Assembly (NCBI GenBank): GCA_963713795.1
Contig: CAVQNC010000009.1
Span: 13,978-77,977 of the forward strand
Length of the DNA: 64,000 nt
Source of the DNA: an uncultured Chloroflexia bacterium
GTDB taxonomy: Bacteria; Chloroflexota; Limnocylindria; Limnocylindrales; CSP1-4
Direction of reading: 5' to 3'
Part shown: positions 1 through 64,000 of the stretch, one piece after another
Layout of the letters: each line of letters starts with the position of its first letter
How positions within the stretch are numbered: position 1 is the first letter of the stretch
Translations under genes and position numbers: made by a program
The notes under the pieces: model-generated
Databases searched by the model: none
What the model saw: the letters and a program-made list of their open reading frames with translations, nothing else
Told to the model about the DNA's origin: nothing

Positions 1-126
1 GCGCGGCGAATGGCAACAGAGCGAGCGCGGCACGCCCTCCGCGGCTTCTGGCCGGGACGGGCGTGCCTGCGATCTTCCCCACGGTGAGTGAGCTCACGCT
101 CGGGCTCCGAGGAGTGGGGGTCGGAG

Positions 127-1311
127 CTACGAGTTGACCACGATCTTCCAGCCGTTGCCAAGCGTGGTCTGAGCGGCCGTGATCTTGTTGATGTCGGTCA
201 CGAGGGTGACGTTCTTGTAGAGGTCCGCGGACGGAAGCTTGGCCGCCAGGTCGGCGGGGATCTTGCCGGCCGTGTTCAACACGTCATAGCGGATCGGGTG
301 GGCGTAACCCTTGAGGAAGAGGAGCTGCGCCGCGTCGCTGTAGATGAGCTCCTGCCAGAGCTTGGCGGCGTTCGGATGAGGAGCCTTGGCGGCGATGATG
401 TCCGCATACGGGCTGGCCAGCGAACCCGAGGCCGGGATGGTTACGGTGATGTTCGGGGCTCCGGCCGCGGTGTCGCGGTCGGCCAGGCCCAGGTAGTCCC
501 ACTTGATGGCGACCTTGACCTCGCCGCTGAGGACGTTGGCGGTGCTGGCGCGAGCCGCGGTCAGGTTGCCGGACTGCTGGAGCTGGTTCATGAAGTCGAT
601 GCCGGGCTGGATGTTGTCGACGCCGCCGCCGTTGCCGACGGCCGCCGACCAGACGGCGAAGAAGGAGTCGTTCGCCTTCGTCGGATCGCCGTCGATGCCG
701 ACCGAGTTCTTCAGGGACGGGTCCAGCAGGTCCTTCCAGTCTTTGATCGTGATCTTCACCGCGTCGGTGTTGATCACGAACGACTGGGCGCCCCAGTAAT
801 TGCAGCACCAGTAGCCGTCGGCGTCCTTGGCCGTGTCGGGGATGTCGGCCCAGTGGGAGTTCTTGTAGGGAGCGGACAGAGCCTGCTGCTTGGCCTGCAC
901 CGCGAACGAGATCCCGACGTCGCCGACGTCCGGCTTGCCGGTGTTCTTGATCGAGTCGAGCTCCTGGCCGGAGCTGTATTCACCCTCGGTTGACGTCCCG
1001 TTGATCGGGATCCCGTAGTCCTGCTTCCAGAGATCGAAGATGCCCTGGTAGTTGACCCACTCGGGCGGGATGCCCGTCTGGTAGATGCTGCCTTCCGCCT
1101 TGGCAGCCGCGATCATGGCGGCCGTCCCGGGCAGGTTGGCCATCGAGGCGGCCGCGGACGGAGATGCGGTCGCTGCACTGCTGCAGGCGGCGACGATCAG
1201 GTTGATCGCCGGCAGGCTGAGTCCCAGAACGGCGAGGCCCTTAAGGAACTGGCGGCGGTCGATCTGACGGGCGGTGAAGGCGCTGCTGAGCTCGTCGATG
1301 CGCGCGAGCAT
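127..1311 (-). CDS. ABC transporter substrate-binding lipoprotein (family-1 SBP, PotD/Fe3+/phosphonate-like), Tat/lipobox signal
   Basis: Long ORF. The internal Met at 1311 is preceded by AAGGAGG (reverse complement of 1325-1335). The N-terminus RRQFLKGLAVLGLSLPAINLIVAAC looks like a twin-arginine signal plus lipobox Cys. The body looks like a periplasmic solute-binding protein. The ORF-track start at 1425 was rejected in favour of the RBS-backed start. Confidence 0.8.
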   Translation of the reverse strand: MLARIDELSSAFTARQIDRRQFLKGLAVLGLSLPAINLIVAACSSAATASPSAAASMANLPGTAAMIAAAKAEGSIYQTGIPPEWVNYQGIFDLWKQDYGIPINGTSTEGEYSSGQELDSIKNTGKPDVGDVGISFAVQAKQQALSAPYKNSHWADIPDTAKDADGYWCCNYWGAQSFVINTDAVKITIKDWKDLLDPSLKNSVGIDGDPTKANDSFFAVWSAAVGNGGGVDNIQPGIDFMNQLQQSGNLTAARASTANVLSGEVKVAIKWDYLGLADRDTAAGAPNITVTIPASGSLASPYADIIAAKAPHPNAAKLWQELIYSDAAQLLFLKGYAHPIRYDVLNTAGKIPADLAAKLPSADLYKNVTLVTDINKITAAQTTLGNGWKIVVNS

Positions 1312-1475
1312 TGGGTCGTTCGCCACGAGGATCCTCCTTAGACTCGGTTGGTTTCGGTCTGAGTCATCGCACCGGGTCGCGTTCGAGCGGCCTAGATCCA
1401 GAACAGCCATCAGGCGATTGGGCAACCGCTCTCCCGCGGCGGACCATCGCTAGACTCTTCACTGCCTGTTAGGCC

Positions 1476-1495
1476 GGTGTTAACGAGCGGTGAAC
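1476..1495 (-). promoter_or_regulatory. PHO-box-like pair of 11-nt direct repeats (GTTCACCGCTC GTTAACACCGG on the minus strand)
   Basis: Read directly from the sequence. It lies in the divergent intergenic region between the SBP gene and the PiT transporter gene. The GTTCACC core and 11-nt phasing match my recollection of actinobacterial PhoP boxes. Confidence 0.25.
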
Positions 1496-1622
1496 GTCTT
1501 CCGCAGTCGGGGGCCTGCCGCCCTCCACGCCCGTCCGGCGGCGCGTCGCAGGTGCCGACCTGATAGCCTCTCAACGGCAGCGGCGCAGCCGCGACTCCAC
1601 CCGAATCTGAGGACGTATCGGC

Positions 1623-2636
1623 TTGTCTACGGGCACTCTGCTGGGGCTGATCGCGATATTCGCGCTGGCCGTGACGTTCGACTACATCAACGGCTTCCAC
1701 GACACAGCCAACGCCATCGCCACTTCGGTCGCCACCAGGGCGCTCAAGCCCGAGTACGCGATCCTCATGTCGGCCACAGCCAACTTCGTGGGCGCGCTGG
1801 TCTTCGGGACGGCCGTTGCGACCACGATCGGCTCCGGCGTGGTCCAGGACAGCATGATCCTTGGAGATGGGGCCACGGTCCTCGTCGCGGCGCTCGTCGG
1901 GGCAATCGCCTGGGACCTGATCACCTGGCGGCTGTCGATCCCGAGCTCCAGCAGCCACGCCCTGATCGGAGGCCTGATCGGCGCCGCCTGGGCCGCGGCG
2001 GGGTCGGGCGCTGTTCAGTGGAGCCAGTTCGCCGCCAAGGTTCTACTGCCGCTATTCTCCTCGCCGATCCTCGGCCTGGTGATCGGCTTCGGGTTCATGG
2101 TCGTGATCTTGAACGTGTTCGTTCGCGCGGATCCCCACCACATGAACGACCGTTTCCGGAAGCTGCAGATCTTCTCGGCCGCCTACATGGCCCTCGCCCA
2201 CGGGTCCAACGACGCGCAGAAGACCATGGGCATCATGACCCTGGCGCTCTTCAGCGCCAATGTCATCCCGGACAAGACCGTGCCGGTCTGGGTCATCCTC
2301 ATGGCGGCCACGGCAATGTCGCTGGGAACCGCCGCGGGCGGGTGGCGCATCATGAAGACCATGGGCCAGCGTGTGGTGAAGCTGGACCCCGTTCACGGCT
2401 TCGCGGCGGAGACCACCGCCGCCTCGATCATCGTGGTCGCTTCTCATTTCGGGATGCCGGTCTCGACGACGCACGTGATCTCCACGGCGATAATGGGCGT
2501 CGGCACCAGCGACCGTATAAAGGCCGTTCGCTGGGGAATCGCGAGGGGCATCGTCACGGCCTGGATCCTGACTATCCCGTGCTCGGCGGCGATTGCCGGA
2601 GCGATCTATCTCATCCTCCACGGCGTCGGCGTCTGA
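1623..2636 (+). CDS. pit: Inorganic phosphate transporter, PiT family
   Basis: N-terminal FDYINGFHDTANAIATSV and C-terminal SNDAQKTMG/STTHV motifs are typical of the duplicated PiT signature. The protein is polytopic and hydrophobic. TTG start. Confidence 0.9.
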   Translation: MSTGTLLGLIAIFALAVTFDYINGFHDTANAIATSVATRALKPEYAILMSATANFVGALVFGTAVATTIGSGVVQDSMILGDGATVLVAALVGAIAWDLITWRLSIPSSSSHALIGGLIGAAWAAAGSGAVQWSQFAAKVLLPLFSSPILGLVIGFGFMVVILNVFVRADPHHMNDRFRKLQIFSAAYMALAHGSNDAQKTMGIMTLALFSANVIPDKTVPVWVILMAATAMSLGTAAGGWRIMKTMGQRVVKLDPVHGFAAETTAASIIVVASHFGMPVSTTHVISTAIMGVGTSDRIKAVRWGIARGIVTAWILTIPCSAAIAGAIYLILHGVGV

Positions 2637-2649
2637 CGCGGCACCGCTC

Positions 2650-3348
2650 TCAGTCGGCCTCGGGGCGCCTCAGGACATAACCGACGCCACGGACCGTCTC
2701 CAGGTACGTGGGATTGGCCGGATCGGCCTCGATCTGGGCGCGCAGCCAGTGGACGTGGACGTCCACGGTTCGCGTCTCGCCGGCGTAGTCGTAACCCCAG
2801 ACATGCTCCAGGAGCTGGTCGCGGGTGAAGACGTGGCCGGCATTGCGGATCAAGAACAGAAGCAGCTCGAAGGCCTTCGGCTTGACCGGGAGAACCTCGC
2901 CGCCGCGCAGAAGGCGGCGCCCGGCCAGGTCGACCCTGACCATGCCCAGGTCGACCGTCTCCGGTTCCGGGGCCTGCGCCTGCGTCTCGGAGCGGCGAAG
3001 CAGGGCGTGGATGCGGGCGAGCAGCTCACGGAAGCTGAACGGCTTGGTGACGTAGTCGTCCGCGCCCAGCTCCAGGCCGACGATCTTGTCGACTTCCGCG
3101 CTCTTGGCCGTGAGCATCAGTATCGGCACGCCCAATTCCGCCCTGATGACCCGGCAGACCTCGGTCCCGGATATCTCCGGCAACATCAGGTCGAGCAGGA
3201 TCAGGTCGGGGTGATGGCGCCGGAAGGCTTCCACAGCCTCGCGGCCGTCGGCGGCCTGGACCACGGCGAAGCCTTCCTGCTCCAGGCTCTCGGCCAGCGT
3301 CTCGCGCAGAGTTCGTTCGTCGTCCACGACCAGGATCGTTCGAGCCAT
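2650..3348 (-). CDS. OmpR/PhoB-family response regulator (REC + winged helix), no adjacent kinase
   Basis: ILVVDDE...LILLDLMLP...TAK...DDYVTKPF receiver motifs plus a C-terminal trans_reg_C-like domain (VDVHVHWLR). It lies 13 bp downstream of gltX on the same strand. Confidence 0.9.
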   Translation of the reverse strand: MARTILVVDDERTLRETLAESLEQEGFAVVQAADGREAVEAFRRHHPDLILLDLMLPEISGTEVCRVIRAELGVPILMLTAKSAEVDKIVGLELGADDYVTKPFSFRELLARIHALLRRSETQAQAPEPETVDLGMVRVDLAGRRLLRGGEVLPVKPKAFELLLFLIRNAGHVFTRDQLLEHVWGYDYAGETRTVDVHVHWLRAQIEADPANPTYLETVRGVGYVLRRPEAD

Positions 3349-3361
3349 CCCGGCTTGCCTC

Positions 3362-4870
3362 CTACGGGTTCGGTTCCGCCTGACCGGCGAGCTTCCCGAT
3401 AGCCCGATCGAGTCGGGCCAGCGTCCGCTCGCGGCCGAGAGCCACCATCGTGTCGAAGAGCGGCGGCGTGGCCGTCCGGCCGGTGACGGCGACGCGGATG
3501 GCCATGAAGAGATCGCCCGCCTTCCAGCCCCGGTCCTCGACCAGGCGCCGCAGCGGCGCCTCCAGGTCGTGGGCGCTCCAGGAGGTCGTGGCGGCCTCGG
3601 CGATCGTCGAGCGAGCGGCAGTCAGGGCGGCCGCGGTCGTTGGCGCATCCCAGCGCTTCGGCACGATCAGGGCCGCATCCGGGTCCACGTTCTCGACGAA
3701 CAGGAATCCGATCAACTCCCCCACCGCCGCCAGGGTCGGCAGCCGTTCCTGGACCACCGGCAGCAAGGCCAGCATCTCGTCGTCCGAGGGCAGCCGGTCG
3801 ATCCGACCCGCCTCGAGTTCGGCCGCGAGGAATGGGCGCAGCCTCTCTATCAGATCCGGCGCGGCAAGGCGCCGGATCCACTGGCCGTTGAGCCATTCGA
3901 GGCGTTCGCGGTCGAAGACGGCGCCCGCCCGGTTGACCGTCGACAGCTCGAAGCGCTCCACCAGTTCGGCCTGCGACAGGACCTCCTCCTCCGTGCCGGT
4001 CGACCAGCCGAGGAAGGCCAGATAGTTGACGAAGGCCTCAGGGATGAAACCGTCGGCCCGATAGTCGGCGACGGCGGTCCTGCTCTTGCGCTTGCTCATC
4101 TTCGTCCGGTCGGGGTTGAGGATCAGCGGCAGGTGGGCGAACGTCGGGACCGGAGATCCCATGGCCTCGAAGAGGAGGATGTGCTTCGGTGTGTTGGAGA
4201 GGTGGTCCTCGCCGCGTATGACGTGGCTGATCGCCATGGCGGCGTCGTCCACGGCCACGGTGAAGTGATACAGGGGCGTGCCGTCGGACCGGACGATCAC
4301 GAGGTCACCACCCAGGACGTCGGTATCGATCTCCACGCGGCCACGGACCATGTCGTCGAAGGCGATCACGCGGCCGGCCGGGATCCGGAAGCGGACCACG
4401 GGTTTGCGGCCCTCCGCCTCGAAGGCGGCCCGCTGCGCGGCCGTGAGGTGGGCGCAGCGCCCGTTGTACCGCGGTGTCGCGCGGGCGGCCTCCTGGCGCT
4501 TGCGTTCGGCCTCGAGCTCCGTGGGCGTGCAGTAGCAGCGATAGGCCTTGTCCTCGGCCAGCAGTCTGGCCGCGGCCTCCGCGTAGCGTGGCAGGCGCTC
4601 CATCTGGCGATAGGGGCCGTATGCCCCACGTTCGGGCTCGTTGCCGGCGGCCGGTCCTTCGTCCCAGCGGATCCCCAGCCAGTGGAGACCCTCGAGGATG
4701 TCGAGTTCGAAGGCCTCGGTGGAGCGAGCCTGGTCGGTGTCTTCCAGGCGGAAGATGAAGGTCCCGCCCGTGTGGCGAGCGAACAGGAAGTTGAAGAGCG
4801 CGGTCCGCGCGGTCCCCAGGTGCAGCGGCCCCGTTGGGCTGGGCGCGATTCGAACGCGGACGTCGGTCAT
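3362..4870 (-). CDS. gltX: Glutamate--tRNA ligase
   Basis: Class-I HIGH-type motif (PSPTGPLHLGTART) and KMSKS motif (KMSKRK). Full-length collinear GluRS architecture. Confidence 0.95.
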   Translation of the reverse strand: MTDVRVRIAPSPTGPLHLGTARTALFNFLFARHTGGTFIFRLEDTDQARSTEAFELDILEGLHWLGIRWDEGPAAGNEPERGAYGPYRQMERLPRYAEAAARLLAEDKAYRCYCTPTELEAERKRQEAARATPRYNGRCAHLTAAQRAAFEAEGRKPVVRFRIPAGRVIAFDDMVRGRVEIDTDVLGGDLVIVRSDGTPLYHFTVAVDDAAMAISHVIRGEDHLSNTPKHILLFEAMGSPVPTFAHLPLILNPDRTKMSKRKSRTAVADYRADGFIPEAFVNYLAFLGWSTGTEEEVLSQAELVERFELSTVNRAGAVFDRERLEWLNGQWIRRLAAPDLIERLRPFLAAELEAGRIDRLPSDDEMLALLPVVQERLPTLAAVGELIGFLFVENVDPDAALIVPKRWDAPTTAAALTAARSTIAEAATTSWSAHDLEAPLRRLVEDRGWKAGDLFMAIRVAVTGRTATPPLFDTMVALGRERTLARLDRAIGKLAGQAEPNP

Positions 4871-4990
4871 AGGCTAAGTGTACGGGCAGATCGCCGCTCG
4901 GCCCGGCCGCCGAGTCGCGATCGCGGTCCGACGGCCGGCAGTTCGAGCCGGCGGCCGCCGGCGCAGATACGAGCCGGCCCGGCGATCGAT

Positions 4991-6073
4991 CTAGAGCAGC
5001 TCGCCTACCGGCGCCAGCTCGAAGTCGGCGACGGCCTCGCCGGCAAGCTCCCCGCGCGGGTCCAGGGCGATCGGGCGGTGATATCGGCCCAGGGCGCGCA
5101 GCGCGGCGGGGTTCAGCGCGCCGACCTGGCGGAGCGTCTCCACGGAGGCCGCCGAGGTTGCGCGGTCGAAGCCGCCACCGTCCTCGATCTTGATCGCCAC
5201 GCCCCCGGCCGTGGCGCGGCCGTCTCCCGGCAGCAGGGCGAAGGCACGCAGGCCTTCCGCTCCGCCCTTGGCCAGGATGCGGCCCGGCGCCGCCTTCATG
5301 ACCGAAGTGTCGAGCCTGTCGCGGCTGCCGGCGACCATCTCGGGGTTGACCATCATCGCGTCCCGGATCCGGCAGAGCGCATCGGCCAGGCTGGAGCGCG
5401 CGTCCTCGGCCGGAATAGCCGTGGGATCGGCCAGCATCGCGTAGGCTCGCGCGATCTCGTGCAGCGGGAAGGCATACGTCGGCACGCCGCACGCGTCTGT
5501 CGACGTAACCAGCCGGTCCGCGGCCGTCGAGTAGGCCCTGGCGACGGTTTCCGCATACACGCGCTGGACGGGATGATCGGGCCTCCAGTACTCCTCGAAC
5601 GGCCAGTCCTTGAGCCGGCACAGCAGCAGCATCGAAGCATGCTGGCCCGAGCACATGTGGCGGAGAGCCCCCGGCTTCTCGCCGTCGCGCGCCAGCCGAG
5701 CCGCCGTCAGAGCGTCCAGAGGCGCTCCTTCGGAACCGCAGCCGAGAAAGTGCTGAGAGACGCCGGCCCGACGGAAGACGGCCTGCAGCGTCCGGACGTG
5801 AAGGTCCTCACCCGAATGAGAGCCGGCCATCACGGCCAGCTCGGCATCCGAGAGGTCGAACGCCTCAACGCCGCCGGCCTCGATGAGGGCGACGAGCCCG
5901 AAAGGCTTCACGGCCGAGCGAAGGTTCACCAGGGTATCTGGATCGCCGAGGGCCCGGCGGGTTGCCCCGTCGATCCCCACCTCGACGATGGACCCGCGGT
6001 GGCGGGCCTCCACCACCGCGCCGCGCATCTGGCGGACCAGGACCGGCGTGTTCCGATGTGACTCCGGAGCCAC
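4991..6073 (-). CDS. Asparaginase-II family protein (PF06089-like)
   Basis: PVLV..RG..VE.RHRG, RSAVKP, GSHSGE and CSGQHASMLL motifs. The start was chosen at a GTG (6073) just upstream of the conserved TPVLV block. An ATG at 6028 is the alternative. The upstream 80 aa of the ORF are low-complexity. Confidence 0.75.
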   Translation of the reverse strand: MAPESHRNTPVLVRQMRGAVVEARHRGSIVEVGIDGATRRALGDPDTLVNLRSAVKPFGLVALIEAGGVEAFDLSDAELAVMAGSHSGEDLHVRTLQAVFRRAGVSQHFLGCGSEGAPLDALTAARLARDGEKPGALRHMCSGQHASMLLLCRLKDWPFEEYWRPDHPVQRVYAETVARAYSTAADRLVTSTDACGVPTYAFPLHEIARAYAMLADPTAIPAEDARSSLADALCRIRDAMMVNPEMVAGSRDRLDTSVMKAAPGRILAKGGAEGLRAFALLPGDGRATAGGVAIKIEDGGGFDRATSAASVETLRQVGALNPAALRALGRYHRPIALDPRGELAGEAVADFELAPVGELL

Positions 6074-6527
6074 GGCCGGCGACCTGGAGCCGCGGACGTT
6101 CTTGACCGCGGCCAACCGGCGCGGCGCAGCGGCCGGATCGGGCGGCGTCGTGACGGGCTGCCGTCGCGTGGATGGTTGATACAGGGATGATCCAGATGAG
6201 GCCGAGGCGGGGCTATCGAGCGACCGGCCAGCCTTCGACGACGCCGGCTTCGATGCCGCCGGACCCCAGACGGACGCGTCGCCGGGATCCGAACCGGTGC
6301 GCGACGGCAAGACTCATCCTCCAACCTGGGCCTCGATCAGACGACCGGGCGGGCCGTGAGCCCGTTCGGCAAGCTCCTTCCGAGCATACTCCGGAGCACG
6401 CCAGTCGGGCACGATGGTCTGTCATGGTCCCCGCGCCCCGTGACCGTCCGATCGCACGGTCCCGGCGGTTTCGGGCAAGTGTGCCCGGCCGGCGGCCGAT
6501 GAACCAGCAATCGGTCTCGAGCCGAGG

Positions 6528-7733
6528 CTACAGCTCCGGCGCCGGCGGCGGTGCGGCAGGCGCCTTGAACTGACTCTTGGCTTCGGCTTCGGCGGCGGCC
6601 CGGGCGGCTTCGGCTTCGGCGGCGGCCCGGGCGGCTTCGGCTTCGGCGGCGGCCCGGGCGGCTTCGGCTTCGGCGGCGGCCCGGGCGGCTTCGGCTTCGG
6701 CGGCGGCCCGGGCGGCTCGCTCCGCGTTGCCGGCAGCGCGACGGGCGGCCAGCGCGACCCAGTTCCGGTGGATCGCCGTCGCCACTCCCTGGGCCGAGAG
6801 GGCCGCGACGATCAGCGCCATGAGCGCGACCAGGATCAGCTGCTCAGCGTTGAGCGAGCCGTACACCTGGGCATCGCGCCAGGTGAACGCGACGGCGAAG
6901 CGAGCCACGGCCCACAACCCGAGCGCGACCAGATACCGGCGCCAGCCGGTCAGAAAGCGCCAGTCCCGCCTGGGGGCCAGCCCAGGCCTCGCGAGCGACC
7001 CCCAGCGTCGGACTCTTAGGCGCAGGAGGAAGGGCACGACGACGACGGCGATGGCGGCGGCGAGGACGAGGCTGCCCTCCATCAGTTGGGACGGCATCGC
7101 CGGGAAGGTCGGGTTCAGGCTGCCCCAGTCCCCCGAGTGAACGTAGCTCGTGGCCCAGGACGCGGACGAATATGCGCCCTGGCCTTCTCCGCCGAGCGCC
7201 GTCGCCAGCTTGCCCAAGCCGAGCCCGAGCAGCACGGGAACGCTTGCCACGCCCAGCCACCTGCCGACGGGAGCGGCCAGCAGCCGGGCCACGGCGGCGC
7301 CCGTGAACGTTCCCAGGATGACCGCCAGGGTCAGGCCGAACGCTCCCTGGGTCGGATCCGCGATCGCCTGTTGATTGGCCCGGTAGTAGTCGAGGTGCAG
7401 CAGGACGTAGTCCAGTCGTCCTCCGACGATCGCGCCCGGCACGACGCCGAAGGCGATCAGGATCAGGTCGTCGCGGCGGAGCCTGGGAAGCGCGGCCCGC
7501 GATTCGTCGTCTGCCGCTGCCGCACCGGCACCCGGCCGCGCCGAGAGGAACGCCGCGAGCAACAGGACGAGGAGAACAAGACCCGCCAGGGCCAGTGTCT
7601 CCAGGCGTATGGACAAGCCGAAGACGGCGGTCGAGGGATTGAAGTCGAGGCGAATCGTGGCTGGCACTCGGCGAGTGTACCGGCAGCGGCGCCTGCGAGT
7701 CGGACGGCCAAGTTGATGTCGGCTGGCCGACAT
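6528..7733 (-). CDS. Divergent Lgt-family (prolipoprotein diacylglyceryl transferase-like) membrane protein with C-terminal (AAEAEAARA)n tail
   Basis: GGRLDYVLLHLDYY and MPSQLMEGS resemble the Lgt GARLGYVL and HPSQLYE blocks. The GRxGNxxNxE catalytic block is degenerate (GKLATALGGEGQG). Start is uncertain (ATG 7733 or GTG 7667). Confidence 0.6.
   Translation of the reverse strand: MSASRHQLGRPTRRRRCRYTRRVPATIRLDFNPSTAVFGLSIRLETLALAGLVLLVLLLAAFLSARPGAGAAAADDESRAALPRLRRDDLILIAFGVVPGAIVGGRLDYVLLHLDYYRANQQAIADPTQGAFGLTLAVILGTFTGAAVARLLAAPVGRWLGVASVPVLLGLGLGKLATALGGEGQGAYSSASWATSYVHSGDWGSLNPTFPAMPSQLMEGSLVLAAAIAVVVVPFLLRLRVRRWGSLARPGLAPRRDWRFLTGWRRYLVALGLWAVARFAVAFTWRDAQVYGSLNAEQLILVALMALIVAALSAQGVATAIHRNWVALAARRAAGNAERAARAAAEAEAARAAAEAEAARAAAEAEAARAAAEAEAARAAAEAEAKSQFKAPAAPPPAPEL
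6580..6714. repeat. Perfect 27-bp tandem repeat x5 (gcttcggcttcggcggcggcccgggcg), in-frame within the CDS
   Basis: Counted base by base: units at 6580, 6607, 6634, 6661 and 6688, with zero mismatches. A degenerate partial unit follows. It encodes AAEAEAARA x5 on the minus strand. Confidence 0.97.
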
Positions 7734-8046
7734 ATCTCGTGTCGCGTGGTTGCTCTTCCGGCCCGCGGTCCCGTGGCTACATACGTACATCGGATGAGAC
7801 CTGGACAACCCGGGCGCTCGCCGTGCTAAACGGGGGATTTGCCCGATGTGCGGCTACAACCGCCACCGAGGGGGATCGGACGGGCGAAAGGCGCTGGTCC
7901 CGGAATACCGGGGGGCCGGGACCGGCGCCTCAAAGCTTGACTGGGCCAGGGAAGCCCCGGCAGGACGGGACCGCCGGGGCTTTCCTATTGTCTGGTCGGC
8001 CGGACGGCGTCCGGACGCGGCGCAGGAGCGCGAACGCTCCGACTGA

Positions 8047-9036
<990 letters not shown>

Positions 9037-9190
9037 TTACGATCGCGGCCCGGTCGGTCTTCCATGATTGCCGACCTTGGGCCGGATGTTAGCCGGGAGT
9101 CCTCGGGTTGGAAACCGGAGGACTACCCCCATACACGCAGGCGCCGGATGGTGAGACACGCGGAGCACCGGACCCGCCGCCCGCGGCTGA

Positions 9191-11020
9191 TCACGCGGCC
9201 GCCAGGGCCGCCTTCATCTGGGCGAGCCGGGCCGCCAGCTCGGCCGGAAGCCTCGTGCCGAACCTGGCGTAGTGCTCTTCGATCGCGGCCGCTTCGTTCA
9301 CCCAGGCCTCCGGCTCGACGGCAAACAGACCCGACATGTCGGCCGCGCCGATATCGAGTCCGGTGGTGTCGATGGCGCCTGGCGCCGGCAGGTATCCGAT
9401 CGGCGTCGAGACGGCGTCGTCCTCGCCCGAGCACCGCCCGAAGATCCACTCGATGACGCGGCTGTTCTCGCCGAAGCCGGGCCACAGGAAGCGGCCGTCC
9501 GCGCCCTTTCGGAACCAGTTGACGAGGTATATGCGCGGCAGCCGGGCCCCGGCCCGCCGGCCGATCTCGAGCCAATGAGCCCAGTAGTCGGCCATGTTGT
9601 AACCGCAGAACGGCAGCATCGCGAACGGATCGAAGCGCAGCTTGCCGATCGTACCGAAAGCGGCCGCCGTCATCTCCGAGCTCATGATGGAGCCGAGGAA
9701 GACGCCGTGCTCCCAGTCGAAGCCCTCGCGGACGAGGGGAACCGTCGAGGCGCGACGGCCCCCGAACATGATCGCGTCGATCGGAACGCCGGCTGGATCC
9801 TCCCAGTTGGGTGCGATGGCCGGATCCTGACCGGCGGGCGCGGTGAAGCGGGCGTTGGCGTGCGCCGCGGGCTTGTCCCCACCCGGAGCCCAATCGTTGC
9901 CGGTCCAGTCGACCAGGTGGGCTGGAGCTTCCCGGGTGAGGCCCTCCCACCACACGTCGCCGTCGTCGGTCAGGGCGCAGTTGGTGTAGATGCAGTTGGC
10001 ATAGAGGGTCCGGATCGCGTTGGCGTTCGTGGACATGCTCGTGCCGGGTGCAACCCCGAAGAAGCCGGCCTCGGGGTTGATGGCGTAGAGCCGGCCGTCG
10101 TCCCGGAACTTCATCCAGCAGATGTCGTCGCCGATCGTCTCTACCTTCCAGCCGGGGATCGTCGGCTCGAGCATGGCCAGGTTGGTCTTGCCGCAGGCGG
10201 ACGGAAAGGCTCCGGCCATGTGCTTGACCTCGCCCGAGGGCGAGGTGACCTTGATGATCAGCATGTGCTCGGCCAGCCAGCCCTCGTCCCGAGCGATGAC
10301 CGAGGCGATGCGGAGCGCGTAGCACTTCTTGCCCAGGAGGGCGTTGCCGCCGTAGCCGGAACCGTACGACCAGATCTCGCGGGTCTCGGGGAAATGGACG
10401 ATGTACTTGGTCTCCGGGTCGCAGGGCCACGGGACGTCCCGCTCTCCGGGTGCGAGTGGATTGCCGACGCTGTGGATCGCGGGTACGAAGTCGCCGCTCT
10501 TGACGATCTCGGCGAGGGCGGCCTCGCCCATTCGAGTCATGATCCGCATGTTGACGACGACGTAAGGCGAGTCCGTGATCTCGATCCCGAGACGCCCGAT
10601 CGGTGAGCCGACCGGGCCCATCGAGAACGGGATGACGTACATCGTCCGGCCTCGCATCGAACCTTCGAAGAGGCCGTTGAGGGTCGCGCGCATCTCGGCC
10701 GGATCGCGCCAGTTGTTGGTTGGCCCGGCATCAGCCTCCTTCTCGGAGCAGATGAAGGTTCGATCTTCTACGCGCGCCACGTCGGACGGGTCCGAGCGGG
10801 CCAGAAAGCTGTTCGGCCGGAGATCGGGGTTGAGCCGGATGAAGGTTCCCGCGTCCACGAGTTGCCGGCACAGGCGGCTGTTCTCGGCCTCGGATCCGTC
10901 ACACCAGTAGACGGCGTCCGGTGTCGTCAGGGCCGCGACCTCGTTCACCCAGCGAACGATTGGATGCTCCGCAGGGAGACCCTGCGGCCGCCCTTCCACC
11001 CTGGCACCGATCGTAGTCAC
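9191..11020 (-). CDS. pckG: Phosphoenolpyruvate carboxykinase (GTP)
   Basis: 609 aa. [13 protein letters not shown] kinase-1a motif, GDDICWM, and GTP-PEPCK-specific collinear blocks. Confidence 0.95.
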
Positions 11021-11391
11021 CGCGTTCTCCTAGCTGTCCCGTGGCGGCGCCCGCGCGGGACGGGGCGGGAGCCACTTCGGGCTTGTGCCAGCCGGCCCGG
11101 CGGGTCGACATCACCTGTCGACATTATGTCCAGAGTTGCGACGGTATTCGGGGACTGGGGAATTGTACGGACAGGGCGGACTGGCGCGCAAACGGGCGGA
11201 TCGAAGGGGTCCCGCCTCGTGCCCGGGTAGGCCGATGCCGGCCTCGCTGGCGCTCCTCCATGGGGCGGTAGTCGGCCGGGATTCGATCCTGGGCCGGAAG
11301 AATCTCGCCGAGACGAGCCGCTGACGCGAGAAGGTCCTCGAGTCCGGGCTCGGAGCCCGCGGGCCCGGAAGTCCGTACGACGCGCCGCAGA

Positions 11392-12318
11392 CTAGGTAGC
11401 CGGTGCCGGCTCCGCCGGTTCGGCGGGCTGGGCAGCCGTCGCGACCAGGTCGTCGGGAGGAACGTCGCCGGGGGCGTCCGGGGCGGCGTCGGGGTGGTGA
11501 CGAACCCACCAGTGCCGGAGGAGGATGGCAACGATCGCCGCGGCCGCCGCACTCAATCCTACGATCTGGGCGGTGGCCAAACCAAAGAAGGTCCAGTTCC
11601 AGCCGCTTCGGAGGGTCTCGAGGAGGCTACGCTCCACCCCATACCAGACGAGGTAAAGCAGGCCGACGTCGCCGGCGATGAGCAGGCGGCCTCGTGCCGT
11701 AAAGCGGCGCCACAGGAAGAGCAGCACGGCGACGCCGAGCAGACTCAGCATGGACTCGTAGAAGAAGAGCGGGATGAAGTGGGCGTCAACCGGGGTCGTC
11801 CCACCCTGCGCCGGGCAGGCGTACTCGGCCACGCGGTACTGGCACTGGATGGCGATGCCCCAGGGCAGTGTCGTCGGCGGGCCGTACAACTCCTGGTTCA
11901 TGAAGTTGCCCCATCGGCCGACGGCCTGGGCCAGGAGAACCGCCGGGACGACGATGTCGGCCCAACGCCAGAACGAGACGCGGTAGTGACGGGCCAGCCA
12001 GATGATGGCGAGCAGCCCGGTGAAGACGCCTCCGTAGATGCCCAGCCCGCTGTACGGCGGCAGGAAGATCTGGGCGAGGTTGTTCTGGTAGTAGGCCCAC
12101 TGGTCGATCACGTGGTAGGCCCGCCCGCCGATCAGCGCCGCGACAGCGACGACGATCAGGCTGTCGACGATGATGTCGGTGCGCTCGCCGCGTCTGCGGG
12201 CTTCTCGGAACAGCAGCCATGTCGCGGCGAGAATCGCGGCCACGTAGCCGATCCCGTACCACCGGATCTCGAGCGGGCCGAAGGCGAGGGCAACCGGGTT
12301 GGGCGTGAAATCGATCAT
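11392..12318 (-). CDS. lgt: Prolipoprotein diacylglyceryl transferase
   Basis: Start MIDFTPNPVALAFGPLEIRWYGIGY (ATG 12318), GGRAYHV, and the GRWGNFMNQELYG catalytic block. Pro/Ala/Asp-rich C-terminal tail. Confidence 0.9.
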   Translation of the reverse strand: MIDFTPNPVALAFGPLEIRWYGIGYVAAILAATWLLFREARRRGERTDIIVDSLIVVAVAALIGGRAYHVIDQWAYYQNNLAQIFLPPYSGLGIYGGVFTGLLAIIWLARHYRVSFWRWADIVVPAVLLAQAVGRWGNFMNQELYGPPTTLPWGIAIQCQYRVAEYACPAQGGTTPVDAHFIPLFFYESMLSLLGVAVLLFLWRRFTARGRLLIAGDVGLLYLVWYGVERSLLETLRSGWNWTFFGLATAQIVGLSAAAAAIVAILLRHWWVRHHPDAAPDAPGDVPPDDLVATAAQPAEPAEPAPAT

Positions 12319-12476
12319 GGTTGGACAGTGTACCGGGCGGCGCCGTTCGGCTCGCGCGTCTGCCTCGCTGCCTATACTGGGCAGGACGCCCAGCCGCCTC
12401 CATACCACATGCGCGGACGGCAGGCGCCGCGTCGTGTGAGATCTCGACGACAACCGCCCCACGGAAGGGCCGCGAA

Positions 12477-12797
12477 ATGCCGTACTACTTCTTCTTCGGA
12501 CTCCTCGGTCTTGTCATCGGCGGGGTGCTGACCTGGTTCTTCCTGGCCGACCACCCCTTCGAGTCGCTGGAGACGCCGGGCGGGCCGGTCGATCTCCTCG
12601 AGGCCGGCCTGCTGGCCAAAGAGGTGGCGGCGGACGGCATCGTGCTCGACGAAGCGACGATCGTCCGTCTGCTGAACCTCCACGGCGCCTATGTCGACGG
12701 CAAGATCCGCGAGGCCCAGGCGGCGGCCGAGACCGAACGCATCGAGGCCGAGCGGGCGCAGGCACGCCAGGAGCTGACCGGCAAGGACCCCGGCTGA
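12477..12797 (+). CDS. Small membrane-anchored hypothetical protein (1 TM + charged helical tail)
   Basis: ATG at 12477 preceded by GGAAGG. MPYYFFFGLLGLVIGGVLTWFFL is a TM segment. No family recognised. Confidence 0.5.
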   Translation: MPYYFFFGLLGLVIGGVLTWFFLADHPFESLETPGGPVDLLEAGLLAKEVAADGIVLDEATIVRLLNLHGAYVDGKIREAQAAAETERIEAERAQARQELTGKDPG

Positions 12798-12858
12798 GGC
12801 TCCCGGTCCGGCCGGGACGGGCGATGGGGCCATCGTCGCGGCCGAACCGGTCGCCGGA

Positions 12859-13635
12859 CTAGGCCACCGTTCCCGAGTGCAGGGCCACGGAGCCGAGCGC
12901 CAGTCGCTTGAAGGTGACCTCCCGCAGGCCCACTCGCCGCATCGTCGCCGCGATCTCATCGGCCGCGGGAAAGCCGCGCAGGGAGCTCGGCAGATAGGCG
13001 TAGGCGGCGCGGCGGCGGAAGATGGCCCCGATGAGCGGCGCCGTCACTCGGAAGAGGCCGACGTAGGCCCGGCCCAGGAACCTCGGCCGCGGCACCGACA
13101 GCTCCAGGCAGACGACCCGTCCCCCACTCCGTACGGCTCGGGCCAGCTCGCGGAATCCATCTTCGAAGCTGGCCAGATTGCGCAGGCCGAAGGCGATCGC
13201 GGCGGCGTCGAACGACCCGTCCTCGAACGGCAGGGCCAGCGCGTTTCCGAGGACGAACTCGATCCCGGGCATCTCGCCGAAAGCACCCCTTGCCTGGTCC
13301 AGCATCGCCGGCGAGAGATCGACACCGACCACCCGGCCCTCCGGCCCGACCTCGGCGGCCAGCGCCGCGGTCAGCTTGCCGGTGCCGCAGGCAACGTCCA
13401 GGGCCGACCCGCCGCGCGAAAGGCGAGCGGCGCGGACGGCCGCCCGCCGCCACCGGCCGTCCATGCCCGCCGTCATGAGCGTGTTCATGCGATCGTAGAC
13501 GGGCGCGATGGAGTCGAACATCGACGTGACGCTCGGCTCGGGCACGGTATTGCCCGGCCGGCTGGCACCCCGGGCCGATGCCACTGTTGGCGCCGCGCCG
13601 GCCGCGGCCGGGCCGGGTTCCCGGCGATCGGTCAC
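12859..13635 (-). CDS. ubiE: Demethylmenaquinone/ubiquinone methyltransferase (UbiE/MenG family)
   Basis: FDSIAPVYDRMN and LDVACGTGKLT SAM motifs. The GTG start overlaps the Lrp stop (GTGA at 13632-13635). Confidence 0.85.
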   Translation of the reverse strand: MTDRREPGPAAAGAAPTVASARGASRPGNTVPEPSVTSMFDSIAPVYDRMNTLMTAGMDGRWRRAAVRAARLSRGGSALDVACGTGKLTAALAAEVGPEGRVVGVDLSPAMLDQARGAFGEMPGIEFVLGNALALPFEDGSFDAAAIAFGLRNLASFEDGFRELARAVRSGGRVVCLELSVPRPRFLGRAYVGLFRVTAPLIGAIFRRRAAYAYLPSSLRGFPAADEIAATMRRVGLREVTFKRLALGSVALHSGTVA

Positions 13636-14132
13636 GAGTTGGACGAGCCCGGCAGAGCCTCGGGCTCCCGGGGAATGCGGATCGGACGCCTTTCGAAGGC
13701 GCTAGAAAAGACGACCTGAGTCTCGGTCGTGAAGACGTGCCCGACCTGCTGGATCGAGTGAAGGACGCGCTCCAGGTGCCGGGTGTCCGTCGCCCGAACC
13801 TTCAGCAGGTAGTCCGACTCACCCGCCAGGTGATGGCACTCCTCGATCTCGTCGATGCCGACGAAATCGCCCGTCATGTCCGTGGCGATCGTGCCCGGCA
13901 CCTGCTTGATGAAGATGAACGCCAGCACTCCGTAGCCCAGGAGGGTCGGGTCGACCTGTGCGGAGTAGCCGCGAATGACGCCTCGCGCCTCGAGTTTCTT
14001 GACCCTCTCGTGGGCGGATGGCCCGCTCATCCCGACCGTCTGGCCGACCTCCGCGTAGGACTCGCGCCCGTCGCGTTGGAGCAGTTCCAGGATGCGAGCG
14101 TCCGTCTCGTCGATGCGTTCGATAGAGCCCAT
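13632..14132 (-). CDS. Lrp/AsnC-family transcriptional regulator
   Basis: N-terminal HTH (DARILELLQRDGRESYAEVGQTVGMSGPSAHERVKKLE) plus a C-terminal RAM/AsnC_trans_reg-like domain. Confidence 0.9.
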   Translation of the reverse strand: MGSIERIDETDARILELLQRDGRESYAEVGQTVGMSGPSAHERVKKLEARGVIRGYSAQVDPTLLGYGVLAFIFIKQVPGTIATDMTGDFVGIDEIEECHHLAGESDYLLKVRATDTRHLERVLHSIQQVGHVFTTETQVVFSSAFERRPIRIPREPEALPGSSNS

Positions 14133-14261
14133 CTCGTCTGTGTCCTCGCCCCGATCCGAGGCCTCCCGAAGCCTCCTGTCCAGCCTAGCCGATCCCCGCC
14201 GAATCGACAGGGAATCGGACTGCGACCGCCGCGCCAGATCCGCCGGCCGGTTCGGGCACGA

Positions 14262-14588
14262 CTACCAGCCGTAGCCTCGACCTCGGGCCGTAGCGCCGAG
14301 AGATCCGGCCGGGAGATGGGCCTCCAGGCAGGTGACGCCTTTCGCGCCGACAACCGCGTCGTGGAGGACGTGGGCCGGCAGATCGAGCCGCTCGCCGGCG
14401 GCGAGCACGAATCCGACACCGTAGCCGACCAGGCCGAACGTGATCGAGCCTGCGACGGCCACCACGACCTTGTCGTAGTCGTGGACGTGTTGCTCGTAGC
14501 GTTCACCCGGGAGATTCGACCAGGCGGAGGTGGTGAGACCCTCTGCCAGCAACCTCGCCTCAACGCTGGCTCGATCGACTCGGCTCAT
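14262..14588 (-). CDS. Cupin-domain protein
   Basis: ATG at 14588 with a G-rich RBS. 109 aa with HVHDYDKVVVAVAG...F and LPAHVLH, consistent with a small cupin barrel. Confidence 0.55.
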   Translation of the reverse strand: MSRVDRASVEARLLAEGLTTSAWSNLPGERYEQHVHDYDKVVVAVAGSITFGLVGYGVGFVLAAGERLDLPAHVLHDAVVGAKGVTCLEAHLPAGSLGATARGRGYGW

Positions 14589-14940
14589 CTCGGTTCTTTT
14601 CCCCCTTGCCGGAGTCTCCAGGTTGGACGCCCTGACGACTGTCCCGGGACCGAAGACCGGTGCGCCGGCCCTTCTCCGGCCCCGGCATGTTGACTTGATC
14701 CCTCTCCAGCGTGACCCGGTCGGAAACCGGCGGAAGGTCGGGCGCAGCCTTCCTCCAGGCCACGTCCGCCGCGGCGCCGCGCGCGTCGGTCCCCGTTGCC
14801 ACGACCGCGAATATCGCCAGGCCAACCGCGGCGGCCGCGAGCGTGGCGATCTCGCGGGTTGCGTGTAGCGAGAAGAAGAGCAGGGCCCACAGGGGAATCC
14901 CGACGAGGGTCGCCCCGATCAGGCCCTTCAGTCGCTGCAA
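14560..14940 (-). CDS. Hypothetical small membrane protein (2 predicted TM)
   Basis: Hydrophobic N-terminal half (LIGATLVGIPLWALLFF..., AAAAVGLAIFAVVA). It overlaps the cupin start by 29 nt. No homology recognised. Confidence 0.4.
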   Translation of the reverse strand: MQRLKGLIGATLVGIPLWALLFFSLHATREIATLAAAAVGLAIFAVVATGTDARGAAADVAWRKAAPDLPPVSDRVTLERDQVNMPGPEKGRRTGLRSRDSRQGVQPGDSGKGEKNRDEPSRSSQR

Positions 14941-15158
14941 CGAACTCCTCGCAGACCTGGCTGGTCACGCCGCACGGAAGCCCATCCGAACGTGACACGG
15001 GTGCCGAACCATCGGCTGGACGAACCGGCCCGGCAACACGAATCAGGAGGTTCCACCACGGCGCTCGAGCCTGCCCGTGCATCGTACCGCTACACTCGGG
15101 GCGTGTGCATCGGTTCCGATCCGTTCGACCCTGCCGGTCCTCCACGCGGGCCGGGACG

Positions 15159-16175
15159 ATGAAGCCGCTCCGACATCTCTCCGCCGCCGAAGTCGCATTC
15201 GCGATGCCGCCACTCGGCGAGCGACTCGGCCTGGCCGAGCGGACCCTGCGAGCCCTGGGTCGCGAAGCCGATCTGCCGCCCAAGATCGGGGTTCATCCGC
15301 GACAACCCGGGTCGCTGGCGCAGGCCATGCCGGCGCTGCTTCGCGGAGGGGCCCCCGACGGCTCGGCGGACCTCCTCGGCGCCAAGTGGATCACGGGCTT
15401 TCCGGCCAACCCGGGTCTCGGTCTGCCGGCGTACCAGGCCATCGTCTTGCTCAACGACCCGGTCACGGGCGAGCCGCTGGCGGTGATGGACGCGGCCGCG
15501 ATCACGGCAGGCCGAACGGCCGCCGTCAGCGGGACGGCCATCCGCCACTTCCTGCCCGGGGGCGCGGGGCCGGATGGGGCGCCGGCCCGCGTGGCCGTAC
15601 TCGGAGCGGGGGCGCAAGCCCGCAGCCACCTGCCCATGATCGGGCATCTGCTGCCCGGCTGCCTGGTGCGGCTGACCGACGTCGACGCGGCTCGGGCCGC
15701 GACGCTGGCCGACGAGGCGGCGGCGGTCGAAGGGGTCGCTTCGGCGGAAGCTGTCTCGAGCGTACGCGGCGCCGTCGAGTCGGCCGACGTCGTCGTCTCG
15801 GTCATCTCCTTCGGCCCCGACCGGCAGGCCCTGGATCCGGCCTGGCTGGGGCCCGAGACTCTATTCGTGGCCGTCGACTACGACATGCAGGCTCCGGCCG
15901 CCCTGGCGCGCGAAGCCTTCTTCGCCGTGGACGATCGGGCGCAGTTCATCGCCACTCGCGCCGGTCCGGTCTTCGCCGGCTACCCGGACCCGGACGTGAC
16001 TCTCGGCGAGCTGCTGCGCGGAGACTCGCCGGTCGGGGCAGCCTCGGGTCGCGGACGCCCGAGCGGCCGCGTCCTCGTCTCGCACCTGGGCGTCGGCCTA
16101 GCGGACGTCGTCTTTGCTTCGGCCGTGCTGGAGCGAGCGGAGCGTCTCGGCCTTGGGCGGATCCTGCCGAGCTGA
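15159..16175 (+). CDS. Ornithine cyclodeaminase / mu-crystallin family protein
   Basis: ATG at 15159. AITAGRTAAVSG and VAVLGAGAQARSH Rossmann block typical of the OCD/mu-crystallin family. Confidence 0.8.
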   Translation: MKPLRHLSAAEVAFAMPPLGERLGLAERTLRALGREADLPPKIGVHPRQPGSLAQAMPALLRGGAPDGSADLLGAKWITGFPANPGLGLPAYQAIVLLNDPVTGEPLAVMDAAAITAGRTAAVSGTAIRHFLPGGAGPDGAPARVAVLGAGAQARSHLPMIGHLLPGCLVRLTDVDAARAATLADEAAAVEGVASAEAVSSVRGAVESADVVVSVISFGPDRQALDPAWLGPETLFVAVDYDMQAPAALAREAFFAVDDRAQFIATRAGPVFAGYPDPDVTLGELLRGDSPVGAASGRGRPSGRVLVSHLGVGLADVVFASAVLERAERLGLGRILPS

Positions 16176-16208
16176 GGCAGCGGCGGGAAGCTGAGATGGA
16201 ACGAGGGC

Positions 16209-16559
16209 CTAGCGGTTCACCGCGAGCGGACCCTCGGGTACCTCGATCAGGACGCGGCCGCCCTCGACCACGACCGGATAGACCACGAGCGGCCAGTCCG
16301 CGGGCGGATCGAGCACGTCGCCGTCGAGCAGCGAGAAGCGGGACAGGTGGAGCATGCACATGACCGTGTCGCCGATCAGCGTGCCCCGGTCCAGTTCGAA
16401 GTACTCGTGCGAGCAGACTCCCTGGGTCGCGTGGAACCGGCCGTCGAGATTGATCACCAGCACCACTTCGCCGGCCGCGTCGCACAGCTTCATCGTGCCG
16501 GGCGGAACCTCGTCCGCGGCGCAGAGGTCGATACGCTGCGGTCCCGCGGCGCCCCTCAT
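16209..16559 (-). CDS. Rieske [2Fe-2S] ferredoxin-like protein (suf-associated)
   Basis: CSH...(17 aa)...CMLH Rieske ligand motif. It lies 7 bp downstream of sufD. Confidence 0.85.
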   Translation of the reverse strand: MRGAAGPQRIDLCAADEVPPGTMKLCDAAGEVVLVINLDGRFHATQGVCSHEYFELDRGTLIGDTVMCMLHLSRFSLLDGDVLDPPADWPLVVYPVVVEGGRVLIEVPEGPLAVNR

Positions 16560-16566
16560 CTCGACC

Positions 16567-18000
16567 TCAGGCCACCGCGCCCGCGGCCGGCCGAGCCACT
16601 ACCCTCGCGTCCCATTTCGCCTCGAGCAGCTCACGCAGCCGCTCCCTGGCCAATTCGAGCGGTACGCGGGCGACCACCGGCTCCAGGTAGCCCAAGACTA
16701 TGGCCCGCCGCGCCTCCTCGGGCTCGAGGCCGCGGCTCTCCAGGTAGAAGAGCTGGGTCTCGTCGATCGGGCCGACCGAGCTGGCGTGGGCCACCCGGCG
16801 GCAGTCCGGCTGGTCGATCTCCAGGCTGGGGATGGCCACGGAGCGGGCCTGCCGCGACAGCAGCATCCCGAACTCGCCGAGGTAGCTGTCGGTCCCATGA
16901 GCCGTGTGCTCGATCGTGGCAAGTCCCTTCATGTAGACCCGCGAGCGATCGGCCAGGGCGCCCTTGGAGAGCAGGTTGCCGGTCGTGTCCCGGCCGACGT
17001 GCCGCGTGTACGAGGTCAGGTCGAAGAGCTGGTCGGCCGAGCCGAAGACGATCTCGGCCTGCTCGACCGCGGAGCCGTCGCCCTCGAGGCGGTTGTCGAT
17101 TCGACTGCGGACCACCCGGCAGCCGAGCTGCGCCAGCGCCCAGTGCACCGTCGCCCCGCGGCCGAGGACGGCCGAGCGGTGCTGGAAGGCGATCTGCCTC
17201 AGCGAGAAATCCTGCAGGCCGGCGAACGCCAGCGTGGACCCCGCCCCGATCTGGACTTCGGTCGTGCCGGCGAAGAAAGCCTGGGCCTCGGTCGCGGCCG
17301 GATTGGATTCGTCCGCCGCGACCTGCTCCTCGACGACCGAGACTTCCGCGTCCTCGCCGATGGAGATGACCGTTCGAGTCAGGAGGGCGGTATCGGGCGC
17401 GCCGACGGACCAGCGCAAGACGATCGGCCGCTCGAGACGCACGCCGTCCGGGACGTGGAGGAGCAACCCACCGGACCACAGGGCACGCGTCATCTGGGCG
17501 AGCTTGTCGTTCTCGGGCAGGGCGCAGCCGCCCTCGAGGAGCCGGCGCATGAACTCCGGGTCGCGCAGGCGCAGGCCCCCGAGTGTCTCCAGGATCACGC
17601 CGGCGGAGCGGGCCTCATCGGAGAGGACCAGGGCCTCGACACGGTTCTCGCCGATCTCCGCATAGGCCGCCGCCCCTTCGGGAAGCAGCTTCGCGTCGGC
17701 AGCGCGCGGGGCCACCGAGGCGGGACCAGCGTAGGGCCGCGCGGCGGCAAGCCCGGCGTTGCGCAGGTCGACGTACGTGGTGTATAGCGGGTTCGTCTCG
17801 ATGGGGAGCGACTCGAAGGCGCCCAGCCCCTCCAGTCGATCGGCCAGCAGCCAATCGGCGTCGCCGGCGGCAGCGGAGACGCCACGAACAGTGCCCTCGT
17901 CCACGAACGAGAGAGTCAGATCCGAGGGGCCCTGTCGAGCGGGCGCGGCCTGTCGAGCCGGCTCGGCGACTGCCTCCACGGTTTCTGGTCGAGCCGTCAT
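16567..18000 (-). CDS. sufD: Fe-S cluster assembly protein SufD
   Basis: SufBD-fold C-terminal half ([17 protein letters not shown]...SLEIDQPDC...[21 protein letters not shown]). ATGA overlap with sufB (17997-18000). Confidence 0.9.
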
Positions 18001-19397
18001 CCGAGCGCACCCTCCATCTCGAGCTTCACCAGCCTGTTGAACTCGATGGCGTACTCCATCGGGAGTTCCTTCGTGAAGACCTCCAGGAAGCCCTGGACGA
18101 CCAGGTTGGTGGCTTCGTTCTCGGTCAGGCCGCGGCTCATCAGGTAGAAGACCTGGTCCTGGCTGATCTTGCCGACCGTGGCCTCGTGGGTCATCGTGGT
18201 GTCGTCTTCCTGGATGTCGATGTACGGGTACGTGTCGGAGCGGCTGCCCTCGTCCAGGAGCAGCGCGTCACACCGGACGCTGGCCACGACGCCCGTCGCC
18301 CCCGGCACGACCTTGAGCTGGCCTCGATAGGTGGTCCGGCCGCCATCCTTGGAGATCGACTTGCTGATGATCCGGCTGCGCGTGTTGGGGGCGAGGTGGA
18401 TCGCCTTGGCGCCGGTGTCCTGGTGCTGTCCCTTGCCGGCAACGGCCACCGAGATGACCTCGGCCGTGGCGCCCTCCCCGCGCAGATAGATGCTCGGGTA
18501 CTTCATCGTCAGGCGAGAACCGGTGTTCGCGTCGATCCACTCGACGGTAGCGTGGGCGTGGGCGTGGGCACGCTTGGTGACGAGGTTGTAGACGTCGTTC
18601 GACCAGTTCTGGATCGTGGTGTAGCGGACCTTCGAGCCCGGCAGGGCAATGACTTCGACGACCGCGGCGTGGAGCGCGTCGGTGGTGTAGATCGGGGCCG
18701 TGCAACCCTCTATGTAGTGGACCTTGGCCCCCTCGTCGACGATGATCAGCGTCCGCTCGAACTGCCCGGTGTTCTCGGCGTTGATGCGGAAGTAGGCCTG
18801 CAGCGGCAGCGGGACCTCGACGCCCTTGGGGACGTAGACGAACGACCCGCCCGACCAGACGGCGCTGTTCAGCGCGGCGAACTTGTTGTCCTCGGGCGGA
18901 ACGACCGTGGCGAAGTACTTCTTGAACAGCTCCGGGTACTCCCTGAGTCCCTGGTCGGTGCCCATGAAGACGACGCCGATCTTCGAGAGTTCCTCGCGGA
19001 CGCTGTGGTAAACGACCTCGGAGTCGTACTGAGCGCCGACGCCGGCCAGGAACTTCCGCTCCGCCTCCGGTATCCCGAGGCGCTCGAAGGTCTTCTTGAT
19101 CTTGTCCGGGACGTCGTCCCAGGACTTCTCCTCGCCCTCGGAGGGCTTGCGGTAGTAGACGATCTTGTCGAGGTCGATCGTGAACAGGTCGCCGCCCCAC
19201 GTCGGCATCGGCCGCGACAGGTAGTGCTCGTAGGCACGCAGGCGGAAGTTGAGCATCCACGCCGGCTCGCCCTTGAACCGGCTGATTGCCTCGACGGTGC
19301 CGCGGGTAAGGCCGTGGCCGGTCTGCTCGAGGTAGTCGACGTCGTCGTGAAAACCGAACTTGTACTCGCTGGAGACGATTTCCCGGCTGGTGACCAT
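17997..19397 (-). CDS. sufB: Fe-S cluster assembly protein SufB
   Basis: 466 aa, highly conserved SufB blocks ([24 protein letters not shown]). AAGGAG RBS. Confidence 0.95.
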
Positions 19398-19414
19398 CGG
19401 GCTCCTTGAACGAG

Positions 19415-19450
19415 GCGGCGGTCCCGCGGAGGGGGACGCCGGACCGCCGC
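19415..19450 (-). promoter_or_regulatory. Perfect 10-bp-stem hairpin in the sufB 5' leader
   Basis: GCGGCGGTCC (19415-19424) pairs with GGACCGCCGC (19441-19450), with a 16-nt loop. It sits immediately upstream of the sufB RBS. Confidence 0.5.
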
Positions 19451-19462
19451 TGAGTGTCCTTC

Positions 19463-19489
19463 TAATTCCGACTCATATTATCGGGATTA
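19463..19489 (-). promoter_or_regulatory. AT-rich inverted repeat TAATTCCGA-N9-TCGGGATTA upstream of sufB (candidate operator/promoter)
   Basis: 8/9 matching arms read from the sequence. This is the only AT-rich patch in the 260-bp suf upstream region. The minus strand contains TAATAT (-10-like). Confidence 0.4.
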
Positions 19490-19658
19490 CTGGGGGCGGC
19501 GTCAATCGCGTGGAGTTGACGCCGGGCCGCCGCCACGAGGCCGCGAACTCGGCCCCGACCTGCCGCCGCCGCGCGACGTTGTCCGCCGACGGTCTTCGTC
19601 CATTCCCACGACACCGCCCCATCCAATCTGGCCGTGATATTCTGCCGCCTGCCGGCGG

Positions 19659-20468
19659 TTGACGCCTCCGCTCACGTCCGCGTCAACCCTGGAATCTCGG
19701 ACGCCCGCGGGTTCCGTCGTTGCGGCCCCAGGCCCCAGCCGCGAAGTCCGCAGGTTCACCGTCACGACCGCGAGCCCCGGTCAGACCCGGCCGGGCGCGC
19801 GGGCCAGAGCGCAGGTCGAGCCCCGGGCGGCCCGACCGACGAGGATCTATTTGAAGCCATTCTCACCCGCGGCAGTCCTGGCCATGACGGCGGCCTTCAT
19901 CCTGGTCGTCGACGCCGTCATCGTCATCGTGCCGAACGCGCTGGCCGCTCCGGCTGGATCGCCCTCGCCGTCCGTCGCCTTCTCGCCGGATCAGGGCGCT
20001 CGGATCGCCCTGGCTTCACCGACGGTCTTGCCGGCAGATCCGACGCCGGGTCCGGCGACCGAAGCGAACGCCTACATCCCGTTATTCCCGCCCGGGCCGG
20101 AGTCGGCGACGCCGACGCCCGCTTCGACTCCTGCTCCGACCGCCAGGCCGAAGAAGACGCCGGCTCCCACTCCGAGGGATACGGTCTGGAACGCTCGCAT
20201 ATACGTCAAGAACCGCGTGGGCGCGAAGGGCTACGACTGCATCAACGCCGTCTGGACGGTTGAATCGAAGTGGAACCCTCGTGCCGGCACGCCCACGGGC
20301 GCGTACGGCATCCCGCAGGCTTTCCCGGGCACCAGGATGGCCGCCTTCGGGTCGAACTGGCGCTACAGCCCGCTGACCCAGGTCAAATGGGGCCTCTGGT
20401 ACGTCACGACCAGGTACGGCTCGGCCTGCGCGGCCTACACCTTCTGGAAGGCCAACGGCTGGTATTGA
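19659..20468 (+). CDS. Secreted/membrane-anchored protein with C-terminal lytic-transglycosylase-like domain
   Basis: C-terminal W.VESKWNPRA....GAYGIPQAFPG..MA..G..W...PLTQVKWGLWYV..RYGS.C.AY.FW...GWY block, as in actinobacterial SLT-like cell-wall hydrolase domains. Hydrophobic anchor plus Pro/Ala/Thr linker. The true start is uncertain (possibly an internal Met at 19884). Confidence 0.65.
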   Translation: MTPPLTSASTLESRTPAGSVVAAPGPSREVRRFTVTTASPGQTRPGARARAQVEPRAARPTRIYLKPFSPAAVLAMTAAFILVVDAVIVIVPNALAAPAGSPSPSVAFSPDQGARIALASPTVLPADPTPGPATEANAYIPLFPPGPESATPTPASTPAPTARPKKTPAPTPRDTVWNARIYVKNRVGAKGYDCINAVWTVESKWNPRAGTPTGAYGIPQAFPGTRMAAFGSNWRYSPLTQVKWGLWYVTTRYGSACAAYTFWKANGWY

Positions 20469-20669
20469 ACCGGCGGGGCACGCTCCGGCATGCGCCCGCC
20501 GGGCGCCGGCGAGGCTGGAAGGCGGCCAGGGCCCGCACCATGAGGGCCCAAACCGGCCCGAAATGAGCCTCATCGGCGCGACTCTGGACCGGGTCCCGAA
20601 GCTGTGGCAGGCTGATTTCCAGCATCCGCGCCGGTAGCCGCGGTGACTCGGCAGCAAGGGGACCGCATC

Positions 20670-22814
<2,145 letters not shown>

Positions 22815-22820
22815 CCCGGC

Positions 22821-22840
22821 CCGGCGGTCACGACCGCCGG
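22821..22840 (+). terminator. GC hairpin just after the glgX stop
   Basis: CCGGCGGTC-AC-GACCGCCGG, perfect 9-nt arms (effective 8-bp stem with a 4-nt loop). No U-tract. Confidence 0.35.
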
Positions 22841-22892
22841 CGGCGACCAGCCCCGCCGCGCCGCGCCGCCGCGAACCCGCCACAATCCCACA

Positions 22893-24227
22893 ATGCTCGA
22901 TCAGATCAGCCTGGCGACGGCACGGCGCTTTCTGGCCATCCGCCACCTGCTGGCGCCTCCGCGCGCTTTGCCCGCCGCGACGGAGAGCGTCCTGGCCGTA
23001 GTGGACCGGCTGGGCTCGCTCCAGTTCGACCCGCTCGAGGTGGCCGGCCGCAACCACGACCTCGTCCTGGCGGCCCGGATCGGCGGCTACCATCGCGAGC
23101 TCACCGACGAACTCCTCTACGGCCGCCGCCTGCTATTCGAGGCCTACAACAAGTCGCTCAACCTGCTGCCGACACGCGAGCTGCCCTACTACCGGATCAC
23201 ATGGACACAACTGGGGGCCGGCATGGCGGGCGGGCTGCTGGCCGAACAGGCCGGCCTTGCGGAGAAGCTGCTGGCGACGATAGCGGCCGAGGGTCCCAGG
23301 AGTTCGGCCGACTTCGAGCGGTCCGGGGCGATCGCCTGGTGGTGGGGGCCGACGTCGGCCGTTCGAGCGGTGCTCGAGGCGCTGTCTGTCTCCGGTCGCC
23401 TTGGGCTGGCGCGACGCGAGGGCAACCGCCGCTACTACGACCTGATCGAGCGACTCTTCCCATCCGACCTTTTGGCCGTCCGCGTCCCGGAACGCGAGCA
23501 GCTGCGCCACAAGCTCCTTTCGCGTTTCCGCGCCCACGGCCTGCTCGGGGCGTCCGGAGGCGGCGAACTCTGGCTAGGCATCGGACCGGCCGCGCTGCGG
23601 ACCGAGCTTCGAGCCGAACTCGTGGATCGAGGCGAGATCGTGCCCGTCGTGGTCGAGGGTCTGCGCGGCCGGCGCTTCGTCGTGGCGGACGAGATGCCGC
23701 TGCTCGCCCAGGCGGAACGGGAGATCGCGGCCGAGGCGTCGGGGGCCGTCTCTCGCCCGGGAGACGGCCCCGCGGGCGCCGCCTTCCTGCCTCCGCTCGA
23801 CCCGATGATGTGGGACCGCGAGGCTCTCGGACCGCTCTACGACTTCGATTACCGCTGGGAGGTCTACACGCCCGCGGCCAAACGCCGCTGGGGTTATTAC
23901 GTCCTGCCGATCCTATTCGGCGATCGGCTGGTCGGTCGCATCGAACCGCGCATCGACCGCCCGGCCAAGGCCGTGCGAATCCTGGGCCTGGCCTGGGAGT
24001 CCGGCTTCGACCCGATGGAGGCGCCGGGGTTCGTCGCCGCGTTCTCGGCGGCTCTCAACTCGTACCTGGCCTTCGGCAGTGCCGGGAAACTGCTGGCATC
24101 GCCGGAACCCGTGAATCGACCCCTCTTCCGTGCCCTGGCCCGCGAAGTGCCCGTCGGTCGCCCCCGTGAAGCGTCGCGATCGCCCCGGGCCCGTGTGGCC
24201 GCGGACCGGCGATACGCTAGCAAGTAG
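22893..24227 (+). CDS. YcaQ/AlkZ-like winged-helix protein (DUF1006 family, putative crosslink DNA glycosylase)
   Basis: N-terminal LGSLQFDPLEV..RNHDLVL..R and C-terminal RWGYYVLPILFGDRLVGRIEPRIDR blocks characteristic of the family. Confidence 0.75.
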   Translation: MLDQISLATARRFLAIRHLLAPPRALPAATESVLAVVDRLGSLQFDPLEVAGRNHDLVLAARIGGYHRELTDELLYGRRLLFEAYNKSLNLLPTRELPYYRITWTQLGAGMAGGLLAEQAGLAEKLLATIAAEGPRSSADFERSGAIAWWWGPTSAVRAVLEALSVSGRLGLARREGNRRYYDLIERLFPSDLLAVRVPEREQLRHKLLSRFRAHGLLGASGGGELWLGIGPAALRTELRAELVDRGEIVPVVVEGLRGRRFVVADEMPLLAQAEREIAAEASGAVSRPGDGPAGAAFLPPLDPMMWDREALGPLYDFDYRWEVYTPAAKRRWGYYVLPILFGDRLVGRIEPRIDRPAKAVRILGLAWESGFDPMEAPGFVAAFSAALNSYLAFGSAGKLLASPEPVNRPLFRALAREVPVGRPREASRSPRARVAADRRYASK

Positions 24228-24427
24228 GTCCGGACCGGCCGGCATGGTCCGATCGGGCCGGTCCGTAAGGGTCCGGCCGATGACGTTGCCGGGCCGCGGG
24301 TGGGACCCGGCCGCCGTCGGGCCGGTCCGAGGTAATGTTCGGATACTCAGTTTGGTCACAGCCCGGCGCCGCCTGCCCGCGGTTTCCATGGCACGGTCGG
24401 TCGGGCGATCACGGGAAGGAGGCTTGG

Positions 24428-24901
24428 ATGAAGCCCATCGCGGTCGGCAGCGACGACGCCGGTTTCGAGCTCAAGGAGGAGTTGAGGCGTCACCTCGAGG
24501 CGCAGGGCTACGAGGTCACCGACTACGGCTGCCACTCCGCGGAACCGGTTGACTACCCGGACGTAGCCATCGAGGTCGCGACCGCCGTCGCGGCCGGCCG
24601 CCATGACCGCGCTGTCCTCGTCTGCGGCACCGGCATCGGCATGGCCATCGCCGCCAACAAAGTCCCGGGCGTCTACGCGGCCAACGCCCACGACCCCTAC
24701 TCAGCCGCGCGGGCCCGAATGTCGAACAACGCCCAGGTGCTCTCCCTGGGGGCGCGGGTGGTCGGAACGGAGCTGGCCAGGACTCTCGTCGACGTGTGGC
24801 TCAAGGCCGAGTTCGCCGGCGGCGGGTCCCTGCGCAAGGTTCAGAAGATCCAGGCGGCCGAGCGGCACCCGGAGGCTCTCTCGCCGGAGGATTCGCGGTG
24901 A
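24428..24901 (+). CDS. rpiB: Ribose-5-phosphate isomerase B family (RpiB/LacAB) sugar-phosphate isomerase
   Basis: ATG at 24428 after GGAAGGAGG. MKPIAVGSDDAGFELKE, VLVCGTGIGMAIAANK (catalytic Cys), NAQVLSLGARV. Confidence 0.9.
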   Translation: MKPIAVGSDDAGFELKEELRRHLEAQGYEVTDYGCHSAEPVDYPDVAIEVATAVAAGRHDRAVLVCGTGIGMAIAANKVPGVYAANAHDPYSAARARMSNNAQVLSLGARVVGTELARTLVDVWLKAEFAGGGSLRKVQKIQAAERHPEALSPEDSR

Positions 24902-25647
24902 AGCGCCCGTTGATCGGCACGAGCTGGAAGATGAACCTGGCGCCCAGCAAGACCGTCGAGTACTGCGCCGCGCTCAGGCCGCTGGTCGAGGCGATCGACG
25001 ATCGCACGCTCTTCGTGCTGCCGTCCTACCCATCGCTGTCCGCGGCCGGCCGCGTCCTCGCCGGCAGCAACGTTGCCTGGGGCGCTCAGGACGTTCACCC
25101 GGCCGAAGAGGGCCCCCATACCGGCGACGTTTCCGCCTCGATGCTCGCGGACCTGGGTTGCACCTTCGTAGAGGTCGGCCATCACGAACGTCGCCGCGAT
25201 CACCACGAGGACGACGACCTGATCGCCGCGAAGGTCTCCGCCATCCAACGCTGGGGCATGACCGCCATCCTGTGCGTCGGCGAGGTGTCCAGGACCACGC
25301 CCGAGGCGGCCGAGGAGCACGTCCTGGGCCAGCTGCGCTTCGTCAACCGCTTCGATCCCGCGAAACTGATCGTCGCCTACGAGCCGGCCTGGGCCATCGG
25401 CGCGGGATCCGAGCGCGCGCCGGCGGCGTGGATAGGGACGATCCACGGGGCGATCCACCGGCGTTTGTCGGACCTCGCGGCCGGGGGGGACGAAGTCCCG
25501 GTGATCTACGGCGGCAGCGTCGACGCCGCGGGCGCCGGCGCGGTCCTCGCCTGTCCCGGCGTGGATGGGCTCTTCGTGGGCCGCTACGCGCTCACCCCCC
25601 AGGGTTTCGCGGAGATTGCCGGAACTCCAATTCGGCCCAACGCCTGA
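24898..25647 (+). CDS. Triosephosphate-isomerase-family paralog (non-canonical)
   Basis: The GTG start overlaps the rpiB stop (GTGA). SWKMN replaces canonical NWK(L/M)N, GHHERR replaces GHSERR, AYEPAWAIGAG retains the catalytic Glu, and GRYAL replaces GGASL. Confidence 0.85.
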   Translation: MKRPLIGTSWKMNLAPSKTVEYCAALRPLVEAIDDRTLFVLPSYPSLSAAGRVLAGSNVAWGAQDVHPAEEGPHTGDVSASMLADLGCTFVEVGHHERRRDHHEDDDLIAAKVSAIQRWGMTAILCVGEVSRTTPEAAEEHVLGQLRFVNRFDPAKLIVAYEPAWAIGAGSERAPAAWIGTIHGAIHRRLSDLAAGGDEVPVIYGGSVDAAGAGAVLACPGVDGLFVGRYALTPQGFAEIAGTPIRPNA

Positions 25648-25987
25648 AGCGCGCTGCGCTCGGCATCCAGCGCTCGAGATCGGGCCGCCGGGGTGGCCGC
25701 CAGGTTCTGGCGCGAGCCCGGCTACGGCGTGTCGGCCCGCGAACGCGCGCCGCCCGCGGGCGTCCGCCGGGTCACGTCGGCGCTGCCGGCGCCTGGCAAG
25801 GTCTTGACTTCGCTGGCACAATCTTTCCGTATCAGGCCAGGCCGAGGCCGGGTGGATACCACCCAGGTTTCACGCGGGCCGCCGTCGCGTCGTCTTGCTC
25901 ACACCGGGTCGGCACCCGACGGCAGCCGCCGCGAGACACCAATTGCCCTCGCCGCACGGCGGGCGTGGGCCGCATGCAGGTGACCGG

Positions 25988-27070
25988 ATGATGAAGATCC
26001 TGGTTGTCGGGGACTCCTACTGCCGCTGGCGAGCGCTCGGCGCGTCGATCGATCGCCTGGCCGAGAGCCACGAAGTCACCTGCTTCGACCTGGTCGACGA
26101 GCCCGGCTGGCGCCCGACGACGCCCTCCGAGCTCAAGATCCGCGAGCTGCTGGGGAGCCCGCGCCAGGTCATCGAGCGGCTCGACGGGCACGAAGTGCTG
26201 ATAGTCCAGGGCGCGCCGGTGACCGACGCGGTCATGGACGCGAGCCCTGGCCTCAAGCTCGTGTGCGTCGCCCGCGGCGGTCCAGTGAACGTCGACATCG
26301 CCGCGGCCACGGATCGGGGCATCGCCGTCGTCACGACTCCAGGCAAGAACGCCCAGGCCGTCGCGGAGCTGACCATCGCCTTCATGGTGATGCTCGCTCG
26401 GCGCCTGCCGGAAGTCACGCGCTTCCTGGAGGGAGGGGGCGAGCTGGCCCGCGACAACTACGAAGGGGCGAAGTGGATGGGCCACGACCTGGACGGGCAC
26501 GTCCTGGGCCTGATCGGCTATGGGCAGGTTGGCCATCGCGTCGCCGGGATCGCCAGGGCGATGGGGATGCGGGTCGTCGTCTTCGATCCGTTCGTTCCGG
26601 CCGCCCGCATCGAGGCCGACGGCGCCGAGCCGGTCGGGCTTGACACTCTGCTCACGACCGCCGACTACGTCTCGATCCACGCCCGCGCGACGGCCGACAA
26701 CAAGGGCCTGCTGGGGCGCGCCCAGATCGAGCGCATGAAGCAGGGCGCCTGCCTGATCAACACCGCCCGTGACACGCTCGTCGACGAGGACGCCGTCTAC
26801 GATGCGCTCCGCTCCGGACACCTCGGCGGAGGGGCCTTCGACGTGGTGCGCCTGCCGGACCTGTCGATACCGCCGGAACTCGGCCGCCGCCACCGGCTCT
26901 TCGACGCCCCGAACGTGGTCCTCGCCACTCACATCGGCGGCGCCACTTACGAGACGATGGGCCATGGCGGCGAAATGGCCGCCGCCGAGATCGGCCGGCT
27001 GGCGGCCGGCGAGCCGTTCGTGAACCTGGCCAACCCGGCCGTGCTTGGGAAGGTGGGGAACCATGCCTGA
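25988..27070 (+). CDS. D-isomer-specific 2-hydroxyacid dehydrogenase family protein
   Basis: GLIGYGQVGHRVA NAD motif, ARD...VDEDA...THIGG (Arg/Glu/His triad pattern). Its stop overlaps the next gene's start by 8 nt. Confidence 0.85.
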   Translation: MMKILVVGDSYCRWRALGASIDRLAESHEVTCFDLVDEPGWRPTTPSELKIRELLGSPRQVIERLDGHEVLIVQGAPVTDAVMDASPGLKLVCVARGGPVNVDIAAATDRGIAVVTTPGKNAQAVAELTIAFMVMLARRLPEVTRFLEGGGELARDNYEGAKWMGHDLDGHVLGLIGYGQVGHRVAGIARAMGMRVVVFDPFVPAARIEADGAEPVGLDTLLTTADYVSIHARATADNKGLLGRAQIERMKQGACLINTARDTLVDEDAVYDALRSGHLGGGAFDVVRLPDLSIPPELGRRHRLFDAPNVVLATHIGGATYETMGHGGEMAAAEIGRLAAGEPFVNLANPAVLGKVGNHA

Positions 27071-28625
27071 TGCGCACGTGATGGCAATCGATCTCGGAAC
27101 GGGCAGCTGCCGCGCCCTGATCTTCGATCGGGACGGCCATCAGGTGGCGATGGCGCAGCGCGAGTGGTCGCACCCGCCACTGCCGGGCGCGCCCGGCTCG
27201 CAGCAGTTCGAGACGGCCCGCAACTGGCCTCTTATCTGCGAGTGCATCCGGGAGGCGCTGGCGAAGAGCGGCCTGGGGGCGGGCGCCATAAAGGGCGTCT
27301 CGAGCACCGCCATGCGCGAGGGCATGGTCCTTTACGACGCTGCGGGCGCCGAGATCTGGGCCTGCCCGAACGTCGACTCTCGCGCCGGCGACGAGGCCGC
27401 CGAGCTCATAGAGGCCGGACAGGCGCGGAAGATCTTCGACACCGGCGGCGACTGGGTCTCGATCACCTCGCCGGCCAGGTTCCTCTGGATCAAGCGGCAC
27501 CAGCCGGACGTCTTCGGCCGCATCGCCCACATGGGCATGCTCAGCGACTGGGTCCTGACGAAGCTGTCGGGCGAGTACGCGACCGACCCGTCGATCGGGG
27601 CAAGCTCCGGCCTGTTCGACCTGGCCAGGGCGGACTGGTCGGCCGAGCTGATCGCGATGATCGGCCTCGACCCGAGCATCTTCCCGCAGGTTCGCCAGCC
27701 CGGCAGCGTGCTCGGCGGAGTGACGGCGAGAGCGGCCGCCGAGACCGGACTCGCCGCCGGGACGCCGGTCGTCGTGGGCGGTGCCGACACTCAGCTCGGA
27801 CTGCTCGGCATCGGCCGGACCACGCCGAAGGCCTTCACGCTCGTGGGCGGCAGTTTCTGGCAGAGCACGGTATTGGTCGACAGGCCACTCATCGACCCGG
27901 AAGCGCGCCTCCGCTCTCTCTGCCATGTCCTGCCCGGCCAGTGGATGGTCGAGGGCATCGGCTTCTACTGCGGCCTGACTCTACGCTGGTTCCGCGACGC
28001 CTTCTGCGACCTCGAGAAGGCCTGCGCCGCCGAGCGCGGCGTGGATCCGTTCGTGGTCATGGAAGAGGAGGCTGCCTCCGTCCCGCCGGGCTCCAACGGC
28101 GTCCTGCCTATCTTCGGCAACATCATGAACGCCAAGCGCTGGGTTCAGGCCTCGCCGTCGTTCGTCCAGTTCGACATCGACAACCCGAGCACCTCGGGCC
28201 GCAAAGAATGTATCCGGGCCATCGAGGAGAGCGCCGCCTACATAGCCCTCGGGCACCTCCGGATCATCGAGAGCCTGACCGGCTACAGGTTCGACGAGAT
28301 CGTCTTCACCGGCGGCGGCTCGAAGGGCCAGCTCTGGCCGCAGGTCATCGCCGACGTACTTGGCGTCGCCGTCAAGGTGCCCCAGGTCAAGGAATCGACC
28401 GCCCTGGGGGCCGCGCTCTGCGCCGGACTCGGCGCCGGCCTGTACACGGACCTTGCCTCGACGGCCGCCCAGGTCGTCCGCTTCGAGCGCACCTTCCAGC
28501 CCGACTCCGCCGCCCACGCCGCCTACGCGAGCCTCTTCGAACAGTGGCAGACCGTTTACGGCCGATTCCTGGAAATGGGCGACGCGGGCCTGCTCCGCCC
28601 GCTCTGGAAGCCCGCCGGAGCCTGA
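27063..28625 (+). CDS. lsrK: FGGY-family kinase, autoinducer-2 kinase (LsrK)-like
   Basis: Collinear with my recollection of enterobacterial LsrK along the whole length (MAIDLGTGSCRALIFD, AQREW.H, NW.L.CEC.R.AL, SMREGMVLYD..G.EIWAC.NVD.RA, GTPVVVGG.D.QLG.LG.G, GLT.RWFRDAFC, F.GGGSKG.LW.QI.ADV.G..V..P.VKE.TALG.A, LWKPAG at the C-terminus). Confidence 0.8.
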   Translation: MPDAHVMAIDLGTGSCRALIFDRDGHQVAMAQREWSHPPLPGAPGSQQFETARNWPLICECIREALAKSGLGAGAIKGVSSTAMREGMVLYDAAGAEIWACPNVDSRAGDEAAELIEAGQARKIFDTGGDWVSITSPARFLWIKRHQPDVFGRIAHMGMLSDWVLTKLSGEYATDPSIGASSGLFDLARADWSAELIAMIGLDPSIFPQVRQPGSVLGGVTARAAAETGLAAGTPVVVGGADTQLGLLGIGRTTPKAFTLVGGSFWQSTVLVDRPLIDPEARLRSLCHVLPGQWMVEGIGFYCGLTLRWFRDAFCDLEKACAAERGVDPFVVMEEEAASVPPGSNGVLPIFGNIMNAKRWVQASPSFVQFDIDNPSTSGRKECIRAIEESAAYIALGHLRIIESLTGYRFDEIVFTGGGSKGQLWPQVIADVLGVAVKVPQVKESTALGAALCAGLGAGLYTDLASTAAQVVRFERTFQPDSAAHAAYASLFEQWQTVYGRFLEMGDAGLLRPLWKPAGA

Positions 28626-28703
28626 GGCGGCTGGACACCCCGCCAACCCCACCACAGCGAGCAATCGCCGGTCCCGTCCAGGGACGGCAGAAAGAGGAGC
28701 CAG

Positions 28704-29600
28704 ATGCCAGAAGCCGACTTCACCGAGGAGAAGAACTTCCACGAAGACATCCCGCAGCGCAACAGCGCCTTCTTCCTGAAGGGCGCCGGCGCCTACGACT
28801 GGGGCATGCAGAACCGGCTGGCCCGCGTCTTCAACCCGGACAGCGGCAAGACCGTCATGCTGGCCATCGACCACGGCTACTTCCAGGGCCCGACGACGGG
28901 GCTGGAGCGCGTCGACGTCAACATCCTGCCGCTCGTCCCCTACACGGACGCTCTCTTCTGCACCCGCGGCATCCTGCGCAGCGTCGTCCCGGCGGCCACC
29001 CGGACGCCGAGCGTGCTGCGGGCCAGCGGCGGCCCCTCGATCCTCAAGGAGCTCTCCAACGAGGAGATCGCCATGGATCTCGAGGATGCGGTCCGCCTGA
29101 ACAGCTGCGGGGTAGGCGTCCAGGTCTTCGTCGGCGGTGAGTACGAGACCCAGACGATCCACAACATGACCCGTCTGGTCGACGCCGGGTATCGCGTCGG
29201 GCTGCCCGTCCTGGGCGTTACGGCCGTCGGCAAGGACATGGTGCGCGACGCCAAATACTTCCGCCTTGCGACCCGGATCTGCGCCGAACTGGGCGCCCAG
29301 ATGGTCAAGACCTACTACGTCCCCGAGGGCTTCGAGACGGTCACCGCCTCCTGCCCTGTGCCGATCGTCATGGCCGGCGGGAAGAAGCTGCCCGAGCTGG
29401 AAGCCCTGACGATGGCCTACCGCGCCGTCCAGGAGGGCGCCGCGGGCGTGGACATGGGCCGGAACATCTTCCAGAGCGAGTCGCCGATCGCAATGATCCA
29501 GGCCGTCCGCAAGGTCGTCCACGAGGCCATGAAGCCCGAGCATGCGCTCGAGCTGTTCAAGACGCTCAAGTCCGAGTTCAAGCAGCCCGTCGGAGCCTGA
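28704..29600 (+). CDS. lsrF: Class-I aldolase-fold enzyme, LsrF (3-hydroxy-5-phosphonooxypentane-2,4-dione thiolase)-like
   Basis: Long blocks identical to my recollection of E. coli LsrF: [58 protein letters not shown] (Schiff-base Lys context), [25 protein letters not shown]. Confidence 0.85.
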
Positions 29601-29609
29601 GGACCGGCC

Positions 29610-30338
29610 GTGGCTACCACCGCACACCTGCCGTTCCTCGACGGCCGCGCGCACCTGACGATCGGCATCAATACGGCGGACCTGGCCAACCTGGGCGCCG
29701 CCGTCAACATTCTCGAGGATGCCCGGGCCGAGATGATCCACATCGACGTCATGGACGGCGTTTTCTGCCCCGCCACGACGGTCGGCCCGCCATTCATCAA
29801 GGCCATTCGCACGCCGCTTCTCAAGGACGCCCACCTGATGATCGTCGACCCTGTCGAGAAGGTGGCCGATTACGTCGCCGCCGGCGCGGACGTCATCACT
29901 TTCCATGTCGAGTCGACCCGGCATCCGCACCGGGTCCTGCAGGTCCTGGGCAAGGCGGAGAACGTCAACGACCCCGCTCGCGGGATCATTCGCGGCGTGG
30001 CCATCAATCCCGGGACGCCGGTCTCGGCGCTCGAGCCGCTCCTCGACGAGCTCGAATACGTGGTCATCCTGGCCGTCAATCCGGGCTGGGGTGGCCAGAA
30101 GTTCATCGAATCAACCGGACGACGGCTGGCCGGAGCCGCCCAGCTCATCCGTCGCTCCGGCCGCCCGATCCTGCTCGGCGTCGACGGCGGCATCACGAAG
30201 GACAACATCGCCCGGGTGGCCGCCATGGGGCCCAACCTGATCGTCACGGGCAGCGCCGTCTTCGACGGCAAGACTCCGGCCGAGAACGCCCGCTTCATGC
30301 TCGACCAGGTCCAGGGCGGAAACGCGATCACCCCGTAG
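29610..30338 (+). CDS. rpe: Ribulose-phosphate 3-epimerase family protein (Rpe/LsrE-like, divergent)
   Basis: IHIDVMDG, DAHLM, VNPGWGGQKF, VDGGI blocks. MDGVFCPATT replaces the canonical MD.H(F/Y)VPNLT. GTG start 9 nt after the lsrF-like stop. Confidence 0.8.
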   Translation: MATTAHLPFLDGRAHLTIGINTADLANLGAAVNILEDARAEMIHIDVMDGVFCPATTVGPPFIKAIRTPLLKDAHLMIVDPVEKVADYVAAGADVITFHVESTRHPHRVLQVLGKAENVNDPARGIIRGVAINPGTPVSALEPLLDELEYVVILAVNPGWGGQKFIESTGRRLAGAAQLIRRSGRPILLGVDGGITKDNIARVAAMGPNLIVTGSAVFDGKTPAENARFMLDQVQGGNAITP

Positions 30339-30356
30339 CCCACGAAGTCCGGATAT

Positions 30357-30393
30357 GGAAGGACGGGGCCCGGCTGTCGGACCCCGTCCTTCC
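30357..30393. terminator. Bidirectional hairpin between convergent rpe-like and SDR genes
   Basis: GGAAGGACGGGG (30357-30368) pairs with CCCCGTCCTTCC (30382-30393). Perfect 12-bp stem with a 13-nt loop. Confidence 0.6.
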
Positions 30394-30443
30394 TGTCAGG
30401 CTCGCTCCGGCGGCCCGTTCGCGGCCGTCCTCGCGGCCGCCGG

Positions 30444-31214
30444 TCAGAGCTCGGCGTTGACGATAAATCCCCCGTCGACGAGAAGCGTGGCGCAGGTCAC
30501 GTAGGTCGCGTCGTCGGAGAGAAGATAGGTGATCGCGCCCGCCATCTCCTCCGGCTCACCGGGGCGGTGGATGGCGATCCGGTCGACGTAGTACTTCCAG
30601 ACCTCGGGCGCCGCGTCGAACATGGGCGCGCTCATGTTGGTCTTGATCCAGCCCGGCTCGACGGCGTTGACCCGGATCCCGTGCTCTCCCAGGTTGCAGC
30701 CGAGAGCCTTGGCCAGCATCGAGATGGCGCCCTTGGTGCCGCAGTATGCGGTCTGGTAGGGCGCACCAACGTGGGCCGAGATCGAGCTGGTGCAGCAGAT
30801 GGCGCCGCCGTGGCCCTCCTTGATCATCTGCTTGGCGCCCTCCGTGCAGACCACCCAGGTCCCGCGGACGTTGGTCTCCATGAGGTTGTTGAAGTCCTCG
30901 AGGCTCGTCTCGTCCCACTTCATGAAGGGGTTGATTGCCGCGTTGGAGACGACGTAGTCGAGCCGGCCGCCGCGCTCGGCGACCTCGTGGACCATGCGGA
31001 TGACCTGCTCCGGGTCGCGCATGTCGGCCACGACGGGAAAGCCGTCTCCGCCTGCCTCCTTGATCCGGCGCATCGTCTCGGTCGGGTCGCCGGTGGGCCG
31101 CTGGTTCACACCCACCAGCGCACCTTCCGCGGCCAGGCGCACCGCCGTCGCCTGCCCGATTCCGTTCGTGGCTCCGGTGACCAGGGCGACCTTGCCGACG
31201 AAACGCTTTTCCAT
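30444..31214 (-). CDS. Short-chain dehydrogenase/reductase (SDR)
   Basis: VTGATNGIG cofactor motif, S...YCGTK catalytic pattern, 256 aa. Confidence 0.9.
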   Translation of the reverse strand: MEKRFVGKVALVTGATNGIGQATAVRLAAEGALVGVNQRPTGDPTETMRRIKEAGGDGFPVVADMRDPEQVIRMVHEVAERGGRLDYVVSNAAINPFMKWDETSLEDFNNLMETNVRGTWVVCTEGAKQMIKEGHGGAICCTSSISAHVGAPYQTAYCGTKGAISMLAKALGCNLGEHGIRVNAVEPGWIKTNMSAPMFDAAPEVWKYYVDRIAIHRPGEPEEMAGAITYLLSDDATYVTCATLLVDGGFIVNAEL

Positions 31215-31284
31215 GGGGATCCTCCGAATGTCTGACCTGTGCCTGGATTTGGCGGGCGCCGCGCGGGGCGCGGCGTGACCGTTG

Positions 31285-32064
31285 TCAGTGCATGCCGCGG
31301 CCGCCCGCGACGATGAGCAGTTCGCCGGTGATGAAGGCGGCCTCGTCCGAGGCCAGAAAGACGGCGGACGCGGCGACGTCGCCCGGCGTGCCCCAGCGCT
31401 TCAGGGCCGTCTCGTCGAGGATTCGCTGCTGCGTAGCCGGGTCGATCTCCTCGACCATGTCGGTCCTGATCCAGCCGGGGCAGATAGCGTTGACCCTGAT
31501 CTGCGGCCCCAGGGCCAGGGCCATCGCCTTCGTCAGGCCGTTCAGGCCGGCCTTCGACACTACGTACTCGGTGAAGCGCATCGCCGACGGGTGGTAGAGG
31601 CCCGAGTTGGACGACATGTTGATGATGGAGCCGGAGCCCTGGCGGATCATCACTGGGGCCACCGCCTTGGAGCAGAGGTAGGCTCCTTTGAGGTTGACGT
31701 CGATCGTCAGATCCCAGTCCTCCTCTGTCGTCTCCAGCACTCCCTTCGGGATCATCACGCCGGCGTTGTTGACCAGGATGTCGACTCGGCCGAAACGATC
31801 GAGCGCCTGATCGACCAGGCGCCTGACGTCCGCGCTACGCGAGACGTCGGCCCCGACGGCGAAGGCTGATCCGCCGACTGCCTCTATGCCGGCGACGACC
31901 GCGGCCGCGTTGTTCGCCCCCTGGCTGAAGTTCACTACCACGGAGGCTCCACTGGCCGCGAACCGCTCGGCGACCGCGCGGCCGATGCCCCGCGACGCGC
32001 CGGTGACTATCGCAACTTTGCCCGCCAGTTGCCCTTCGGCCATCGCCGTCTCCTCGTGATCCAT
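31285..32064 (-). CDS. Short-chain dehydrogenase/reductase (SDR, FabG-like)
   Basis: VTGASRGIG, NNAG, S...YVVSK motifs. The start may be the Met at 32043 instead. Confidence 0.9.
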   Translation of the reverse strand: MDHEETAMAEGQLAGKVAIVTGASRGIGRAVAERFAASGASVVVNFSQGANNAAAVVAGIEAVGGSAFAVGADVSRSADVRRLVDQALDRFGRVDILVNNAGVMIPKGVLETTEEDWDLTIDVNLKGAYLCSKAVAPVMIRQGSGSIINMSSNSGLYHPSAMRFTEYVVSKAGLNGLTKAMALALGPQIRVNAICPGWIRTDMVEEIDPATQQRILDETALKRWGTPGDVAASAVFLASDEAAFITGELLIVAGGRGMH

Positions 32065-32219
32065 TCGCGCTGTTGGACAGATCGAAAGCGCCCCCGGACA
32101 TCGACCCGGACCGCGGCGCCACGAACTCGCCGTGCGGACGCGCCACGGTTGGCGGCAAGCCCCGAGCGGGCCAGGGGCGACCCGATGGGCCCCTGGGCCG
32201 CGCCGAGGTCACCCCGGTT

Positions 32220-32729
32220 CTACTTCGCGGCCGGCGGGTACTGGCGGACCGGCGTCAGTTCGATGGCATGCCCGCTGCCCGACTCCGCAACGAAGTGCGC
32301 ATCGTCCGACGTGTCGAGGTAGTAGAACTCGATGGTGTCGCCGATCCGGCCGCCCATCGACATCTCGTAACCGGCATCGCCGAAGCGCTTCTTGAAGGCG
32401 TCCGACTCTTCCTGACTGTGGCTCATGAGGGCAATGTGCTGGACGCCCTCGCCGTACTTGGCCAAATGCTCCTTGTAGATGGAGTCTCCATCGAGAGGCT
32501 GGATCAGTTCGAAGATCAGACCGGGCTGGACCTCGCACTCAGCCCCGATCATCGAGTAGTCCGCGGGCTTGCCGTGGAGGTGCTGGTGATGGAGCTTCGG
32601 CGGCACGTGCTCGTAGACGTTCCAGGGGCCCCACCCGAACATCTCGTGGTAGGTCTTCATCGCCTTGTCGATGTCGTTGACGACGACCGCGATCTGGCTG
32701 ATCCGGTACGGATGCTCGGGCGCTTTCAT
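32220..32729 (-). CDS. VOC-family (glyoxalase/bleomycin-resistance/dioxygenase fold) protein
   Basis: 169 aa. N-terminal ISQIAVVVNDIDKAMKTYHEMFG and a later GVQHIAL block are typical of paired beta-alpha-beta-beta-beta modules. Confidence 0.7.
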   Translation of the reverse strand: MKAPEHPYRISQIAVVVNDIDKAMKTYHEMFGWGPWNVYEHVPPKLHHQHLHGKPADYSMIGAECEVQPGLIFELIQPLDGDSIYKEHLAKYGEGVQHIALMSHSQEESDAFKKRFGDAGYEMSMGGRIGDTIEFYYLDTSDDAHFVAESGSGHAIELTPVRQYPPAAK

Positions 32730-33002
32730 GGTCTCCTCCAGGTGGTGGTTCCATGGGCCGGACGGCTCGCCACGGCCGCGACCTCGCCTACGCGGGCCAG
32801 GGCCGGCGGCGCGCCATCGATCGGAAAGATTGTGCCACCTGGGTCAAGGTCATGCCATACTGGTTCGCGTCGCGATAAGGTCCAGGGCATCGCATACTCT
32901 CGGTCTTCAAGCGCCAGCCGGTTCGCGTAACCTCGAGCAGCGGAGACGCCGGCCGGTGGGGTCTTCCGCAGAGATAAACCGAAGCCCGATAGGATAGGAG
33001 AC

Positions 33003-33971
33003 ATGGCGACCCGGCACTCTTCACGAGCGACCCCGGCGGCCGGCGGCCGGGTCACGGATCTGCTGGTAGAGGTGGCCCGACGGTTCTACCTCGGGAGCGA
33101 GACCCAGGTCGAGATCGCGCGCGACCTCGGGCTGGATCCGTCGACGGTCTCGCGTTATCTGAAACGCGCCCGCGACGAGGGCGTGGTTCGAGTCGAGATC
33201 AGGCCGCCGCTGCGCCGCAACGTGGACCTGGGCCGGCAGCTCGCCGATGCCTTCGGCCTGTCACGCGTCGTCGTTGCCACGACCGACGAAGAGGGCGATC
33301 TGTCATGCCTGGCGGAGGTCGCGGCAGACTACATCGGAACGCTTCTCCGCAAGGGCATGCGAGTGGGACTCGGCTGGGGTTCCACGCTGTCGGCCACCGT
33401 GGGATGCCTGGAGCCGGGCGCCGTTTCCGACCTCATCATCACCCAGCTGGCCGGTGGCCTGAGCGACCCCGTGCCGGGCATCCAGGGTCATGAACTGGCC
33501 CGGCACCTGGCCAGCCTGTACCCGGGCAGCCTGGTCCATTACCTGCACGCACCGTCGATCGTGGACTCGCCGGCCATCAAGGAGGCGATCCTGAGCGACT
33601 CGTCGGTCCAGGCCGCCCTGGGGTTGGCGGCGAAGAGCGAACTGGCCCTGGTCGGGATCGGCGAGATAAGCCCGGACGCCACTCTCTTGCGGTCATCACA
33701 CATGACACGCACCGATCTCGAGCTCCTGGTTGCCGACGGCGTCGTGGGCAGCATGAACGGACGTTTCTTCGCCCGCGACGGGAAGCCGGCCGGCGACCTC
33801 GACGACCGGACCATCGCCATCGAATGGTCCGAGCTGGAGGCGATTCCGATTGTCGTAGCCGTCGCGGCCGGATCGAGCAAGGTGGACGCGATACTCGGCG
33901 GACTGAAGTCCGGTGCCGTCGACGTCCTGATTACCGACGAAACGACCGCGGCCGCGCTCGCGGAGCGATAG
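33003..33971 (+). CDS. SorC/DeoR-type sugar-binding transcriptional regulator (LsrR/EryD class)
   Basis: N-terminal HTH (VARRFYLGSETQVEIARDLGLDPSTVSRYLKRARDEGVV) plus a C-terminal sugar-phosphate-binding domain ending in VLITDE.TA..L. Confidence 0.85.
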   Translation: MATRHSSRATPAAGGRVTDLLVEVARRFYLGSETQVEIARDLGLDPSTVSRYLKRARDEGVVRVEIRPPLRRNVDLGRQLADAFGLSRVVVATTDEEGDLSCLAEVAADYIGTLLRKGMRVGLGWGSTLSATVGCLEPGAVSDLIITQLAGGLSDPVPGIQGHELARHLASLYPGSLVHYLHAPSIVDSPAIKEAILSDSSVQAALGLAAKSELALVGIGEISPDATLLRSSHMTRTDLELLVADGVVGSMNGRFFARDGKPAGDLDDRTIAIEWSELEAIPIVVAVAAGSSKVDAILGGLKSGAVDVLITDETTAAALAER

Positions 33972-34847
33972 CTAGAGCTGGCCGGCCCGCGAACCCAGGC
34001 CGTGCTGGGCGACCTCCCGCTTCATGAAGGCGAGACCCTGGCGGGCAACCTGCTCCTGGCTGTCGAAGAGCGGGCGCCAGATCTTGGTGGCGGCGGTGAG
34101 GTTCGGCAGCGCATCTCCAAACGACTCGACCGTCAGCCAGCCGTCGTAGCCGATGTCGCGCAGCGCCTCGAAGGTCTCGTCCCAGGCCACGTGGCCGCTT
34201 CCCGGAACGCCGCGGTCGTTCTCCGAGATGTGGACGTAGCCGATCCTCGAACCCGCGGCCTTGATCGCCTCGCCGGGATGCTTCTCCTCGATGTTGGAGT
34301 GGAAGGTGTCCACGTGGATGCGGCAGTTGGGCTGCCCCACGTCGTCGATGAATTGCGACGCCTGGGCCAGAGTGTTGAGGAGATACAGCTCGAATCGGTT
34401 CACGACCTCTTCCGTGAGAATCAGGCCGGACAGGGCCGCGTACTGGGCGACGCTGCGGATGTGGTCGACGCTTCGCTGCCATTCGTCGTCCGTGGGAGCA
34501 CGGCCGCTGAATACGCCAAGGGCGATCTGGTGGGGTCCCGCGAGTACCGTCGCGCCGACGACCTGGCAGCAGTCCACGACCTGCATCATGTGGTCGTAGG
34601 CGTTCCGGCGGATCGCAGGATCGGGGCTGACCGGATCGAACTCCGGGGCTATGACGTGGTTGGCCGTGCGCTCAAGCCCCAGGTCGTCGAGATGCCGGCG
34701 CCAACGCGCCCACTTGGCCGGGTCGAGGTCGAACATGGGTACTTCGACCCCGTCGTAGCCCATCTCCTTGGCAGACTCGAGCACGGGCAGGAGGCTTTCC
34801 TCCATGTCGTCGGCCCAGAGCATCAGGTTTATGCCGTACTTGAGCAT
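33972..34847 (-). CDS. Sugar phosphate isomerase/epimerase (xylose-isomerase-like TIM barrel)
   Basis: MLKYGINLMLW...GYDGVE, HVDTFH, HISENDRG, GYDGWLTVE motifs. Its stop codon abuts the SorC-type gene stop (TAG|CTA at 33969-33974). Confidence 0.85.
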   Translation of the reverse strand: MLKYGINLMLWADDMEESLLPVLESAKEMGYDGVEVPMFDLDPAKWARWRRHLDDLGLERTANHVIAPEFDPVSPDPAIRRNAYDHMMQVVDCCQVVGATVLAGPHQIALGVFSGRAPTDDEWQRSVDHIRSVAQYAALSGLILTEEVVNRFELYLLNTLAQASQFIDDVGQPNCRIHVDTFHSNIEEKHPGEAIKAAGSRIGYVHISENDRGVPGSGHVAWDETFEALRDIGYDGWLTVESFGDALPNLTAATKIWRPLFDSQEQVARQGLAFMKREVAQHGLGSRAGQL

Positions 34848-35224
34848 TCGACCTTCTCCTCCAGTGATGTGGCCGCGTCAGAACTCCATCAAGGTAGTCG
34901 GGATTGACCCGCGAACCATTTCACACGCACGCAGTTCCTGTTGGCCGCCCCTTATCGGGACGACGCCCGAAAGTCACGACGCCGAAGGGCAGTTGTTTGC
35001 GCGAAGACAGGTCAGGCGCTGGCACGCGCCAGGCGGCCGGCGAGCGGGTCGGAACTGCGTGAGTATCGCAGACCCGCTCTTCGGTCGAACAGGTTCGGCT
35101 CACGCCAGCCGTATGACCGATCGGCTCGCCTGTGCCACCATCGGATCCGGAAAGGCGGCCCGGCCGTAAGGGCCGCCTAATCGATGCCTGGCTCCCGGCA
35201 ATTCCGGAGCCTCGGGAGGTCGCC

Positions 35225-36242
35225 ATGGACTATCGATCACTCGGGACCAGCGGGGTCAAGGTTTCGCCGATCTGCCTCGGAACGATGCTGTTCGGGTCCT
35301 ATACCGACGAAGCCGAGGCCGGCCGCATCGTGGGCGCCGCCAGGGAGGCCGGCGTCAACTTCATCGATACAGCGGTCAACTACGCCGGCGGAAAGGGCGA
35401 GGCCATTCTCGGAGAGCTGCTGGCGTCGGACAGGGACCGATGGGTGGTGGCCACGAAGGTCGGCGACCGCACGGGTCCCGGCCCCAACGAGAACGGCTCC
35501 AGTCGGCGCCAGATCCAGGCCGCGATAGAGCGGAGTCTGCGGCGCCTCCGGACGGATCGCGTGGATCTCTACTATCTGCATCGCGACGACACGGCCACGC
35601 CGCTGGCGGAAACGATCCAGGCCATCGGCGACCTCATCCGGGCAGGTAAGGTGCTCTATCTCGGCCTGTCCAACTTCAGCGGCTGGCGGCTGGCAGAGGT
35701 CGTCGGCATCTGCCGGGACCTCGGTGTCCCGCAGCCGGTCGCCCTGCAGCCGTACTACCACGCCCTGAATCGCCAGCCGGAGGTTGAGGTGCTGCCGGCG
35801 GCCGCCCACTTCGGCCTGGGCGTTGTGCCGTACAGCCCCCTGGCACGGGGCATCCTCACCGGCAAGTACAAGCCCGGCGAAGAACCCCCGCCGGGCACCA
35901 GGGCCGGCCGCAACGACTTCGAGATCATGACGAGGGAGTGGCGCGACGATTTACTCCTCATCGCCCAGAAGATCCGCGAACGCGCCGAATTCGAGGGGCA
36001 TGACCAGCGGCCAGTTCGCCTTGAACTGGCTCCTCGGCAACGCGCTGGTGACGGCGGTCCTGGCCGGCCCACGCACTCTCGAGCAATGGACCGACTACCT
36101 GGGCGCCCTCGAACATCCCTTCGATGCCGAGGATGCGGCGTTCATCGACAGCCTCGTGCCGCCCGGCCACGCCTCGAGCCACGGCTACACGGACCCGACC
36201 TATCCGGTCCGGGGCCGCGTGCAGCGAGAGCCCGGGGCCTAG
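35225..36242 (+). pseudogene. Aldo/keto reductase interrupted by a +1 frameshift near 35995-35999
   Basis: Frame 1 (from ATG 35225) gives a clean AKR up to ...IRERAEFEG, then Arg-rich nonsense. The conserved AKR C-terminus (MTSGQFALNWLL...AGPRTLEQ...) continues in the ORF at 36000-36242. Removing one base of the GGGGC at 35995-35999 joins them as AEFEGMTSGQFALNW. Confidence 0.8.
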
Positions 36243-36287
36243 CCGGTTCGGGCTCGAGCACGGCCGCGAACCGCCTCGGCGTGCGTC

Positions 36288-37016
36288 TCATTCGTCGAAG
36301 GTTTCGACTTCGTACGAGGAGAAGCCGTGGTCGACGTAGGTGTTCGCGCAGCCGAAGTTGAACCCGATACCCGGGTTGCCCGACTTGTAGACGTCGTCCG
36401 TCGCGGACAGCACCTCAACGCCGTTGACGTACGACCGGATGACGCTGCCGACGATCGTCGCCTCGACGACGTCTCCATTCTTGACGCCGAATTCCGGGCC
36501 CTGCCGCCTCGCCAGCGAAGTGAAGTCCCGGATCTTCTCGTTCCACCGGACGATTTCCGCATAGGCGCTCCCGGTCTTGAGGCATCTCCAGAACACCTCG
36601 TAACCGGTGCAGCTATGCGGGCCGAGTGAGCTGCGCAGGCGAAGCTCGACCTCCTGGAAGTACTCCTCCGTCTGATTCCGGCTGAAGACCGTGGCTCTGG
36701 CGTGCTGATCCTTTCCCCAGTCGCCGGACAGGAGCGCCGTCGGGTCGTCGTAGTCGCCTTCCGGCATCTCGCCGGCCGCGATCGTGGCCCCGCCGACTGC
36801 CTGTTCGGCCCGGCGTTCCGCGACCGCCATCCTGGTCTTCCCGCCGTGTGCGACGCCGCCTTCGGTGACGACGTCGGCCCAGTCGATGCCGTCCTTCTTC
36901 CCGTTGATCCAGAGCCCGCCTTCAGAGATCGGCTCTTCTTTCCGCTCGAAGTGCGTGCGATAAGACCGCACCGGTCTGCCCTTGAGTTCGGGTACGCCCT
37001 TTGCCTCGGCCGCCAT
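36288..37016 (-). CDS. Hypothetical protein (possible concanavalin/LamG-like jelly roll), no signal peptide
   Basis: ATG at 37016 preceded by AGGAGG. Coding-like composition. The beta-rich C-terminal half (YEVFWRC...EIVRWN...VKNGDVVEATIVG..IRSYVNG.EV..ATDD.Y..GNPGIGF) resembles lectin/glucanase-fold domains. No confident family. Confidence 0.5.
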   Translation of the reverse strand: MAAEAKGVPELKGRPVRSYRTHFERKEEPISEGGLWINGKKDGIDWADVVTEGGVAHGGKTRMAVAERRAEQAVGGATIAAGEMPEGDYDDPTALLSGDWGKDQHARATVFSRNQTEEYFQEVELRLRSSLGPHSCTGYEVFWRCLKTGSAYAEIVRWNEKIRDFTSLARRQGPEFGVKNGDVVEATIVGSVIRSYVNGVEVLSATDDVYKSGNPGIGFNFGCANTYVDHGFSSYEVETFDE

Positions 37017-37125
37017 GGTCTCCTCCTGTTGTGGCCTCCATCCGATCGTCTTGAGTTGCCGGTTCGGCCGTCCCTGCGACAGATGATCGCCGCGGCGGTA
37101 TCCCCGGCCACGGACCGCCCCAAAC

Positions 37126-37485
37126 TCATTCCGGTGTCGGCGGGTCCTCGTACGAGCGTACCGACACGAAAATCCCATCGTGAACGACGACCACGTTCAC
37201 GCCGACGACGTGAAACCGCGTCCCGTGATGATCGATGAGGACGGCGTCGTATTCGAGGGCGCAGCTGTCCGCTGTCCCGGCAAACTCGCGAAGGATCCTC
37301 ACTTCGAGCCCCGGATAGTCACGGGCCGAGTCTTCGTAAGCTCTCCGGATCTCGGCGTGGCCGCGCCGCAGGCCGCCGGCATCCTGGTACGTGCCATCGG
37401 GATGGTAATGGGCCATGACGCCGTCGACGTCCCGACGGCACTCGGCCGCCCAGTACGACTCCGAAACCTCACGTGGCGTGCGCAT
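37126..37485 (-). CDS. SnoaL-like / NTF2-fold protein
   Basis: 119 aa. The Y.AAE..RDVDGVMAHYHPDG.Y pattern is typical of SnoaL_2 domains. Confidence 0.65.
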   Translation of the reverse strand: MRTPREVSESYWAAECRRDVDGVMAHYHPDGTYQDAGGLRRGHAEIRRAYEDSARDYPGLEVRILREFAGTADSCALEYDAVLIDHHGTRFHVVGVNVVVVHDGIFVSVRSYEDPPTPE

Positions 37486-37599
37486 GTGCCTTTGCTCCCT
37501 CCAGCCTCAAACGCAGGCCGGACGCCAGTCGACGCCCGGCCTGGATCTGCTCCCCTTTCCAGTTCGTCCCCTGGGCCTGGGCCTTGAAGGCGGCGACTC

Positions 37600-39093
37600 C
37601 TAGGGCTCCTGGTTGAGTATCGCGAGTTCCTCGACGGTGGCTTCGTGCTCGTTCGCGTACTGGACCGACTTGAGGAGCCACTCCTCGCGGTTCGTCGATC
37701 TGAAGTACACGAGGATGCCGATGCCGGCGATGATCCAGACGATGTTGATCGGCAATGTCCAGAAGAAGATCCCGGTAAGGCTGGGAATGGCCAGCCAGAA
37801 GCTGAGTGCCAGGGCGCCGACGGCAAAGACCGGAATCACGAAGTGCAGGAACCAGTTGAACTCGGATCTCTTGACCCTGAACCAGTACCAGAAGACTCCG
37901 ACAGCGCCGGAACCGTAGATCACGATGACGGCCCATGTCAGGATAGTTGCCGTCCAGTAGTAGGCCTGATCGCCGCCGATCCAGAGACCCACCCCAAAGC
38001 CCCAGAAGATCGAGATGATCGTGGTCGCGATGATCGCGTTGCGGGGTACGTGGTTGTCGACCTTGGCCAGCCACTTCGGCAGGACGCCCGCTCGGGCGTA
38101 GCCGAACAGCAGCCGGTTGGTCACGATCGAGCAAGCCAGGACGCCGCCGAAGCAGCTGTTGCCGAGCACGATCAAGAGGATGATCCAGCCGGGGCCCCAG
38201 AGCCGCTGGGCCAGATCGAAGAACGCACCCACGGGCGCGCCGGCGAAGCCCTTGTCGAACTGCGCGATGCCGTAGCCGTTCACGATGCCGAACGAAGCCA
38301 CGACCATGAATAGCGAGGCGATCACGATCGAGCCTATCACCGCCCACGGAACGTACTTCCGCGGGTTGCGGCTCTCCTCGCCGACGGGCACAGCCGCCTC
38401 GAAGCCCGTGTAGGCCATGATGACCAGCGACACGCCGAAGGCGAGGCCGTTGAGCCCGTAGGCGGGATCGATCGAGGTGAAGGACTGCGTGGTGAAGCCG
38501 CCGGGGCCCGGGCTGAGCAGGCCGCTGATGCCGAAGGCCGTGAGGATGGCGATCTCGATCAGCGCCAGGGCGAGGACGAACCGGCCGGAGATCTTGATGC
38601 CGTTCCAGGTGATCCAGGTCGCGACCCCGAGCATGATCGCTGTCGTGGCCCACCACGGGAAGAAGATGTTCCAGCGGGTCTGCAGCTCGTTCTGGAGCAG
38701 GGTCCCGAAGATCGTGGCGCAGATGCTCGCCGTGATCGGGTCGTACAGCATGTACAGCCACCCGATCAGGAAACCGATGCGTGGGTGCAGCGTCTTGCTG
38801 ACGTAGGTGAAGTAGCTGGCCGCGGCCGGGAACTCACTCGCCAGCGTCGCCAGCGTAATGGCGATCGCGAGGCAGATGACGGCGCCGAAGAGATACGCGA
38901 GGGGCATGTTGTAGCCGACCTGCGCCGCGATGAAGGTTCCGGCGAGGAGCAGCGCGATGCCAGGAGCGATGTGCGTAAAGGACTGCGCGATCACTTGCGG
39001 GAACGAGAGGGCCCCTCCGTGGAGCTCCGTCTCGGCGACCATCACCCCCGTGCCACGTCCCCCAACGGGTGCCGCTTGTGTCTGGACGGCCAT
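37600..39093 (-). CDS. APC-superfamily amino acid permease (copy 1)
   Basis: 497 aa, about 12 TM. Clear paralog of the 44970-46439 gene, with shared blocks (SY(F/Y)TYVS, HPR.GF, GIK.S, GISG.LSPGPGG). Confidence 0.85.
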   Translation of the reverse strand: MAVQTQAAPVGGRGTGVMVAETELHGGALSFPQVIAQSFTHIAPGIALLLAGTFIAAQVGYNMPLAYLFGAVICLAIAITLATLASEFPAAASYFTYVSKTLHPRIGFLIGWLYMLYDPITASICATIFGTLLQNELQTRWNIFFPWWATTAIMLGVATWITWNGIKISGRFVLALALIEIAILTAFGISGLLSPGPGGFTTQSFTSIDPAYGLNGLAFGVSLVIMAYTGFEAAVPVGEESRNPRKYVPWAVIGSIVIASLFMVVASFGIVNGYGIAQFDKGFAGAPVGAFFDLAQRLWGPGWIILLIVLGNSCFGGVLACSIVTNRLLFGYARAGVLPKWLAKVDNHVPRNAIIATTIISIFWGFGVGLWIGGDQAYYWTATILTWAVIVIYGSGAVGVFWYWFRVKRSEFNWFLHFVIPVFAVGALALSFWLAIPSLTGIFFWTLPINIVWIIAGIGILVYFRSTNREEWLLKSVQYANEHEATVEELAILNQEP

Positions 39094-39413
39094 TCCGTAG
39101 AACCTCCTCCCGTCGTGCGCGACCAGGCGCGAATGGGATTCGTTCTTTGTTCGCGCACAGAGAACGAAAGAATTGTAAGTTTCCTACACACAGCGGGTCA
39201 AGGGAGGATTCGGCCCCGGACGGCAATCGAATCCGTCCCGCAACCTTTCCTCCGGGCATGAGTGGTGCGGTTACGGGTCCACGGAACCTGGACCGCACGG
39301 CCCCTCGAGCCGACGCCTCGCGAGCGGGGACAGCGGCTTCCACGACGCAATGGTTTAGTTCCGACTGGCCGAACGCTTGACCGATCCTCTCGGGCCGGTC
39401 GATCGCCGTTTCG

Positions 39414-40601
39414 TCAGCGGCCCTGCTCGAGCATGGTCAGCAGCCCGCCGTGGAGCGGGCCGCGCGGCATGATCGGCCAGATGTCCACTACGCGATCGTT
39501 CTCGACAACGTGGTAGGCGTCGAAGTAGTTGACGGCGAATGGCGTGTAGCCGAGATGGAAGTCGACCACGTCGCCCACCTTGAGCGGGCAGGCGGGGTCG
39601 GCGTCGTAGGTCGCGTGCTCCTCGTCGAACCGGTATGGCTTCAAGTCCTCGAATCCGAAGATACGAGGGTATGAAGGGATGTTGCCGACGTCGGCCGCCC
39701 CAAAGGTCTTCTTTCCCAGGTTGAGGACGACCCGATCCTTGCGCCGGCTGATGACCGTCACCACCGCCGAAGTCGCCTTCTTGAAACTCGGCTCCATCAG
39801 AAAGTGGAAGTCGTCCATGGCCGCGTAGGAGCCCAGCTGGAGCTCGGTTATGCGCGGGTCCGCCCCGGTCCAGAAGGCCGTGGCCGTCCCGGCCGCCGAT
39901 AGGATCGGGCAGGCCACGCCGTTGGCCTCGAGCAGGTCCGCGACCTCGACGAAGTACCGCATCGCCGCGGCCTGCTTCTGATGCCGTTTCTCGTTGTCCA
40001 TCTCCATCGAACAATGGCCCTCGTAGCCCGAGAGCCCTTCCATGATCAGGCCAGGCAGCTCCCGGACGCGCCTGGCGACTGCCAGGGCCTCCTCGGGAGA
40101 ATCGACGCCGGCCCGGTGCATGCCTGTATCGACCTCGACCAGGACCCCGATCGTGGTGCCGGCGTCGACTGCGGCCGCCGACAGCGCCTCGGCATCCCCT
40201 GGGTCATCGACGTTTACGATGACCCGCGCCTCGCGGGCCAGGAGGGCAGCGGCGCGACGCTTCTCCGGAGTGACGAGCTCGTTGGCGATGAGGACGTCGG
40301 CGGCGCCCGCGCGAACCATGACGATCGCCTCCCAGATCGTCGCCGCGCACAGGCCGAAGGCACCGTGCTCGAGCTGCATCCGGGCGATGTGCGGGCTCTT
40401 GTGGTTCTTGACGTGGCCCCTGAGACGGGCATGAAGACCGGGCAGCCGCGACTGCATGTACTCGAGATTAGTTCGCAGGATGTTCTTGTCGACCACCAGG
40501 GCCGGCGTCACCACGTCGTACTTGCTGCCGCCGATGGCGGACCCGTACATTTCGCGAACACGCTGGTGAGCGTCGACGATGAGCGGCGCCGGCTCTCGCA
40601 T
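39414..40601 (-). CDS. D-threonine aldolase / DSD1-like PLP enzyme (alanine-racemase N-terminal fold), paralog 1
   Basis: ATG at 40601 after GGAAGGAG. TPALVVD...LRGHVKNHKSPHIA (PLP-Lys context) plus a C-terminal D-serine-dehydratase-like beta domain. The track ORF extension to 41237 is an artefact. Confidence 0.85.
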   Translation of the reverse strand: MREPAPLIVDAHQRVREMYGSAIGGSKYDVVTPALVVDKNILRTNLEYMQSRLPGLHARLRGHVKNHKSPHIARMQLEHGAFGLCAATIWEAIVMVRAGAADVLIANELVTPEKRRAAALLAREARVIVNVDDPGDAEALSAAAVDAGTTIGVLVEVDTGMHRAGVDSPEEALAVARRVRELPGLIMEGLSGYEGHCSMEMDNEKRHQKQAAAMRYFVEVADLLEANGVACPILSAAGTATAFWTGADPRITELQLGSYAAMDDFHFLMEPSFKKATSAVVTVISRRKDRVVLNLGKKTFGAADVGNIPSYPRIFGFEDLKPYRFDEEHATYDADPACPLKVGDVVDFHLGYTPFAVNYFDAYHVVENDRVVDIWPIMPRGPLHGGLLTMLEQGR

Positions 40602-40660
40602 CCGATTCACTCCTTCCGGCCTCACGGCGGGGCATCTGACGGGACGCGGGTCGCTCGGCC

Positions 40661-41863
40661 CTATTCTCCGCGCTCGAGCATGTCGAGAAGCCAGCGCGAC
40701 TCCGGGCCCCGGGGCATGACCGGCCAGACGTCGGTCACGCGGCCGTTCTCCATCACGTGGTACGCCTCGAAGTACCCGATCGCGTTCGGCGTGTAGTTGC
40801 AGCGGATCTCGAACTTGTCGCCGACCTTGACCGGATCCGACGGATCCACGAGGAAGATCGAATGCTCCTCGTCGAAACGGAAAGGCTTGAGGCCGTCCGG
40901 GGCAAGGACGCCCTGAGACGCGCCGACGGTCTTGTTGCCGGCGTCGAGGACGATCCGGTCGGATCGGCGGCTGATCACCGTGGCGAGAACGGTCACCGCC
41001 CAGCCGAACCTGGGATCCAGGCCGCGGTGGTGTCCGTCCATGGTGGCGTATGACCCGGGCTGGATCTCCGTAATACCCGGGTAGCGCGACGTGATTTCCC
41101 ACGTCCCGGTGCCCGCGGCAGTCACGATCTCGCAAGGGAATCCGTTGGCTCCGAGATGGTCGGCGACGCCCGTCAGGAAGGCCATGGCCACCTTGGCCAT
41201 GGCGCGGCGCTTGGCCTCGTCGAACTCGAGCGAGCAATGGCCTTCATAGCCGGTCAGACCGACGAGCTTGAGCCCGGGCGAAGCCGCGATCTTGCGGGCC
41301 AGGACGAGCGCCTCCTCGGCCGAAGCCACGCCGCAACGATGCATGCCTTCGTCCACGTCGATGAAGACCCCGATCGTGCTTCCGGCGGCCGTCGCGGCCC
41401 TTGAGAGTTCCTCGATCTGGCCCGAGTCGTCGACCGCGACCTTGACGTCAGCCTCGCGGGCGAGCAGAGCCAGGGCGCGAGTCTTCTCCGGGCCCACGAC
41501 TTCGTTGATCACGAAGACGTCGTTGATGCCGGCTCGAGCCATGACGATGGCCTCCCAGACCGTCGCGCAGCCGACGCCGATGGCTCCGTACTCCACCTCC
41601 AGCCGGGCGATGTGGGGGCTCTTGTGAACCTTCACGTGGGCCCGCAACGTCGTCGGAACACCCTGCATGTGCTCGGCCATGAAGCCCAGGTTTGCCTTGA
41701 GGACGCCGAGATCGAGCAGGAGGGCGGGAGTAGTCAGATCGTCGCGGCCCCGGCCCATGGCCGGGGCGTACAGGTCGCGGACCTGCTGATGGCGCGACTT
41801 GATCAAGGACGCCGGCTCCGGCATTTGCTGGCTCTGCACGGTATTCACGTCTTCCTTTTCCAT
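40661..41863 (-). CDS. D-threonine aldolase / DSD1-like PLP enzyme, paralog 2
   Basis: TPALLLD...LRAHVKVHKSPHIA. Collinear with paralog 1 throughout. Start is ATG 41863, with a later Met possible. Confidence 0.85.
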   Translation of the reverse strand: MEKEDVNTVQSQQMPEPASLIKSRHQQVRDLYAPAMGRGRDDLTTPALLLDLGVLKANLGFMAEHMQGVPTTLRAHVKVHKSPHIARLEVEYGAIGVGCATVWEAIVMARAGINDVFVINEVVGPEKTRALALLAREADVKVAVDDSGQIEELSRAATAAGSTIGVFIDVDEGMHRCGVASAEEALVLARKIAASPGLKLVGLTGYEGHCSLEFDEAKRRAMAKVAMAFLTGVADHLGANGFPCEIVTAAGTGTWEITSRYPGITEIQPGSYATMDGHHRGLDPRFGWAVTVLATVISRRSDRIVLDAGNKTVGASQGVLAPDGLKPFRFDEEHSIFLVDPSDPVKVGDKFEIRCNYTPNAIGYFEAYHVMENGRVTDVWPVMPRGPESRWLLDMLERGE

Positions 41864-41895
41864 CGACGGTACTTGACGACAGCTATCTCGGGTAT

Positions 41896-42981
41896 TTACT
41901 GAGAGCTCCCCCGGGCCGTGATGGGCCACTGGTCGACTATCTCGCCGCCGCGAGTGACCCACACGTGGTCGTGGAGGTTGAACGTGGTCCTGATCTGGCC
42001 CGGAGTGAGATCAACCCCGCTGCCCAGTGCGGGCAGCGGATCGTCCATGATCAAGGTCGTGTGCTCGTCGCTGACCATGATTTCCTTCACGGCCAACCCG
42101 ACCGGGATTGGAGCTCCGTATTCCATCCCAACGACGCGTCTGCCGACGTCCGTGACGATTCGGCCGGGGTGGCGGCTGATGACGGTCCCCCTCAGCACCG
42201 CGGCGCATCGGAACGGCAGATCCATGATCAGCAGCTCCGGCTCCATCAGGGCGTATACGCCAGCCTGGATCTCGGTGATCGTCGGGTCGGCCAGCGCTTC
42301 TCTGAGTGTCGACGTGCCGGCAGCCGAAACGACTTCCGGCGGGAAGCCGGCTTCGCGCAACGCCGAGGCCGCTTCCGAAAGGGCTCCGTAGGCGCGCCGG
42401 ATCTTGCCGCTACGCTCCTTGTCGGTTATTCGGAGACGACCTTCATAGCCCATGACCCCGCGCAGGCGGAGACCCGGCAGGCGCTCGATCTTGTGGGCCA
42501 GGGCGATGGCGTCTCGAGGCGATGCCACGCCGCAGCGGTGCAGGAGGATATCCATGTCGATCAGGACCCCGACGGTCACGCCTGCCGCGTCGGCCTCGCG
42601 CGAGAGAACCTCGACGGGTGCGGCGTCGTCGACGGCAACCGAAACCAGGGCCCGGTGGGCCAGAGCGACCAGGCGGGCGATCTTGCGCGGATCCACGACC
42701 TCGTTGGCCACGAAGACGTCCTCGAGCCCTGCGTCGACCATGGCTTCGGCCTCGCCCACCGTGGCGCAGGTGAGACCCGACACGGAAGGGCCCAGCTGGC
42801 GCCTGGCCAGCTCGGGCGTCCGATGAGTCTTGACATGGGGCCGAAGCAGCTTGCCTGTGCCGCGCAGCAAGGTGGCCATTGCGGCGACGTTGGCCTCGAA
42901 GACGCCGAGATCGACGATGAGCGCGGGGGTTGACAGAGATGGTGGGGATTTGGGTTCTATCGGCGACGATGCGGGCGTCAT
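41896..42981 (-). CDS. D-threonine aldolase / DSD1-like PLP enzyme, paralog 3 (more divergent)
   Basis: TPALIVD...LRPHVKTHRTPELA. Same two-domain layout, 361 aa. Confidence 0.8.
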   Translation of the reverse strand: MTPASSPIEPKSPPSLSTPALIVDLGVFEANVAAMATLLRGTGKLLRPHVKTHRTPELARRQLGPSVSGLTCATVGEAEAMVDAGLEDVFVANEVVDPRKIARLVALAHRALVSVAVDDAAPVEVLSREADAAGVTVGVLIDMDILLHRCGVASPRDAIALAHKIERLPGLRLRGVMGYEGRLRITDKERSGKIRRAYGALSEAASALREAGFPPEVVSAAGTSTLREALADPTITEIQAGVYALMEPELLIMDLPFRCAAVLRGTVISRHPGRIVTDVGRRVVGMEYGAPIPVGLAVKEIMVSDEHTTLIMDDPLPALGSGVDLTPGQIRTTFNLHDHVWVTRGGEIVDQWPITARGSSQ

Positions 42982-42994
42982 GACCGTGCCTCTC

Positions 42995-44444
42995 TCAGCC
43001 CGCGGCCAGACGCGAACGAACGTCCGCGTACAGGGCGCCTCTGTGGGTATCGGGCTCGAAGCGCCTGTTCACCGTCACGAGCTCGGCGACGGCTTCGGAC
43101 ACTGAACCGTAGACGCCGGCGCCGACGCCGGCCAGGACCGCGGCCCCGAAAGTGCCGGGTTCGCTCTGGGCCACGACCTCGATCGGGACCCCGCACACGT
43201 CGGCCATGAGCTGGAGCCACCAAGCGTTCCTGGAGCCGCCGCCGGTCGCCCGAACGAGGTTCGTCTCGACGCCTCGTTTCTGAAGCCGCTCCAGGCTCAA
43301 CGAGAAGTTGCAGGCAATGGCCTCCAGGAGAGCCCGGACGATGTCGACCTGCGTAGAAGCCAGGGTCACGCCGGAGAATGTGCCGCCGAAACCGGGCGCG
43401 GCCGAGACATGAGGAAGAGGCGTAAAGGCCGCGTCGGCGAACACGTGGCCGGGCCCGGGGCCCGCGCCGGCCAGACCCTCTTCCAGGTCCGGAATCGAGA
43501 GATGAGCCAGCTCTCGGAACCAGTCGATGACGCTCATCCCATTCGGGTCGGTCGCCAGGACGCCGAACCCGGTCGGACCCGGGTGCGGGAAGACGTTGAA
43601 CCCGTCGTGAACCAGCTCCACCGGCCAGCCGGGCAGAACCGGCACGTTGTAGGAATGCCACGTCCCGCAGGCCAGGGCGATGACCCCCGGGTCGACGGCC
43701 CCGGACCCGACCGAGGCGGCGTAGGTGTCGTAGGCGCCGGTCACGACGAGTGTGTCCAAGGGGAGGTCGAACTCCATGGCCGCTTCTCGCAGGATCGTCG
43801 CGATGGGCGTCCCATTGGGCTGGACCTCAGGCAGCCACTTCGGATCGATGCCGGTCTCGGCGATGCGTTCCGGCGACCAGTCGCCCGTGGCGACGTCGTA
43901 GGTCGCCCACGTGCCGGCGTCACTCCAATCGACGACCGGCCGGCCGGTCAACAGGAGCGAGTAGAACTCGTGCCAGTTCATGAACCAGCGGGCCCTGGCG
44001 GCGACTCCGGGGTTCGTCCGCCGCCACCACAGAGCCCGGTTGATCGGATCCATGCGCCGCGGCACATGACCTGTCAGGCGGAACCAGTCCTCCGGCGACC
44101 GGCGCCCGGCCGTCTCGGCGGCCACGTCGTCTCCCCTGATGTCGGGCGTCATCAAGCAGACGCCGAGCGGGGTGCCGTCCTCGGATACCGGAAACACCTC
44201 ACGGCCGGACGAGCTGAACGAGATGGCGACCGGCGGGTCGTTCTTGACGCGCATGTCGGCAGTCACCGCCCCCAGGGCGGCCCTGAACGCATCCCGCGAA
44301 TTCGAAGACGTTCACTTCCCAATGACCGGGCTCGGGCCGGTAACCCGGCACCGCCCGGGCCGCCTGCGCCAGCATCGTGCCGTTCGTCGCGTATGCGACG
44401 ACCTTGATCGCGCTCGTACCCAGGTCTATCCCGATGAGGCTCAT
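42995..44444 (-). pseudogene. FGGY-family carbohydrate kinase (xylulokinase-like) with a frameshift near 44288-44303
   Basis: The N-terminal 49 aa (MSLIGIDLGTSAIKVVAY...GHWEVNVFEF) are in the 44199-44444 ORF. The rest (RDAFRAALGAVTADM...AISFSSSGRE...) is in the 42995-44266 frame. Deleting one base in GAATTCGCGGGATG (minus strand) restores FEFRDAFRAALGAV. Confidence 0.8.
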
Positions 44445-44504
44445 CCTTGTGGCTCCTGCAGGCGCACTCGCGCATCCGGCCGCGCCGACGATCCGTTGGC
44501 GCGG

Positions 44505-44774
44505 TCACTCGAGACCGGAGATGTCCTCGCCGGGCTGGCCGATGATGCCGATCGTGGAGAAGATCGGCGTCTCGGTCTCGTTCCCCACCAGGATCTTCAG
44601 CAGGACCCCCGCGGCGGGCGCCTCGACGTCGAGCGAGATCTTCTCGGTCTCGATCTGGACGATCGATTCGCCCTTGTCGACCGTGTCACCGACGGCCTTG
44701 AGCCATTGCTTGACGGTACCTGTCTCAAGATCCTGGCCGGCCTGCGGCATGACCACCTTCACAGCCATGTTCAA
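44505..44774 (-). CDS. Free-standing lipoyl/biotinyl-attachment domain protein (89 aa)
   Basis: VVMPQAGQDLETGTVKQWLKAVGDTVDKGESIVQIETEKISLDVEAPAAGVL matches the E2 lipoyl-domain pattern, with the target Lys in ETEK. No catalytic or subunit-binding domain follows. Confidence 0.85.
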   Translation of the reverse strand: MNMAVKVVMPQAGQDLETGTVKQWLKAVGDTVDKGESIVQIETEKISLDVEAPAAGVLLKILVGNETETPIFSTIGIIGQPGEDISGLE

Positions 44775-44969
44775 CCTCCATGAACGCGCCTAGCCTACAA
44801 GTGGCGTTTTGACGAACCCGCCGTCGTCAGGCCGATCGGTCGGCAAACGCCAGGGCGCCCACCGAGCCGTCCGACGACGAAGGAGGCGGATCCGGGCGGT
44901 GGACCGCACCGACGGCCACGGCGACGCGGCCGTCGGTGCTGCCACGAACGCTATTCGTCCGCCAGGCGG

Positions 44970-46439
44970 CTAGGCCTCGCTGATGGCTTCGCCCGCGTTG
45001 AGGAGCCACTCCTCCTTCCCTCGTGCGCGCATCCAGAAGAGGATGGCGATGCCCAGGACGAACCAGATGACATCGATGATCGGCGCGAGGTTATAGGGCG
45101 ACCCCGGCGCCGAGCCGTACCCGGCCGGCGGGAAGAACGTGAACCAGATGGCCAGGATCAGGACTATCGACGAGAAGAGCGGGAAGACCAGGTGGAGGAG
45201 CCAGTTGAACTCCGCCCGGTGCTCGCCCCGGTAGAACATGAAGACGCCGAGGTTGGCCATCAGGTACACGAAGGTAACGGCGATGACCAGGATCAGGCCA
45301 TCGATGAGGTAGAACGACACGTCCGGACCGTAGATGAACCCGACCGTAAGCGCGGACACGAGCGAGAGCGCCATCTGCATCAGGATCGCGTTGGTCGGCG
45401 ACTTGTACTTCGGGTCGACCTTGGCGAGGATCTTCGGGAACGAGCCGCTGCGGGCCATGCCGTACCACATGCGGCTGCTCACGTTGGCAGTGGCGAGGCA
45501 GACCGCGAACACGCTGTTGATGAAGGCGACGAGCAGGACCCACCAGAGCGCGCCCCAGAGGTGATGGGCGAGCACGAGGGCCGGCAGCTCGGAGCTGGCG
45601 GTAACGGCCGAGACGTCGTTGACGCCGAAGCCAGTGATCAACCCGTAGAAGACGATTACGAGGAACACCCCGATCAGGACGATCGAGAGGATCACCGAGA
45701 GCGGGACGTTGCGCTTGGGATTGGTAGTTTCCTCGGCGAGGGGCGCGGCGCCCTCCCAGCCCGTCAACGCCTGGACGTTGAAGATGATGGCCAGGGCGAA
45801 CCCGGCCGCGCTGCCGATGTTGGCGGGATTGAACGGAGCGAGCGAAACACCGCCCGGGCCGGGGCTCAGGATGCCGGAGATGCCGAGGGCGAACACGATC
45901 AGCATCTCGAGGCCGCCGGTGATCACCATGAACTCGGCCGAGAGCTTGATCCCGCGATGCTGCACGTAGGCGACGAACGGCGCACCGACCACGATGCACA
46001 CCCACCACAGCCACGGCACGTTGATGTTCCAGTTGTCCTTCAGCTCACCCTGCAGGATGAAACCGAGGAACCCGTAGATCGCGCCGCCGCAGAGCGGCGA
46101 GTAGAAGATGTACATCCAGGCCGTCATGAAGCCGGCCCGTGGATGGATGGACCGGCTCACGTATGTGTAGTACGAGCCTGCGGACGGCAGGTACTTCGCG
46201 AACTGGATGAGGGTGCTGCCCAGCATCAACACGAGCAGGAAGCCCAGGAAGTAGGCCAGAGGCGCAGTTATGCCGGCGTACCCGACGACCACGGCCGTGT
46301 AGAAGAAGGCGGCGATGGCGGGCGAGATGTGGGTGATCGCCTGCATCGTGGCGCCGAGGAGCCCGATTGCGTCCTTTTCGAGATCCCTGTGTAGAGCGCC
46401 ACTACTCGGGGCCCCCGACTCAGTGGCAACGTTGGTCAT
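44970..46439 (-). CDS. APC-superfamily amino acid permease (copy 2)
   Basis: 489 aa, polytopic, paralog of the 37600-39093 gene. Confidence 0.85.
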   Translation of the reverse strand: MTNVATESGAPSSGALHRDLEKDAIGLLGATMQAITHISPAIAAFFYTAVVVGYAGITAPLAYFLGFLLVLMLGSTLIQFAKYLPSAGSYYTYVSRSIHPRAGFMTAWMYIFYSPLCGGAIYGFLGFILQGELKDNWNINVPWLWWVCIVVGAPFVAYVQHRGIKLSAEFMVITGGLEMLIVFALGISGILSPGPGGVSLAPFNPANIGSAAGFALAIIFNVQALTGWEGAAPLAEETTNPKRNVPLSVILSIVLIGVFLVIVFYGLITGFGVNDVSAVTASSELPALVLAHHLWGALWWVLLVAFINSVFAVCLATANVSSRMWYGMARSGSFPKILAKVDPKYKSPTNAILMQMALSLVSALTVGFIYGPDVSFYLIDGLILVIAVTFVYLMANLGVFMFYRGEHRAEFNWLLHLVFPLFSSIVLILAIWFTFFPPAGYGSAPGSPYNLAPIIDVIWFVLGIAILFWMRARGKEEWLLNAGEAISEA

Positions 46440-46810
46440 GTCTCTGCTCCTTCACCAGTTGACCTTGAGATTCCGGTCACTCGCGACGGTAGACGCCTGC
46501 CTGGGTTCGCCGCGCTGCCGCGCGGCTGTCGGACCATTGCCCTGATGTTTCAGCGGACCGCGACCCCCCTCCTGACACGATTTGGACTGCGTCGGCCCGT
46601 AACAAACGATCACCCCGGGTCGATCCTGCTCCGCAGAGCCGGACCCTGCCCTCAGTTCCGCCGCCGTCTCGACGATCCTCCTTCCAGTCGGGGAAGTCGG
46701 CGGTTGGCCGTCGGCCGCTCCTTCCTCCGTTCCGAAACGCGGTCCTGCTTTCCGTTTCGAAACACAGAACAACAAGACTCTAGCGTGGCTAGTCAAGCCT
46801 CCGCAGCCCA

Positions 46811-47818
46811 GTGCGGGAGCGGGATGCGGCCGCAAGCGCCTGGCTGGACGGCCGACCGATCGACCGGTATCATTCTGTTGTGTTTCAGATTCGCGAACGC
46901 CATCGCGCGCGTGCCGTCGACGATCTCGTCCCCGTGCTCGCGCGCCAGTTCCTGATCGCCCCCGAGCCACCCTCGCGGCTCGCGACGGTGCGGGAGCTGG
47001 CTCGCCAGCACGGCTCCAGTCTCTCGTCGATCCACTTCGCGATCAGCCGCCTGGTCGACGCGGGCGCGGTCGACATAGAGATGCGGGGTCGGCTCGGAGC
47101 CTTCCTCGTGGGACGCTCGGTCGGGCGGTTGTGGGCCCTCGCGGAAAACGGCAGGCCGCTCGTCGTGGCTCTCCCGCTCGCTTCCTCGCTTCGCTACGAG
47201 GGACTCGCGACGGCGCTGAAGCAGACCCTGTCCCGCGCCGACCTCGAAGTCTTCCTCATCTTCGTCCGGGGATCCCGTAAGCGCCTCCAGGCGGTCCGGG
47301 AGGGGCGATGCCACCTGGCCGCGATGTCGAGCTTCGCTGCCTCGGAACTGTGCGGCCCGGAAGACTCAGTTCTGATCGAGCTCCCTGCCCTCACTTACAA
47401 CACCGGGCACCGCGTCTTCTACACCGCCGCCGCCGCGGACCAGGATCCGCGGACCGTCATCATCGACCGCGATTCGGCGGATCAGCAGCTCCTGTCCACG
47501 CTCGAATTCAACGGGGCGAACGTCCGGCTCGTCGGGGCCATGGGCGTCCAGATAGCCCGGCTGCTGGCCGAGGGTCATGGCGACGCCGCCGTGTGGACTA
47601 TCGACGAGATGCGAGTCCGGTGGCCCGACGGGGTGCTCGACCGGCCGCTATCCCAATCCGTCCGCGACCAGGTCGGCGATCGAGACACTCGCGCGGCGCT
47701 TGTGGGCCAGGCCTCCGACGCGGCTGTGCTTGGCGCAATCACGGCCTCCATCGACCCTGAAGAGGTGGAGCGGATCCAGCTCGACGTGATGAACCTTCGG
47801 GTCGTACCCGAATACTGA
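46811..47818 (+). CDS. YhfZ-like regulator (GntR-type wHTH + periplasmic-binding-protein-like C-terminal domain)
   Basis: ATVRELARQHGSSLSSIHFAISRLVDAGAVDIEMRGRLGAFLV parallels my recollection of E. coli YhfZ (...LGAIELETRGRNGTFI). A long non-HTH C-terminal domain follows. The start could be the GTG at 46880. Confidence 0.6.
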   Translation: MRERDAAASAWLDGRPIDRYHSVVFQIRERHRARAVDDLVPVLARQFLIAPEPPSRLATVRELARQHGSSLSSIHFAISRLVDAGAVDIEMRGRLGAFLVGRSVGRLWALAENGRPLVVALPLASSLRYEGLATALKQTLSRADLEVFLIFVRGSRKRLQAVREGRCHLAAMSSFAASELCGPEDSVLIELPALTYNTGHRVFYTAAAADQDPRTVIIDRDSADQQLLSTLEFNGANVRLVGAMGVQIARLLAEGHGDAAVWTIDEMRVRWPDGVLDRPLSQSVRDQVGDRDTRAALVGQASDAAVLGAITASIDPEEVERIQLDVMNLRVVPEY

Positions 47819-47851
47819 CCGACTCTTGGGCGCAAGGAGAACATTCCGAAG

Positions 47852-48814
47852 ATGAGCCAGATGGGCGCGAACCTGCTCCTGTCGATGTACGAGACGGCGA
47901 CAACCATCCGCAAGTTCGAACAGAAGGCCATCGAGCAATACCGCGTGGGCAACATCCGTGGGTACTTTCATCCGTACCTGGGCGAGGAAGGGATAGCCGT
48001 CGGCGCGATCGCGGCCCTCGAGCCGGATGACTACATCGTCAGCACCCATCGCGGCCACGGACACGCGATTGCGAAGGGGCTCGAACCCAGGCAGATGATG
48101 GCCGAGCTGTTCGGCAAGGAGACCGGGTACTGCCGCGGACGGGGCGGATCGATGCACGTTGCGAGCCGATCGGTCCGAAGCCTTGGAGCGAACGGGATCG
48201 TCGGCGGCGGGCTGGCCATCGCCGACGGTGCCGCGATGGCGATCAAGCAGCGGGGCGAGTCGCAGGTCGTCGTAGCGTTCTGCAGCGACGGCTCATCGGC
48301 CAACGGCATCTGGCACGAATCGCTCAACCTGGCAGCCATCTGGGATCTGCCGGTCATCTTCGTCCTCGAGAACAACCAGTACGCCGTCTCGACCCCGATT
48401 CGGGACTCCGCTCGCGTAGACCATCTTTCCGAGCGGGCTGCCGGCTACGGTATGCCCGGCCTGACCGTGGACGGCAACGACGCCGCCATCGTCTACGGTG
48501 CGATGCAGGAACCCCTGCGCCGGGCACGGGCAGGCGAAGGTCCGACTCTGCTCGAGTGCATGACCTATCGCCACGGCGGCCACCATGTCAACGACCCGGG
48601 GCTCTACCTGCCCGCCGACGAACTGAAGCGCTGGAAGGAGCACGACCCCTTGATCGTCCTGCGCCAGCGCCTGGCTCTGGCCGGGGTCGAGGAAGCCTCC
48701 GTCACGGCCGTGGACGAGCGCGTCGAACGACTCATGGACGAGGCGGTCGCGTTTGCGGAGGCCAGCCCCAATCCGTCGCTCGACGAGTTCTGCGCCGAGG
48801 TCGCGATGCTGTAG
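47852..48814 (+). CDS. Thiamine-diphosphate-dependent dehydrogenase E1 component, alpha subunit (PdhA/AcoA-like)
   Basis: STHRGHGHAIAKG, GRGGSMH, GDGSSANG...NLAAIWDLPVIFVLENNQYAVST TPP motif. AAGGAGAA RBS. Confidence 0.9.
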   Translation: MSQMGANLLLSMYETATTIRKFEQKAIEQYRVGNIRGYFHPYLGEEGIAVGAIAALEPDDYIVSTHRGHGHAIAKGLEPRQMMAELFGKETGYCRGRGGSMHVASRSVRSLGANGIVGGGLAIADGAAMAIKQRGESQVVVAFCSDGSSANGIWHESLNLAAIWDLPVIFVLENNQYAVSTPIRDSARVDHLSERAAGYGMPGLTVDGNDAAIVYGAMQEPLRRARAGEGPTLLECMTYRHGGHHVNDPGLYLPADELKRWKEHDPLIVLRQRLALAGVEEASVTAVDERVERLMDEAVAFAEASPNPSLDEFCAEVAML

Positions 48815-48896
48815 CTCTGGACGAGCCCAAACAGCACAATTCGACGGACGACGAAACCCCAGCCGGCTCAGCCGAGCCGAGAAGGAAGTTGGGACG

Positions 48897-49883
48897 ATGA
48901 AGTACCGCGAGGCCCTCCGGGCCGCCCTCAACGAAGAGATGGAACGGGACGAGTCGGTGTTCTGCATCGGCGAGGGGATCGGCGAACGCGGGGGCTCGTA
49001 CAAGGTCACCGAGGGGCTCCTTGCTGAGTTCGGCCCCGGCCGAGTCATCGACACGCCCTTGAGCGAGGCTGGTTTCGTCGGCATTGGCGTCGGAGCGGCG
49101 ATCGCGGGCCGGCGCCCGGTCGTCGAGATCCTGTTCATCGACTTCCTGCTGCAGACGATGGACCAGGTGGTCAACCAGGCCGCGAAATACCGCTTCATGT
49201 CGGGCGGCGAGGGCCGAGTCCCCCTGGTGATCCGCACGCAGGGAGGGACCGGCAATTCGCTGGCCGGCCAGCATTCTCAGAGCCTGGAGGCCCTCTACTA
49301 TCACGTGCCCGGGCTGAAGGTCGTAATGCCGTCGACGCCCGCCGATGCCAAAGGGTTGCTGAAGTCGGCCATTCGCGACGATGACCCGGTCATATTCATC
49401 GAGCACAAGCTGCTCTACATGACCGACGGCGAAGTTCCCGAGGCGGATTACTCCATCCCGCTCGGCAAGGCCGACATCAAGCGTGCCGGCACCGACCTCA
49501 CCCTGGTGGCCTGGTCGCACATGGTCCTCAAGAGCCTGCAGGCGGCCGAGGAACTTGCCAAAGAGGGCATCTCCGTCGAGGTCGTCGACCTGCGGACGCT
49601 CGTGCCCATGGATGTCCCCTGCCTGCTCGACTCGGTGAGGCGGACGGGGCGGCTCGTCATCGCCCAGGAGGCCATCAAGCGCGGCGGCGTTGGCAGCGAT
49701 GTCGCCGCCATCGTCGCCGAGCAGGCGTTCGACGCGCTTCGCGCCCCGATCGTTCGGGTAGCGGGGATGAACACCACGATCCCATTCAACCTGGCCCTCG
49801 AAAAGGCTGCCGTCCCGCAGGTCGCCGACATCGTGGCCGGCGTCAGGTCGGTGGTCGGGGCAGGCACAGCGAGCCGCGCGTGA
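48897..49883 (+). CDS. E1 component, beta subunit (PdhB/AcoB-like)
   Basis: MKYREALRAALNEEMERDESVFCIGEGIG, DTPLSEAGFVG, and a transketolase C-terminal-like domain. Confidence 0.9.
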   Translation: MKYREALRAALNEEMERDESVFCIGEGIGERGGSYKVTEGLLAEFGPGRVIDTPLSEAGFVGIGVGAAIAGRRPVVEILFIDFLLQTMDQVVNQAAKYRFMSGGEGRVPLVIRTQGGTGNSLAGQHSQSLEALYYHVPGLKVVMPSTPADAKGLLKSAIRDDDPVIFIEHKLLYMTDGEVPEADYSIPLGKADIKRAGTDLTLVAWSHMVLKSLQAAEELAKEGISVEVVDLRTLVPMDVPCLLDSVRRTGRLVIAQEAIKRGGVGSDVAAIVAEQAFDALRAPIVRVAGMNTTIPFNLALEKAAVPQVADIVAGVRSVVGAGTASRA

Positions 49884-51064
49884 GCGGGTCGGAACTGGTC
49901 GCGACTTACCTGGCGGAGCTGCCGGCCGAAGGGACGGAGGCAGCCGCCGAGGCCTTCGCGACCGGGCAGAGCATCGGGACATGGGTGCCGGTCCCTGGCA
50001 TCAGCGAGGAAATGCGGCGCCTCCACGGGGCCAGGGTCGTCGAGGTGACCCGCGATCGTCCGGCCGAAGAACTCGGCGGCGAGGCGAACGGCGACCTCTG
50101 GGTACTGAGGGTGGCCTTCCCAACGCCCAACTTCGGGGCTCAGTTCCCGATGATGCTGACCACCCTCGTCGGCAACGACCCGTCGACGTCTTTGACCGTC
50201 CGGCTGGTCGACATAGACCTGCCCGAAGCGTTCCGGGCCGAATTCCCCGGTCCGCAGATGGGGGTGGACGGCTGGCGCAGCCTGACCGGCGTGTGGGACC
50301 GGCCCTTGCTCCTGAACATGATCAAACCGTGCACGGGGTATTCGCCGAGCGCAGGGGCGGACCTGCTCGAGCAGCCGGCGCGGGGCGGCGCGGACCTGAT
50401 AAAGGATGACGAGCTCCTGGGCGACGCCCCGTTCAACCGCGTCGCCGAGCGCTCTCGCATATACCGCGAGCGCCTGGAACGAGTCGCCGAAGAGACAGGT
50501 CACCGGGCCCGGTACATCTGCAACGTGACCGACCGAGCGAGCCGGCTCATCGACACCGCCCGGGCGGCGGTCGACGGCGGCGCGGACGCGCTGATGGTGA
50601 ATGCCCTTGCCGTCGGGTTGGACCCGTTTCAGGCGCTCGTGGAAAGCAAGCCTGGAGTGCCCATCCTGGTCCACACCGCCACATCCGACGTCATGACGGG
50701 CGCAACCAGCTCGGGAATCGGACAGGCGCTGATCTTCGGCAAGTTCCTGCGTCTTGCCGGAGCGGATGCCGTCTTCACCACGACGCCCTTCGCCCGCCGC
50801 CCGCCCTCCGGACTCGTATATGAGAAAACTCTTCAGTGGATGAGGGAGCCGAGCGGGACTCACAAACCGACCATGCCGATGCTCGCCGGAGGCGTGACCG
50901 GCTCGATGATCGGATCCCTGGTCCGGCAGTCCGGCGTCGACGTCATGCTGGGGATCGGCGGCGGGATCCAGGGCCATCCGCGGGGCGCCGAAGCAGGAGC
51001 TCGAGCTGTTCGGGCCGCGATCGACGAAGCGATGCTCTCGATGGAAGCCGGCGCGCATGGCTGA
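49880..51064 (+). CDS. RuBisCO large-subunit-like protein (form IV RLP, MtnW/YkrW-like architecture)
   Basis: ATGQSIGTW, FPMMLTTLVGN, RPLLLNMIKPCTG, GGADLIKDDE, PILVHTA, GKFLRLAGAD, GIGGGIQGHPRG are collinear with RuBisCO/RLP blocks. The GTG start overlaps the E1-beta stop (GTGA). The stop overlaps the E2 start (ATGGCTGA). Confidence 0.88.
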   Translation: MSGSELVATYLAELPAEGTEAAAEAFATGQSIGTWVPVPGISEEMRRLHGARVVEVTRDRPAEELGGEANGDLWVLRVAFPTPNFGAQFPMMLTTLVGNDPSTSLTVRLVDIDLPEAFRAEFPGPQMGVDGWRSLTGVWDRPLLLNMIKPCTGYSPSAGADLLEQPARGGADLIKDDELLGDAPFNRVAERSRIYRERLERVAEETGHRARYICNVTDRASRLIDTARAAVDGGADALMVNALAVGLDPFQALVESKPGVPILVHTATSDVMTGATSSGIGQALIFGKFLRLAGADAVFTTTPFARRPPSGLVYEKTLQWMREPSGTHKPTMPMLAGGVTGSMIGSLVRQSGVDVMLGIGGGIQGHPRGAEAGARAVRAAIDEAMLSMEAGAHG

Positions 51065-51788
51065 ACAGCGATCCGGCCCGCCCGGTGCCGCGGCTCCTCG
51101 CCGCCTCGAGCAATCGAAGATGCGGCTCGCCGTCGGGCGGCAGATGGCGACGAGCAAGCAGACGGTGCCCCATTTCTACGTCAGCACCGAGATCGTGATG
51201 GATTCCGTGCTGGATCTGGCGCGCCGCATGTCCGTCGCACCGGCCGCACCGCGTGTCTCGGTCACCGCCTGCCTGGTCAGGGCACTCACGCAAGCCCTTG
51301 TCGCGATGCCCGCCTTGAATGCGACCTTGACGCCGGACGGGTACGTTGCCGGGGAGAGCGTCAATGTCGGCATCGCGATCGCGCTGGAGGGCGGTCTCCT
51401 GGCGCCGGCGATGCTCGACTGTCAGGACATGGACTTGATCCAGACGGCGGCAGCGCTCGACGACCTCGTCGCTCGTGCGCGCAACGGCCGTCTCCGGGCT
51501 CCGGAGATGGGCTCCTCGACGTTCACGCTTTCGAACCTCGGCATGTTCGACGTCACCACCTTCTCGGCCATCGTGATTCCGCCGCAGGTGGCGATTCTCG
51601 CGGTCGGCCGAGCCGTTCCCCGCCCGATCGTGGTCGAAGGAGCAGTCGAGATCCGATCGGTCATGACGGCCACTCTGTCGGCCGACCACAGACTCATCGA
51701 CGGGGCCGACGCAGCTCGGTTCCTGGGGGAGTTCAAGTCTCGGCTGAACGATCTGGCGCGCTCGGAAGAGATGTTTCGGACGTCCTGA
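51057..51788 (+). CDS. 2-oxoacid dehydrogenase acyltransferase (E2), catalytic domain only
   Basis: 243 aa that begin directly at the catalytic-domain entry (KMRLAVGRQMATSKQTVPHFYVSTE). The DHRLIDG active-site motif is present. There is no lipoyl or peripheral-subunit-binding domain. Confidence 0.88.
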   Translation: MAEQRSGPPGAAAPRRLEQSKMRLAVGRQMATSKQTVPHFYVSTEIVMDSVLDLARRMSVAPAAPRVSVTACLVRALTQALVAMPALNATLTPDGYVAGESVNVGIAIALEGGLLAPAMLDCQDMDLIQTAAALDDLVARARNGRLRAPEMGSSTFTLSNLGMFDVTTFSAIVIPPQVAILAVGRAVPRPIVVEGAVEIRSVMTATLSADHRLIDGADAARFLGEFKSRLNDLARSEEMFRTS

Positions 51789-52105
51789 GAGGAGGTCGAG
51801 ACGGGCCCTTCGCATTGATCGCGATCCACCTGCGCAGATACGTGCAATGTCATGCAACATCTTGACGCGGCGGCGTACCGGTACCTATCCTCTGTTCTCG
51901 GACGCCGATAGACCGCTTCGCCGATCCGGTCGAGATGGCCGGGCCGATCCTCTACGTCTGCTTCGAAGACGCCACGTTCCAGACGGGCGGCCTCAAGGTC
52001 GATGACGGCGGTGATTCGGTCAGGCTGCCGGTACGCGGCGCGCTGGACGAGCCGTTGGTCCCGGGCAGAGTCCGCTGGTCCAGGCCAGCCCCAGGAGGCC
52101 AAGTC

Positions 52106-53062
52106 ATGGCAATCGCTCAAGGCCCGAAGGTCACTCTCGCCGAGTTCGACCGCATCTTCGAATCGGTCAAGAACTGGGGCAAGTGGGGTCCCGACGACCA
52201 GCTCGGAACGCTGAACTACATCACCCGCGACAAGGTCCGGCAGGCCGCCGGTCTGGTGAAGTCGGGTCGCCGGGTCTCGATGGAGATTCCCATCAACAAG
52301 GCGGCGGGACCGGACAACCCGAACCAGGCCTTCCACTACGTCACCCAGAGCCACGACATCGACATCGGATCCAGCGGCCTCACCTTCGCTCTCGACTTCC
52401 TGGGCATGGCCTGCCACGGCGACTGCCACACTCACATCGACGCGCTCTGCCACATCGCCTACAAGGGCCAGACGTACAACGGCAAACCCGCCCTCGAGGT
52501 GATGACCAGCAAGGGAGCCACGTCCCTCGACATAACCAGCTACGGCAACGGTCTGGTGGGCCGCGGCGTCCTCCTGGACATCCCGCGGCTGCGGGGCGTC
52601 AAATGGCTCGAGCCGGGAGAGGCGGTCCGCCGAGAGGAGCTGGAGGCGTGCGAGAAGAGCATCGGCCTCGAACTCGGCGAGGGCGACATCCTCGTCTACC
52701 GGACCGGCCACCACCGGCGCCGGCTCGAACTCGGAGCGTGGAGCAACGACCCGCCGCCGGCCGGTGAAGGCAAGGCCGGCCTGCACGTCGACACCATCCC
52801 CTGGATGCACGAACGCAGGATCGCCGCCTTCCTGCCGGACGGCGACGGCGAAGCTGTACCGAGCGTCGTCGAGGGTATGACCTATCCCATCCATCCGCTC
52901 CAGATCACGGCGATGGGCATGCTCGCCTCCGACAGCCTCCAGTTCGAGGACCTGGCTCGGGCCTGCGAGGAGGAGGGCCGCTGGGAGTTCATGGTCGTGG
53001 GCCTGCCCCTGCGCCTCCCGGGCGGCACAGGCTCGCCCTGGAACCCGATCGCCATCTTCTGA
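52106..53062 (+). CDS. Cyclase-family protein (kynurenine-formamidase-like fold)
   Basis: ATG at 52106 after AGGAGG. WG.DDQLGTLNYIT, CHGDCHTHIDALCH (His-rich metal motif), GVLLDIPR, GDILVYRTG. Confidence 0.75.
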   Translation: MAIAQGPKVTLAEFDRIFESVKNWGKWGPDDQLGTLNYITRDKVRQAAGLVKSGRRVSMEIPINKAAGPDNPNQAFHYVTQSHDIDIGSSGLTFALDFLGMACHGDCHTHIDALCHIAYKGQTYNGKPALEVMTSKGATSLDITSYGNGLVGRGVLLDIPRLRGVKWLEPGEAVRREELEACEKSIGLELGEGDILVYRTGHHRRRLELGAWSNDPPPAGEGKAGLHVDTIPWMHERRIAAFLPDGDGEAVPSVVEGMTYPIHPLQITAMGMLASDSLQFEDLARACEEEGRWEFMVVGLPLRLPGGTGSPWNPIAIF

Positions 53063-53319
53063 TGGAGGCAGCGCGGGAGTCCCGCCCGAAGCGACGGAGG
53101 AGGACGCCTGACACGAACACGGCTTGATTCCGGGTCTTGCCGAGAGCCGACTGGTACCGCGCCGGAGAGTCGGTCGAGGAGCGGCCCGCGACGGTCGATG
53201 AAATCGAAGCCCTGAAGGGCGAGTGTCTACCCGCCGCCGGGCGACGGGTAGACACAGAAAGTCCAACGCTCGAGCACGTTGCCAGCGACCCGCTCGAGCC
53301 CTTCCGCGGAGGTGTAACC

Positions 53320-54438
53320 ATGCCTGAGCTGTTCGGACGCTCCTACTCTCGGTCGGATCTCCTGCGTCACGTCGGCAGGCTCGAGCAGGTGGCCGGCGTC
53401 CGGCTGGTCACCCTGGACGACAGCCTCGGCCGTGGCGTGCGGGTGATCGAGTTCCGGACCGGCTCGGGCTTCTCCTTCGACGTCGTCGTCGATCGCTGCT
53501 TCGACATCGGCCGGTGCGAGATCGGAGGCCGCCCCCTCAACTGGCAGTCGAACGCGGGGATCGTGGGGCCGTGGTACTACGAAAACGACGAATGGGGCTG
53601 GTTCCGAGCCTGGGGCGGCGGCATGGTCGTGACCTGCGGCCTCGATCACACCCTCCTGTCGGGTGAGGACGACGCCAGCGACTTTCACCAGACTCATATC
53701 TTCAAGACGGTCTCGTACGGCCTCCACGGTCGCGTGGGCGGGCTGCCGGCCCGGCTCGTCGGCTACGGCGAGCGCTGGGACGGCGACGAGTGCGTCCTCT
53801 GGGCCGAGGGCGAAGTGCTCCAGTCGGCGATCTTCGGCGAGCATCTGCTGCTGCGCCGCCGGATCGAGGCACGCGTAGGAGAGTCGCACTTCACGATCCA
53901 CGACGAGGTCGAGAACGTCGGCCACAGCCGCGTCTCGCACATGCTGCTCTACCACTGCAACGCGGGATTCCCGGTGGTGGACGATGGGTCCAGGCTCCTC
54001 GTCCCCTCGCTCAAGACGACCACGGACTACGACGTGACGCCCGAGCTGATGGCCAGCTACCGGACGCTCACCGGACCGATCAAGGACTACAGCGAGAAGT
54101 GCTTCGAGCACGAACTGGTGGCCGAGAAGGACGGCAAGGTTCCGGTCGCGGTCGTGAACGAGAAGCTCGGATTGGGCGTCTACCAGGTCTTCCGGATCGG
54201 TCAGCTGCCTCACCACACGGTCTGGCGGATGATGGGCGAAGACACCTACGCCCTGGCCATGGAGCCGGGCACCAACCGCGACGCCGGCCGCTGGGACGCC
54301 AAGGAGCGCGGCGAGCTGCTCCACATGGAACCCGGCGAGATCCGCCCGTACGACCTGGAGATCGGCGCCCTGGTGGGCGACAAGGCGATAGCAGGATTCG
54401 AGAGCCGTGTAGAGCGGCTCGCACACGCACAGGGGTAG
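53320..54438 (+). CDS. Aldose-1-epimerase-fold protein (DUF4432-like)
   Basis: ATG at 53320 after GGAGGTG. GRGVRVIEFRTGSGF.F.V..DR..DI, GLHGR, LLYHCN.GFP blocks as in the DUF4432/mutarotase-like superfamily. Confidence 0.65.
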   Translation: MPELFGRSYSRSDLLRHVGRLEQVAGVRLVTLDDSLGRGVRVIEFRTGSGFSFDVVVDRCFDIGRCEIGGRPLNWQSNAGIVGPWYYENDEWGWFRAWGGGMVVTCGLDHTLLSGEDDASDFHQTHIFKTVSYGLHGRVGGLPARLVGYGERWDGDECVLWAEGEVLQSAIFGEHLLLRRRIEARVGESHFTIHDEVENVGHSRVSHMLLYHCNAGFPVVDDGSRLLVPSLKTTTDYDVTPELMASYRTLTGPIKDYSEKCFEHELVAEKDGKVPVAVVNEKLGLGVYQVFRIGQLPHHTVWRMMGEDTYALAMEPGTNRDAGRWDAKERGELLHMEPGEIRPYDLEIGALVGDKAIAGFESRVERLAHAQG

Positions 54439-54619
54439 AGGGCCGCGCTCATTTCGGCTCGCCCGCCTCCGCGATACTCGAAAACTGAAAAGGCGCCTAG
54501 ACTTGCCCCGCCCAGTCTGCCCTTGACTACGGCGGGGCGGCGGGTCGGAGCACCAGGTGTCCCACGGGCTTCTGCATCGCGGCGGCGAACCCGCGGGGTC
54601 GTCGATCATTCGCGACCCC

Positions 54620-54877
54620 ATGCGCCCGCGGCGCGTCTTCGACGCGGCGGAGATCGAGCGCGGCTGGCACGTCGTCGACATCGACGGCGAGGCCGTGGGC
54701 AAGGTGGCGGGGCTGGAAGGCGATTTCCTGGTCGTGGCGCGCCGTTTCGGCCATTCGCGTCTGTACGTTCCCCGGCTCGGATTGAGAGAGGTCACGGAGG
54801 GCACGGTCACGCTCAACCTCACGGCCGACCAGATCGAAGGCAGCCGCTGGTCCGAGAGGCCTCGCCGGGAGAGTTGA
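54620..54877 (+). CDS. Small PRC-barrel/DUF2171-like hypothetical protein
   Basis: The DIDGEAVGKVAGLEGDFLVV.....HSRLYVP...L.EV..GTVTLN pattern resembles DUF2171. The start was taken at the internal Met. Confidence 0.4.
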   Translation: MRPRRVFDAAEIERGWHVVDIDGEAVGKVAGLEGDFLVVARRFGHSRLYVPRLGLREVTEGTVTLNLTADQIEGSRWSERPRRES

Positions 54878-54974
54878 CCGTCCCACGCACCGGCCCGCGT
54901 GAAACCGCGGGCCGCGATGAGCGACCGCGGAGTGAAAAATGCTCTGTGTCAGGAATCCATGGAAGGAGTTGGAG

Positions 54975-55418
54975 ATGGCCGCGGTTCGACGCGCCACGGT
55001 GAGCTGGAAGGGCGATCTCAATACCGGCAGCGGCCGCCTCGATGCGGCCACCAGCGGGGCCTTTTCGGCCCTACCGGTAACATGGGGCTCCAGGATCGAA
55101 GCGGCCGACGGCCGGACGAGCCCCGAAGAACTGCTGGCCGCCGCCCACGCCAGTTGCTTCTCGATGGCATTCTCAGCGGACCTGGGCAGGGCCGGCTCGC
55201 CGCCGGACAGCCTGGATGTCACCTCCGAGATCACCTTCGACAGGGTCGACGGAAAGTGGACGGTGGTTTCCGGCAAGCTGACCGTTCGCGGCCGGGTGCC
55301 CGGCCTCGATGAGGAACGTTTCCGGACGCTCGCTGAGGCCGCCAAGGACGGCTGCCCGATATCGCGGGCGCTCCAGGGCAACGTAACCCTCAGCGTCGAG
55401 GCGTCGCTGGAGCGATAG
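54975..55418 (+). CDS. osmC: OsmC-family peroxiredoxin
   Basis: ATG at 54975 after GGAAGGAG. TSPEELLAAAHASCFSMAF and AKDGCPISRAL carry the two conserved Cys contexts. Confidence 0.85.
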   Translation: MAAVRRATVSWKGDLNTGSGRLDAATSGAFSALPVTWGSRIEAADGRTSPEELLAAAHASCFSMAFSADLGRAGSPPDSLDVTSEITFDRVDGKWTVVSGKLTVRGRVPGLDEERFRTLAEAAKDGCPISRALQGNVTLSVEASLER

Positions 55419-55517
55419 CCCTCACGAACGGGCGCAACCGGCGTCGCCCCTCGGCAGATCCAACGTTCTCGGCGGGCCGGCCTACCCCCGGCCGCCTCGC
55501 CCTGCTACTCTCCTGGC

Positions 55518-56063
55518 ATGAGCAGACAGGACCCGCCCAAAGCCGTCCGCATAGACAGCTGGGGATTCGACGCGAGCTGGCCGCGGAGCCGGCCCGGCGT
55601 GCCAATCCTGGGCCTCTTCCTCATCGTCCTCGGGCTGCTCCTGGTCGTCGGACAGCTCTCGAGCCAGGCTCAGATCGGTGCGTCGGCCTTCTTCCTCGCC
55701 GTCGCCGTGGTCCTCGTCGTCATCGGCGTCCGCCGGCACAGCGGCCTGGCCCTCTACGCCGGTGTATTCATCCTGGCGCTGACCGCCTCGGACCTGCTAC
55801 ACAGCCTGGGTTACGTCCAGGGCGCCGGCTGGGGCACGTTGTTCCTCGGCCTCGGGGTGATGGCGATCGCCCTGTTACGCTCCGCGCCCGGTCGCCGCAT
55901 CGGCTGGGCCCTCGGCATCGGCGCGTTGCTGGCGCTGTGGGGCGGCAGCGAAGTGGCGGCTTCGTACGCCAACATCTCCACGGACGGGCTCATCGGGCCG
56001 CTGCTGATCGTGCTCCTCGGCGTCTACGTCCTGACTCGCGGCTGGAGCCACGGCCGCCGCTGA
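55518..56063 (+). CDS. Hypothetical integral membrane protein (about 5 TM)
   Basis: Repeated hydrophobic segments. No family recognised. Confidence 0.55.
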   Translation: MSRQDPPKAVRIDSWGFDASWPRSRPGVPILGLFLIVLGLLLVVGQLSSQAQIGASAFFLAVAVVLVVIGVRRHSGLALYAGVFILALTASDLLHSLGYVQGAGWGTLFLGLGVMAIALLRSAPGRRIGWALGIGALLALWGGSEVAASYANISTDGLIGPLLIVLLGVYVLTRGWSHGRR

Positions 56064-56100
56064 GGGACATCGGGGGACGGCCGCCGGCGAGGGGACGGCC

Positions 56101-57366
56101 TCAGGCGACCTGGCGCGATCCCGAAGGCGAAGACTCCCCGTCGTCCGCCGCGGCGACTGCCCCGCGGCCCTCGGCGGCCTCGAAGACCGCGCGGTTCCCG
56201 CCACCAGGCGCCATCGGGGATTTCTCGCCCGCCGGGGCGTCAGTGACGGCACGCGGCTCCAGGCCCGGCAGGATCGCAAGCCTGGCATGGAGCGCCTCGG
56301 TCGCGGATGGCGGGATGTGGGAGCCGCCGTTCAGAGTGCGCTCCAGGGCGGGATCGAGCGGTCGCAGACGGCCCGCTTCGTCGACGACCTGCTCGAAGAC
56401 GGCCACGATCTCCGGGTCGAACTGCGTGCCCGAATGCGCGCGAAGCTCAGCCCAGGCTCTTTCATGCGGCATGGCCGGCCGGTAGATGCGATCGCTGGTC
56501 ATGGCGTTGAAAGCATCGGCCACGGCGATGATCCGTCCACCCAGCGGTATGGCGGCGCCGACCAGGGCGTCCGGATAACCACGGCCGTCCCATCGTTCGT
56601 GGTGATGGCGGACGGTCTGGGCGATCTCGGCCATCGCCTCATGGACCTCGAGTATCGCGGCGCCGATCTCGCTGTGCCGGCGCATCTCGGCCATCTCGGA
56701 GTCGGTGAGCCGGCCGGGCTTGAGCAGTATCGCGTCGGCGATCCCGATCTTCCCGATGTCGTGCAGGTACCCGCCGATGCGGATGGTCATCTGCTGCCGC
56801 TCGTCGAGGCCGAGAACCGCGGCCATGCGCTCGGAAAGGATGCCCAGCTGGCGGCAGTGTTCGCCCGTCTCCAGGTTGCGGGCCTCGATCGCGGTCGAGA
56901 GAGTCAGCGCGATCGAGTCCAGGACCGGGCTCATGTAGCGATACTGCAAAGCCTCGTAGCGCATCTGGGTCGCGGAGAGGGCGCGCTGAACCTCGGCCAG
57001 CAACTCCGTGCCGGTGAAGGGCTTGACGAGCATCCCCGACGCGCCCTCACGCAGCGCCTGGATCGCCGTGTCGACCGTCCCGTTCCCGGAGACGACCACC
57101 ACCGGGATCTCTGGCTGCTTCTCGCGCAGGCCACGCATCAGTGTCAGGCCATCCATGAGCGGCATGTGGATGTCGGTGATGACGACATCGAAGCCGCCCC
57201 CCGCGAAGATGGCGCCGGCGGCGATCGGGTCGCCGCAGGTCACCGCCTCGAAGCCCTGGTTCTCAAGGAGGCGGTTGAGCAACTTCAGGATGATCGGCTC
57301 GTCGTCCACACACAGGACGCGCGGACGAGCGCGGCCCGATCGCGACGGCCGAAGATCCCAGGTCAC
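56101..57366 (-). CDS. Response regulator with HD-GYP phosphodiesterase output domain
   Basis: The GTG start overlaps the kinase stop (GTGA at 57363-57366). REC motifs (CVDDE, VVITDIHMP, VKPF). HD-GYP motifs (YLHDIGKIG, HHERWDGRGYP). Confidence 0.88.
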   Translation of the reverse strand: MTWDLRPSRSGRARPRVLCVDDEPIILKLLNRLLENQGFEAVTCGDPIAAGAIFAGGGFDVVITDIHMPLMDGLTLMRGLREKQPEIPVVVVSGNGTVDTAIQALREGASGMLVKPFTGTELLAEVQRALSATQMRYEALQYRYMSPVLDSIALTLSTAIEARNLETGEHCRQLGILSERMAAVLGLDERQQMTIRIGGYLHDIGKIGIADAILLKPGRLTDSEMAEMRRHSEIGAAILEVHEAMAEIAQTVRHHHERWDGRGYPDALVGAAIPLGGRIIAVADAFNAMTSDRIYRPAMPHERAWAELRAHSGTQFDPEIVAVFEQVVDEAGRLRPLDPALERTLNGGSHIPPSATEALHARLAILPGLEPRAVTDAPAGEKSPMAPGGGNRAVFEAAEGRGAVAAADDGESSPSGSRQVA

Positions 57367-59057
57367 GCGGCGGCCCTCCCATCGGAGGACCGGTCCCGGG
57401 CGTCGGCCAGGACTGCGCACCGCTCACCCTCAGACGACCTGGCCCGATCGGCATCTCCGCCCGGGCGTGCGAACGGCTCCAGGGCCGTGGAGTCGGTCCC
57501 CGCGCCGAATGCCGAGCCGTCCAGCGAAGACCAGGATCGTGGCAGCCAGACGGTGAACGTCGATCCGTGGCCGGGCGCGCTTTCCACTTCTATCGTGCCT
57601 CCGTGGTTCTCGATTATCTGGAGGCTGACCGAGAGGCCCAGCCCGATGCGGCCGATGCTGCCGGTCCGCGCCGAAAAGAACGGCGTGAAGATGCGGCCCA
57701 GAGTCTCATCGTCCATGCCGATGCCGTCGTCCGACACCACCACGCCGACGCGTCCCGATTCCTCGGCCGTCGTGACGTGGAGCCGTCCGCCACGCGGCAT
57801 GGCGTCGATGGCGTTGTTGAAGAGGCTCAGCAGGACCTGCCCGAGGGCGTCGGCATCCATCTCCACGCAGGCAAGATCAACGTAGTCCGCAGCGATCCCG
57901 ACGTCGGCATCCGACGCCCGGGAGCGGACGAGTTCCAGCGTCGATCGAACCAGGTCGTTCAGGTCGGTCAGGATCCTCTGCGGCTGGCGCGGCTCGGCAA
58001 ACTCGAGCAGAGCCCTGATGATGGAGCGGGCGCGGACCGCCTGGTCGCGTATCACCGCCGCCTCGTCATGACGCTCGTCGTCCTGGGACAACCCATCCAT
58101 GAGCAGCTCGGCATAGCCGAGGATCCCCGTCAGGGGATTGTTGACCTCACGGGCGACGGCCGCGGCAAGTTCGCCCATCGCGCCGAGCCTGGAGGCCTGG
58201 ACCAACTGCCGCTGAGCCCGCTGGGCCTCGACGAACTGAAGGCGGACGCGCGCCAGCAGGGCGTTGGTCTCGACGGCCACGCCGATCTGATTGGCGACGA
58301 ACCGGGTCAGGCCCACGAAGCCGGGCTCCAGGATCCTCGCGTCGCGATGGTCGAGCACGTGAAGCGAGCCCAGATCCCGACCGCGGCGGTCCAGTATCCG
58401 GATCGAGAGGCCCGCTTCGATCGGCACGTCGGCGCCGGCCATCTCCTCCCGCGGCACCGCAACGCCGACGTTGCGGCCTCCGGCGCTGTAGGACGCGACC
58501 GGGGCGGCCTCTCCCAGGCCTCCATGAGGCGCCCAGATCGGATGGCGGCTGCCCACGACCGAGGCCGCGAAGGGGCCATGAGCGGCGGCGACCGTAGCCT
58601 CCTCCTCGCCGTCTCCGAGAACAAGGAACGAAGTGGCGCCGTCGGGCGTGAGGGCCTTCAGGACGCTCAGGTACCCGGCCTGCCCGTCCCCGGTCAGGGC
58701 GAGACTCCCGGCCGCCTTCAGGACGCGGGCCAGCTCGTCGGCGCTCGAGCGCTGAGCGAGCTCGGCGGCCGTGGCCCGATCGACGGCCACCCTGGCGCGC
58801 GCTTCGGACGCCCGCAGGTCGCGCAGCCCCGACGCCAGCAGCCCGGCGACCAGGATGAGACCGGCCATGAGTGACCCGACCAAGAGCCGGCTTCCGAAGC
58901 CGGAGGCTTCCTCGAGCGCGAACAGCCCCAGGGCGATCGCCAGCGGGACGGCGGCGAGAGCGGCGACCCGGGCCCCGAATCCGGAGACAGCCGGAGTCCC
59001 TCCGCGGTTGAGCGAAGGGTCGGCGGGCAGGCCCTGCTCCCTATTGGCTGCGACCAT
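57363..59057 (-). CDS. Membrane sensor histidine-kinase-like protein (2 TM + GAF-like + HisKA/HATPase), H-box His replaced by Arg
   Basis: The HATPase N/G boxes are intact (NAIDAM, DDGIGM, GLGLS). The dimerisation/H-box reads AAAVAREVNNPL where AHE(I/L/V)NNPL is expected. The Arg codon CGT is at 58149-58151 (minus strand). Confidence 0.85.
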   Translation of the reverse strand: MVAANREQGLPADPSLNRGGTPAVSGFGARVAALAAVPLAIALGLFALEEASGFGSRLLVGSLMAGLILVAGLLASGLRDLRASEARARVAVDRATAAELAQRSSADELARVLKAAGSLALTGDGQAGYLSVLKALTPDGATSFLVLGDGEEEATVAAAHGPFAASVVGSRHPIWAPHGGLGEAAPVASYSAGGRNVGVAVPREEMAGADVPIEAGLSIRILDRRGRDLGSLHVLDHRDARILEPGFVGLTRFVANQIGVAVETNALLARVRLQFVEAQRAQRQLVQASRLGAMGELAAAVAREVNNPLTGILGYAELLMDGLSQDDERHDEAAVIRDQAVRARSIIRALLEFAEPRQPQRILTDLNDLVRSTLELVRSRASDADVGIAADYVDLACVEMDADALGQVLLSLFNNAIDAMPRGGRLHVTTAEESGRVGVVVSDDGIGMDDETLGRIFTPFFSARTGSIGRIGLGLSVSLQIIENHGGTIEVESAPGHGSTFTVWLPRSWSSLDGSAFGAGTDSTALEPFARPGGDADRARSSEGERCAVLADARDRSSDGRAAA

Positions 59058-59251
59058 GCGCGAACCCTACGGGTTGGCGCCGGCAACCGCCTCACCAACA
59101 TGGGCGATTGTTACTGGCCCGGACGGCGTAGGAGCCGCCCAACACGATCCCGCCGCCGGACGGCAGGATCGACCTCCGGCCTCGCGATCCTCGAGCTTCG
59201 GGGAGCGCGTCACGACCGGCGCGATGACGAGGGTGCGGAAGCGGCTGGGCC

Positions 59252-59923
59252 TCAGGCCGTTCGCTCGGATGATCGCGCGCGAAGGTCGGCCACCGCCGCC
59301 GGCAAGCCGGCCGGAGCGGCGATCAGCAGTTCGAGGAGCGCGTAAGCCTCACGGCGGGCATCTTCGATCGATATCGAGCCGGTCTCCATCGCTCGAACCG
59401 CAAAGCCGTCGATGAGAGTCACGAACGCCGAGGCGATCGAATCGGCATCGATCCAGCCCGGCAGCTCGCCCCGAACCAGCGCTTCCTGGAGCACGAAGCG
59501 GGAGAAGGCGACCATCTCGGTCCGCCGGTCTCGGAGGATCTGGCGCAGGTCGGGCGACTCTTCGGCGACCATCCAGGCATGGGCCCGGACGCTGCGCTCG
59601 TTGACGCCGGAAACGGCCGAGTCGACGGCAAAGTCGATTGCCGCCCGCAGGCGATCGGTGACGGGGCCGAGTTCGGCCATGCGGAGCCGCAGATCGGCCT
59701 TCTGCCGGTCGACCTCGCAGGCGCAGGCGACCAGAAAGAGCTCCTCCTTGTTCTTGAAGTACGTGTACACGGCCCCGACGGACAGGCCGCTGGCGCGGAC
59801 CACGTCCTGGACGGTGGCTCGTTGATAGCCCATCTCGCCGAAAACGTCTACGGCGGCGTCGACGATGCGCTGGCGCACCGCCTGTTCATGGGCAACCGTT
59901 ACACGTGGCATCGTCGACCTCAA
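59252..59923 (-). CDS. TetR-family transcriptional regulator
   Basis: N-terminal HTH (FGEMGYQRATVQDVVRASGLSVGAVYTYFKNKEELF). Divergent from the MMPL gene. Confidence 0.9.
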   Translation of the reverse strand: MRSTMPRVTVAHEQAVRQRIVDAAVDVFGEMGYQRATVQDVVRASGLSVGAVYTYFKNKEELFLVACACEVDRQKADLRLRMAELGPVTDRLRAAIDFAVDSAVSGVNERSVRAHAWMVAEESPDLRQILRDRRTEMVAFSRFVLQEALVRGELPGWIDADSIASAFVTLIDGFAVRAMETGSISIEDARREAYALLELLIAAPAGLPAAVADLRARSSERTA

Positions 59924-60153
59924 AACGAACCGTCGTTCACCGAATAGTAGCGCGCCCGTCCAGCGCCGCGGAAGCGTACTACGAAACGGGTAGTTGACAA
60001 AAGGAATGGAGAATTCCTATTCTCCTTGCGCCGGAACGATCTCCGGCGCGGTTCGGCCGACCGTCCATCTCGGATAGGGCATTCGGGGCTTTCCGCCCCA
60101 GGCACGCGGGGCTTTCGACCCGGCTTGCCTCGCAACTCACCAAAGGGACGGTC

Positions 60154-62604
60154 ATGTTTGCGCGTTGGGGGAGATTCGTCTATCGGCGCAGGCGCTGGGT
60201 CGCGACACTCGCGTTGCTTGTCGCCGGCCTGTCGTTCGGCTTCGCGGGACGGGCTTCGTCCGTTCTCTCGACCGGCGGCTGGTACGACCCGAGCTCCGAG
60301 TCGCAGCAGGTGGCGGCGCGGCTGGCGACCGACTTCGGCCAGGGCGGCAGCACCGTCGTGGTCCTCTTCCAGGCCAGGGGCCGCACCGACGCCGCCTCGC
60401 CGGCTTTCCAGGACAAGGTGTCCACTGCTCTGGACCGGGTCAGGACCGACTCGAGGGTCGGCGCCGTCGTCGGCTACGCCCAGACCGGCGCATCTCAGTT
60501 CGTAAGCAAGGCCGGGGACGCCACGTACGTGCTGCTCGAGCTGGACATGACCGCGGACCAGGCCATCAACGCGGTCGACGGCATCGGCTCGGAGATCGCG
60601 ACCCCGCCCGGGATGAGCGTTCAGATCACCGGCAGCGCCGCCTTGAGCGCGGCGATGTCCGCGCAATCGGAGAGCGACCTGAGCCGGGCCGAGACGATCT
60701 CCCTGCCCATCGCCCTGGTGATCCTCCTGCTGGTCTTCGGATCGCTGGTCGCGGCGGGGTTGCCGCTCTTCGTGGCCGGGCTGACCATCCCGACCACCCT
60801 GGCCATCGTCTGGGTACTGGCCCAGCGGATCACGATGAGCGTCTTCGTGTCGAGCGTCGTGACGATGCTCGGCCTGGCGCTGGCAATCGACTACTCACTC
60901 TTCATGGTCAGCCGCTTCCGCGAGGAACTGGCCTGCGGCGCGACCGTGGAGGAGGCAATCGAGCGGACCGTCGCCACGAGCGGCAAGGCCGTCGCCTTCT
61001 CAGGATCGGCCGTCGCCATCGGCCTGTCGGGCCTGCTGCTCTTCCGCGCACCCACCATCAGCTCCATGGGCATCGGGGGCGCCCTCATCGCCATATGCTC
61101 GGTGGCGTACGCGCTGACGTTCCTGCCGGCGGCGCTCTCGATCCTCGGCCCACGGGTCGAGAGGCTGCGCATCCCGAACCCATTCAGCCGGCCGACCGCG
61201 GCCGCCGGAGCGACTTCACAGTCGACATCGATCTCCACGCCCGCTTCGTCCAGCTCGACCCCACCGGTCGAGGCCGATCAAAGCAGCCCGGCGAAGCCAA
61301 GGGGACGCTGGGAGAGACTGGCGGAGGCCGTGATGGCCCGGCCGGTCGCCGTGCTCGTTCCGATCCTCGTACTTCTCCTCGCGCTCGGCCTGCCGTTCCT
61401 GGGTGCAACCCAGGGCGTCCCCGGCGCCAACGTGCTGCCCGCGGGCATCGAGGCGCGGACCGCCTGGGACACCATCGAGACGCAGTTCCCCGCCGGCGAA
61501 ACCAGCCCCATCGATGTCCTCGTGACCGTGGCGGGCGATCCTCTGTCGAGCCGGAACGCCGCCGCCCTGACCGCCTACTCGGCCCGACTCGCCGCCCTCT
61601 CGGGCGTGAGCATGGTCGAGGGGCCGTTCTCCCTCGCCGCAACGAGCGGCCAGCCGCTTCCGAGTTCGGCCGTGGCGGCGGCTCTCGCGGCCCCGGCGTC
61701 CTCGCGTCCGGCCGCCCTGAACAGCCTGCTGGCCTCGACCATCCGCGGCTCGACGGTCCACCTCCAGGTCATCAGCCCGCTGGCCGGAACCCAGGCCGCC
61801 CAGGCCCTCGTCCAGACCGTCCGCAACCTCGCTCCCGGCCCCGGCCTGTCCGTGGCCGTGGGCGGCACCGACGCCTCGGCCCTGGACTTCCTCAACGCCC
61901 AGAACGAGCAGATGCCGCTGGCGATCGGCTTCATCCTCGTCGCCATGGCCCTGATGCTGATGCTCCAGTTCGGTTCGGTGGTGCTGCCGGTCAAGGCCGT
62001 CCTGATGACGCTGCTGTCGTTGACGGCCAGCTTCGGGGCGCTCGTCTGGATCTTCCAGGACGGCCACCTGAGCGGCCTTCTTGGCTTCACGTCGCCCGGT
62101 TATACCGTCGCGACCATCCCCATCCTGATGTTCGCCGTCATCTTCGGCCTCTCGATGGACTACGAAGTCCTGCTTCTGTCACGCATCCAGGAGTCGTATC
62201 GAAAGACCGGGGACACGCGCCGGGCGGTGGCGGAAGGCCTGTCGCGCTCCGGTCGCGTGATCACCGGGGCCGCGCTGATCATGGTCACGGTCTTCGCCGC
62301 CTTCGGCCTGGCCGACATGATCGTCATCAAGAGCCTCGGCATCGGCATGGCCATCGCGGTCCTGCTCGACGCCACGATCATTCGGGCCCTGCTCGTCCCG
62401 GCCACGATGCGGCTACTCGGCCGCTGGGCCTGGTGGGCACCTGCCCGTCTCTCCCGAGTCACGCACCGCCTCGGGTTCAACCACGTGGCCACGGACTACG
62501 AGTGCGACTCGCCGGAACCAGAGACGCGACCGGAACCACCGGAGCCGGGCACGGTGGGACGACCCGGACGCCTCGCGGGACCGCCCGCCGCCGCGGCCGG
62601 ATAG
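60154..62604 (+). CDS. MMPL-family (RND superfamily) transporter
   Basis: 816 aa with two 6-TM bundles, each preceded by a soluble loop. Typical MMPL N-terminus (WGRFVYRRRRWV) and DYE/DYSLF motifs. Confidence 0.9.
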   Translation: MFARWGRFVYRRRRWVATLALLVAGLSFGFAGRASSVLSTGGWYDPSSESQQVAARLATDFGQGGSTVVVLFQARGRTDAASPAFQDKVSTALDRVRTDSRVGAVVGYAQTGASQFVSKAGDATYVLLELDMTADQAINAVDGIGSEIATPPGMSVQITGSAALSAAMSAQSESDLSRAETISLPIALVILLLVFGSLVAAGLPLFVAGLTIPTTLAIVWVLAQRITMSVFVSSVVTMLGLALAIDYSLFMVSRFREELACGATVEEAIERTVATSGKAVAFSGSAVAIGLSGLLLFRAPTISSMGIGGALIAICSVAYALTFLPAALSILGPRVERLRIPNPFSRPTAAAGATSQSTSISTPASSSSTPPVEADQSSPAKPRGRWERLAEAVMARPVAVLVPILVLLLALGLPFLGATQGVPGANVLPAGIEARTAWDTIETQFPAGETSPIDVLVTVAGDPLSSRNAAALTAYSARLAALSGVSMVEGPFSLAATSGQPLPSSAVAAALAAPASSRPAALNSLLASTIRGSTVHLQVISPLAGTQAAQALVQTVRNLAPGPGLSVAVGGTDASALDFLNAQNEQMPLAIGFILVAMALMLMLQFGSVVLPVKAVLMTLLSLTASFGALVWIFQDGHLSGLLGFTSPGYTVATIPILMFAVIFGLSMDYEVLLLSRIQESYRKTGDTRRAVAEGLSRSGRVITGAALIMVTVFAAFGLADMIVIKSLGIGMAIAVLLDATIIRALLVPATMRLLGRWAWWAPARLSRVTHRLGFNHVATDYECDSPEPETRPEPPEPGTVGRPGRLAGPPAAAAG

Positions 62605-62630
62605 TCGTTTCAGATCGTCCCTCGCGAAAG

Positions 62631-62657
62631 CGGCGGCCACGTGAGGCGTGGCCGCCG
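62631..62657. terminator. Hairpin between convergent MMPL and aminotransferase genes
   Basis: CGGCGGCCACG-TGAGG-CGTGGCCGCCG. Perfect 11-bp stem with a 5-nt loop. Confidence 0.55.
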
Positions 62658-62704
62658 GTTCCCTGCCACCGGCGGCCGGAGTTGCCGCCAGGTCGGCGGG
62701 GTCC

Positions 62705-64000
62705 TCAGCCGGTTACCTCGGCGCAGGCCCGTTCGACCGCGTCTCCCACGATCCCCGCACAGCGCTGAAGCTCCGCCTCGGTGATCACGAACGGCGGCCC
62801 GAGCAGGATGGTGTCGCCGTTCATGCCGTCGGCGTTGCCGGTGCCGTGGTACATCAGCAGTCCGGCGGCCCGGGCGTGGGCCATGACCGCCTCGATCAAC
62901 CGCGCCGATCGCGGGAAGGGCCGGCACGTGGCGCGATCGGCCACCAGCTCCAGACCGACCATCAAGCCGCGGCCCCGGATCTCGCCGACGTTCGGATGAT
63001 CTGCCAGCCGGTTCGCCAGCAGAACCTTCAACCGCTCGCCCCTGGCCGCGCTCGCCTCGACGAGGTTCTCCGTCTCGAGGATGCGGAGCACTTCCGCTGC
63101 CGCGGCGGCCCCGACCGGGGAGTGGCTGTACGTGAACCCGTGGACGAAACCGCCGCCCTTCGTGACCGTCTCGTATACGGCGCCGCTCGCCACGGCCAGA
63201 CCGAACGGGAAGTAGCCCCCGGCGGCGCCCTTGGCCGCGGCCATGACGTCCGGCCGCACGCCCCAGTGGTCGACCCCGAACCAGCGTCCGGTCCGCCCGA
63301 AACCTGTCATGACCTCGTCGGCGACGAGCAGCACGCCGTGGCGCCGGCAGACCTCGGCGACGGCGGGCCAGTACCCGTCAGGAGGGACGACCGCGCCGAG
63401 CGTGGCGCCGACGATCGGCTCCGCCACGAAAGCGGCCACTCTCCCCCGCCCCGCTGCGGCGATGGCCGACTCCAGGTCGGCGACCAGCCGGTCCACGTCT
63501 CCGAGGGCGTGGGCGGCGGCCTCTCCAGCCCTGTAGGCATATGCGGCGCTTACGTGCTCGAAGCGCCCGAGCCACGGCTCGTACGGCCCGCGGAGCGGCT
63601 TCCGGCCGGAGAGATCCAGCGCCCCCAGCGAGTTTCCGTGGTAGCTCCCCCAGCGGGCGATGACGACCGTCCGGTCGGGTTCGCGGCGGGCCAGGTGGTA
63701 AGACCGGACAAGCTTCAGGCAGCTCTCGATCGCCTCGGACCCGCCGCTGACCGGATAGAGGGCCGGCTCGTCCAGCGGCAGATGTCGACCGACCGCACGG
63801 GCGTAGGCCTCGAGCGGCTCGCTGGTGAAGGTCGTCCCGTGGACGTATGTGAAGAGGCCGGCCTGGCGCGCCATTGCGTCGACTACCGACTGCCGCCCGT
63901 GGCCCACGTTGACGACGATGGCGCCGCCGGCGGCGTCGAGATACGAGCGGCCTTCGGTATCCCAGATCGTGCAGCCCTCGGCGCGGGCGGCCACGGGCAA
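62705..64000 (-). CDS. Class-III (omega-type) PLP aminotransferase, N-terminus beyond the window edge
   Basis: VNVGHGR, YHGNS, DEVMTGFGRTG, AAKG.AGGY blocks. The ORF is open at 64000. Confidence 0.88.
   Translation of the reverse strand: MPVAARAEGCTIWDTEGRSYLDAAGGAIVVNVGHGRQSVVDAMARQAGLFTYVHGTTFTSEPLEAYARAVGRHLPLDEPALYPVSGGSEAIESCLKLVRSYHLARREPDRTVVIARWGSYHGNSLGALDLSGRKPLRGPYEPWLGRFEHVSAAYAYRAGEAAAHALGDVDRLVADLESAIAAAGRGRVAAFVAEPIVGATLGAVVPPDGYWPAVAEVCRRHGVLLVADEVMTGFGRTGRWFGVDHWGVRPDVMAAAKGAAGGYFPFGLAVASGAVYETVTKGGGFVHGFTYSHSPVGAAAAAEVLRILETENLVEASAARGERLKVLLANRLADHPNVGEIRGRGLMVGLELVADRATCRPFPRSARLIEAVMAHARAAGLLMYHGTGNADGMNGDTILLGPPFVITEAELQRCAGIVGDAVERACAEVTG

Follow-up and report, generated by a model that had tools for sequence, protein, structure and literature searches.

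In a soil Chloroflexota genome, a 2-hydroxyacid dehydrogenase (HADH), an LsrK-like kinase, an LsrF orthologue and an Rpe-like epimerase are encoded in one tight operon. In enterobacteria, LsrK and LsrF destroy the AI-2 signal. The Chloroflexota operon places true relatives of these two enzymes next to a dehydrogenase, an epimerase and small isomerases, without a signal importer. We propose with moderate confidence that the core operon encodes a cytoplasmic catabolic module that ends in thiolysis by LsrF, and not a system for quorum-signal uptake. Most likely, this module splits an intracellular five-carbon keto-sugar into DHAP and acetyl-CoA.

Organization of the core operon

The four core genes are located as follows in the window, i.e. 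in the whole 64-kb stretch of DNA that was analysed:

25988-27070, + strand: HADH, a D-isomer-specific 2-hydroxyacid dehydrogenase that most resembles short 3-phosphoglycerate dehydrogenases
27063-28625, + strand: LsrK-like FGGY kinase, from a clade that is sister to canonical LsrK (AI-2/DPD kinase)
28704-29600, + strand: LsrF orthologue (3-hydroxy-5-phosphonooxypentane-2,4-dione thiolase family), class-I aldolase fold
29610-30338, + strand: Rpe-like protein, a ribulose-phosphate-3-epimerase paralog of an LsrF-linked subfamily

Gene order and spacing are as described in an earlier sequence-only reading: the kinase ATG at 27063 results in an 8-nt overlap with the HADH stop, and the GTG start codon of the Rpe-like gene at 29610 follows lsrF after a 9-nt gap. 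Spacing of this kind is usual for translationally coupled genes, and all four reading frames are intact, with a high GC3 of 0.88-0.93. HADH matches Pfam 2-Hacid_dh_C with 149 bits, its top NCBIfam match is PGDH (206 bits, cut-off 454), and its top PDB match is the phosphoglycerate dehydrogenase 1wwk (147 bits).

Conservation of the operon in related loci

The sequence-only reading had suggested a context survey of orthologs, and the 80 closest LsrF loci, which come from many phyla and mostly from MAGs with some short contigs, fall into two conserved locus types, with LsrB, LsrD and LsrG in none of the 80. Type A, seen in about 17 loci from Chloroflexota and Actinomycetota, has the gene order VOC-HADH-LsrK-LsrF-Rpe, with HADH adjoining the LsrK-like gene in all 15 type-A loci in which the kinase was detected. 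Further type-A components are a fold-type-III PLP enzyme, an SDR, a cyclase-like hydrolase, a DUF4432 protein, an APC permease, a SorC regulator and a pair of RpiB and TIM paralogs, and the order often runs on along the same strand with PLP enzyme, SDR, cyclase-like protein, APC permease and DUF4432. The core operon is the heart of a conserved catabolic cluster of 10-12 genes. Most other loci belong to type B, a three-gene lsrF-rpe-(aldolase-II/SDR) operon. Our literature search found no paper on type-A or type-B LsrF modules.

Are the genes possibly neighbors by coincidence, belonging to unrelated pathways or to a decaying, horizontally acquired remnant that has no present function? The patchy distribution would agree with this, as an LsrF with at least 72% identity is found in only 3 of the 400 other Chloroflexota genomes searched and in none of six genomes of the same genus, and the kinase is present in 3/30 family genomes. 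However, the intact frames with their high GC3 and the spacing typical of translational coupling argue against such a remnant, and the type-A gene order is held across two phyla at 50-90% protein identity. Because of this conserved synteny, incidental adjacency is highly improbable.

The LsrF orthologue and the kinase

The sequence-only reading had noticed that the kinase and LsrF are close to the enterobacterial proteins, and this holds for both. LsrF is 64% identical to E. coli K-12 LsrF over 285 aa, with the VKTYY lysine context kept, and reaches 498 bits with the P-HPD thiolase model NF006081 (cut-off 297). The kinase is 45% identical to E. coli K-12 LsrK over 518 aa and reaches 624 bits with the AI-2 kinase model NF008187 (cut-off 528). 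The catalytic and ligand residues of E. coli LsrF have been named in the structure paper (PMC2728841), and in our alignment Asp57, His58, Lys203, Tyr205, Gly226/227, Asp251, Met252, Gly253 and Arg254 are all kept.

Phylogenetically, the two enzymes behave differently. LsrF is placed inside an LsrF clade that has 100% support, short branches and 64-79% identity across phyla, which argues for a reaction that would be unchanged relative to the proven thiolase. The type-A kinases group in a clade of their own (support 100/99), and the canonical LsrK clade (100/99) is its sister. The joint branch (100/100) is set away from other FGGY kinases, and the type-A kinases stand beside canonical LsrK, not within it. 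The environmental LsrF clade far exceeds the canonical one in size, so that recruitment may have run in either direction, and the earlier notion that LsrK/LsrF chemistry had been “recruited” for another pathway is not supported.

Could LsrF simply be an ordinary class-I aldolase? In such a pathway, the kinase would act on a ketose, e.g. on a tetrulose or on C1 of a deoxy-pentulose. The LsrF homologue would generate DHAP and an aldehyde without CoA, and HADH or the SDRs would remove the aldehyde, comparable to rhamnose or 5-deoxyribose salvage. LsrF shares its fold and catalytic set with the DhnA/FbaB class-I aldolases (PMC2728841), rhamnulo- and fuculokinases are among the FGGY families in the list of kinase profile matches, and type-B loci contain RhaD-like aldolase/SDR fusions together with LsrF. 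LsrF orthologues of cultured bacteria also occur in non-AI-2 sugar clusters, in Sagittula and Shinella together with an FGGY kinase, a G3P-dehydrogenase-like gene and a sugar ABC transporter, and in Bacteroidota with DhaK-DhaL, and these partners would be expected to produce ketose 1-phosphates. On the other hand, the high identity to the proven thiolase with retention of Asp251 and all ligand residues argues for an unchanged reaction, with a simple aldolase the second aldolase-like domain of these operons would be superfluous, and the core operon contains no aldehyde dehydrogenase. We consider this pathway unlikely.

Search for AI-2 machinery

As already stated in the sequence-only reading, there is no lsrACDB transporter and no LsrG in the window, in which E. 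coli LsrA, LsrB, LsrC, LsrD and LsrG as tblastn queries gave no match. In the rest of the genome, a MAG-type assembly of 93.5% completeness in which absences are no proof, neither LuxS nor an Lsr transporter was found, and the top lsrACDB look-alike is an L-rhamnose transporter that is encoded in a locus with rhaM, rhaD, rhaI and rhaB. The genome-wide search did reveal an LsrG-like tandem ABM-ABM gene on a different contig. Its surroundings are unrelated: it is flanked by a luciferase-like monooxygenase gene and an uncharacterised ORF, and an ECF-sigma gene lies two genes off.

The tandem protein is relevant for the possibility of a genuine AI-2/DPD scavenging. In this scenario, exogenous or spontaneously formed DPD would enter by an unrecognised route and be phosphorylated by the kinase, the product would be isomerised by VOC, the TIM paralog or the tandem protein from the other contig, LsrF would cleave it, and HADH and the Rpe-like enzyme would handle side products. 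The kinase and LsrF both exceed the curated NCBI cut-offs for AI-2 equivalogs, which would agree with plain DPD processing, and the LsrF active site is unaltered. Both halves of the tandem ABM protein are 42-43% identical to E. coli LsrG, and its score with the LsrG model (174.6 bits, cut-off 135) passes only when both domains are added up. The ABM gene is present in each of the three family genomes with the kinase, but the two are not co-distributed, as 14/30 family genomes have the ABM gene and 3/30 the kinase. VOC lies directly upstream of HADH in 12 of the 15 long type-A loci, and DPD can form without LuxS from ribulose-5-phosphate (PMC2443158). Nevertheless, an importer of the LsrB/ACD type is found neither in the genome nor in the 80 loci, LuxS is not found in the genome, the kinase stands outside the canonical LsrK clade, the ABM gene has its unrelated context, and the constant linkage of HADH, Rpe-like protein, PLP enzyme and APC permease would be left unexplained. 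DPD scavenging is thus possible, though in our view rather doubtful.

The catabolic module proposed at the outset corresponds in part to the second of two alternatives in the sequence-only reading, a phospho-ketose/diketone pathway with LsrK/LsrF chemistry. It fits best because of the conserved 10-12-gene cluster, the sister-clade position of the kinase, the lack of detectable Lsr transporter and LuxS, and the 80 loci without LsrB, LsrD or LsrG. The non-AI-2 sugar clusters of Sagittula, Shinella and Bacteroidota, in which LsrF orthologues occur, also support it. The supposed polyol origin is not supported: the constant partners are PLP enzymes (D-Ser-dehydratase/D-Thr-aldolase type), often joined by an APC amino-acid permease, and they rather suggest an amino compound.

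Possible routes to the LsrF substrate

In the proposed catabolic module, a C5 keto-sugar would arise in the cell from a substrate of the surrounding operon, and DPD itself, a 1-deoxy- or 5-deoxy-pentulose or a pentulose are candidates. The LsrK-sister kinase would phosphorylate this sugar, and the phosphate ester would be converted to 3-hydroxy-2,4-pentanedione 5-phosphate (P-HPD) or a very close analogue. LsrF would then form a Schiff base on the conserved lysine and transfer the acetyl group to CoA, yielding DHAP and acetyl-CoA. As VOC and HADH are both conserved, two routes into P-HPD are conceivable. Either an enediol isomerisation may be carried out by VOC and/or the TIM paralog, which would take over the role of LsrG, or the PGDH-like HADH may oxidise the hydroxyl adjoining the CH2OP or the methyl group. 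The latter would resemble 3-phosphoglycerate dehydrogenases, which oxidise a CHOH adjoining a CH2OP group, and in the HADH route the Rpe-like enzyme may set the configuration at C3.

The Rpe-like protein keeps the motifs HIDVMDG, AHLM, NPGWGGQ and VDGG. It falls short of TIGR01163 (183 bits, cut-off 212.6) and passes the subfamily model NF004076 (174.5 bits, cut-off 165). The LsrF-linked copies form their own clade (support 99), apart from E. coli Rpe and from the second Rpe copy of this genome on contig C24 (39% identity), and the gene adjoins lsrF in 48/80 loci. Of the former label “Rpe/LsrE-like”, only the first half is kept: the protein reaches 114 bits with NF010658 (cut-off 530), shares 34% identity with LsrE of Salmonella and is no LsrE equivalog.

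Candidates for the isomerase function are encoded on both sides of the operon, together with a regulator, dehydrogenases and a possible epimerase:

24428-24901, + strand: RpiB-family sugar-phosphate isomerase; the genome has three RpiB paralogs in all
24898-25647, + strand: divergent triose-phosphate-isomerase (TIM) paralog, translationally coupled to rpiB
30444-31214, - strand: SDR oxidoreductase (Pfam adh_short_C2), most like sugar 1-dehydrogenases
31285-32064, - strand: second SDR oxidoreductase (Pfam adh_short_C2)
32220-32729, - strand: VOC (glyoxalase-fold) protein (Pfam Glyoxalase_4)
33003-33971, + strand: SorC/DeoR-type transcriptional regulator with a sugar-binding domain, oriented divergently to the VOC-SDR operon
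33972-34847, - strand: xylose-isomerase-fold protein (Pfam AP_endonuc_2), most like ketose 3-epimerases

The rpiB-TIM pair lies directly upstream of the operon and recurs with it in relatives, RpiB being beside the cluster in 7/15 long type-A loci; it is separated from HADH by a 340-bp gap, and its co-transcription with the core is only putative. The TIM paralog (Pfam TIM, 202 bits, yet under every NCBIfam TIM equivalog cut-off) shares 38% identity with the genome's other TIM, which is on C7. It retains the catalytic Lys, His and Glu, and in the type-A TIM paralogs the first Asn is changed to Ser (mostly SWKMN; some SSKMN or SLKM) and the phosphate-gripper GG motif to GR. It is a candidate isomerase of a 1-substituted, triose-phosphate-like substrate. 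P-DPD to P-HPD would formally be a GAP-to-DHAP shift in which C1 carries an acetyl group, with EryH of Brucella as a precedent. The RpiB paralog (Pfam LacAB_rpiB, 187 bits; NCBIfam rpiB, 158 bits, cut-off 139) stays below the D-erythrulose-4-P isomerase model (152 bits, cut-off 240). The further RpiB paralogs are on C7 and C3, and RpiA was not found in the genome.

VOC is present as a single copy in the genome, with weak PDB matches to glyoxalase and methylmalonyl-CoA epimerase. Its 64 invariant residues over 13 orthologues include His/Glu as putative metal ligands, which makes it a candidate metal-dependent isomerase or epimerase that may replace LsrG.

Further neighbors in the window

Family matches bear out the neighbors listed in the sequence-only reading, namely two SDRs, VOC, a SorC/LsrR-class regulator and a xylose-isomerase fold. 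The SDR at 30444-31214 has L-rhamnose 1-dehydrogenase and glucose 1-dehydrogenase as top NCBIfam matches, both under cut-off, and is conserved with the cluster, as 72-75% identical copies follow rpe in Acidimicrobiia loci. The second SDR passes NF005559 (glucose 1-dehydrogenase subfamily; 250 bits, cut-off 215). The regulator (Pfam Sugar-bind, 202 bits) is 29% identical to E. coli LsrR, remains far below the LsrR model (115 bits, cut-off 486) and occurs in 8/15 long type-A loci. The xylose-isomerase-fold protein best matches the D-psicose 3-epimerase model (178 bits, cut-off 300), and a homologue precedes lsrF in locus L120.

Homologues of other type-A components are encoded further downstream:

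39414-42981, - strand: three tandem fold-type-III PLP enzymes (D-Ser-dehydratase / D-Thr-aldolase / BhcC type)
51935-54438, + strand: cyclase-family (PF04199) hydrolase-like and DUF4432 proteins (Pfam)

No known chemistry as yet joins the PLP enzyme, the cyclase-like protein, DUF4432 and the APC permease to a C5 keto-sugar. The PLP enzymes (Pfam Ala_racemase_N and D-ser_dehydrat; BhcC model 225 bits, cut-off 690) belong to the most constant partner family of the core operon, with a homologue in all 15 long type-A loci. Homologues of the cyclase-like and DUF4432 proteins are found in 9/15 and 10/15 of these loci, and in relatives such as L121 they are co-operonic with the core, all on one strand.

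A conserved operon within catabolic gene clusters

The core operon occupies positions 25988-30338 of the window (GC ~0.68), where four intact reading frames with high GC3 follow each other on the + strand:

25988-27070, + strand: D-2-hydroxyacid dehydrogenase (HADH), closest to short 3-phosphoglycerate dehydrogenases
27063-28625, + strand: FGGY kinase, with its ATG at 27063 and thus an 8-nt overlap with the HADH stop
28704-29600, + strand: DeoC/LacD-fold protein (LsrF), recognized by profile NF006081
29610-30338, + strand: Rpe-family protein, starting 9 nt past the LsrF gene

The coordinates and spacings that the sequence-only reading had assigned to these genes proved correct when the reading frames were re-examined, and scans for promoters and terminators gave nothing over background. 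The window lies on contig 9 of a 3.7-Mb Chloroflexota assembly; among public genomes, it is closest to a Candidatus Limnocylindrales MAG recovered at the SPRUCE peat site, whose LsrF is 94% identical. The operon is real and conserved. LsrF proteins of at least 72% identity have a sparse, patchy distribution in the phylum: a search of 400 other Chloroflexota genomes found them in three, and six genomes of the same genus gave none. In metagenomes they are abundant, with more than 8000 LsrF-type clusters at E < 1e-30, all of them machine-named AI-2 enzymes.

The survey of genome contexts that had been proposed from the sequence was carried out with the 80 closest LsrF loci in GTDB species genomes, which span Acidobacteriota, Chloroflexota, Actinomycetota, Planctomycetota, Verrucomicrobiota, Alphaproteobacteria, Desulfobacterota and others. 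LsrB, LsrD and LsrG are encoded in none of the 80 loci. Two layouts predominate. Type A comprises about 17 loci from Chloroflexota and Actinomycetota/Acidimicrobiia, plus one genome of the window's own family, and has the order VOC-HADH-LsrK-LsrF-Rpe, usually followed by a fold-type-III PLP enzyme, an SDR, a cyclase-family protein, an APC permease and DUF4432; in one locus (L121), all type-A genes are on one strand. The core operon sits within a larger catabolic operon, without any signal importer.

Table. Partner genes in the 15 type-A loci with long flanks (all type-A relatives are from MAGs)
PLP enzyme: 15/15
VOC: 12/15
DUF4432: 10/15
Cyclase-like protein: 9/15
SorC regulator: 8/15
RpiB plus TIM paralog: 7/15
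APC permease: 7/15

Most of the other loci are of type B, in which lsrF and rpe are followed by a gene for a 700-aa class-II-aldolase-like/SDR fusion, and which are flanked in the examined loci by housekeeping genes, e.g. ruvABC. E1/E2 dehydrogenase genes precede the operon in a few loci. In four MAGs of Planctomycetota, Latescibacterota and Verrucomicrobiota (L044, L063, L096, L105), genes for E1-alpha and E1-beta (and E2) of a 2-oxoacid- or acetoin-dehydrogenase-type complex adjoin lsrF-rpe, and the window has its own E1/RLP/E2 operon about 20 kb downstream, so that a link of LsrF with thiamine/lipoate enzymes recurs across phyla.

LsrF and the kinase

The LsrF-like protein scores 498 bits on NF006081 (P-HPD thiolase; P-HPD is 3-hydroxy-2,4-pentanedione 5-phosphate), well above the equivalog cut-off of 297, and is 64% identical to E. 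coli K-12 LsrF over 285 residues. The catalytic and ligand-binding residues of the E. coli enzyme are Asp57, His58, Lys203, Tyr205, Gly226/227, Asp251, Met252, Gly253 and Arg254 (PMC2728841), and all of them, including the Schiff-base Lys203, are kept in the pairwise alignment with the window protein. DhnA/FbaB class-I aldolases and the archaeal ADH synthase share the fold and the Schiff-base lysine, but the next NCBIfam matches, two ADH synthase models with 176 and 164 bits, are far below the LsrF score. In a tree of 110 rows, an LsrF clade with a support of 100 unites the E. coli, Salmonella and window proteins with polyol-type, DhaKL-type and environmental sequences, while Chloroflexota homologues of 44-54% identity and the genome's own DhnA-type paralog fall outside. 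The window LsrF is thus an orthologue with an unchanged active site. As the E. coli enzyme is established to convert P-HPD and CoA to DHAP and acetyl-CoA (PMC8016206), we infer that the module would end in the same CoA-dependent cleavage.

Within the environmental part of the LsrF clade, types A and B are intermingled and branches are short. The free tree places the window LsrF with type-B sequences, away from most type-A ones. A mosaic origin of the window lsrF was considered on this basis, but the AU test was compatible with a single type-A clade (p = 0.495), and we draw no claim from the placement. On the minus strand of contig 20 of the same genome (C20:105048-107385), a second FGGY kinase gene adjoins a gene for a DhnA-type class-I aldolase; the two proteins are 31% and 33% identical to the window kinase and LsrF, respectively, and this aldolase lies outside the LsrF clade.

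The kinase scores 624 bits on NF008187 (AI-2 kinase; cut-off 528), with XylB as next model at 216 bits, and is 45% identical to E. coli K-12 LsrK over 518 residues. In a tree of 28 rows, however, it does not fall into the canonical LsrK clade, which comprises E. coli, Salmonella, S. meliloti, Lacticaseibacillus, Deinococcus and Bacillus sequences (100/99). The type-A kinases form one clade of their own (100/99) that is sister to the canonical one, and both share a long branch with 100/100 support. Of the two proteins for which phylogeny had been proposed as a check, LsrF therefore lies within its canonical clade, and the kinase, a putative DPD kinase, is the closest relative of LsrK yet a distinct lineage. 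No DPD-bound structure of LsrK exists, as crystal soaking was unsuccessful (PMC5983913).

The Rpe-like protein

The fourth protein keeps the His/Asp/His/Asp motifs that contain the metal and acid-base residues of the family, and scores 183 bits on the Rpe model TIGR01163, just under the cut-off of 212.6, and 114 bits on the LsrE-type model NF010658, far under the cut-off of 530. It is 34% identical to Salmonella LsrE and 39% identical to the other Rpe of the genome, which is encoded on contig 24. In a tree of 53 rows, the LsrF-linked Rpe copies form a clade (99) that is separate from the two housekeeping enzymes, E. coli Rpe and the contig-24 copy. Salmonella LsrE lies inside the LsrF-linked clade, but its very long branch makes this placement tentative. 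A third Rpe-like sequence is found on contig 8 (C8:17559-18175) in two pieces that are in different frames and correspond to query residues 13-85 and 132-219, which suggests a frameshifted or broken copy.

Missing Lsr components and look-alikes in the genome

Searches of the window by tblastn with the E. coli Lsr proteins matched the kinase, LsrF and the SorC regulator only, in agreement with the earlier statement that lsrACDB and LsrG are absent. LsrB and the LsrACD importer were found neither in the window nor in the 80 related loci, the same is true for LsrG, and no LuxS was found in the own genome; these absences rest on incomplete assemblies (93.5% completeness for the own genome).

An lsr operon that is simply split, with lsrACDBG elsewhere in the genome, had been named as the finding that would overturn the reading. 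The whole-genome search instead gave a sugar locus and a lone gene. The only lsrACDB look-alike in A-C-D-B order belongs to an L-rhamnose locus on contig 3 (C3:396900-407000), whose binding protein scores 324 bits on the RhaS model but only 155 bits on the LsrB model (cut-off 384), and which is flanked by genes for rhamnose mutarotase (rhaM), rhamnulose-1-P aldolase (rhaD), rhamnose isomerase (rhaI) and rhamnulokinase (rhaB). An inositol-3-phosphate synthase gene follows these rhamnose genes. The LsrG-like gene (C15:135907-136605; L007:9905-10606 in the locus set) encodes a 233-aa protein with two tandem ABM domains, i.e. domains of the small LsrG-type fold, whose halves are 42-43% identical to E. 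coli LsrG, and its 174.6 bits on the LsrG model exceed the cut-off of 135 only when both domains are summed. It is flanked by a luciferase-like monooxygenase gene and an uncharacterized ORF, and an ECF sigma factor gene lies at a distance of two genes. Of 30 sampled genomes from the same family, 14 carry the ABM gene and three the LsrK-like kinase; all three kinase genomes have the ABM gene, but so do eleven without the kinase, and it therefore is not a dedicated partner of the kinase. The ABM homologues of the family are mostly single-domain proteins, and most of the respective genomes have neither LsrK nor LsrF. As the importer look-alike belongs to rhamnose and the LsrG-like gene is solitary and not co-distributed with the kinase, we reject the split operon.

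Neighbouring genes in the window

Upstream of the HADH gene, a 340-bp gap separates the core operon from translationally coupled genes for an RpiB paralog (24428-24901) and a TIM paralog (24898-25647). These are extra copies, since the genome has two further RpiB genes and a second TIM that is 38% identical to the window paralog; an RpiA was not found in the genome. When the TIM paralog was compared with its orthologues in related clusters (L042, L066, L086, L101, L107, L040, L120), the catalytic Lys, His and Glu were kept throughout, but the first catalytic-site Asn is replaced by Ser and the phosphate-gripper GG by GR, and the cluster-linked TIM paralogs are thus a coherent, undescribed subfamily. 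The TIM paralog had no EryH-specific NCBIfam match, and the RpiB paralog scored 152 bits on the D-erythrulose-4-phosphate isomerase model (EryI/DerI), below the cut-off of 240. An AlkZ-like DNA glycosylase gene (22893-24227; PF06224, 161 bits) separates glgX from the rpiB/TIM pair and occupies the same position in the SPRUCE relative (L042).

Downstream, on the opposite strand, two SDR genes and the VOC gene (32220-32729) are followed by a divergent SorC regulator gene (33003-33971) and a gene for a ketose-3-epimerase-like xylose-isomerase-fold protein. The regulator is not recognized as an LsrR orthologue, as it scores 115 bits on the LsrR model (cut-off 486) and is 29% identical to LsrR. The window VOC protein has no homology to the small protein encoded upstream of DhaK in Parabacteroides. 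As to a possible SorC operator common to the operons, the window contains nine copies of GGTTCGCGK versus 3.0 expected (1 of 100 shuffles gave nine), and CAT..CATACT is confined to the VOC/SorC spacer; both motifs are absent from the 340-bp HADH leader and were not informative.

Comparison with known systems

With the Lsr systems of E. coli and Salmonella, the window shares LsrF with an identical catalytic set, a kinase of the LsrK branch and a nearby SorC-family regulator. In the canonical Salmonella locus, the epimerase gene lsrE follows lsrG, and the window likewise has an Rpe-family gene directly past the processing genes. In contrast to these systems, the window has no ABC importer and no adjacent LsrG, the genome no detected LuxS, the kinase belongs to a sister clade, and the regulator is only distantly related to LsrR. 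The window and the type-A loci have in addition the PGDH-like dehydrogenase, the VOC protein, the PLP enzyme, often the APC permease, and the RpiB/TIM-paralog pair. In its working, the module resembles the cytoplasmic half of the Lsr pathway, but it falls outside the Lsr system proper, since neither a receptor/importer nor LsrR is recognized.

Cultured reference loci, which were drawn from a plasmid collection, show how variable such contexts are. The Lsr-like (Ait) locus on pSymB of S. meliloti keeps the full importer (lsrACDB) with a SorC regulator and lsrK, followed by an ABM gene, but has in place of LsrF a stand-alone 416-aa class-II-aldolase-like protein that aligns with the first 430 residues of the type-B fusion at 36% identity over 434 aa. 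The window, in contrast, has LsrF itself and no class-II-aldolase-like gene, a family that accompanies LsrF in type B. The S. meliloti locus thus shows that the post-kinase processing enzymes are interchangeable. LsrF orthologues of Sagittula and Shinella, which are 58-63% identical to the window LsrF, neighbour a sugar ABC transporter, a G3P-dehydrogenase-like gene, a class-II-aldolase-like protein and an FGGY kinase unlike LsrK (27% identity), and no specific NCBIfam model matched for the polyol of these clusters. In Bacteroidota, the arrangement is DhaK-DhaL-LsrF. Together with Salmonella, these varied contexts indicate that LsrF is a widely reused end-enzyme with interchangeable feeders. 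Type-B operons and DhaKL modules share with the window the LsrF clade, the LsrF-linked Rpe subfamily and a recurring glyoxalase-fold partner, but lack the FGGY kinase and the PGDH-like dehydrogenase. Type A adds both and is also set in a larger operon with the PLP enzyme and the permease. A full-text literature search yielded no publication on LsrF or LsrK in non-AI-2 contexts of this kind.

Another relevant comparison is erythritol catabolism of Brucella and Rhizobium, which reportedly employs the FGGY kinase EryA, the dehydrogenase EryB, EryC, the TIM paralog EryH, the RpiB paralog EryI and the SorC regulator EryD. The families common to this cluster and the window are the FGGY kinase, a phosphate-ester dehydrogenase, a xylose-isomerase-fold protein, the TIM and RpiB paralogs and the SorC regulator. 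EryH shifts a carbonyl adjacent to CH2OP, and a conversion of P-DPD, the phosphorylated form of DPD (AI-2), to P-HPD requires the same chemistry. Unlike in the erythritol cluster, the window dehydrogenase is of the D-2-hydroxyacid type and not of the G3P-dehydrogenase type, and the erythritol route ends in erythrose-4-P, without an LsrF-type C-C cleavage.

Proposed chemistry and implications

If LsrF catalyzes the last step, the other genes of the cluster would deliver P-HPD or a close analogue. Two routes into P-HPD are chemically sensible, and candidate enzymes for each are conserved. In the first route, P-DPD would be isomerized to P-HPD by the TIM paralog or by a metal-dependent VOC enzyme. 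In formal terms, P-DPD corresponds to glyceraldehyde-3-phosphate with an acetyl substituent at C1, and P-HPD to DHAP modified in the same way, and therefore either enzyme could take over the role of LsrG; on the TIM side, EryH from erythritol catabolism sets a precedent. Both proteins are hence natural candidates for such a replacement. In the second route, P-HPD would arise by dehydrogenation, as it is the C4-oxidized form of a 1-deoxy-pentulose 5-phosphate and also of 5-deoxy-ribulose 1-phosphate. The oxidation at C4 would suit a PGDH-like enzyme, as such enzymes act on a CHOH adjacent to CH2OP, and the Rpe-like enzyme could adjust C3. This second route would account for the association of HADH with the kinase in type-A loci. 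As to the source of the C5 compound, the constant PLP enzyme, a relative of D-Ser dehydratase, D-Thr aldolase and BhcC, and the APC permease hint at an amino compound that would be taken up by the cell.

Alternatively, but less probably, the module may scavenge exogenous or spontaneously formed DPD, which would be phosphorylated, isomerized and then cleaved by LsrF. In favour of this alternative, DPD can form non-enzymatically from ribulose-5-phosphate (PMC2443158). Beyond both, the LsrF and Rpe-like pair might be the core of a widespread, undescribed soil and sediment route, in which pentulose 5-phosphates, or their 1-deoxy or 1-substituted derivatives, would be converted to DHAP and acetyl-CoA in a CoA-using manner and without loss of carbon, as a functional counterpart of phosphoketolase. 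Internal redox would then be provided by a dehydrogenase, HADH here and the SDR domain in the three-gene operon, and the enterobacterial AI-2 Lsr pathway would be a specialized offshoot and not the origin. We regard this proposal, taken as a whole, as improbable.

Thousands of environmental genes carry automatic names such as “autoinducer-2 kinase” or “AI-2 aldolase/thiolase” and can be taken to mean that uncultured soil bacteria sense or quench AI-2. For this large environmental clade, such an interpretation is probably wrong, because the genes sit in catabolic operons without an importer. The main practical point is that “AI-2” annotations in this clade should not count as quorum-sensing capacity. 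If the module does end in LsrF thiolysis, it would represent an unrecognized conversion of C5 keto-sugars to DHAP and acetyl-CoA. The cluster also supplies a context in which the long-unexplained lsrE of Salmonella makes sense, and it bears on the assembly history of the lsr operon.

As a separate observation on the canonical loci, a small cupin-domain gene is located directly 3' of lsrK in Salmonella (L122), Lacticaseibacillus (L127) and Deinococcus (L129), and in Deinococcus, lsrK and the cupin gene occur alone, without other lsr genes.

Follow-up and report, generated by a model that had tools for sequence, protein, structure and literature searches.

An uncharacterised modular catabolic island with a RuBisCO-like protein and a split lipoic-acid-dependent dehydrogenase in Limnocylindria-type Chloroflexota

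Closest described systems and extent of the island

In E. coli, yhfZ heads a gene cluster, itself uncharacterised, to which the PLP-binding yhfX also belongs. LsrK and LsrF, known from the degradation of autoinducer-2, represent the autoinducer-2/DPD kinase and 3-hydroxy-2,4-pentanedione-5-phosphate thiolase families. The window, the whole stretch of 64,000 nucleotides analysed here, shares genes with both. The preliminary description had likened the locus to the yhf cluster and was right about the character and yhfX content of the latter; the resemblance is, however, limited to the regulator, which is 29% identical to E. coli YhfZ, and the other E. coli yhf proteins, including YhfX, have no match in the window. 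The window LsrK and LsrF are 45% (over 518 aa) and 64% identical to their E. coli counterparts, respectively, and a SorC/LsrR-type regulator is 29% identical to E. coli LsrR and falls under the LsrR equivalog cutoff (115 vs 486). LsrG had no match in the window, nor in any of 165 loci. A literature search returned no published description of this gene combination, in agreement with the earlier remark that the gene set matches no described pathway.

All 16 genes of the supercluster first described at 36288-54438 were recovered by Pfam at their places and on their strands, but its boundaries were too narrow, because the system reaches left to ~24.4 kb. The supercluster makes up the right two thirds of a modular catabolic island of ~30 kb (window ~24.4-54.4 kb). 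The region at 24.4–36.3 kb is part of the same system as the two arms, since its short-chain genes SDRa and SDRb are orthologues of SDRs inside the core of relatives. The two arms comprise the following features.

36288..37016, -, predicted ConA-like β-sandwich protein ('orphan'), 242 aa (ORF 36288-37178, real start probably 37016)
37126..37485, -, SnoaL/NTF2-like protein (Pfam SnoaL_2 3e-12)
37600..39093, -, APC-family amino-acid permease 1 (Pfam AA_permease_2 3e-33)
39094..39413, intergenic region, 320 bp (promoter-like site 39201-39172, -; inverted repeat 39139-39168)
39414..40601, -, PLP3, fold-type III DSD1/DTA-family enzyme without metal dyad (Pfam)
40661..41848, -, PLP2, DSD1/DTA-family, 52% identical to PLP3
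41896..42981, -, PLP1, closest to D-threonine aldolase (PDB 4v15, 206 bits)
42995..44444, -, FGGY sugar kinase (Pfam FGGY_N/C), broken by a +1 frameshift
44505..44768, -, free-standing E2-type lipoyl carrier, 87 aa (Pfam Biotin_lipoyl 2e-15)
44970..46439, -, APC-family amino-acid permease 2 (Pfam AA_permease 1e-37)
46440..46810, divergent control region, 371 bp, near-palindromes CGTTCCGAAACG (46728-46739) and CGTTTCGAAACA (46753-46764)
46811..47818, +, YhfZ-family regulator (HTH_41 + YhfZ_C, Pfam 1e-40; alternative start 46880)
47852..48814, +, E1α, TPP-dependent dehydrogenase (Pfam E1_dh 5e-82)
48897..49883, +, E1β (Pfam Transket_pyr/Transketolase_C; refined start)
49880..51064, +, RuBisCO-like protein (RLP), form IV (Pfam RuBisCO_large 6e-35)
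51057..51788, +, E2cat, catalytic (acyltransferase) domain alone (Pfam 2-oxoacid_dh 2.5e-67)
52106..53062, +, cyclase-family (PF04199) metal hydrolase-like protein (Pfam 1e-15)
53320..54438, +, DUF4432 protein (Pfam 6e-92)

Genes and control regions of the two arms

The spacings given earlier hold: 33 bp separate YhfZ from E1α, the two intergenic regions measure 371 and 320 bp, and the E2cat–cyclase gap of about 320 bp is 317 bp to the RBS-supported cyclase start. The RLP gene overlaps both of its neighbours, its start with the E1β stop and its stop with the E2cat start. The lipoyl carrier possesses the ETEK lipoyl-lysine motif and E2cat keeps DHRLIDG; 2-oxoacid_dh is the sole Pfam domain of E2cat, with neither a lipoyl nor an E3-binding domain. 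In more distant relatives (e.g. L137), a fused lipoyl–PSBD–catalytic E2 gene lies directly 3' of E1β, so the carrier on the left arm and E2cat on the right derive from a single former E2 that was split. E3 is absent from the window and from type I-III loci. The proposal that the two arms form one system is borne out by 18 long loci (each at least 10 kb, with an E1α at least 75% identical), in which E1β always occurs together with E1α and the free carrier accompanies E1αβ in 17; independent assortment of the arms in relatives was looked for and not seen, the genes being co-inherited. Among related loci, E1α is 77-87% identical.

The RLP, of which at least 528 relatives occur in genomes, scores under all NCBIfam cutoffs. 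It keeps the carbamyl-Lys and Mg ligands (K175, D177, E178), K149 and H265, as well as a T34-W35 pair and a GGxxGH motif, which we take to be the C1-phosphate site (RuBisCO numbering). An RpiB and TIM isomerase pair flanks 45 of 76 distant loci of the RLP clade, which points to keto-sugar-phosphate isomerisation. The labels 'MtnW-like' for this protein and 'D-threonine-aldolase-like' for the PLP enzymes were both dropped, as each fails a defining-residue test: the RLP was rejected as an MtnW enolase, and the D-threonine-aldolase metal site is absent from the PLP enzymes. Each of the latter carries Pfam Ala_racemase_N and D-ser_dehydrat. PLP3 retains the Lys of HVK and has GYTPFA in place of SHVDPT, the metal-dyad position of PLP2 reads NYTPNA, and alignment of PLP1 with D-threonine aldolase gives H347→Q and D349→R, GQ[IV]RTT being kept in its close orthologues (L001, L005-L007, L114). 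As the catalytic metal dyad is missing, these enzymes cannot be presumed to act as either aldolases or dehydratases.

The frameshift noted earlier in the FGGY kinase was confirmed as a single extra base at ~44298-44303 by comparison with four orthologues (L001, L005, L006, L007). The main ORF (42995-44266) lacks the first ~65 residues, and the missing N-terminus (MSLIGIDLGTSAIK...) begins at 44444 in another frame; in L001, PLP1 and the kinase are called as one 850-aa gene. The nearest PDB match of the kinase is LsrK 5ya0 (101 bits), and it is 29% identical to the window's own LsrK.

The protein at 36288..37016 had been called an orphan with a jelly-roll-like fold. Its AlphaFold (AF2) model (pLDDT 72.8, pTM 0.77) supports such a fold; the top PDB matches of the model in Foldseek, among them CBM66, GH16 and galectins, belong to the ConA-like β-sandwiches, the class to which the protein is assigned. 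Pfam and NCBIfam searches gave no match, but it is not an orphan: 1751 homologues were found at E<=1e-5, all annotated 'hypothetical', and at least 10 related loci carry it as a pair with SnoaL. A permease 1 orthologue (83-84%) adjoins YhfZ in L005 and L110, cyclase orthologues occur in L001, L002, L004, L006, L007 and L167, and the DUF4432 orthologue lies within a lipoyl–SDRa–permease operon in L093, L100 and L167.

The regulator scores 186.6 bits against NCBIfam YhfZ_full, under the cutoff of 260. The near-palindrome motif of the divergent region also occurs upstream of yhfZ in L001, L002, L084, L087 and L088, and YhfZ probably controls the divergent promoter via conserved CGTTTCGAAAC palindromes. 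At 39094..39413, the promoter-like site and inverted repeat are consensus matches alone, not above chance. To describe the cluster as organised around YhfZ was an overstatement: YhfZ is a frequent, not a universal, regulator, present in 12 of the 18 long loci, and in some of the others DeoR or SorC regulators take the central position.

The upstream region and its Lsr-type genes

The upstream region comprises the following genes.

24428..24901, +, RpiB/LacAB-type sugar-phosphate isomerase (Pfam LacAB_rpiB 1.5e-55; refined start)
24898..25647, +, divergent TIM-family isomerase (Pfam TIM 1.3e-59)
25895..27070, +, D-2-hydroxyacid dehydrogenase, PGDH/PdxB-like (Pfam 2-Hacid_dh_C 1.5e-43)
27045..28625, +, LsrK orthologue (NCBIfam NF008187 624 bits, cutoff 528)
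28704..29600, +, LsrF orthologue (NCBIfam NF006081 498 bits, cutoff 297)
29610..30338, +, RPE-like (ribulose-phosphate 3-epimerase-like) protein (Pfam Ribul_P_3_epim 2e-48)
30444..31214, -, SDRa (Pfam adh_short)
31285..32064, -, SDRb, orthologue of the SDR between E1β and RLP in relatives
32220..32729, -, VOC/glyoxalase-fold protein (Pfam Glyoxalase_4 1.3e-11)
33003..33971, +, SorC/LsrR-type sugar-binding regulator (Pfam Sugar-bind 1e-59)
33972..34847, -, xylose-isomerase-like TIM-barrel, ketose 3-epimerase-like (Pfam AP_endonuc_2 3e-44)
35132..36242, +, aldo-keto reductase (AKR) in two frames, break ~35940-36000

SDRa shares 72-84% identity with the SDR adjoining the lipoyl carrier in L002 and L004-L007, and SDRb is 79% identical to its counterpart in L002 (9231-9989); the top NCBIfam matches of SDRb are the glucose-1-dehydrogenase subfamily and BudC-like proteins. 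The RpiB stop overlaps the start of TIM. RpiB reaches 156.8 bits for NCBIfam rpiB (cutoff 138.65) and 151 bits for the D-erythrulose-4-P isomerase DerI, below the cutoff of 240; TIM is under all TpiA equivalog cutoffs (189 vs 293) and is 48% identical to the TIM after the RLP in L002. The RPE-like protein misses the rpe equivalog cutoff (183 vs 212.6) and passes the subfamily model, and the top NCBIfam match of the xylose-isomerase-like protein, which has an orthologue in the L007 cluster, is D-psicose 3-epimerase at 178 bits (cutoff 300). AKR model positions 1-219 fall in the ORF from 35132 and positions 239-290 in ORF 36000-36242; its orthologues follow the SnoaL–'orphan' pair in L094, L116 and L165.

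An RPE-like gene follows LsrF in all five loci with LsrK and LsrF, and the 2-hydroxyacid dehydrogenase precedes LsrK-LsrF-RPE in L002, L004 and L114. In L002 and L004 this unit is directly adjacent to RLP-TIM, and in L114 its neighbour is E1αβ; in L166 it is co-operonic with a PLP enzyme and the ConA-like protein, and the dehydrogenase is part of the same block on the opposite strand. VOC orthologues adjoin the dehydrogenase–LsrK genes in L002, L004 and L166, and Lsr-type ABC transporter genes adjoin lipoyl–SDRa in L002, L004 and L113. Only about five loci combine LsrK and LsrF with the core, and in two that do (L114, L166) an RLP of the window type is missing within reach, which rules the RLP out as a universal substitute for LsrG.

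Recurrence of the island and a proposed catabolic route

Many uncultured Chloroflexota from soils and wetlands carry the gene cluster as well. With this gene set found again in dozens of independent contigs, chance is far from sufficient to explain the arrangement. The whole island is co-inherited as a single gene set, the invariant heart of which is the TPP-dependent E1αβ with the free-standing lipoyl carrier. Two SDRs and the RLP usually accompany this heart: the RLP occurs in 12/18 long loci (one more holds an RLP of another lineage), SDRa in 10, SDRb in nine and TIM in nine. A permease is present in 11, FGGY, PLP1, DUF4432, FBAII and HAD in eight each, and E2cat in only four. Among the upstream 'feeder' modules, which differ between loci, are an APC permease combined with FGGY kinase and atypical PLP enzymes, LsrK together with an Lsr-type ABC transporter, and UPF0261/PEP-hydrolase-like genes. 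The kinase–PLP pair, the permease, SnoaL with the 'orphan', cyclase and DUF4432 recur alongside the core, the gene order taking at least four forms; YhfZ is also shuffled. L167 possesses all parts, newly arranged: there, cyclase-RLP-PLP3-PLP2-PLP1-FGGY forms a single operon.

Based on family membership and gene context, an amino-sugar-like catabolic route via the RLP, E1αβ/lipoyl carrier and LsrF is tentatively proposed, with a probability of roughly 0.4. The APC permeases may import an amino-group-bearing sugar- or polyol-like compound, which the FGGY kinase would phosphorylate and from which the metal-site-less DSD1/DTA-family PLP enzymes could remove the amino function. The carbon skeleton would yield keto-sugar phosphates of the 1-deoxy-2,3-diulose/methyl-ketol type, with P-DPD, the LsrK product, as prototype. 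The RLP may then carry out an enediol-type keto-isomerisation beside the phosphate, the job of LsrG in E. coli, and the SDRs and 2-hydroxyacid dehydrogenase could interconvert ketol and diketone forms; the BudC-like matches of the SDRs were counted in favour of the route. Next, E1αβ would cut off the C2 unit beside the keto group and load it reductively on the lipoyl carrier, in the manner of acetoin dehydrogenase. A 2-oxo acid as the E1αβ substrate is equally compatible, because E1α and E1β are most similar to pyruvate dehydrogenase E1 (the nearest PDB match of E1α is human PDH E1α, and E1β scores 416 bits for the NCBIfam PDH E1β subfamily, cutoff 321). In the proposed amino-sugar-like route, E2cat would hand the C2 unit to CoA to form acetyl-CoA, LsrF could do the same thiolytically on a 2,4-diketone, and the remainder may exit as triose or tetrose phosphate via the TIM-like, RpiB-like or class II aldolase enzymes. 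The low frequency of E2cat, the absence of E3 from the window, and the breakage of both kinase and AKR in this window were counted against the route.

The island is an uncharacterised breakdown pathway that brings together an RLP, a split lipoic-acid-dependent dehydrogenase, unusual PLP enzymes and an LsrK/LsrF-type kinase and thiolase, and it is typical of Limnocylindria-type Chloroflexota.

Gene content, borders and regulation of the island

All genes of the preliminary description, which had proposed a divergent cluster of about 18 kb at 36288–54438 with two arms around 46440–46810, were recovered on the strands stated by means of a third-position G+C filter combined with Pfam (the G+C content of the window is about 68%), and start codons were refined via ribosome-binding sites and orthologue lengths. 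The boundaries proposed there proved too narrow: twelve upstream genes (24428–36242), the orthologues of which lie inside the clusters of relatives, belong to the same system.

Genes of the island (coordinates; strand or position; product)
24428–24901; upstream; RpiB-like protein (profile matches)
24898–25647; upstream; TIM-like protein
25895–27070; upstream; D-2-hydroxyacid dehydrogenase (HacidDH)
27045–28625; upstream; LsrK (NCBIfam NF008187, 624 bits against a cutoff of 528)
28704–29600; upstream; LsrF (NCBIfam NF006081, 498 bits against a cutoff of 297)
29610–30338; upstream; RPE-like protein
30444–31214; upstream; SDRa
31285–32064; upstream; SDRb
32220–32729; upstream; VOC/glyoxalase-fold protein
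33003–33971; upstream; SorC/LsrR-type regulator
33972–34847; upstream; xylose-isomerase-like epimerase
35132–36242; upstream; aldo-keto reductase (AKR), split
36288–37016; minus; "orphan" without a Pfam match
37126–37485; minus; SnoaL_2 protein (Pfam)
37600–39093; minus; permease 1 (APC), past a 320-bp gap from PLP3
39414–40601; minus; PLP3 (Pfam Ala_racemase_N and D-ser_dehydrat)
40661–41848; minus; PLP2 (Pfam Ala_racemase_N and D-ser_dehydrat)
41896–42981; minus; PLP1 (Pfam Ala_racemase_N and D-ser_dehydrat)
42995–44444; minus, left arm; FGGY kinase (Pfam)
44505–44768; minus; Biotin_lipoyl carrier, 87 aa, with the lipoyl-lysine motif ETEK (Pfam)
44970–46439; minus, left arm; permease 2 (APC)
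46811–47818; plus, right arm; YhfZ_C/HTH_41 regulator
47852–48814; plus; E1α, 33 bp past the YhfZ-type regulator
48897–49883; plus, right arm; E1β
49880–51064; plus, right arm; form IV RuBisCO-like protein (RLP)
51057–51788; plus; E2cat, a bare E2 catalytic domain (243 aa, DHRLIDG motif)
52106–53062; plus; cyclase-family protein (PF04199), 317 bp past E2cat
53320–54438; plus, right arm; DUF4432 protein

The stop codon of E1β overlaps the start of RLP, and that of RLP overlaps the start of E2cat. A frameshift noticed earlier in the kinase gene was confirmed as one extra base at about 44298–44303 relative to four orthologues, and the AKR gene, the second broken gene of the island, is split across two reading frames at about 35940–36000. 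Many broken genes also occur in sister contigs of the same assembly kind, which makes an assembly indel as likely an origin as gene decay; the two disrupted genes thus suggest either long-read indel errors or real decay. The left border of the island is probably located at about 24.3 kb, as the genes at 16209–24227 (a Rieske protein, SufB/D, a CBM48/α-amylase-family protein resembling glycogen-debranching enzymes, and an AlkZ-like DNA glycosylase) appear unrelated. Directly downstream, on the opposite strand, a gene for an HD-GYP-type HD-domain response regulator overlaps a histidine kinase gene (56101–59057), and DUF2171, OsmC, two-component system and MMPL genes are found past the cluster in the window. 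In L001, one of the related loci (designated by L-numbers), the glycine-cleavage genes gcvT, gcvH and gcvP (18383–21182) follow the orthologous cluster at a distance of about 4 kb. Past the window's own cluster, a counterpart was not found.

The regulator carries both YhfZ domains (PF14503, 139.7 bits against a cutoff of 35; PF14502, 27.6 against 25), is 29% identical to E. coli YhfZ, and scores below the equivalog cutoff of NF041241 (186.6 against 260 bits). The analogy to the E. coli yhf genes that had been drawn holds in part: the cluster yhfZYXW-php-yhfUTS exists and, like the island, places a YhfZ-family regulator near genes for PLP-fold and sugar-phosphate-type enzymes, but the regulator is the only one of its proteins that matches the window. 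No counterparts of YhfX, YhfW, Php, YhfS, YhfT, YhfU, FrlA, FrlB or FrlD were found there, and FrlC gave a weak match (19%, E 1e-6), while the E. coli frl (fructoselysine) genes share with the island the combination of an APC permease, a kinase and a xylose-isomerase-like epimerase. Both E. coli clusters were consequently rejected as homologous systems, and an Amadori-compound substrate stays speculation because the matches are limited to the regulator and FrlC.

The divergent region contains the near-palindromes CGTTCCGAAACG (46728–46739) and CGTTTCGAAACA (46753–46764), 25 bp apart. The YhfZ-proximal motif also occurs upstream of yhfZ in L001 (two copies), L002, L084, L087 and L088, and in the island it is confined to 46728–46764. 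Approximately 10 matches fall within some 3.5 kb of orthologous intergenic sequence; against a rate of about 1 per 31 kb across 1.94 Mb of loci, this is a clear enrichment, weakened by the kinship of these loci. The CGTTTCGAAAC sites within 46700–46780 are the leading operator candidates for YhfZ. Between a promoter-like site and the start of permease 1, a 15+15-nt inverted repeat (TTCGTTCTTTGTTCG/CGCACAGAGAACGAA, 39139–39168), unlike the yhfZ-proximal palindrome, may be a second operator. Promoter-like hexamers are present in both internal gaps of about 320 bp in a number not above chance, promoter and terminator scans gave results not above shuffled expectation, and an Rfam scan of the whole window gave no riboswitch or other RNA family.

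Co-inheritance in related loci and the split E2

Related loci (165 in total; 80 anchored on RLP, 80 on E1α, and several more on RLP homologues or the orphan) were annotated by tblastn with the proteins of the window. E1α is the best-conserved gene (77–87% identity across related loci), and co-occurrence was counted in the 18 loci that are at least 10 kb long and carry an E1α at least 75% identical.

Co-occurrence of island genes in the 18 loci
E1β; 18/18
Lipoyl carrier; 17/18 (the lone exception is cut by a contig edge)
Window-type RLP; 12/18, plus one RLP of another lineage
YhfZ; 12/18
APC permease; 11/18
SDRa; 10/18
SDRb and TIM; 9/18 each
FGGY kinase, PLP1, DUF4432, class II aldolase (FBAII) and HAD; 8/18 each
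Orphan; 7/18
Cyclase; 6/18
E2cat; 4/18

At least four gene orders were distinguished among the related loci.

Gene orders
Type I (window, L001, L002, L004–L006, L084, L087, L088, L110, L115): permease / YhfZ-E1α-E1β-(SDRb)-RLP-(E2cat or TIM)
Type II (L093, L100, L113, L114, L165, L167 and many short contigs): on one strand, PLP1-FGGY-lipoyl-SDRa-DUF4432-permease-YhfZ-HAD-FBAII-DeoR, followed by E1α-E1β, SDRb-(RpiB-TIM) and SnoaL-orphan-(AKR)
Type III (L096, L097, L104, L108, L111): lipoyl-E1α-E1β-RLP-TIM, with an upstream module of UPF0261, three PEP-hydrolase-like genes, Zn-ADH and a ComB-like phosphatase
Type IV (E1α 60–65% identical): E1α-E1β followed by a normal fused E2

In the type III locus L096 (2182–8977), DUF1097, UPF0261 (Tm-1-like), three PEP-hydrolase-like genes, Zn-ADH and a 2-phosphosulfolactate-phosphatase-like gene precede lipoyl-E1αβ-RLP-TIM. 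L167 contains every component of the originally described cluster in a further order, with cyclase-RLP-PLP3-PLP2-PLP1-FGGY forming one operon. The short type II contigs break off inside the PLP genes, just beyond which the complete L167 carries the RLP of the other lineage.

The claim that the two arms form one system was upheld: independent assortment in relatives was not seen, and the lipoyl carrier accompanies E1αβ in all but the one truncated locus. The functional complementarity across the arms found its strongest support in fused E2 proteins of relatives. In L137 the lipoyl and catalytic domains are encoded in a single 409-aa ORF directly after E1β, and in L138 an E3-binding motif lies between the two domains; the left-arm carrier and the right-arm E2cat are therefore two pieces of one ancestral E2. 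The upstream genes are likewise not bystanders, given that their orthologues lie within or beside the core in relatives. SDRb is 79% identical to an SDR situated between E1β and RLP in L002, SDRa is 72–84% identical to the SDR adjacent to the lipoyl carrier in L002 and L004–L007, and the VOC-HacidDH-LsrK-LsrF-RPE block with SorC directly follows RLP-TIM in L002 and L004, and E1αβ-SDRb in L114. A single co-inherited catabolic system is therefore the preferred reading, with a probability of at least about 0.85. The two internal gaps, with their promoter-like sites, hint at several transcription units, and module content differs between loci, as would be expected of a chance neighbourhood of two or three unrelated operons (amino-acid catabolism, an acetoin-/PDH-like complex with RLP, and an Lsr remnant). 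However, such a neighbourhood is very improbable and already contradicted by synteny, because the same families occur together in shuffled orders on many contigs, SDR orthologues have moved between the supposedly separate parts, and a single ancestral gene was split into carrier and E2cat.

E1α and E1β are of the heterodimer type with TPP-binding folds (PF00676, PF02779, PF02780). Both are closest to PDH E1, E1α to human PDH E1α, in a similarity that does not separate AcoAB-type from PdhAB-type enzymes; E1β scores above the cutoff of the NCBIfam subfamily model for PDH E1β, and E1α, at 337 bits, falls short of the 394 bits required by the PDH equivalog model. The island thus shares with acetoin and pyruvate dehydrogenase complexes the heterotetramer-type E1α/E1β with its TPP motif, the DHRxxDG motif of the E2 acyltransferase and an E2-type lipoyl domain, and the butanediol-dehydrogenase-like SDRs nearby have counterparts in aco operons. 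In contrast to AcoABCL and PDH, its E2 comes as two proteins, the 87-aa carrier encoded on the opposite arm and a catalytic domain by itself, in which Pfam found no lipoyl or E3-binding domain; translational coupling links RLP to E1β on one side and to E2cat on the other; E2cat is absent from the clusters of most relatives; and the island encodes no E3. A tblastn search with E. coli Lpd gave no match in the 64-kb window or in the type I–III loci, its matches being restricted to L026, L052 and L150, in the last of which E3 follows the fused E2. Around the distant fused E2 proteins of L138, L142 and L149, neighbours include PfkB, Fe-ADH and GFO/IDH/MocA genes. In L149 (2843–5278) and L142 (1829–6063), the fused E2 adjoins DAO-FAO_M-GCV_T (dimethylglycine/sarcosine-dehydrogenase-type) and GFO/IDH/MocA genes and a corrinoid-protein/URO-D-like methyltransferase pair. 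These neighbourhoods hint at N-/O-methylated (N-alkylated) amine or cyclitol-type substrates.

The RuBisCO-like protein, the PLP enzymes and the Lsr module

RLP belongs to the RuBisCO superfamily (PF00016 and PF02788), with K175, D177 and E178 of its DLIKDDEL motif invariant. This motif and the invariant NMIKPCTG mark a clade for which the GTDB species genomes contain at least 528 relatives, spread over Chloroflexota, Actinomycetota and Bacillota (gut Clostridia), the named relatives of RLP being Chloroflexota MAGs ("Ca. Limnocylindrales/Limnocylindria"). Homologues are automatically annotated by JGI as MtnW, the 2,3-diketo-5-methylthiopentyl-1-phosphate enolase of methionine salvage, and MtnW structures and models are also the best named matches of RLP (270 bits; PDB 2zvi, 2oek). 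Nevertheless, the probability of this function is close to negligible, and it was rejected on three grounds. RLP scores below both MtnW cutoffs (270.3 against 409 bits for NF007095; 248.3 against 513.6 for TIGR03332). Lys98, the catalytic general base of Geobacillus MtnW, is replaced by Asn99 ("TFGK" against "LVGN" in the alignment to Geobacillus 2oek), a residue invariant across 15 clade members. In addition, no mtnK, mtnA, mtnB, mtnX or mtnD was found among the Pfam and NCBIfam matches of the genes scanned at about 11–63 kb, and the neighbours are instead E1/E2, TIM, RpiB and kinase genes.

A bona fide RuBisCO carboxylase was also rejected (199 against 497 bits for the form III model). RLP keeps the carbamyl-Lys, Asp and Glu metal site, K149 and H265, as well as a Thr-Trp pair and a GGxxGH motif, which we take to form the C1-phosphate site in RuBisCO numbering. 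R295 and H327, the C5-phosphate/catalytic residues of RuBisCO, are replaced: H265-T266 stand in place of H294-R295, and AGADA in place of GGDH. Retention of the C1 site together with loss of the C5-phosphate residues suggests that RLP may act on a mono-phosphorylated keto-sugar enolised next to its phosphate. The fold of the RuBisCO large subunit and the metal site are common to RLP, MtnW/YkrW, the R. rubrum 5-methylthioribulose-1-P isomerase and OiaX/OiaT, and by analogy to these form IV proteins enolisation-type chemistry on a phosphorylated keto-sugar would be expected. RLP nonetheless differs from them in scoring below all curated cutoffs (OiaX, 155 against 700 bits), in the Cys151 carried by the clade-specific NMIKPCTG motif, and in its context of E1/E2, lipoyl carrier and LsrK/F, of which literature searches found no description.

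Among distant RLP loci, TIM-like and RpiB-like genes flank RLP in 45 of 76, FGGY kinases flank it in 35 of 76 and E1α is nearby in just 3 of 76; the Enterocloster RLP has PTS EI, PTS EIIC, RpiB and TIM as neighbours. In the wider clade (40–58% identity; L008–L083, e.g., L021 at 8335–11221), which includes gut Clostridia, Actinomycetota and other Chloroflexota, RLP adjoins the TIM-like and RpiB-like isomerases, often with PTS or FGGY kinases and DeoR regulators nearby. The setting resembles that of an uncharacterised pathway for tetrulose or ketose phosphates, and isomerases of these two kinds are reported for the tetrulose-phosphate steps of the erythritol and apiose pathways. A second RLP lineage (36–39% identical) takes the same cluster type in L167 (3190–4446) and L124, where it is co-operonic with three PLP enzymes and a kinase.

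The three PLP enzymes have the DSD1/DTA domain architecture (PF01168 and PF14031) with the PLP-binding Lys and the H(V/I)K motif conserved, and PLP1 is closest to the D-threonine aldolase of Alcaligenes (PDB 4v15, 206 bits). However, the metal dyad (His347-x-Asp349 in 4v15, His-x-Cys in dehydratases) is absent from all three paralogues and their orthologues, for which reason a canonical D-threonine aldolase or dehydratase function was rejected. The window and close orthologues have GQ[IV]RTT (GQIRTT in the window) in PLP1, NYTPNA in PLP2 and GYTPFA in PLP3 at this position, and the distant PLP copy of L137, with SSNRTT, likewise has no dyad. PLP1 is further distinguished from D-threonine aldolase and DSD1 by an invariant Arg at the dyad and by its linkage to a sugar kinase, which it adjoins in every locus where it occurs; in L001 both were called as one 850-aa protein, a fusion that could be an assembly artefact. 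The FGGY kinase has LsrK (5ya0) as its closest structure but is just 29% identical to the true LsrK of the window, and it also matches the FGGY-type gluconate kinase. The orphan family comprises at least 1751 proteins without a Pfam model, named solely "hypothetical", has invariant residues including QEVE (121–124), and is nearly always paired with a SnoaL-like gene. The AF2 model of the orphan (pLDDT 72.8, pTM 0.77) matches ConA-like β-sandwiches at TM 0.4–0.57, including CBM66, GH16 glucanases and galectins, so that a carbohydrate-binding or -processing role is plausible from the predicted fold.

The main rival to a keto-sugar phosphate pathway is a 2-oxo-acid route, a possible though rather unlikely one, in which the PLP enzymes would be D-serine-dehydratase-type ammonia-lyases and E1αβ, carrier and E2cat an ordinary 2-oxo-acid dehydrogenase. 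The imported substrate, a β-hydroxy amino acid or 2-amino-2-deoxy-aldonate that might carry a phosphate, would yield a 2-oxo or 2-keto-3-deoxy acid and finally acyl-CoA and CO2, with the sugar tail handled by RLP, kinases, TIM and aldolase. The PDH-like affinities of E1α and E1β, the amino-acid permeases, the three DSD1-family enzymes beside the carrier, the gluconate-kinase match and the downstream glycine-cleavage genes of L001, which fit amino-acid catabolism, are consistent with this route. It is opposed by the missing His-x-Cys/His-x-Asp metal site of known dehydratases and aldolases, and by L004 and the type III loci L096, L097 and L108, which keep E1αβ, carrier and RLP without the window-type PLP1-kinase pair or APC permease and carry Lsr-type or other feeder modules instead; moreover, it leaves LsrK, LsrF and the BudC-like SDRs without a role.

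LsrK and LsrF of the island, both above their equivalog cutoffs, are 45% and 64% identical to the E. coli proteins. As in the Lsr pathway of Enterobacteria, a SorC-type regulator is present, and LsrB/C/A-type ABC transporter genes (Peripla_BP_4/BPD_transp_2/ABC) lie beside lipoyl-SDRa in L002, L004 and L113; acetyl-CoA and a triose phosphate are the expected products of that pathway, and a TIM gene adjoins in the island. These features would also suit a genuine Chloroflexota system for uptake and degradation of autoinducer-2 (DPD) as the physiological substrate, with extra enzymes, serving signal interference or scavenging, but this reading is improbable. The window has neither an LsrB-like match nor LsrG, for which a tblastn search of the window and 165 loci with the E. 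coli protein (E ≤ 1e-3) was negative, and none of RLP, VOC, SnoaL-like and RPE-like proteins, as potential substitutes, accompanies LsrK and LsrF in every locus. The complete LsrACDB set with LsrR is not found in the window, its SorC-type regulator scoring 115 against 486 bits for the LsrR model. Unlike the enterobacterial module, that of the island is set among RLP, E1αβ, lipoyl carrier, SDR, RPE-like and HacidDH genes and linked to PLP enzymes and to APC permeases as the transporters, and about 20 further conserved enzymes would be superfluous to the two-step E. coli route. In L166, a GntR-LsrK-LsrF-RPE-PLP-orphan operon stands beside an APC permease, epimerase, SorC, VOC and HacidDH; this co-operonic arrangement points to a different, amino-bearing precursor.

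A possible route for keto-sugar phosphates

Within the preferred reading of one catabolic system, a mechanism was proposed in which a constant lower pathway, consisting of E1αβ, the lipoyl carrier, two SDRs, RLP, and TIM, RpiB or FBAII, would be fed by interchangeable upstream modules. The sole transporter and kinase of L004 are Lsr-type, which by orthology suggests that the intermediate entering the lower pathway in this locus is the LsrK product P-DPD, a methyl α-diketone phosphate, or something closely analogous. RLP may convert P-DPD to P-HPD by an enediol isomerisation beside the phosphate, or carry out the corresponding step on tetrulose phosphates; the SDRs and 2-hydroxyacid dehydrogenase could interconvert diketone and ketol forms, and the RPE-like enzyme may epimerise C3. 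E1αβ would then cleave the acetyl-bearing C–C bond in the manner of acetoin dehydrogenase and load the free carrier, from which E2cat could transfer the acyl group to CoA; LsrF may provide a thiolytic alternative to the E1αβ cleavage. The remainder could exit as DHAP or G3P via TIM, or through RpiB as a tetrose phosphate. For the window, an amino-bearing sugar-like compound may be the starting material: the APC permeases would take it up, the FGGY kinase would phosphorylate it, and PLP1–3 would deaminate or cleave it. The DUF4432, cyclase-family, SnoaL-like and ConA-like proteins may act on the sugar or conjugate part. The scheme as a whole falls somewhat short of even odds.

A more specific version, regarded as tentative and rather doubtful, is an undescribed route for 1-deoxy-2,3-diulose sugar phosphates (deoxyosone- or DPD-type) freed from imported amino-sugar conjugates, e.g., Amadori-type or N-linked compounds, which are abundant in decaying matter. 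RLP would be a non-orthologous replacement of LsrG, and a split, E3-less, lipoyl-dependent TPP enzyme would convert the keto-sugar phosphate to acetyl-CoA and triose or erythrose phosphate. If true, this would add a new RLP function as well as a new substrate class for 2-oxo-acid-dehydrogenase-type complexes.

The earlier statement that no named catabolic pathway fits this combination was borne out, in that literature searches, which also covered RLPs together with erythrulose, turned up no account of a comparable system. In full text, no paper was found that joins RLPs to lipoyl proteins or FGGY kinases, or LsrK to RuBisCO, and none on the function of YhfZ or DUF4432. The component families are all known, and to our knowledge their combination and the split-E2 architecture are undescribed. 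Most form IV RLPs still have no assigned function, and the present clade is routinely mis-annotated as a methionine-salvage enolase; an RLP translationally coupled inside a lipoyl-dependent TPP dehydrogenase, near LsrK and LsrF, provides a short and concrete list of candidate substrates. There is a realistic chance that the island hides a new RLP reaction, as would follow if the model holds. In that case, 2-oxo-acid-dehydrogenase-type chemistry would be extended to keto-sugar phosphates with a free-standing lipoyl carrier, and the role of LsrK and LsrF in soil and wetland bacteria would go beyond quorum-signal removal to a general carbon pathway. Roles would also be provided for DUF4432, for the ConA-like family of more than 1700 members, and for the metal-less DSD1-type PLP enzymes.

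Follow-up and report, generated by a model that had tools for sequence, protein, structure and literature searches.

In the order Ca. Limnocylindrales, an E2 component is encoded in two separate pieces, a free-standing 87-aa lipoyl-domain protein (Lip) and a 243-aa acyltransferase that consists of the catalytic domain alone (E2cat), and on comparative evidence this split is inherited and conserved across the order. We assign a probability of about 0.7 to a genuinely split E2, in which Lip would serve as a free lipoyl carrier specific to its E1, be unloaded by E2cat or by a housekeeping E2, and be reoxidised by a distantly encoded E3. A canonical E2 chain, by comparison, carries one to three N-terminal lipoyl domains, then a peripheral-subunit-binding domain (PSBD) that docks E1 and E3, and then the catalytic core.

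The stretch of DNA analysed (hereafter the window; 64 kb) corresponds to C9:13978-77977 of a 3.7-Mb soil Chloroflexota MAG in 38 contigs, with an estimated contamination of ~5%. Genes were picked by third-position GC and then scanned against Pfam. They form a divergent cluster, with a left arm on the minus strand and a right arm on the plus strand:

37600-39093, minus strand: second permease
39414..42981, minus strand: three tandem PLP enzymes of the D-Ser-dehydratase / D-Thr-aldolase type, downstream of the FGGY kinase (Pfam Ala_racemase_N and D-ser_dehydrat)
42995..44444, minus strand: FGGY sugar kinase, directly downstream of Lip (Pfam FGGY_N and FGGY_C)
44505..44768, minus strand: Lip, free-standing 87-aa lipoyl-domain protein (ATG at 44768, stop at 44505-44507; predicted lipoyl-lysine K43, codon 44640-44642)
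44970..46439, minus strand: amino-acid permease, upstream of Lip (Pfam AA_permease, 130 bits)
46811..47818, plus strand: YhfZ-like regulator, first gene of the right arm (Pfam YhfZ_C, 139.7 bits, and HTH_41)
47852..48814, plus strand: E1 alpha subunit, ThDP-binding (Pfam E1_dh, 275.8 bits)
48897..49883, plus strand: E1 beta subunit (Pfam Transket_pyr and Transketolase_C)
49880..51064, plus strand: RuBisCO-like protein (RLP), between E1 beta and E2cat (Pfam RuBisCO_large, 121 bits)
51057..51788, plus strand: E2cat, 243-aa dihydrolipoamide acyltransferase, catalytic domain alone (Pfam 2-oxoacid_dh only, 227 bits)
51935-53062, plus strand: cyclase-family gene, downstream of E2cat (Pfam Cyclase, 58.5 bits)
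53137-54438, plus strand: DUF4432 gene, downstream of E2cat (Pfam DUF4432, 308 bits)

E1 alpha scored 337 bits against the NCBIfam model PDH_E1_alph_y, which is under the cut-off of that model, and is 45-46% identical to the E1 alpha that adjoins a Bacillus AcoC-like E2. Because homology starts at residue 49 of the long E1 beta reading frame and the orthologues are 328 aa, the start of E1 beta is likely the ATG at 48897, which has AAGGAAG ahead of it, and the longer frame from 48753 is probably unused. The best NCBIfam matches of E1 beta were PDH E1 models, among which it passed a subfamily model only and no equivalog. The RLP reached 270 bits against the NCBIfam DK-MTP-1-P enolase model (cut-off 409), and the PLP enzymes gave a BhcC-like NCBIfam match of 198 bits, also under the model cut-off. 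In the present assembly the FGGY kinase is frameshifted after ~49 codons, with its N-terminus (MSLIGIDLGTS...) in another frame; the cluster may be partly inactive here, or the frameshift may be an indel error of the assembly. The order of Lip followed by FGGY is kept in nearly all orthologous loci, and the cyclase-family and DUF4432 genes are both kept in orthologous clusters.

A preliminary description of this DNA had reported an 89-aa lipoyl gene at 44505-44774. The stand-alone lipoyl domain was confirmed, but the length was not, as the TTG start listed for it lies two codons upstream of the ATG favoured here. The Lip family comprises 455 clusters at 90% identity, and since 118 of the 120 clusters listed (77-100% identical to the query) are exactly 87 aa, translation almost certainly starts at ATG 44768 and not at the TTG. 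Lip matches only Biotin_lipoyl in Pfam (56.8 bits; cut-off 22.1). This match, at 44574-44759, is the only lipoyl domain that Pfam finds on contig C9, in agreement with the earlier statement that the sole lipoyl domain nearby is on the opposite strand, ~6.3 kb from the E2, in the divergent arm. With 16.9 bits against a cut-off of 22.2 for GCV_H, Lip falls outside the GcvH family. Among PDB sequences its best matches were E2 lipoyl domains (1.4e-25), biotin carriers reaching only ~5e-4, and its NCBIfam matches were all N-terminal lipoyl domains of E2 or E1-beta proteins, the top one being the N-terminus of acetoin-dehydrogenase E2 (AcoC; 69 bits, where the whole-protein cut-off is 307).

An AlphaFold2 model of Lip, built with 35 homologues, has a pLDDT of 92 and forms a flattened beta-barrel in which K43 occupies the turn between strands 35-40 and 45-49; it superimposes on the human PDH lipoyl domain 3crk_C with a TM score of 0.83 and an rmsd of 1.1 Å. 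The motif around this lysine is IETEK, of the ETEK(I/V) form, which is of lipoyl type and not the biotinyl-type MKM, and K43 is the predicted lipoylation site. ETEK had been singled out as a departure from the usual ETDK. The motif is indeed present, but it is the norm of the family, found in 118/120 listed members (K43 in 119/120), and other free lipoyl proteins of the order read ETEK or ETDK; we therefore rejected it as a meaningful anomaly.

E2cat matches positions 5-228 of the 232 in the 2-oxoacid_dh profile and has no other Pfam match. Its FTLSNLGMF aligns with the active-site Ser motif FTISNLGMF of human E2p, and its LSADHRLIDGA with the His/Asp motif LSCDHRVVDGA (DHRxxDG). Homology to solved E2 cores, which assemble as 24-mers or 60-mers through a C-terminal knob, extends no further than residue 230 of the 243, and the remaining tail, NDLARSEEMFRTS, is different. 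Of the traits of a canonical E2, the catalytic motifs are present and both the PSBD and any lipoyl domain on the same chain are absent. The ATG of E2cat overlaps the RLP stop by 8 nt. Upstream of it the frame stays open for 49 codons only, overlapping the RLP gene, and no similarity to a PSBD was found in these codons; likewise, a Pfam profile search of contig C9 for E3_binding (PSBD, PF02817) returned no match. These results agree with the preliminary description of an E2 at 51057-51788 lacking lipoyl domain and PSBD, and the in-frame lipoyl or PSBD segment that it thought a corrected assembly might reveal upstream was not found at the junction or, for the PSBD, anywhere on C9. Automatic annotation calls both the 87-aa and the 243-aa protein "pyruvate dehydrogenase E2", labels that hide the split architecture.

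We examined how widely this arrangement is shared. The same layout is present in independent assemblies (L137, G038, G068/L061). In a sample of 151 genomes of Ca. Limnocylindrales, all 55 E2cat relatives of at least 49% identity were catalytic-only, in short frames of 218-293 aa; two of these have longer stop-to-stop frames, and the one checked proved to be a high-GC read-through in a frame that differs from that of Lip. Matches of 42% identity or less lay in frames of 379-960 aa, of which the 379-aa frame is a piece on contig C2 of the genome studied here and the others are full-length E2s. When 12 loci with short-frame lipoyl matches were taken, a catalytic-only E2 directly adjoined the Lip gene in 11, within ~350 nt, and wherever Lip/E2cat junctions of other genomes of the order were read, a stop and a change of frame parted the two genes and no PSBD was present. 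The best 120 database homologues of E2cat are all 212-263 aa and carry PF00198 alone. This pattern is, on the sequences compared, far beyond chance or assembly error.

A FastTree phylogeny of 239 E2 catalytic domains, in which some short metagenomic proteins may be fragments, grouped E2cat of the window with its G038 and G068 orthologues (support 100). The trio nests in an exclusively catalytic-only clade of 25 with moderate support (76), itself within a well-supported clade of 30 (support 99) in which its nearest neighbours are four full-length E2s and one more catalytic-only protein. Because E2cat nests in the catalytic-only clade and its nearest paralogues are E2cats of the type found at a second locus of this genome, on contig C3, the split appears to predate recruitment of E2cat into the RLP cluster. 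Nor, judging from homologues elsewhere, is the split design unique to Ca. Limnocylindrales: a Spirochaetia MAG (L063) encodes E1 alpha and beta (E1ab), a free Lip (55% identical) and E2cat, and of the best 150 matches in a library of 1.8 billion representatives, ~30 were of catalytic-only length. In the searchable part of the full-text literature, neither a naturally split E2 nor these free lipoyl proteins were described, and nothing relevant turned up on an RLP linked with a lipoyl protein, acetoin dehydrogenase or FGGY.

The remainder of the genome supplies the other components. Two full-length E2s are encoded, at C3:386k and C10:187k, and a PSBD plus catalytic piece of an E2 lies on C2 (the 379-aa frame). 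Catalytic-only E2s also number two, E2cat of the window and one at C3:243k. Matches to PF02817 occurred only on C2, C3 and C10, in the PSBD-bearing E2s. A Pyr_redox_dim profile search for E3 found none on contig C9 or in the 64-kb window and gave matches only on C10 and C20, which bears out the earlier statement that the 64 kb hold no dihydrolipoamide dehydrogenase. The E3 is at C10:185.5k, beside the C10 full-length E2 and LipA, and an LplA/LipB-type gene is at C3:444k. The genome-wide search for lipoyl carriers, lpdA and lplA/lipB that the preliminary description had proposed thus recovered E3 and LipA (C10), an LplA/LipB-type gene (C3), and further lipoyl genes at C3. Biotin-type domains of the genome are on C4, adjoining a BirA-like match.

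Comparison of loci shows that Lip follows E1. The second locus of this genome (C3:238-244k; L001) reads E1a, E1b, Lip, a fused E1ab of 737 aa, Lip, E2cat, so that two E1s and two Lips are present with one E2cat. G022 has the same layout, with two E1s and two Lips per E2cat, and G060 has E1ab and Lip with no E2cat within 10 kb. Clusters orthologous to that of the window fall into two types. Type A clusters (the window, G038, G068/L061 and L137) have an RLP (72-80% identical) and E2cat after E1b. L056 shares this layout, but its E2cat gene looks truncated, since only 85 residues, within an open frame of 144 codons, match E2cat. Type B clusters (L002, L003, L057 and L139, with shorter contigs consistent) keep E1ab (~80% identical), Lip (78-84%), the kinase and the PLP enzymes, have no E2cat within 10 kb, and have a different RLP (~38% identical) after the PLP genes. 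The type B genomes G136 and G150 each encode one E2 catalytic domain, in a full-length E2. In L138, E2cat is reduced to a 36-aa remnant and Lip is intact. Most orthologous clusters keep E1 and Lip and are without E2cat, and E2cat orthologues (at least 64% identity) form ~38 clusters, as against 455 for Lip.

Across the loci compared, lipoyl genes track E1 genes one-to-one, and E2cat is the part that is shared or absent. This bears on two proposals of the preliminary description. The idea that E2 is dissociated and works in carrier style, like GcvH, is well supported by a conserved stand-alone Lip, by a clade of catalytic-only E2s whose inspected members lie beside free Lip genes, and by E3 and lipoylation genes elsewhere in the genome. 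The further suggestion, a carrier shared by several enzymes of the cluster, is not borne out, as Lip pairs with E1 one-to-one and it is E2cat that is shared (the C3 locus, G022) or lacking (most orthologous clusters). As to the co-occurrence of stand-alone lipoyl proteins with catalytic-only E2s, which had been put forward as a check, the two genes adjoin in 11/12 fetched loci, and most orthologous clusters have no E2cat. The pairing of Lip with E2cat in the window itself, where they lie on opposite arms 6.3 kb apart, we infer from these comparisons.

Two readings would leave no split E2. A normal multi-domain E2 might have been broken by a frameshift or misassembly, the 87-aa frame being a stray fragment; the estimated ~5% contamination of the MAG and the frameshifted FGGY kinase in the window lend this some plausibility. 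However, E2cat begins within the stop of the preceding gene with no PSBD or lipoyl coding potential upstream, the same gene structures recur in independent assemblies at 67-84% identity, and both the uniform length of the listed Lip homologues and the 55/55 catalytic-only relatives of E2cat are against it. We rejected it on the junction sequence and the independent assemblies; the comparative data already refute it, and we regard its probability as negligible. Alternatively, the 87-aa protein could be the biotin carrier of a carboxylase, a case that the preliminary description had itself raised, or a lipoyl-relay or regulatory protein unrelated to E1 and E2. The Pfam family spans biotinyl and lipoyl domains, and biotin carriers are also among the lower-ranked results of a fold search. 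Yet the sequence searches favour lipoyl domains (1e-25) over biotin carriers (5e-4), the best NCBIfam matches are E2 N-termini, there is no (A/V)MKM motif, and Lip is clustered with E1 alpha/beta in nearly all loci with no carboxylase nearby, the genome's biotin-type domains being on C4 beside the BirA-like match. A biotin carrier was accordingly rejected on sequence, and either form of this alternative is very improbable.

A third reading accepts Lip as a lipoyl protein and questions only its partner. Lip might work only with E1 and the housekeeping E2 and E3, E2cat being an acyl-CoA-dependent acyltransferase for some small-molecule intermediate in the RLP pathway. The absence of E2cat from most related clusters, which keep Lip and E1, could mean that E2cat is not a partner of Lip at all; E2cat always accompanies the 62-80%-identity type of RLP rather than Lip, and it decays independently of Lip (L056, L138). 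Its fold is CAT-like, and stand-alone E2-like acyltransferases are known in tetronate biosynthesis. Against this, all the adjacent pairs that were inspected outside the present cluster placed an E2cat relative directly next to a free Lip gene, which suggests that the ancestral partner of E2cat was a free lipoyl protein. Moreover, the catalytic motifs of E2cat are of the lipoamide acyltransferase type, and the gene is placed in the E1 operon. We therefore consider this reading unlikely, although it is the most credible of the three.

Under the preferred reading of a genuinely split E2, Lip would be lipoylated at K43 by the LplA/LipB-type enzyme of the genome together with LipA, yielding a free, diffusible carrier of acyl groups and electrons. 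The heterotetramer-type E1 alpha/beta of the cluster would recognise Lip specifically and acylate it reductively, with an acyl unit that may come from a 2-oxo or ketose-type intermediate of the pathway. E2cat would then move the acyl group from Lip to CoA. Most related clusters have no E2cat, and there the housekeeping full-length E2 could do this in trans through its own catalytic domain. Reoxidation of dihydrolipoyl-Lip would fall to the single Lpd (E3), whose gene adjoins those of the housekeeping E2 and LipA on a different contig. Since neither Lip nor E2cat carries a PSBD, no stable E1-E2-E3 mega-complex would be expected, and Lip would instead shuttle like the H-protein of glycine cleavage. 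In known systems it is E1 that tells lipoyl domains apart, and E2 and E3 accept them more loosely; an E1-specific Lip fits this role of E1, as well as the in-trans precedent of OdhA considered below.

The surroundings of Lip and E1 include permeases, PLP enzymes of the hydroxy-D-amino-acid type, a sugar kinase and an enolase-type RLP, to which related clusters add a class II aldolase, TIM and a HAD phosphatase. This gene content suggests, by way of speculation, an amino-sugar-acid or ketose-phosphate route.

A sister family of the order, with sampled genomes of 0.7-1.4 Mb, may extend the split to central metabolism. In the three genomes checked (G001, G007 and G015; 3/3), the only 2-oxoacid_dh domain is a catalytic-only gene beside a free 80-aa Lip. 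We found no E1_dh-type E1 in these three; an AceE-type E1p model was matched in G001 and G007 (~1280 bits) and in G015 as two fragments on separate contigs. Likewise, no PSBD was seen in them, as judged from reading the Lip and E2cat genes and from the one 2-oxoacid_dh domain per genome. Because most related clusters have E1 and Lip without a dedicated E2, and the sister-family genomes have the split pair alone, the free lipoyl proteins of the order could be E1-specific adaptors that plug any pathway E1 into the E2 catalytic domain and E3 of the cell with no tethering. We offer this generalisation tentatively, at slightly worse than even odds.

In textbook accounts of 2-oxoacid dehydrogenase complexes, active-site coupling depends on a covalently tethered lipoyl "swinging arm" and on an E2 core to which E1 and E3 dock. 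If our reading of the split is correct, tether and scaffold would be dispensable, with a free arm, a bare catalytic E2 and no docking domain sufficing, possibly even in central metabolism; if the sister-family genomes are read correctly, the central pyruvate dehydrogenase of a whole bacterial lineage would be dissociated and H-protein-like, not a textbook mega-complex. The loci suggest a modular rule in which each E1 has a free lipoyl protein of its own but draws on a common E2cat and E3. Such a rule could explain how new catabolic E1s are recruited. The pair would also offer a minimal and easily reconstituted system for asking which component reads the identity of a lipoyl domain.

The proteins of the window resemble the canonical E2s of 2-oxoacid and acetoin dehydrogenases (Bacillus AcoC, PDH E2p) in their lipoyl fold, the lysine at the hairpin tip, the DHRxxDG and Ser motifs and the adjoining E1 alpha/beta genes. 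Outside the order, the lipoyl domains nearest to Lip are indeed N-termini of fused E2s, for example at 47-49% identity in an E2 beside E1ab of the Bacillus subtilis group. They differ in that the lipoyl and catalytic domains are separate genes on opposite strands, the PSBD is on neither, and E3 is unlinked.

Small free lipoylated proteins that move between separate enzymes and regain their oxidised state through dihydrolipoamide dehydrogenase are known from two other settings, glycine cleavage (GcvH) and sulfur oxidation (the lipoate-binding proteins LbpA). Lip, as a putative free lipoyl shuttle, is like GcvH in logic. Unlike GcvH, it is a lipoyl domain of E2 type, and it is proposed to interact with E1 and E2cat in place of the P and T proteins.

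E1- and E2-type enzymes also occur in a sugar-phosphate setting: in QncN/QncL/QncM and SclQ1-4, a PDH/transketolase-like E1 and a lipoyl-E2 turn ketose phosphates into a glycolyl unit (PMC6335953). These enzymes are a possible model for the E1 of the kinase/RLP cluster. They are unlike it in that their lipoyl domain is fused to an acyltransferase domain and the acceptor is an ACP, and the present cluster has no ACP or NRPS.

The closest precedent for the use of a lipoyl group in trans is actinobacterial OdhA/Kgd, whose E2o catalytic domain has no lipoyl domain of its own and uses the lipoyl groups of E2p (PMC10415282). Like E2cat, as we propose it to act, OdhA has a catalytic domain dependent on a lipoyl-lysine from another polypeptide, so that the single tethered core is not kept. 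In OdhA, however, E1o and this domain form one chain and a full E2p donates the lipoyl group, whereas the system proposed here would combine a free 243-aa E2cat and a free 87-aa donor with an E1 of the alpha/beta type.

The genome from which the window derives (G000) carries a second locus with a split E2, on another of its contigs:

G000:C3:238000-244100 (L001 6305-12044), further split-E2 locus of the window's genome

Two E1s are encoded at this locus, the first as separate alpha (360 aa) and beta (345 aa) subunits and the second as a single alpha-beta fusion of 737 aa. Each is followed by a free-standing lipoyl-domain protein (Lip), and after the second Lip comes an E2 consisting of the catalytic domain only (242 aa), such that one catalytic-only E2 is common to two E1s and two Lips. 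The layout is repeated in G022, another sampled genome of the order. We also found an E2 piece with a peripheral-subunit-binding domain (PSBD) plus a catalytic domain at G000:C2:3994-4899 (379-aa frame), in which no match to a lipoyl domain was detected. Compared with the full E2 at G000:C3:385831-386736, this piece had an equal PSBD score and a nearly equal catalytic-domain score, a likeness that may reflect assembly redundancy, strain heterogeneity or contamination.

Three genomes of the order's sister family, whose genomes measure 0.7-1.4 Mb (G001, G007 and G015; loci L051-L053), each possess a single 2-oxoacid_dh domain, which lies in a catalytic-only gene adjoining a free lipoyl gene of 80 aa. 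E1_dh was absent from these three genomes, and the AceE-type E1p model matched in 3/3, as two fragments in G015. Judging from this gene content, the sole PDH of the lineage would have a split E2, predicted to lack a PSBD.

We then compared clusters orthologous to that of the window, two of which retain only part of its catalytic-only E2 (E2cat):

L138 2822-2932 (GCA_017881915.1), E2cat remnant, a 36-aa 2-oxoacid_dh match after the RuBisCO-like protein and TIM
L056 2359-2613, partial E2cat match, limited to 85 residues of a 144-codon open frame

Lip is intact at both loci despite the reduced E2cat, and the sequences indicate that E2cat is undergoing decay within clusters that are otherwise intact. 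In G150 (6-contig assembly; L042/L043, G150:C2:563-603k), frame breaks occur throughout the orthologous cluster, Lip included, reflecting either long-read indel noise or a cluster in decay. Separately, in P0118 (a Lip cluster with 7 member sequences) the lipoyl-lysine is replaced by Asn (IETENV). The change may stem from a sequencing error, or the variant may be one that cannot be lipoylated.

Within the window, the FGGY kinase is frameshifted after ~49 codons (44190-44444, minus strand), reading MSLIGIDLGTS...NVFEF in one frame and RDAFRAALGAV... onward in another. The gene may be a real pseudogene, or the break may come from an indel error. In the type-A relative L137 (10322-12874), the gene caller gives an 850-aa FGGY kinase joined to the first PLP enzyme (Ala_racemase_N / D-ser_dehydrat), either a true fusion or a lost stop. 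For E1 beta (window 48753-48897), the longest ORF begins at TTG 48753, within E1 alpha, and homology and orthologue length (328 aa) instead indicate a start at ATG 48897, preceded by AAGGAAG.

Lastly, beyond Chloroflexota, both E1 subunits, alpha and beta, are encoded in a Spirochaetia MAG (OY782041.1, L063 10001-10941) together with a free Lip of 87 aa (55% identical, motif VETEK) and, in a different frame, a catalytic-only E2. The split design is not limited to one phylum.
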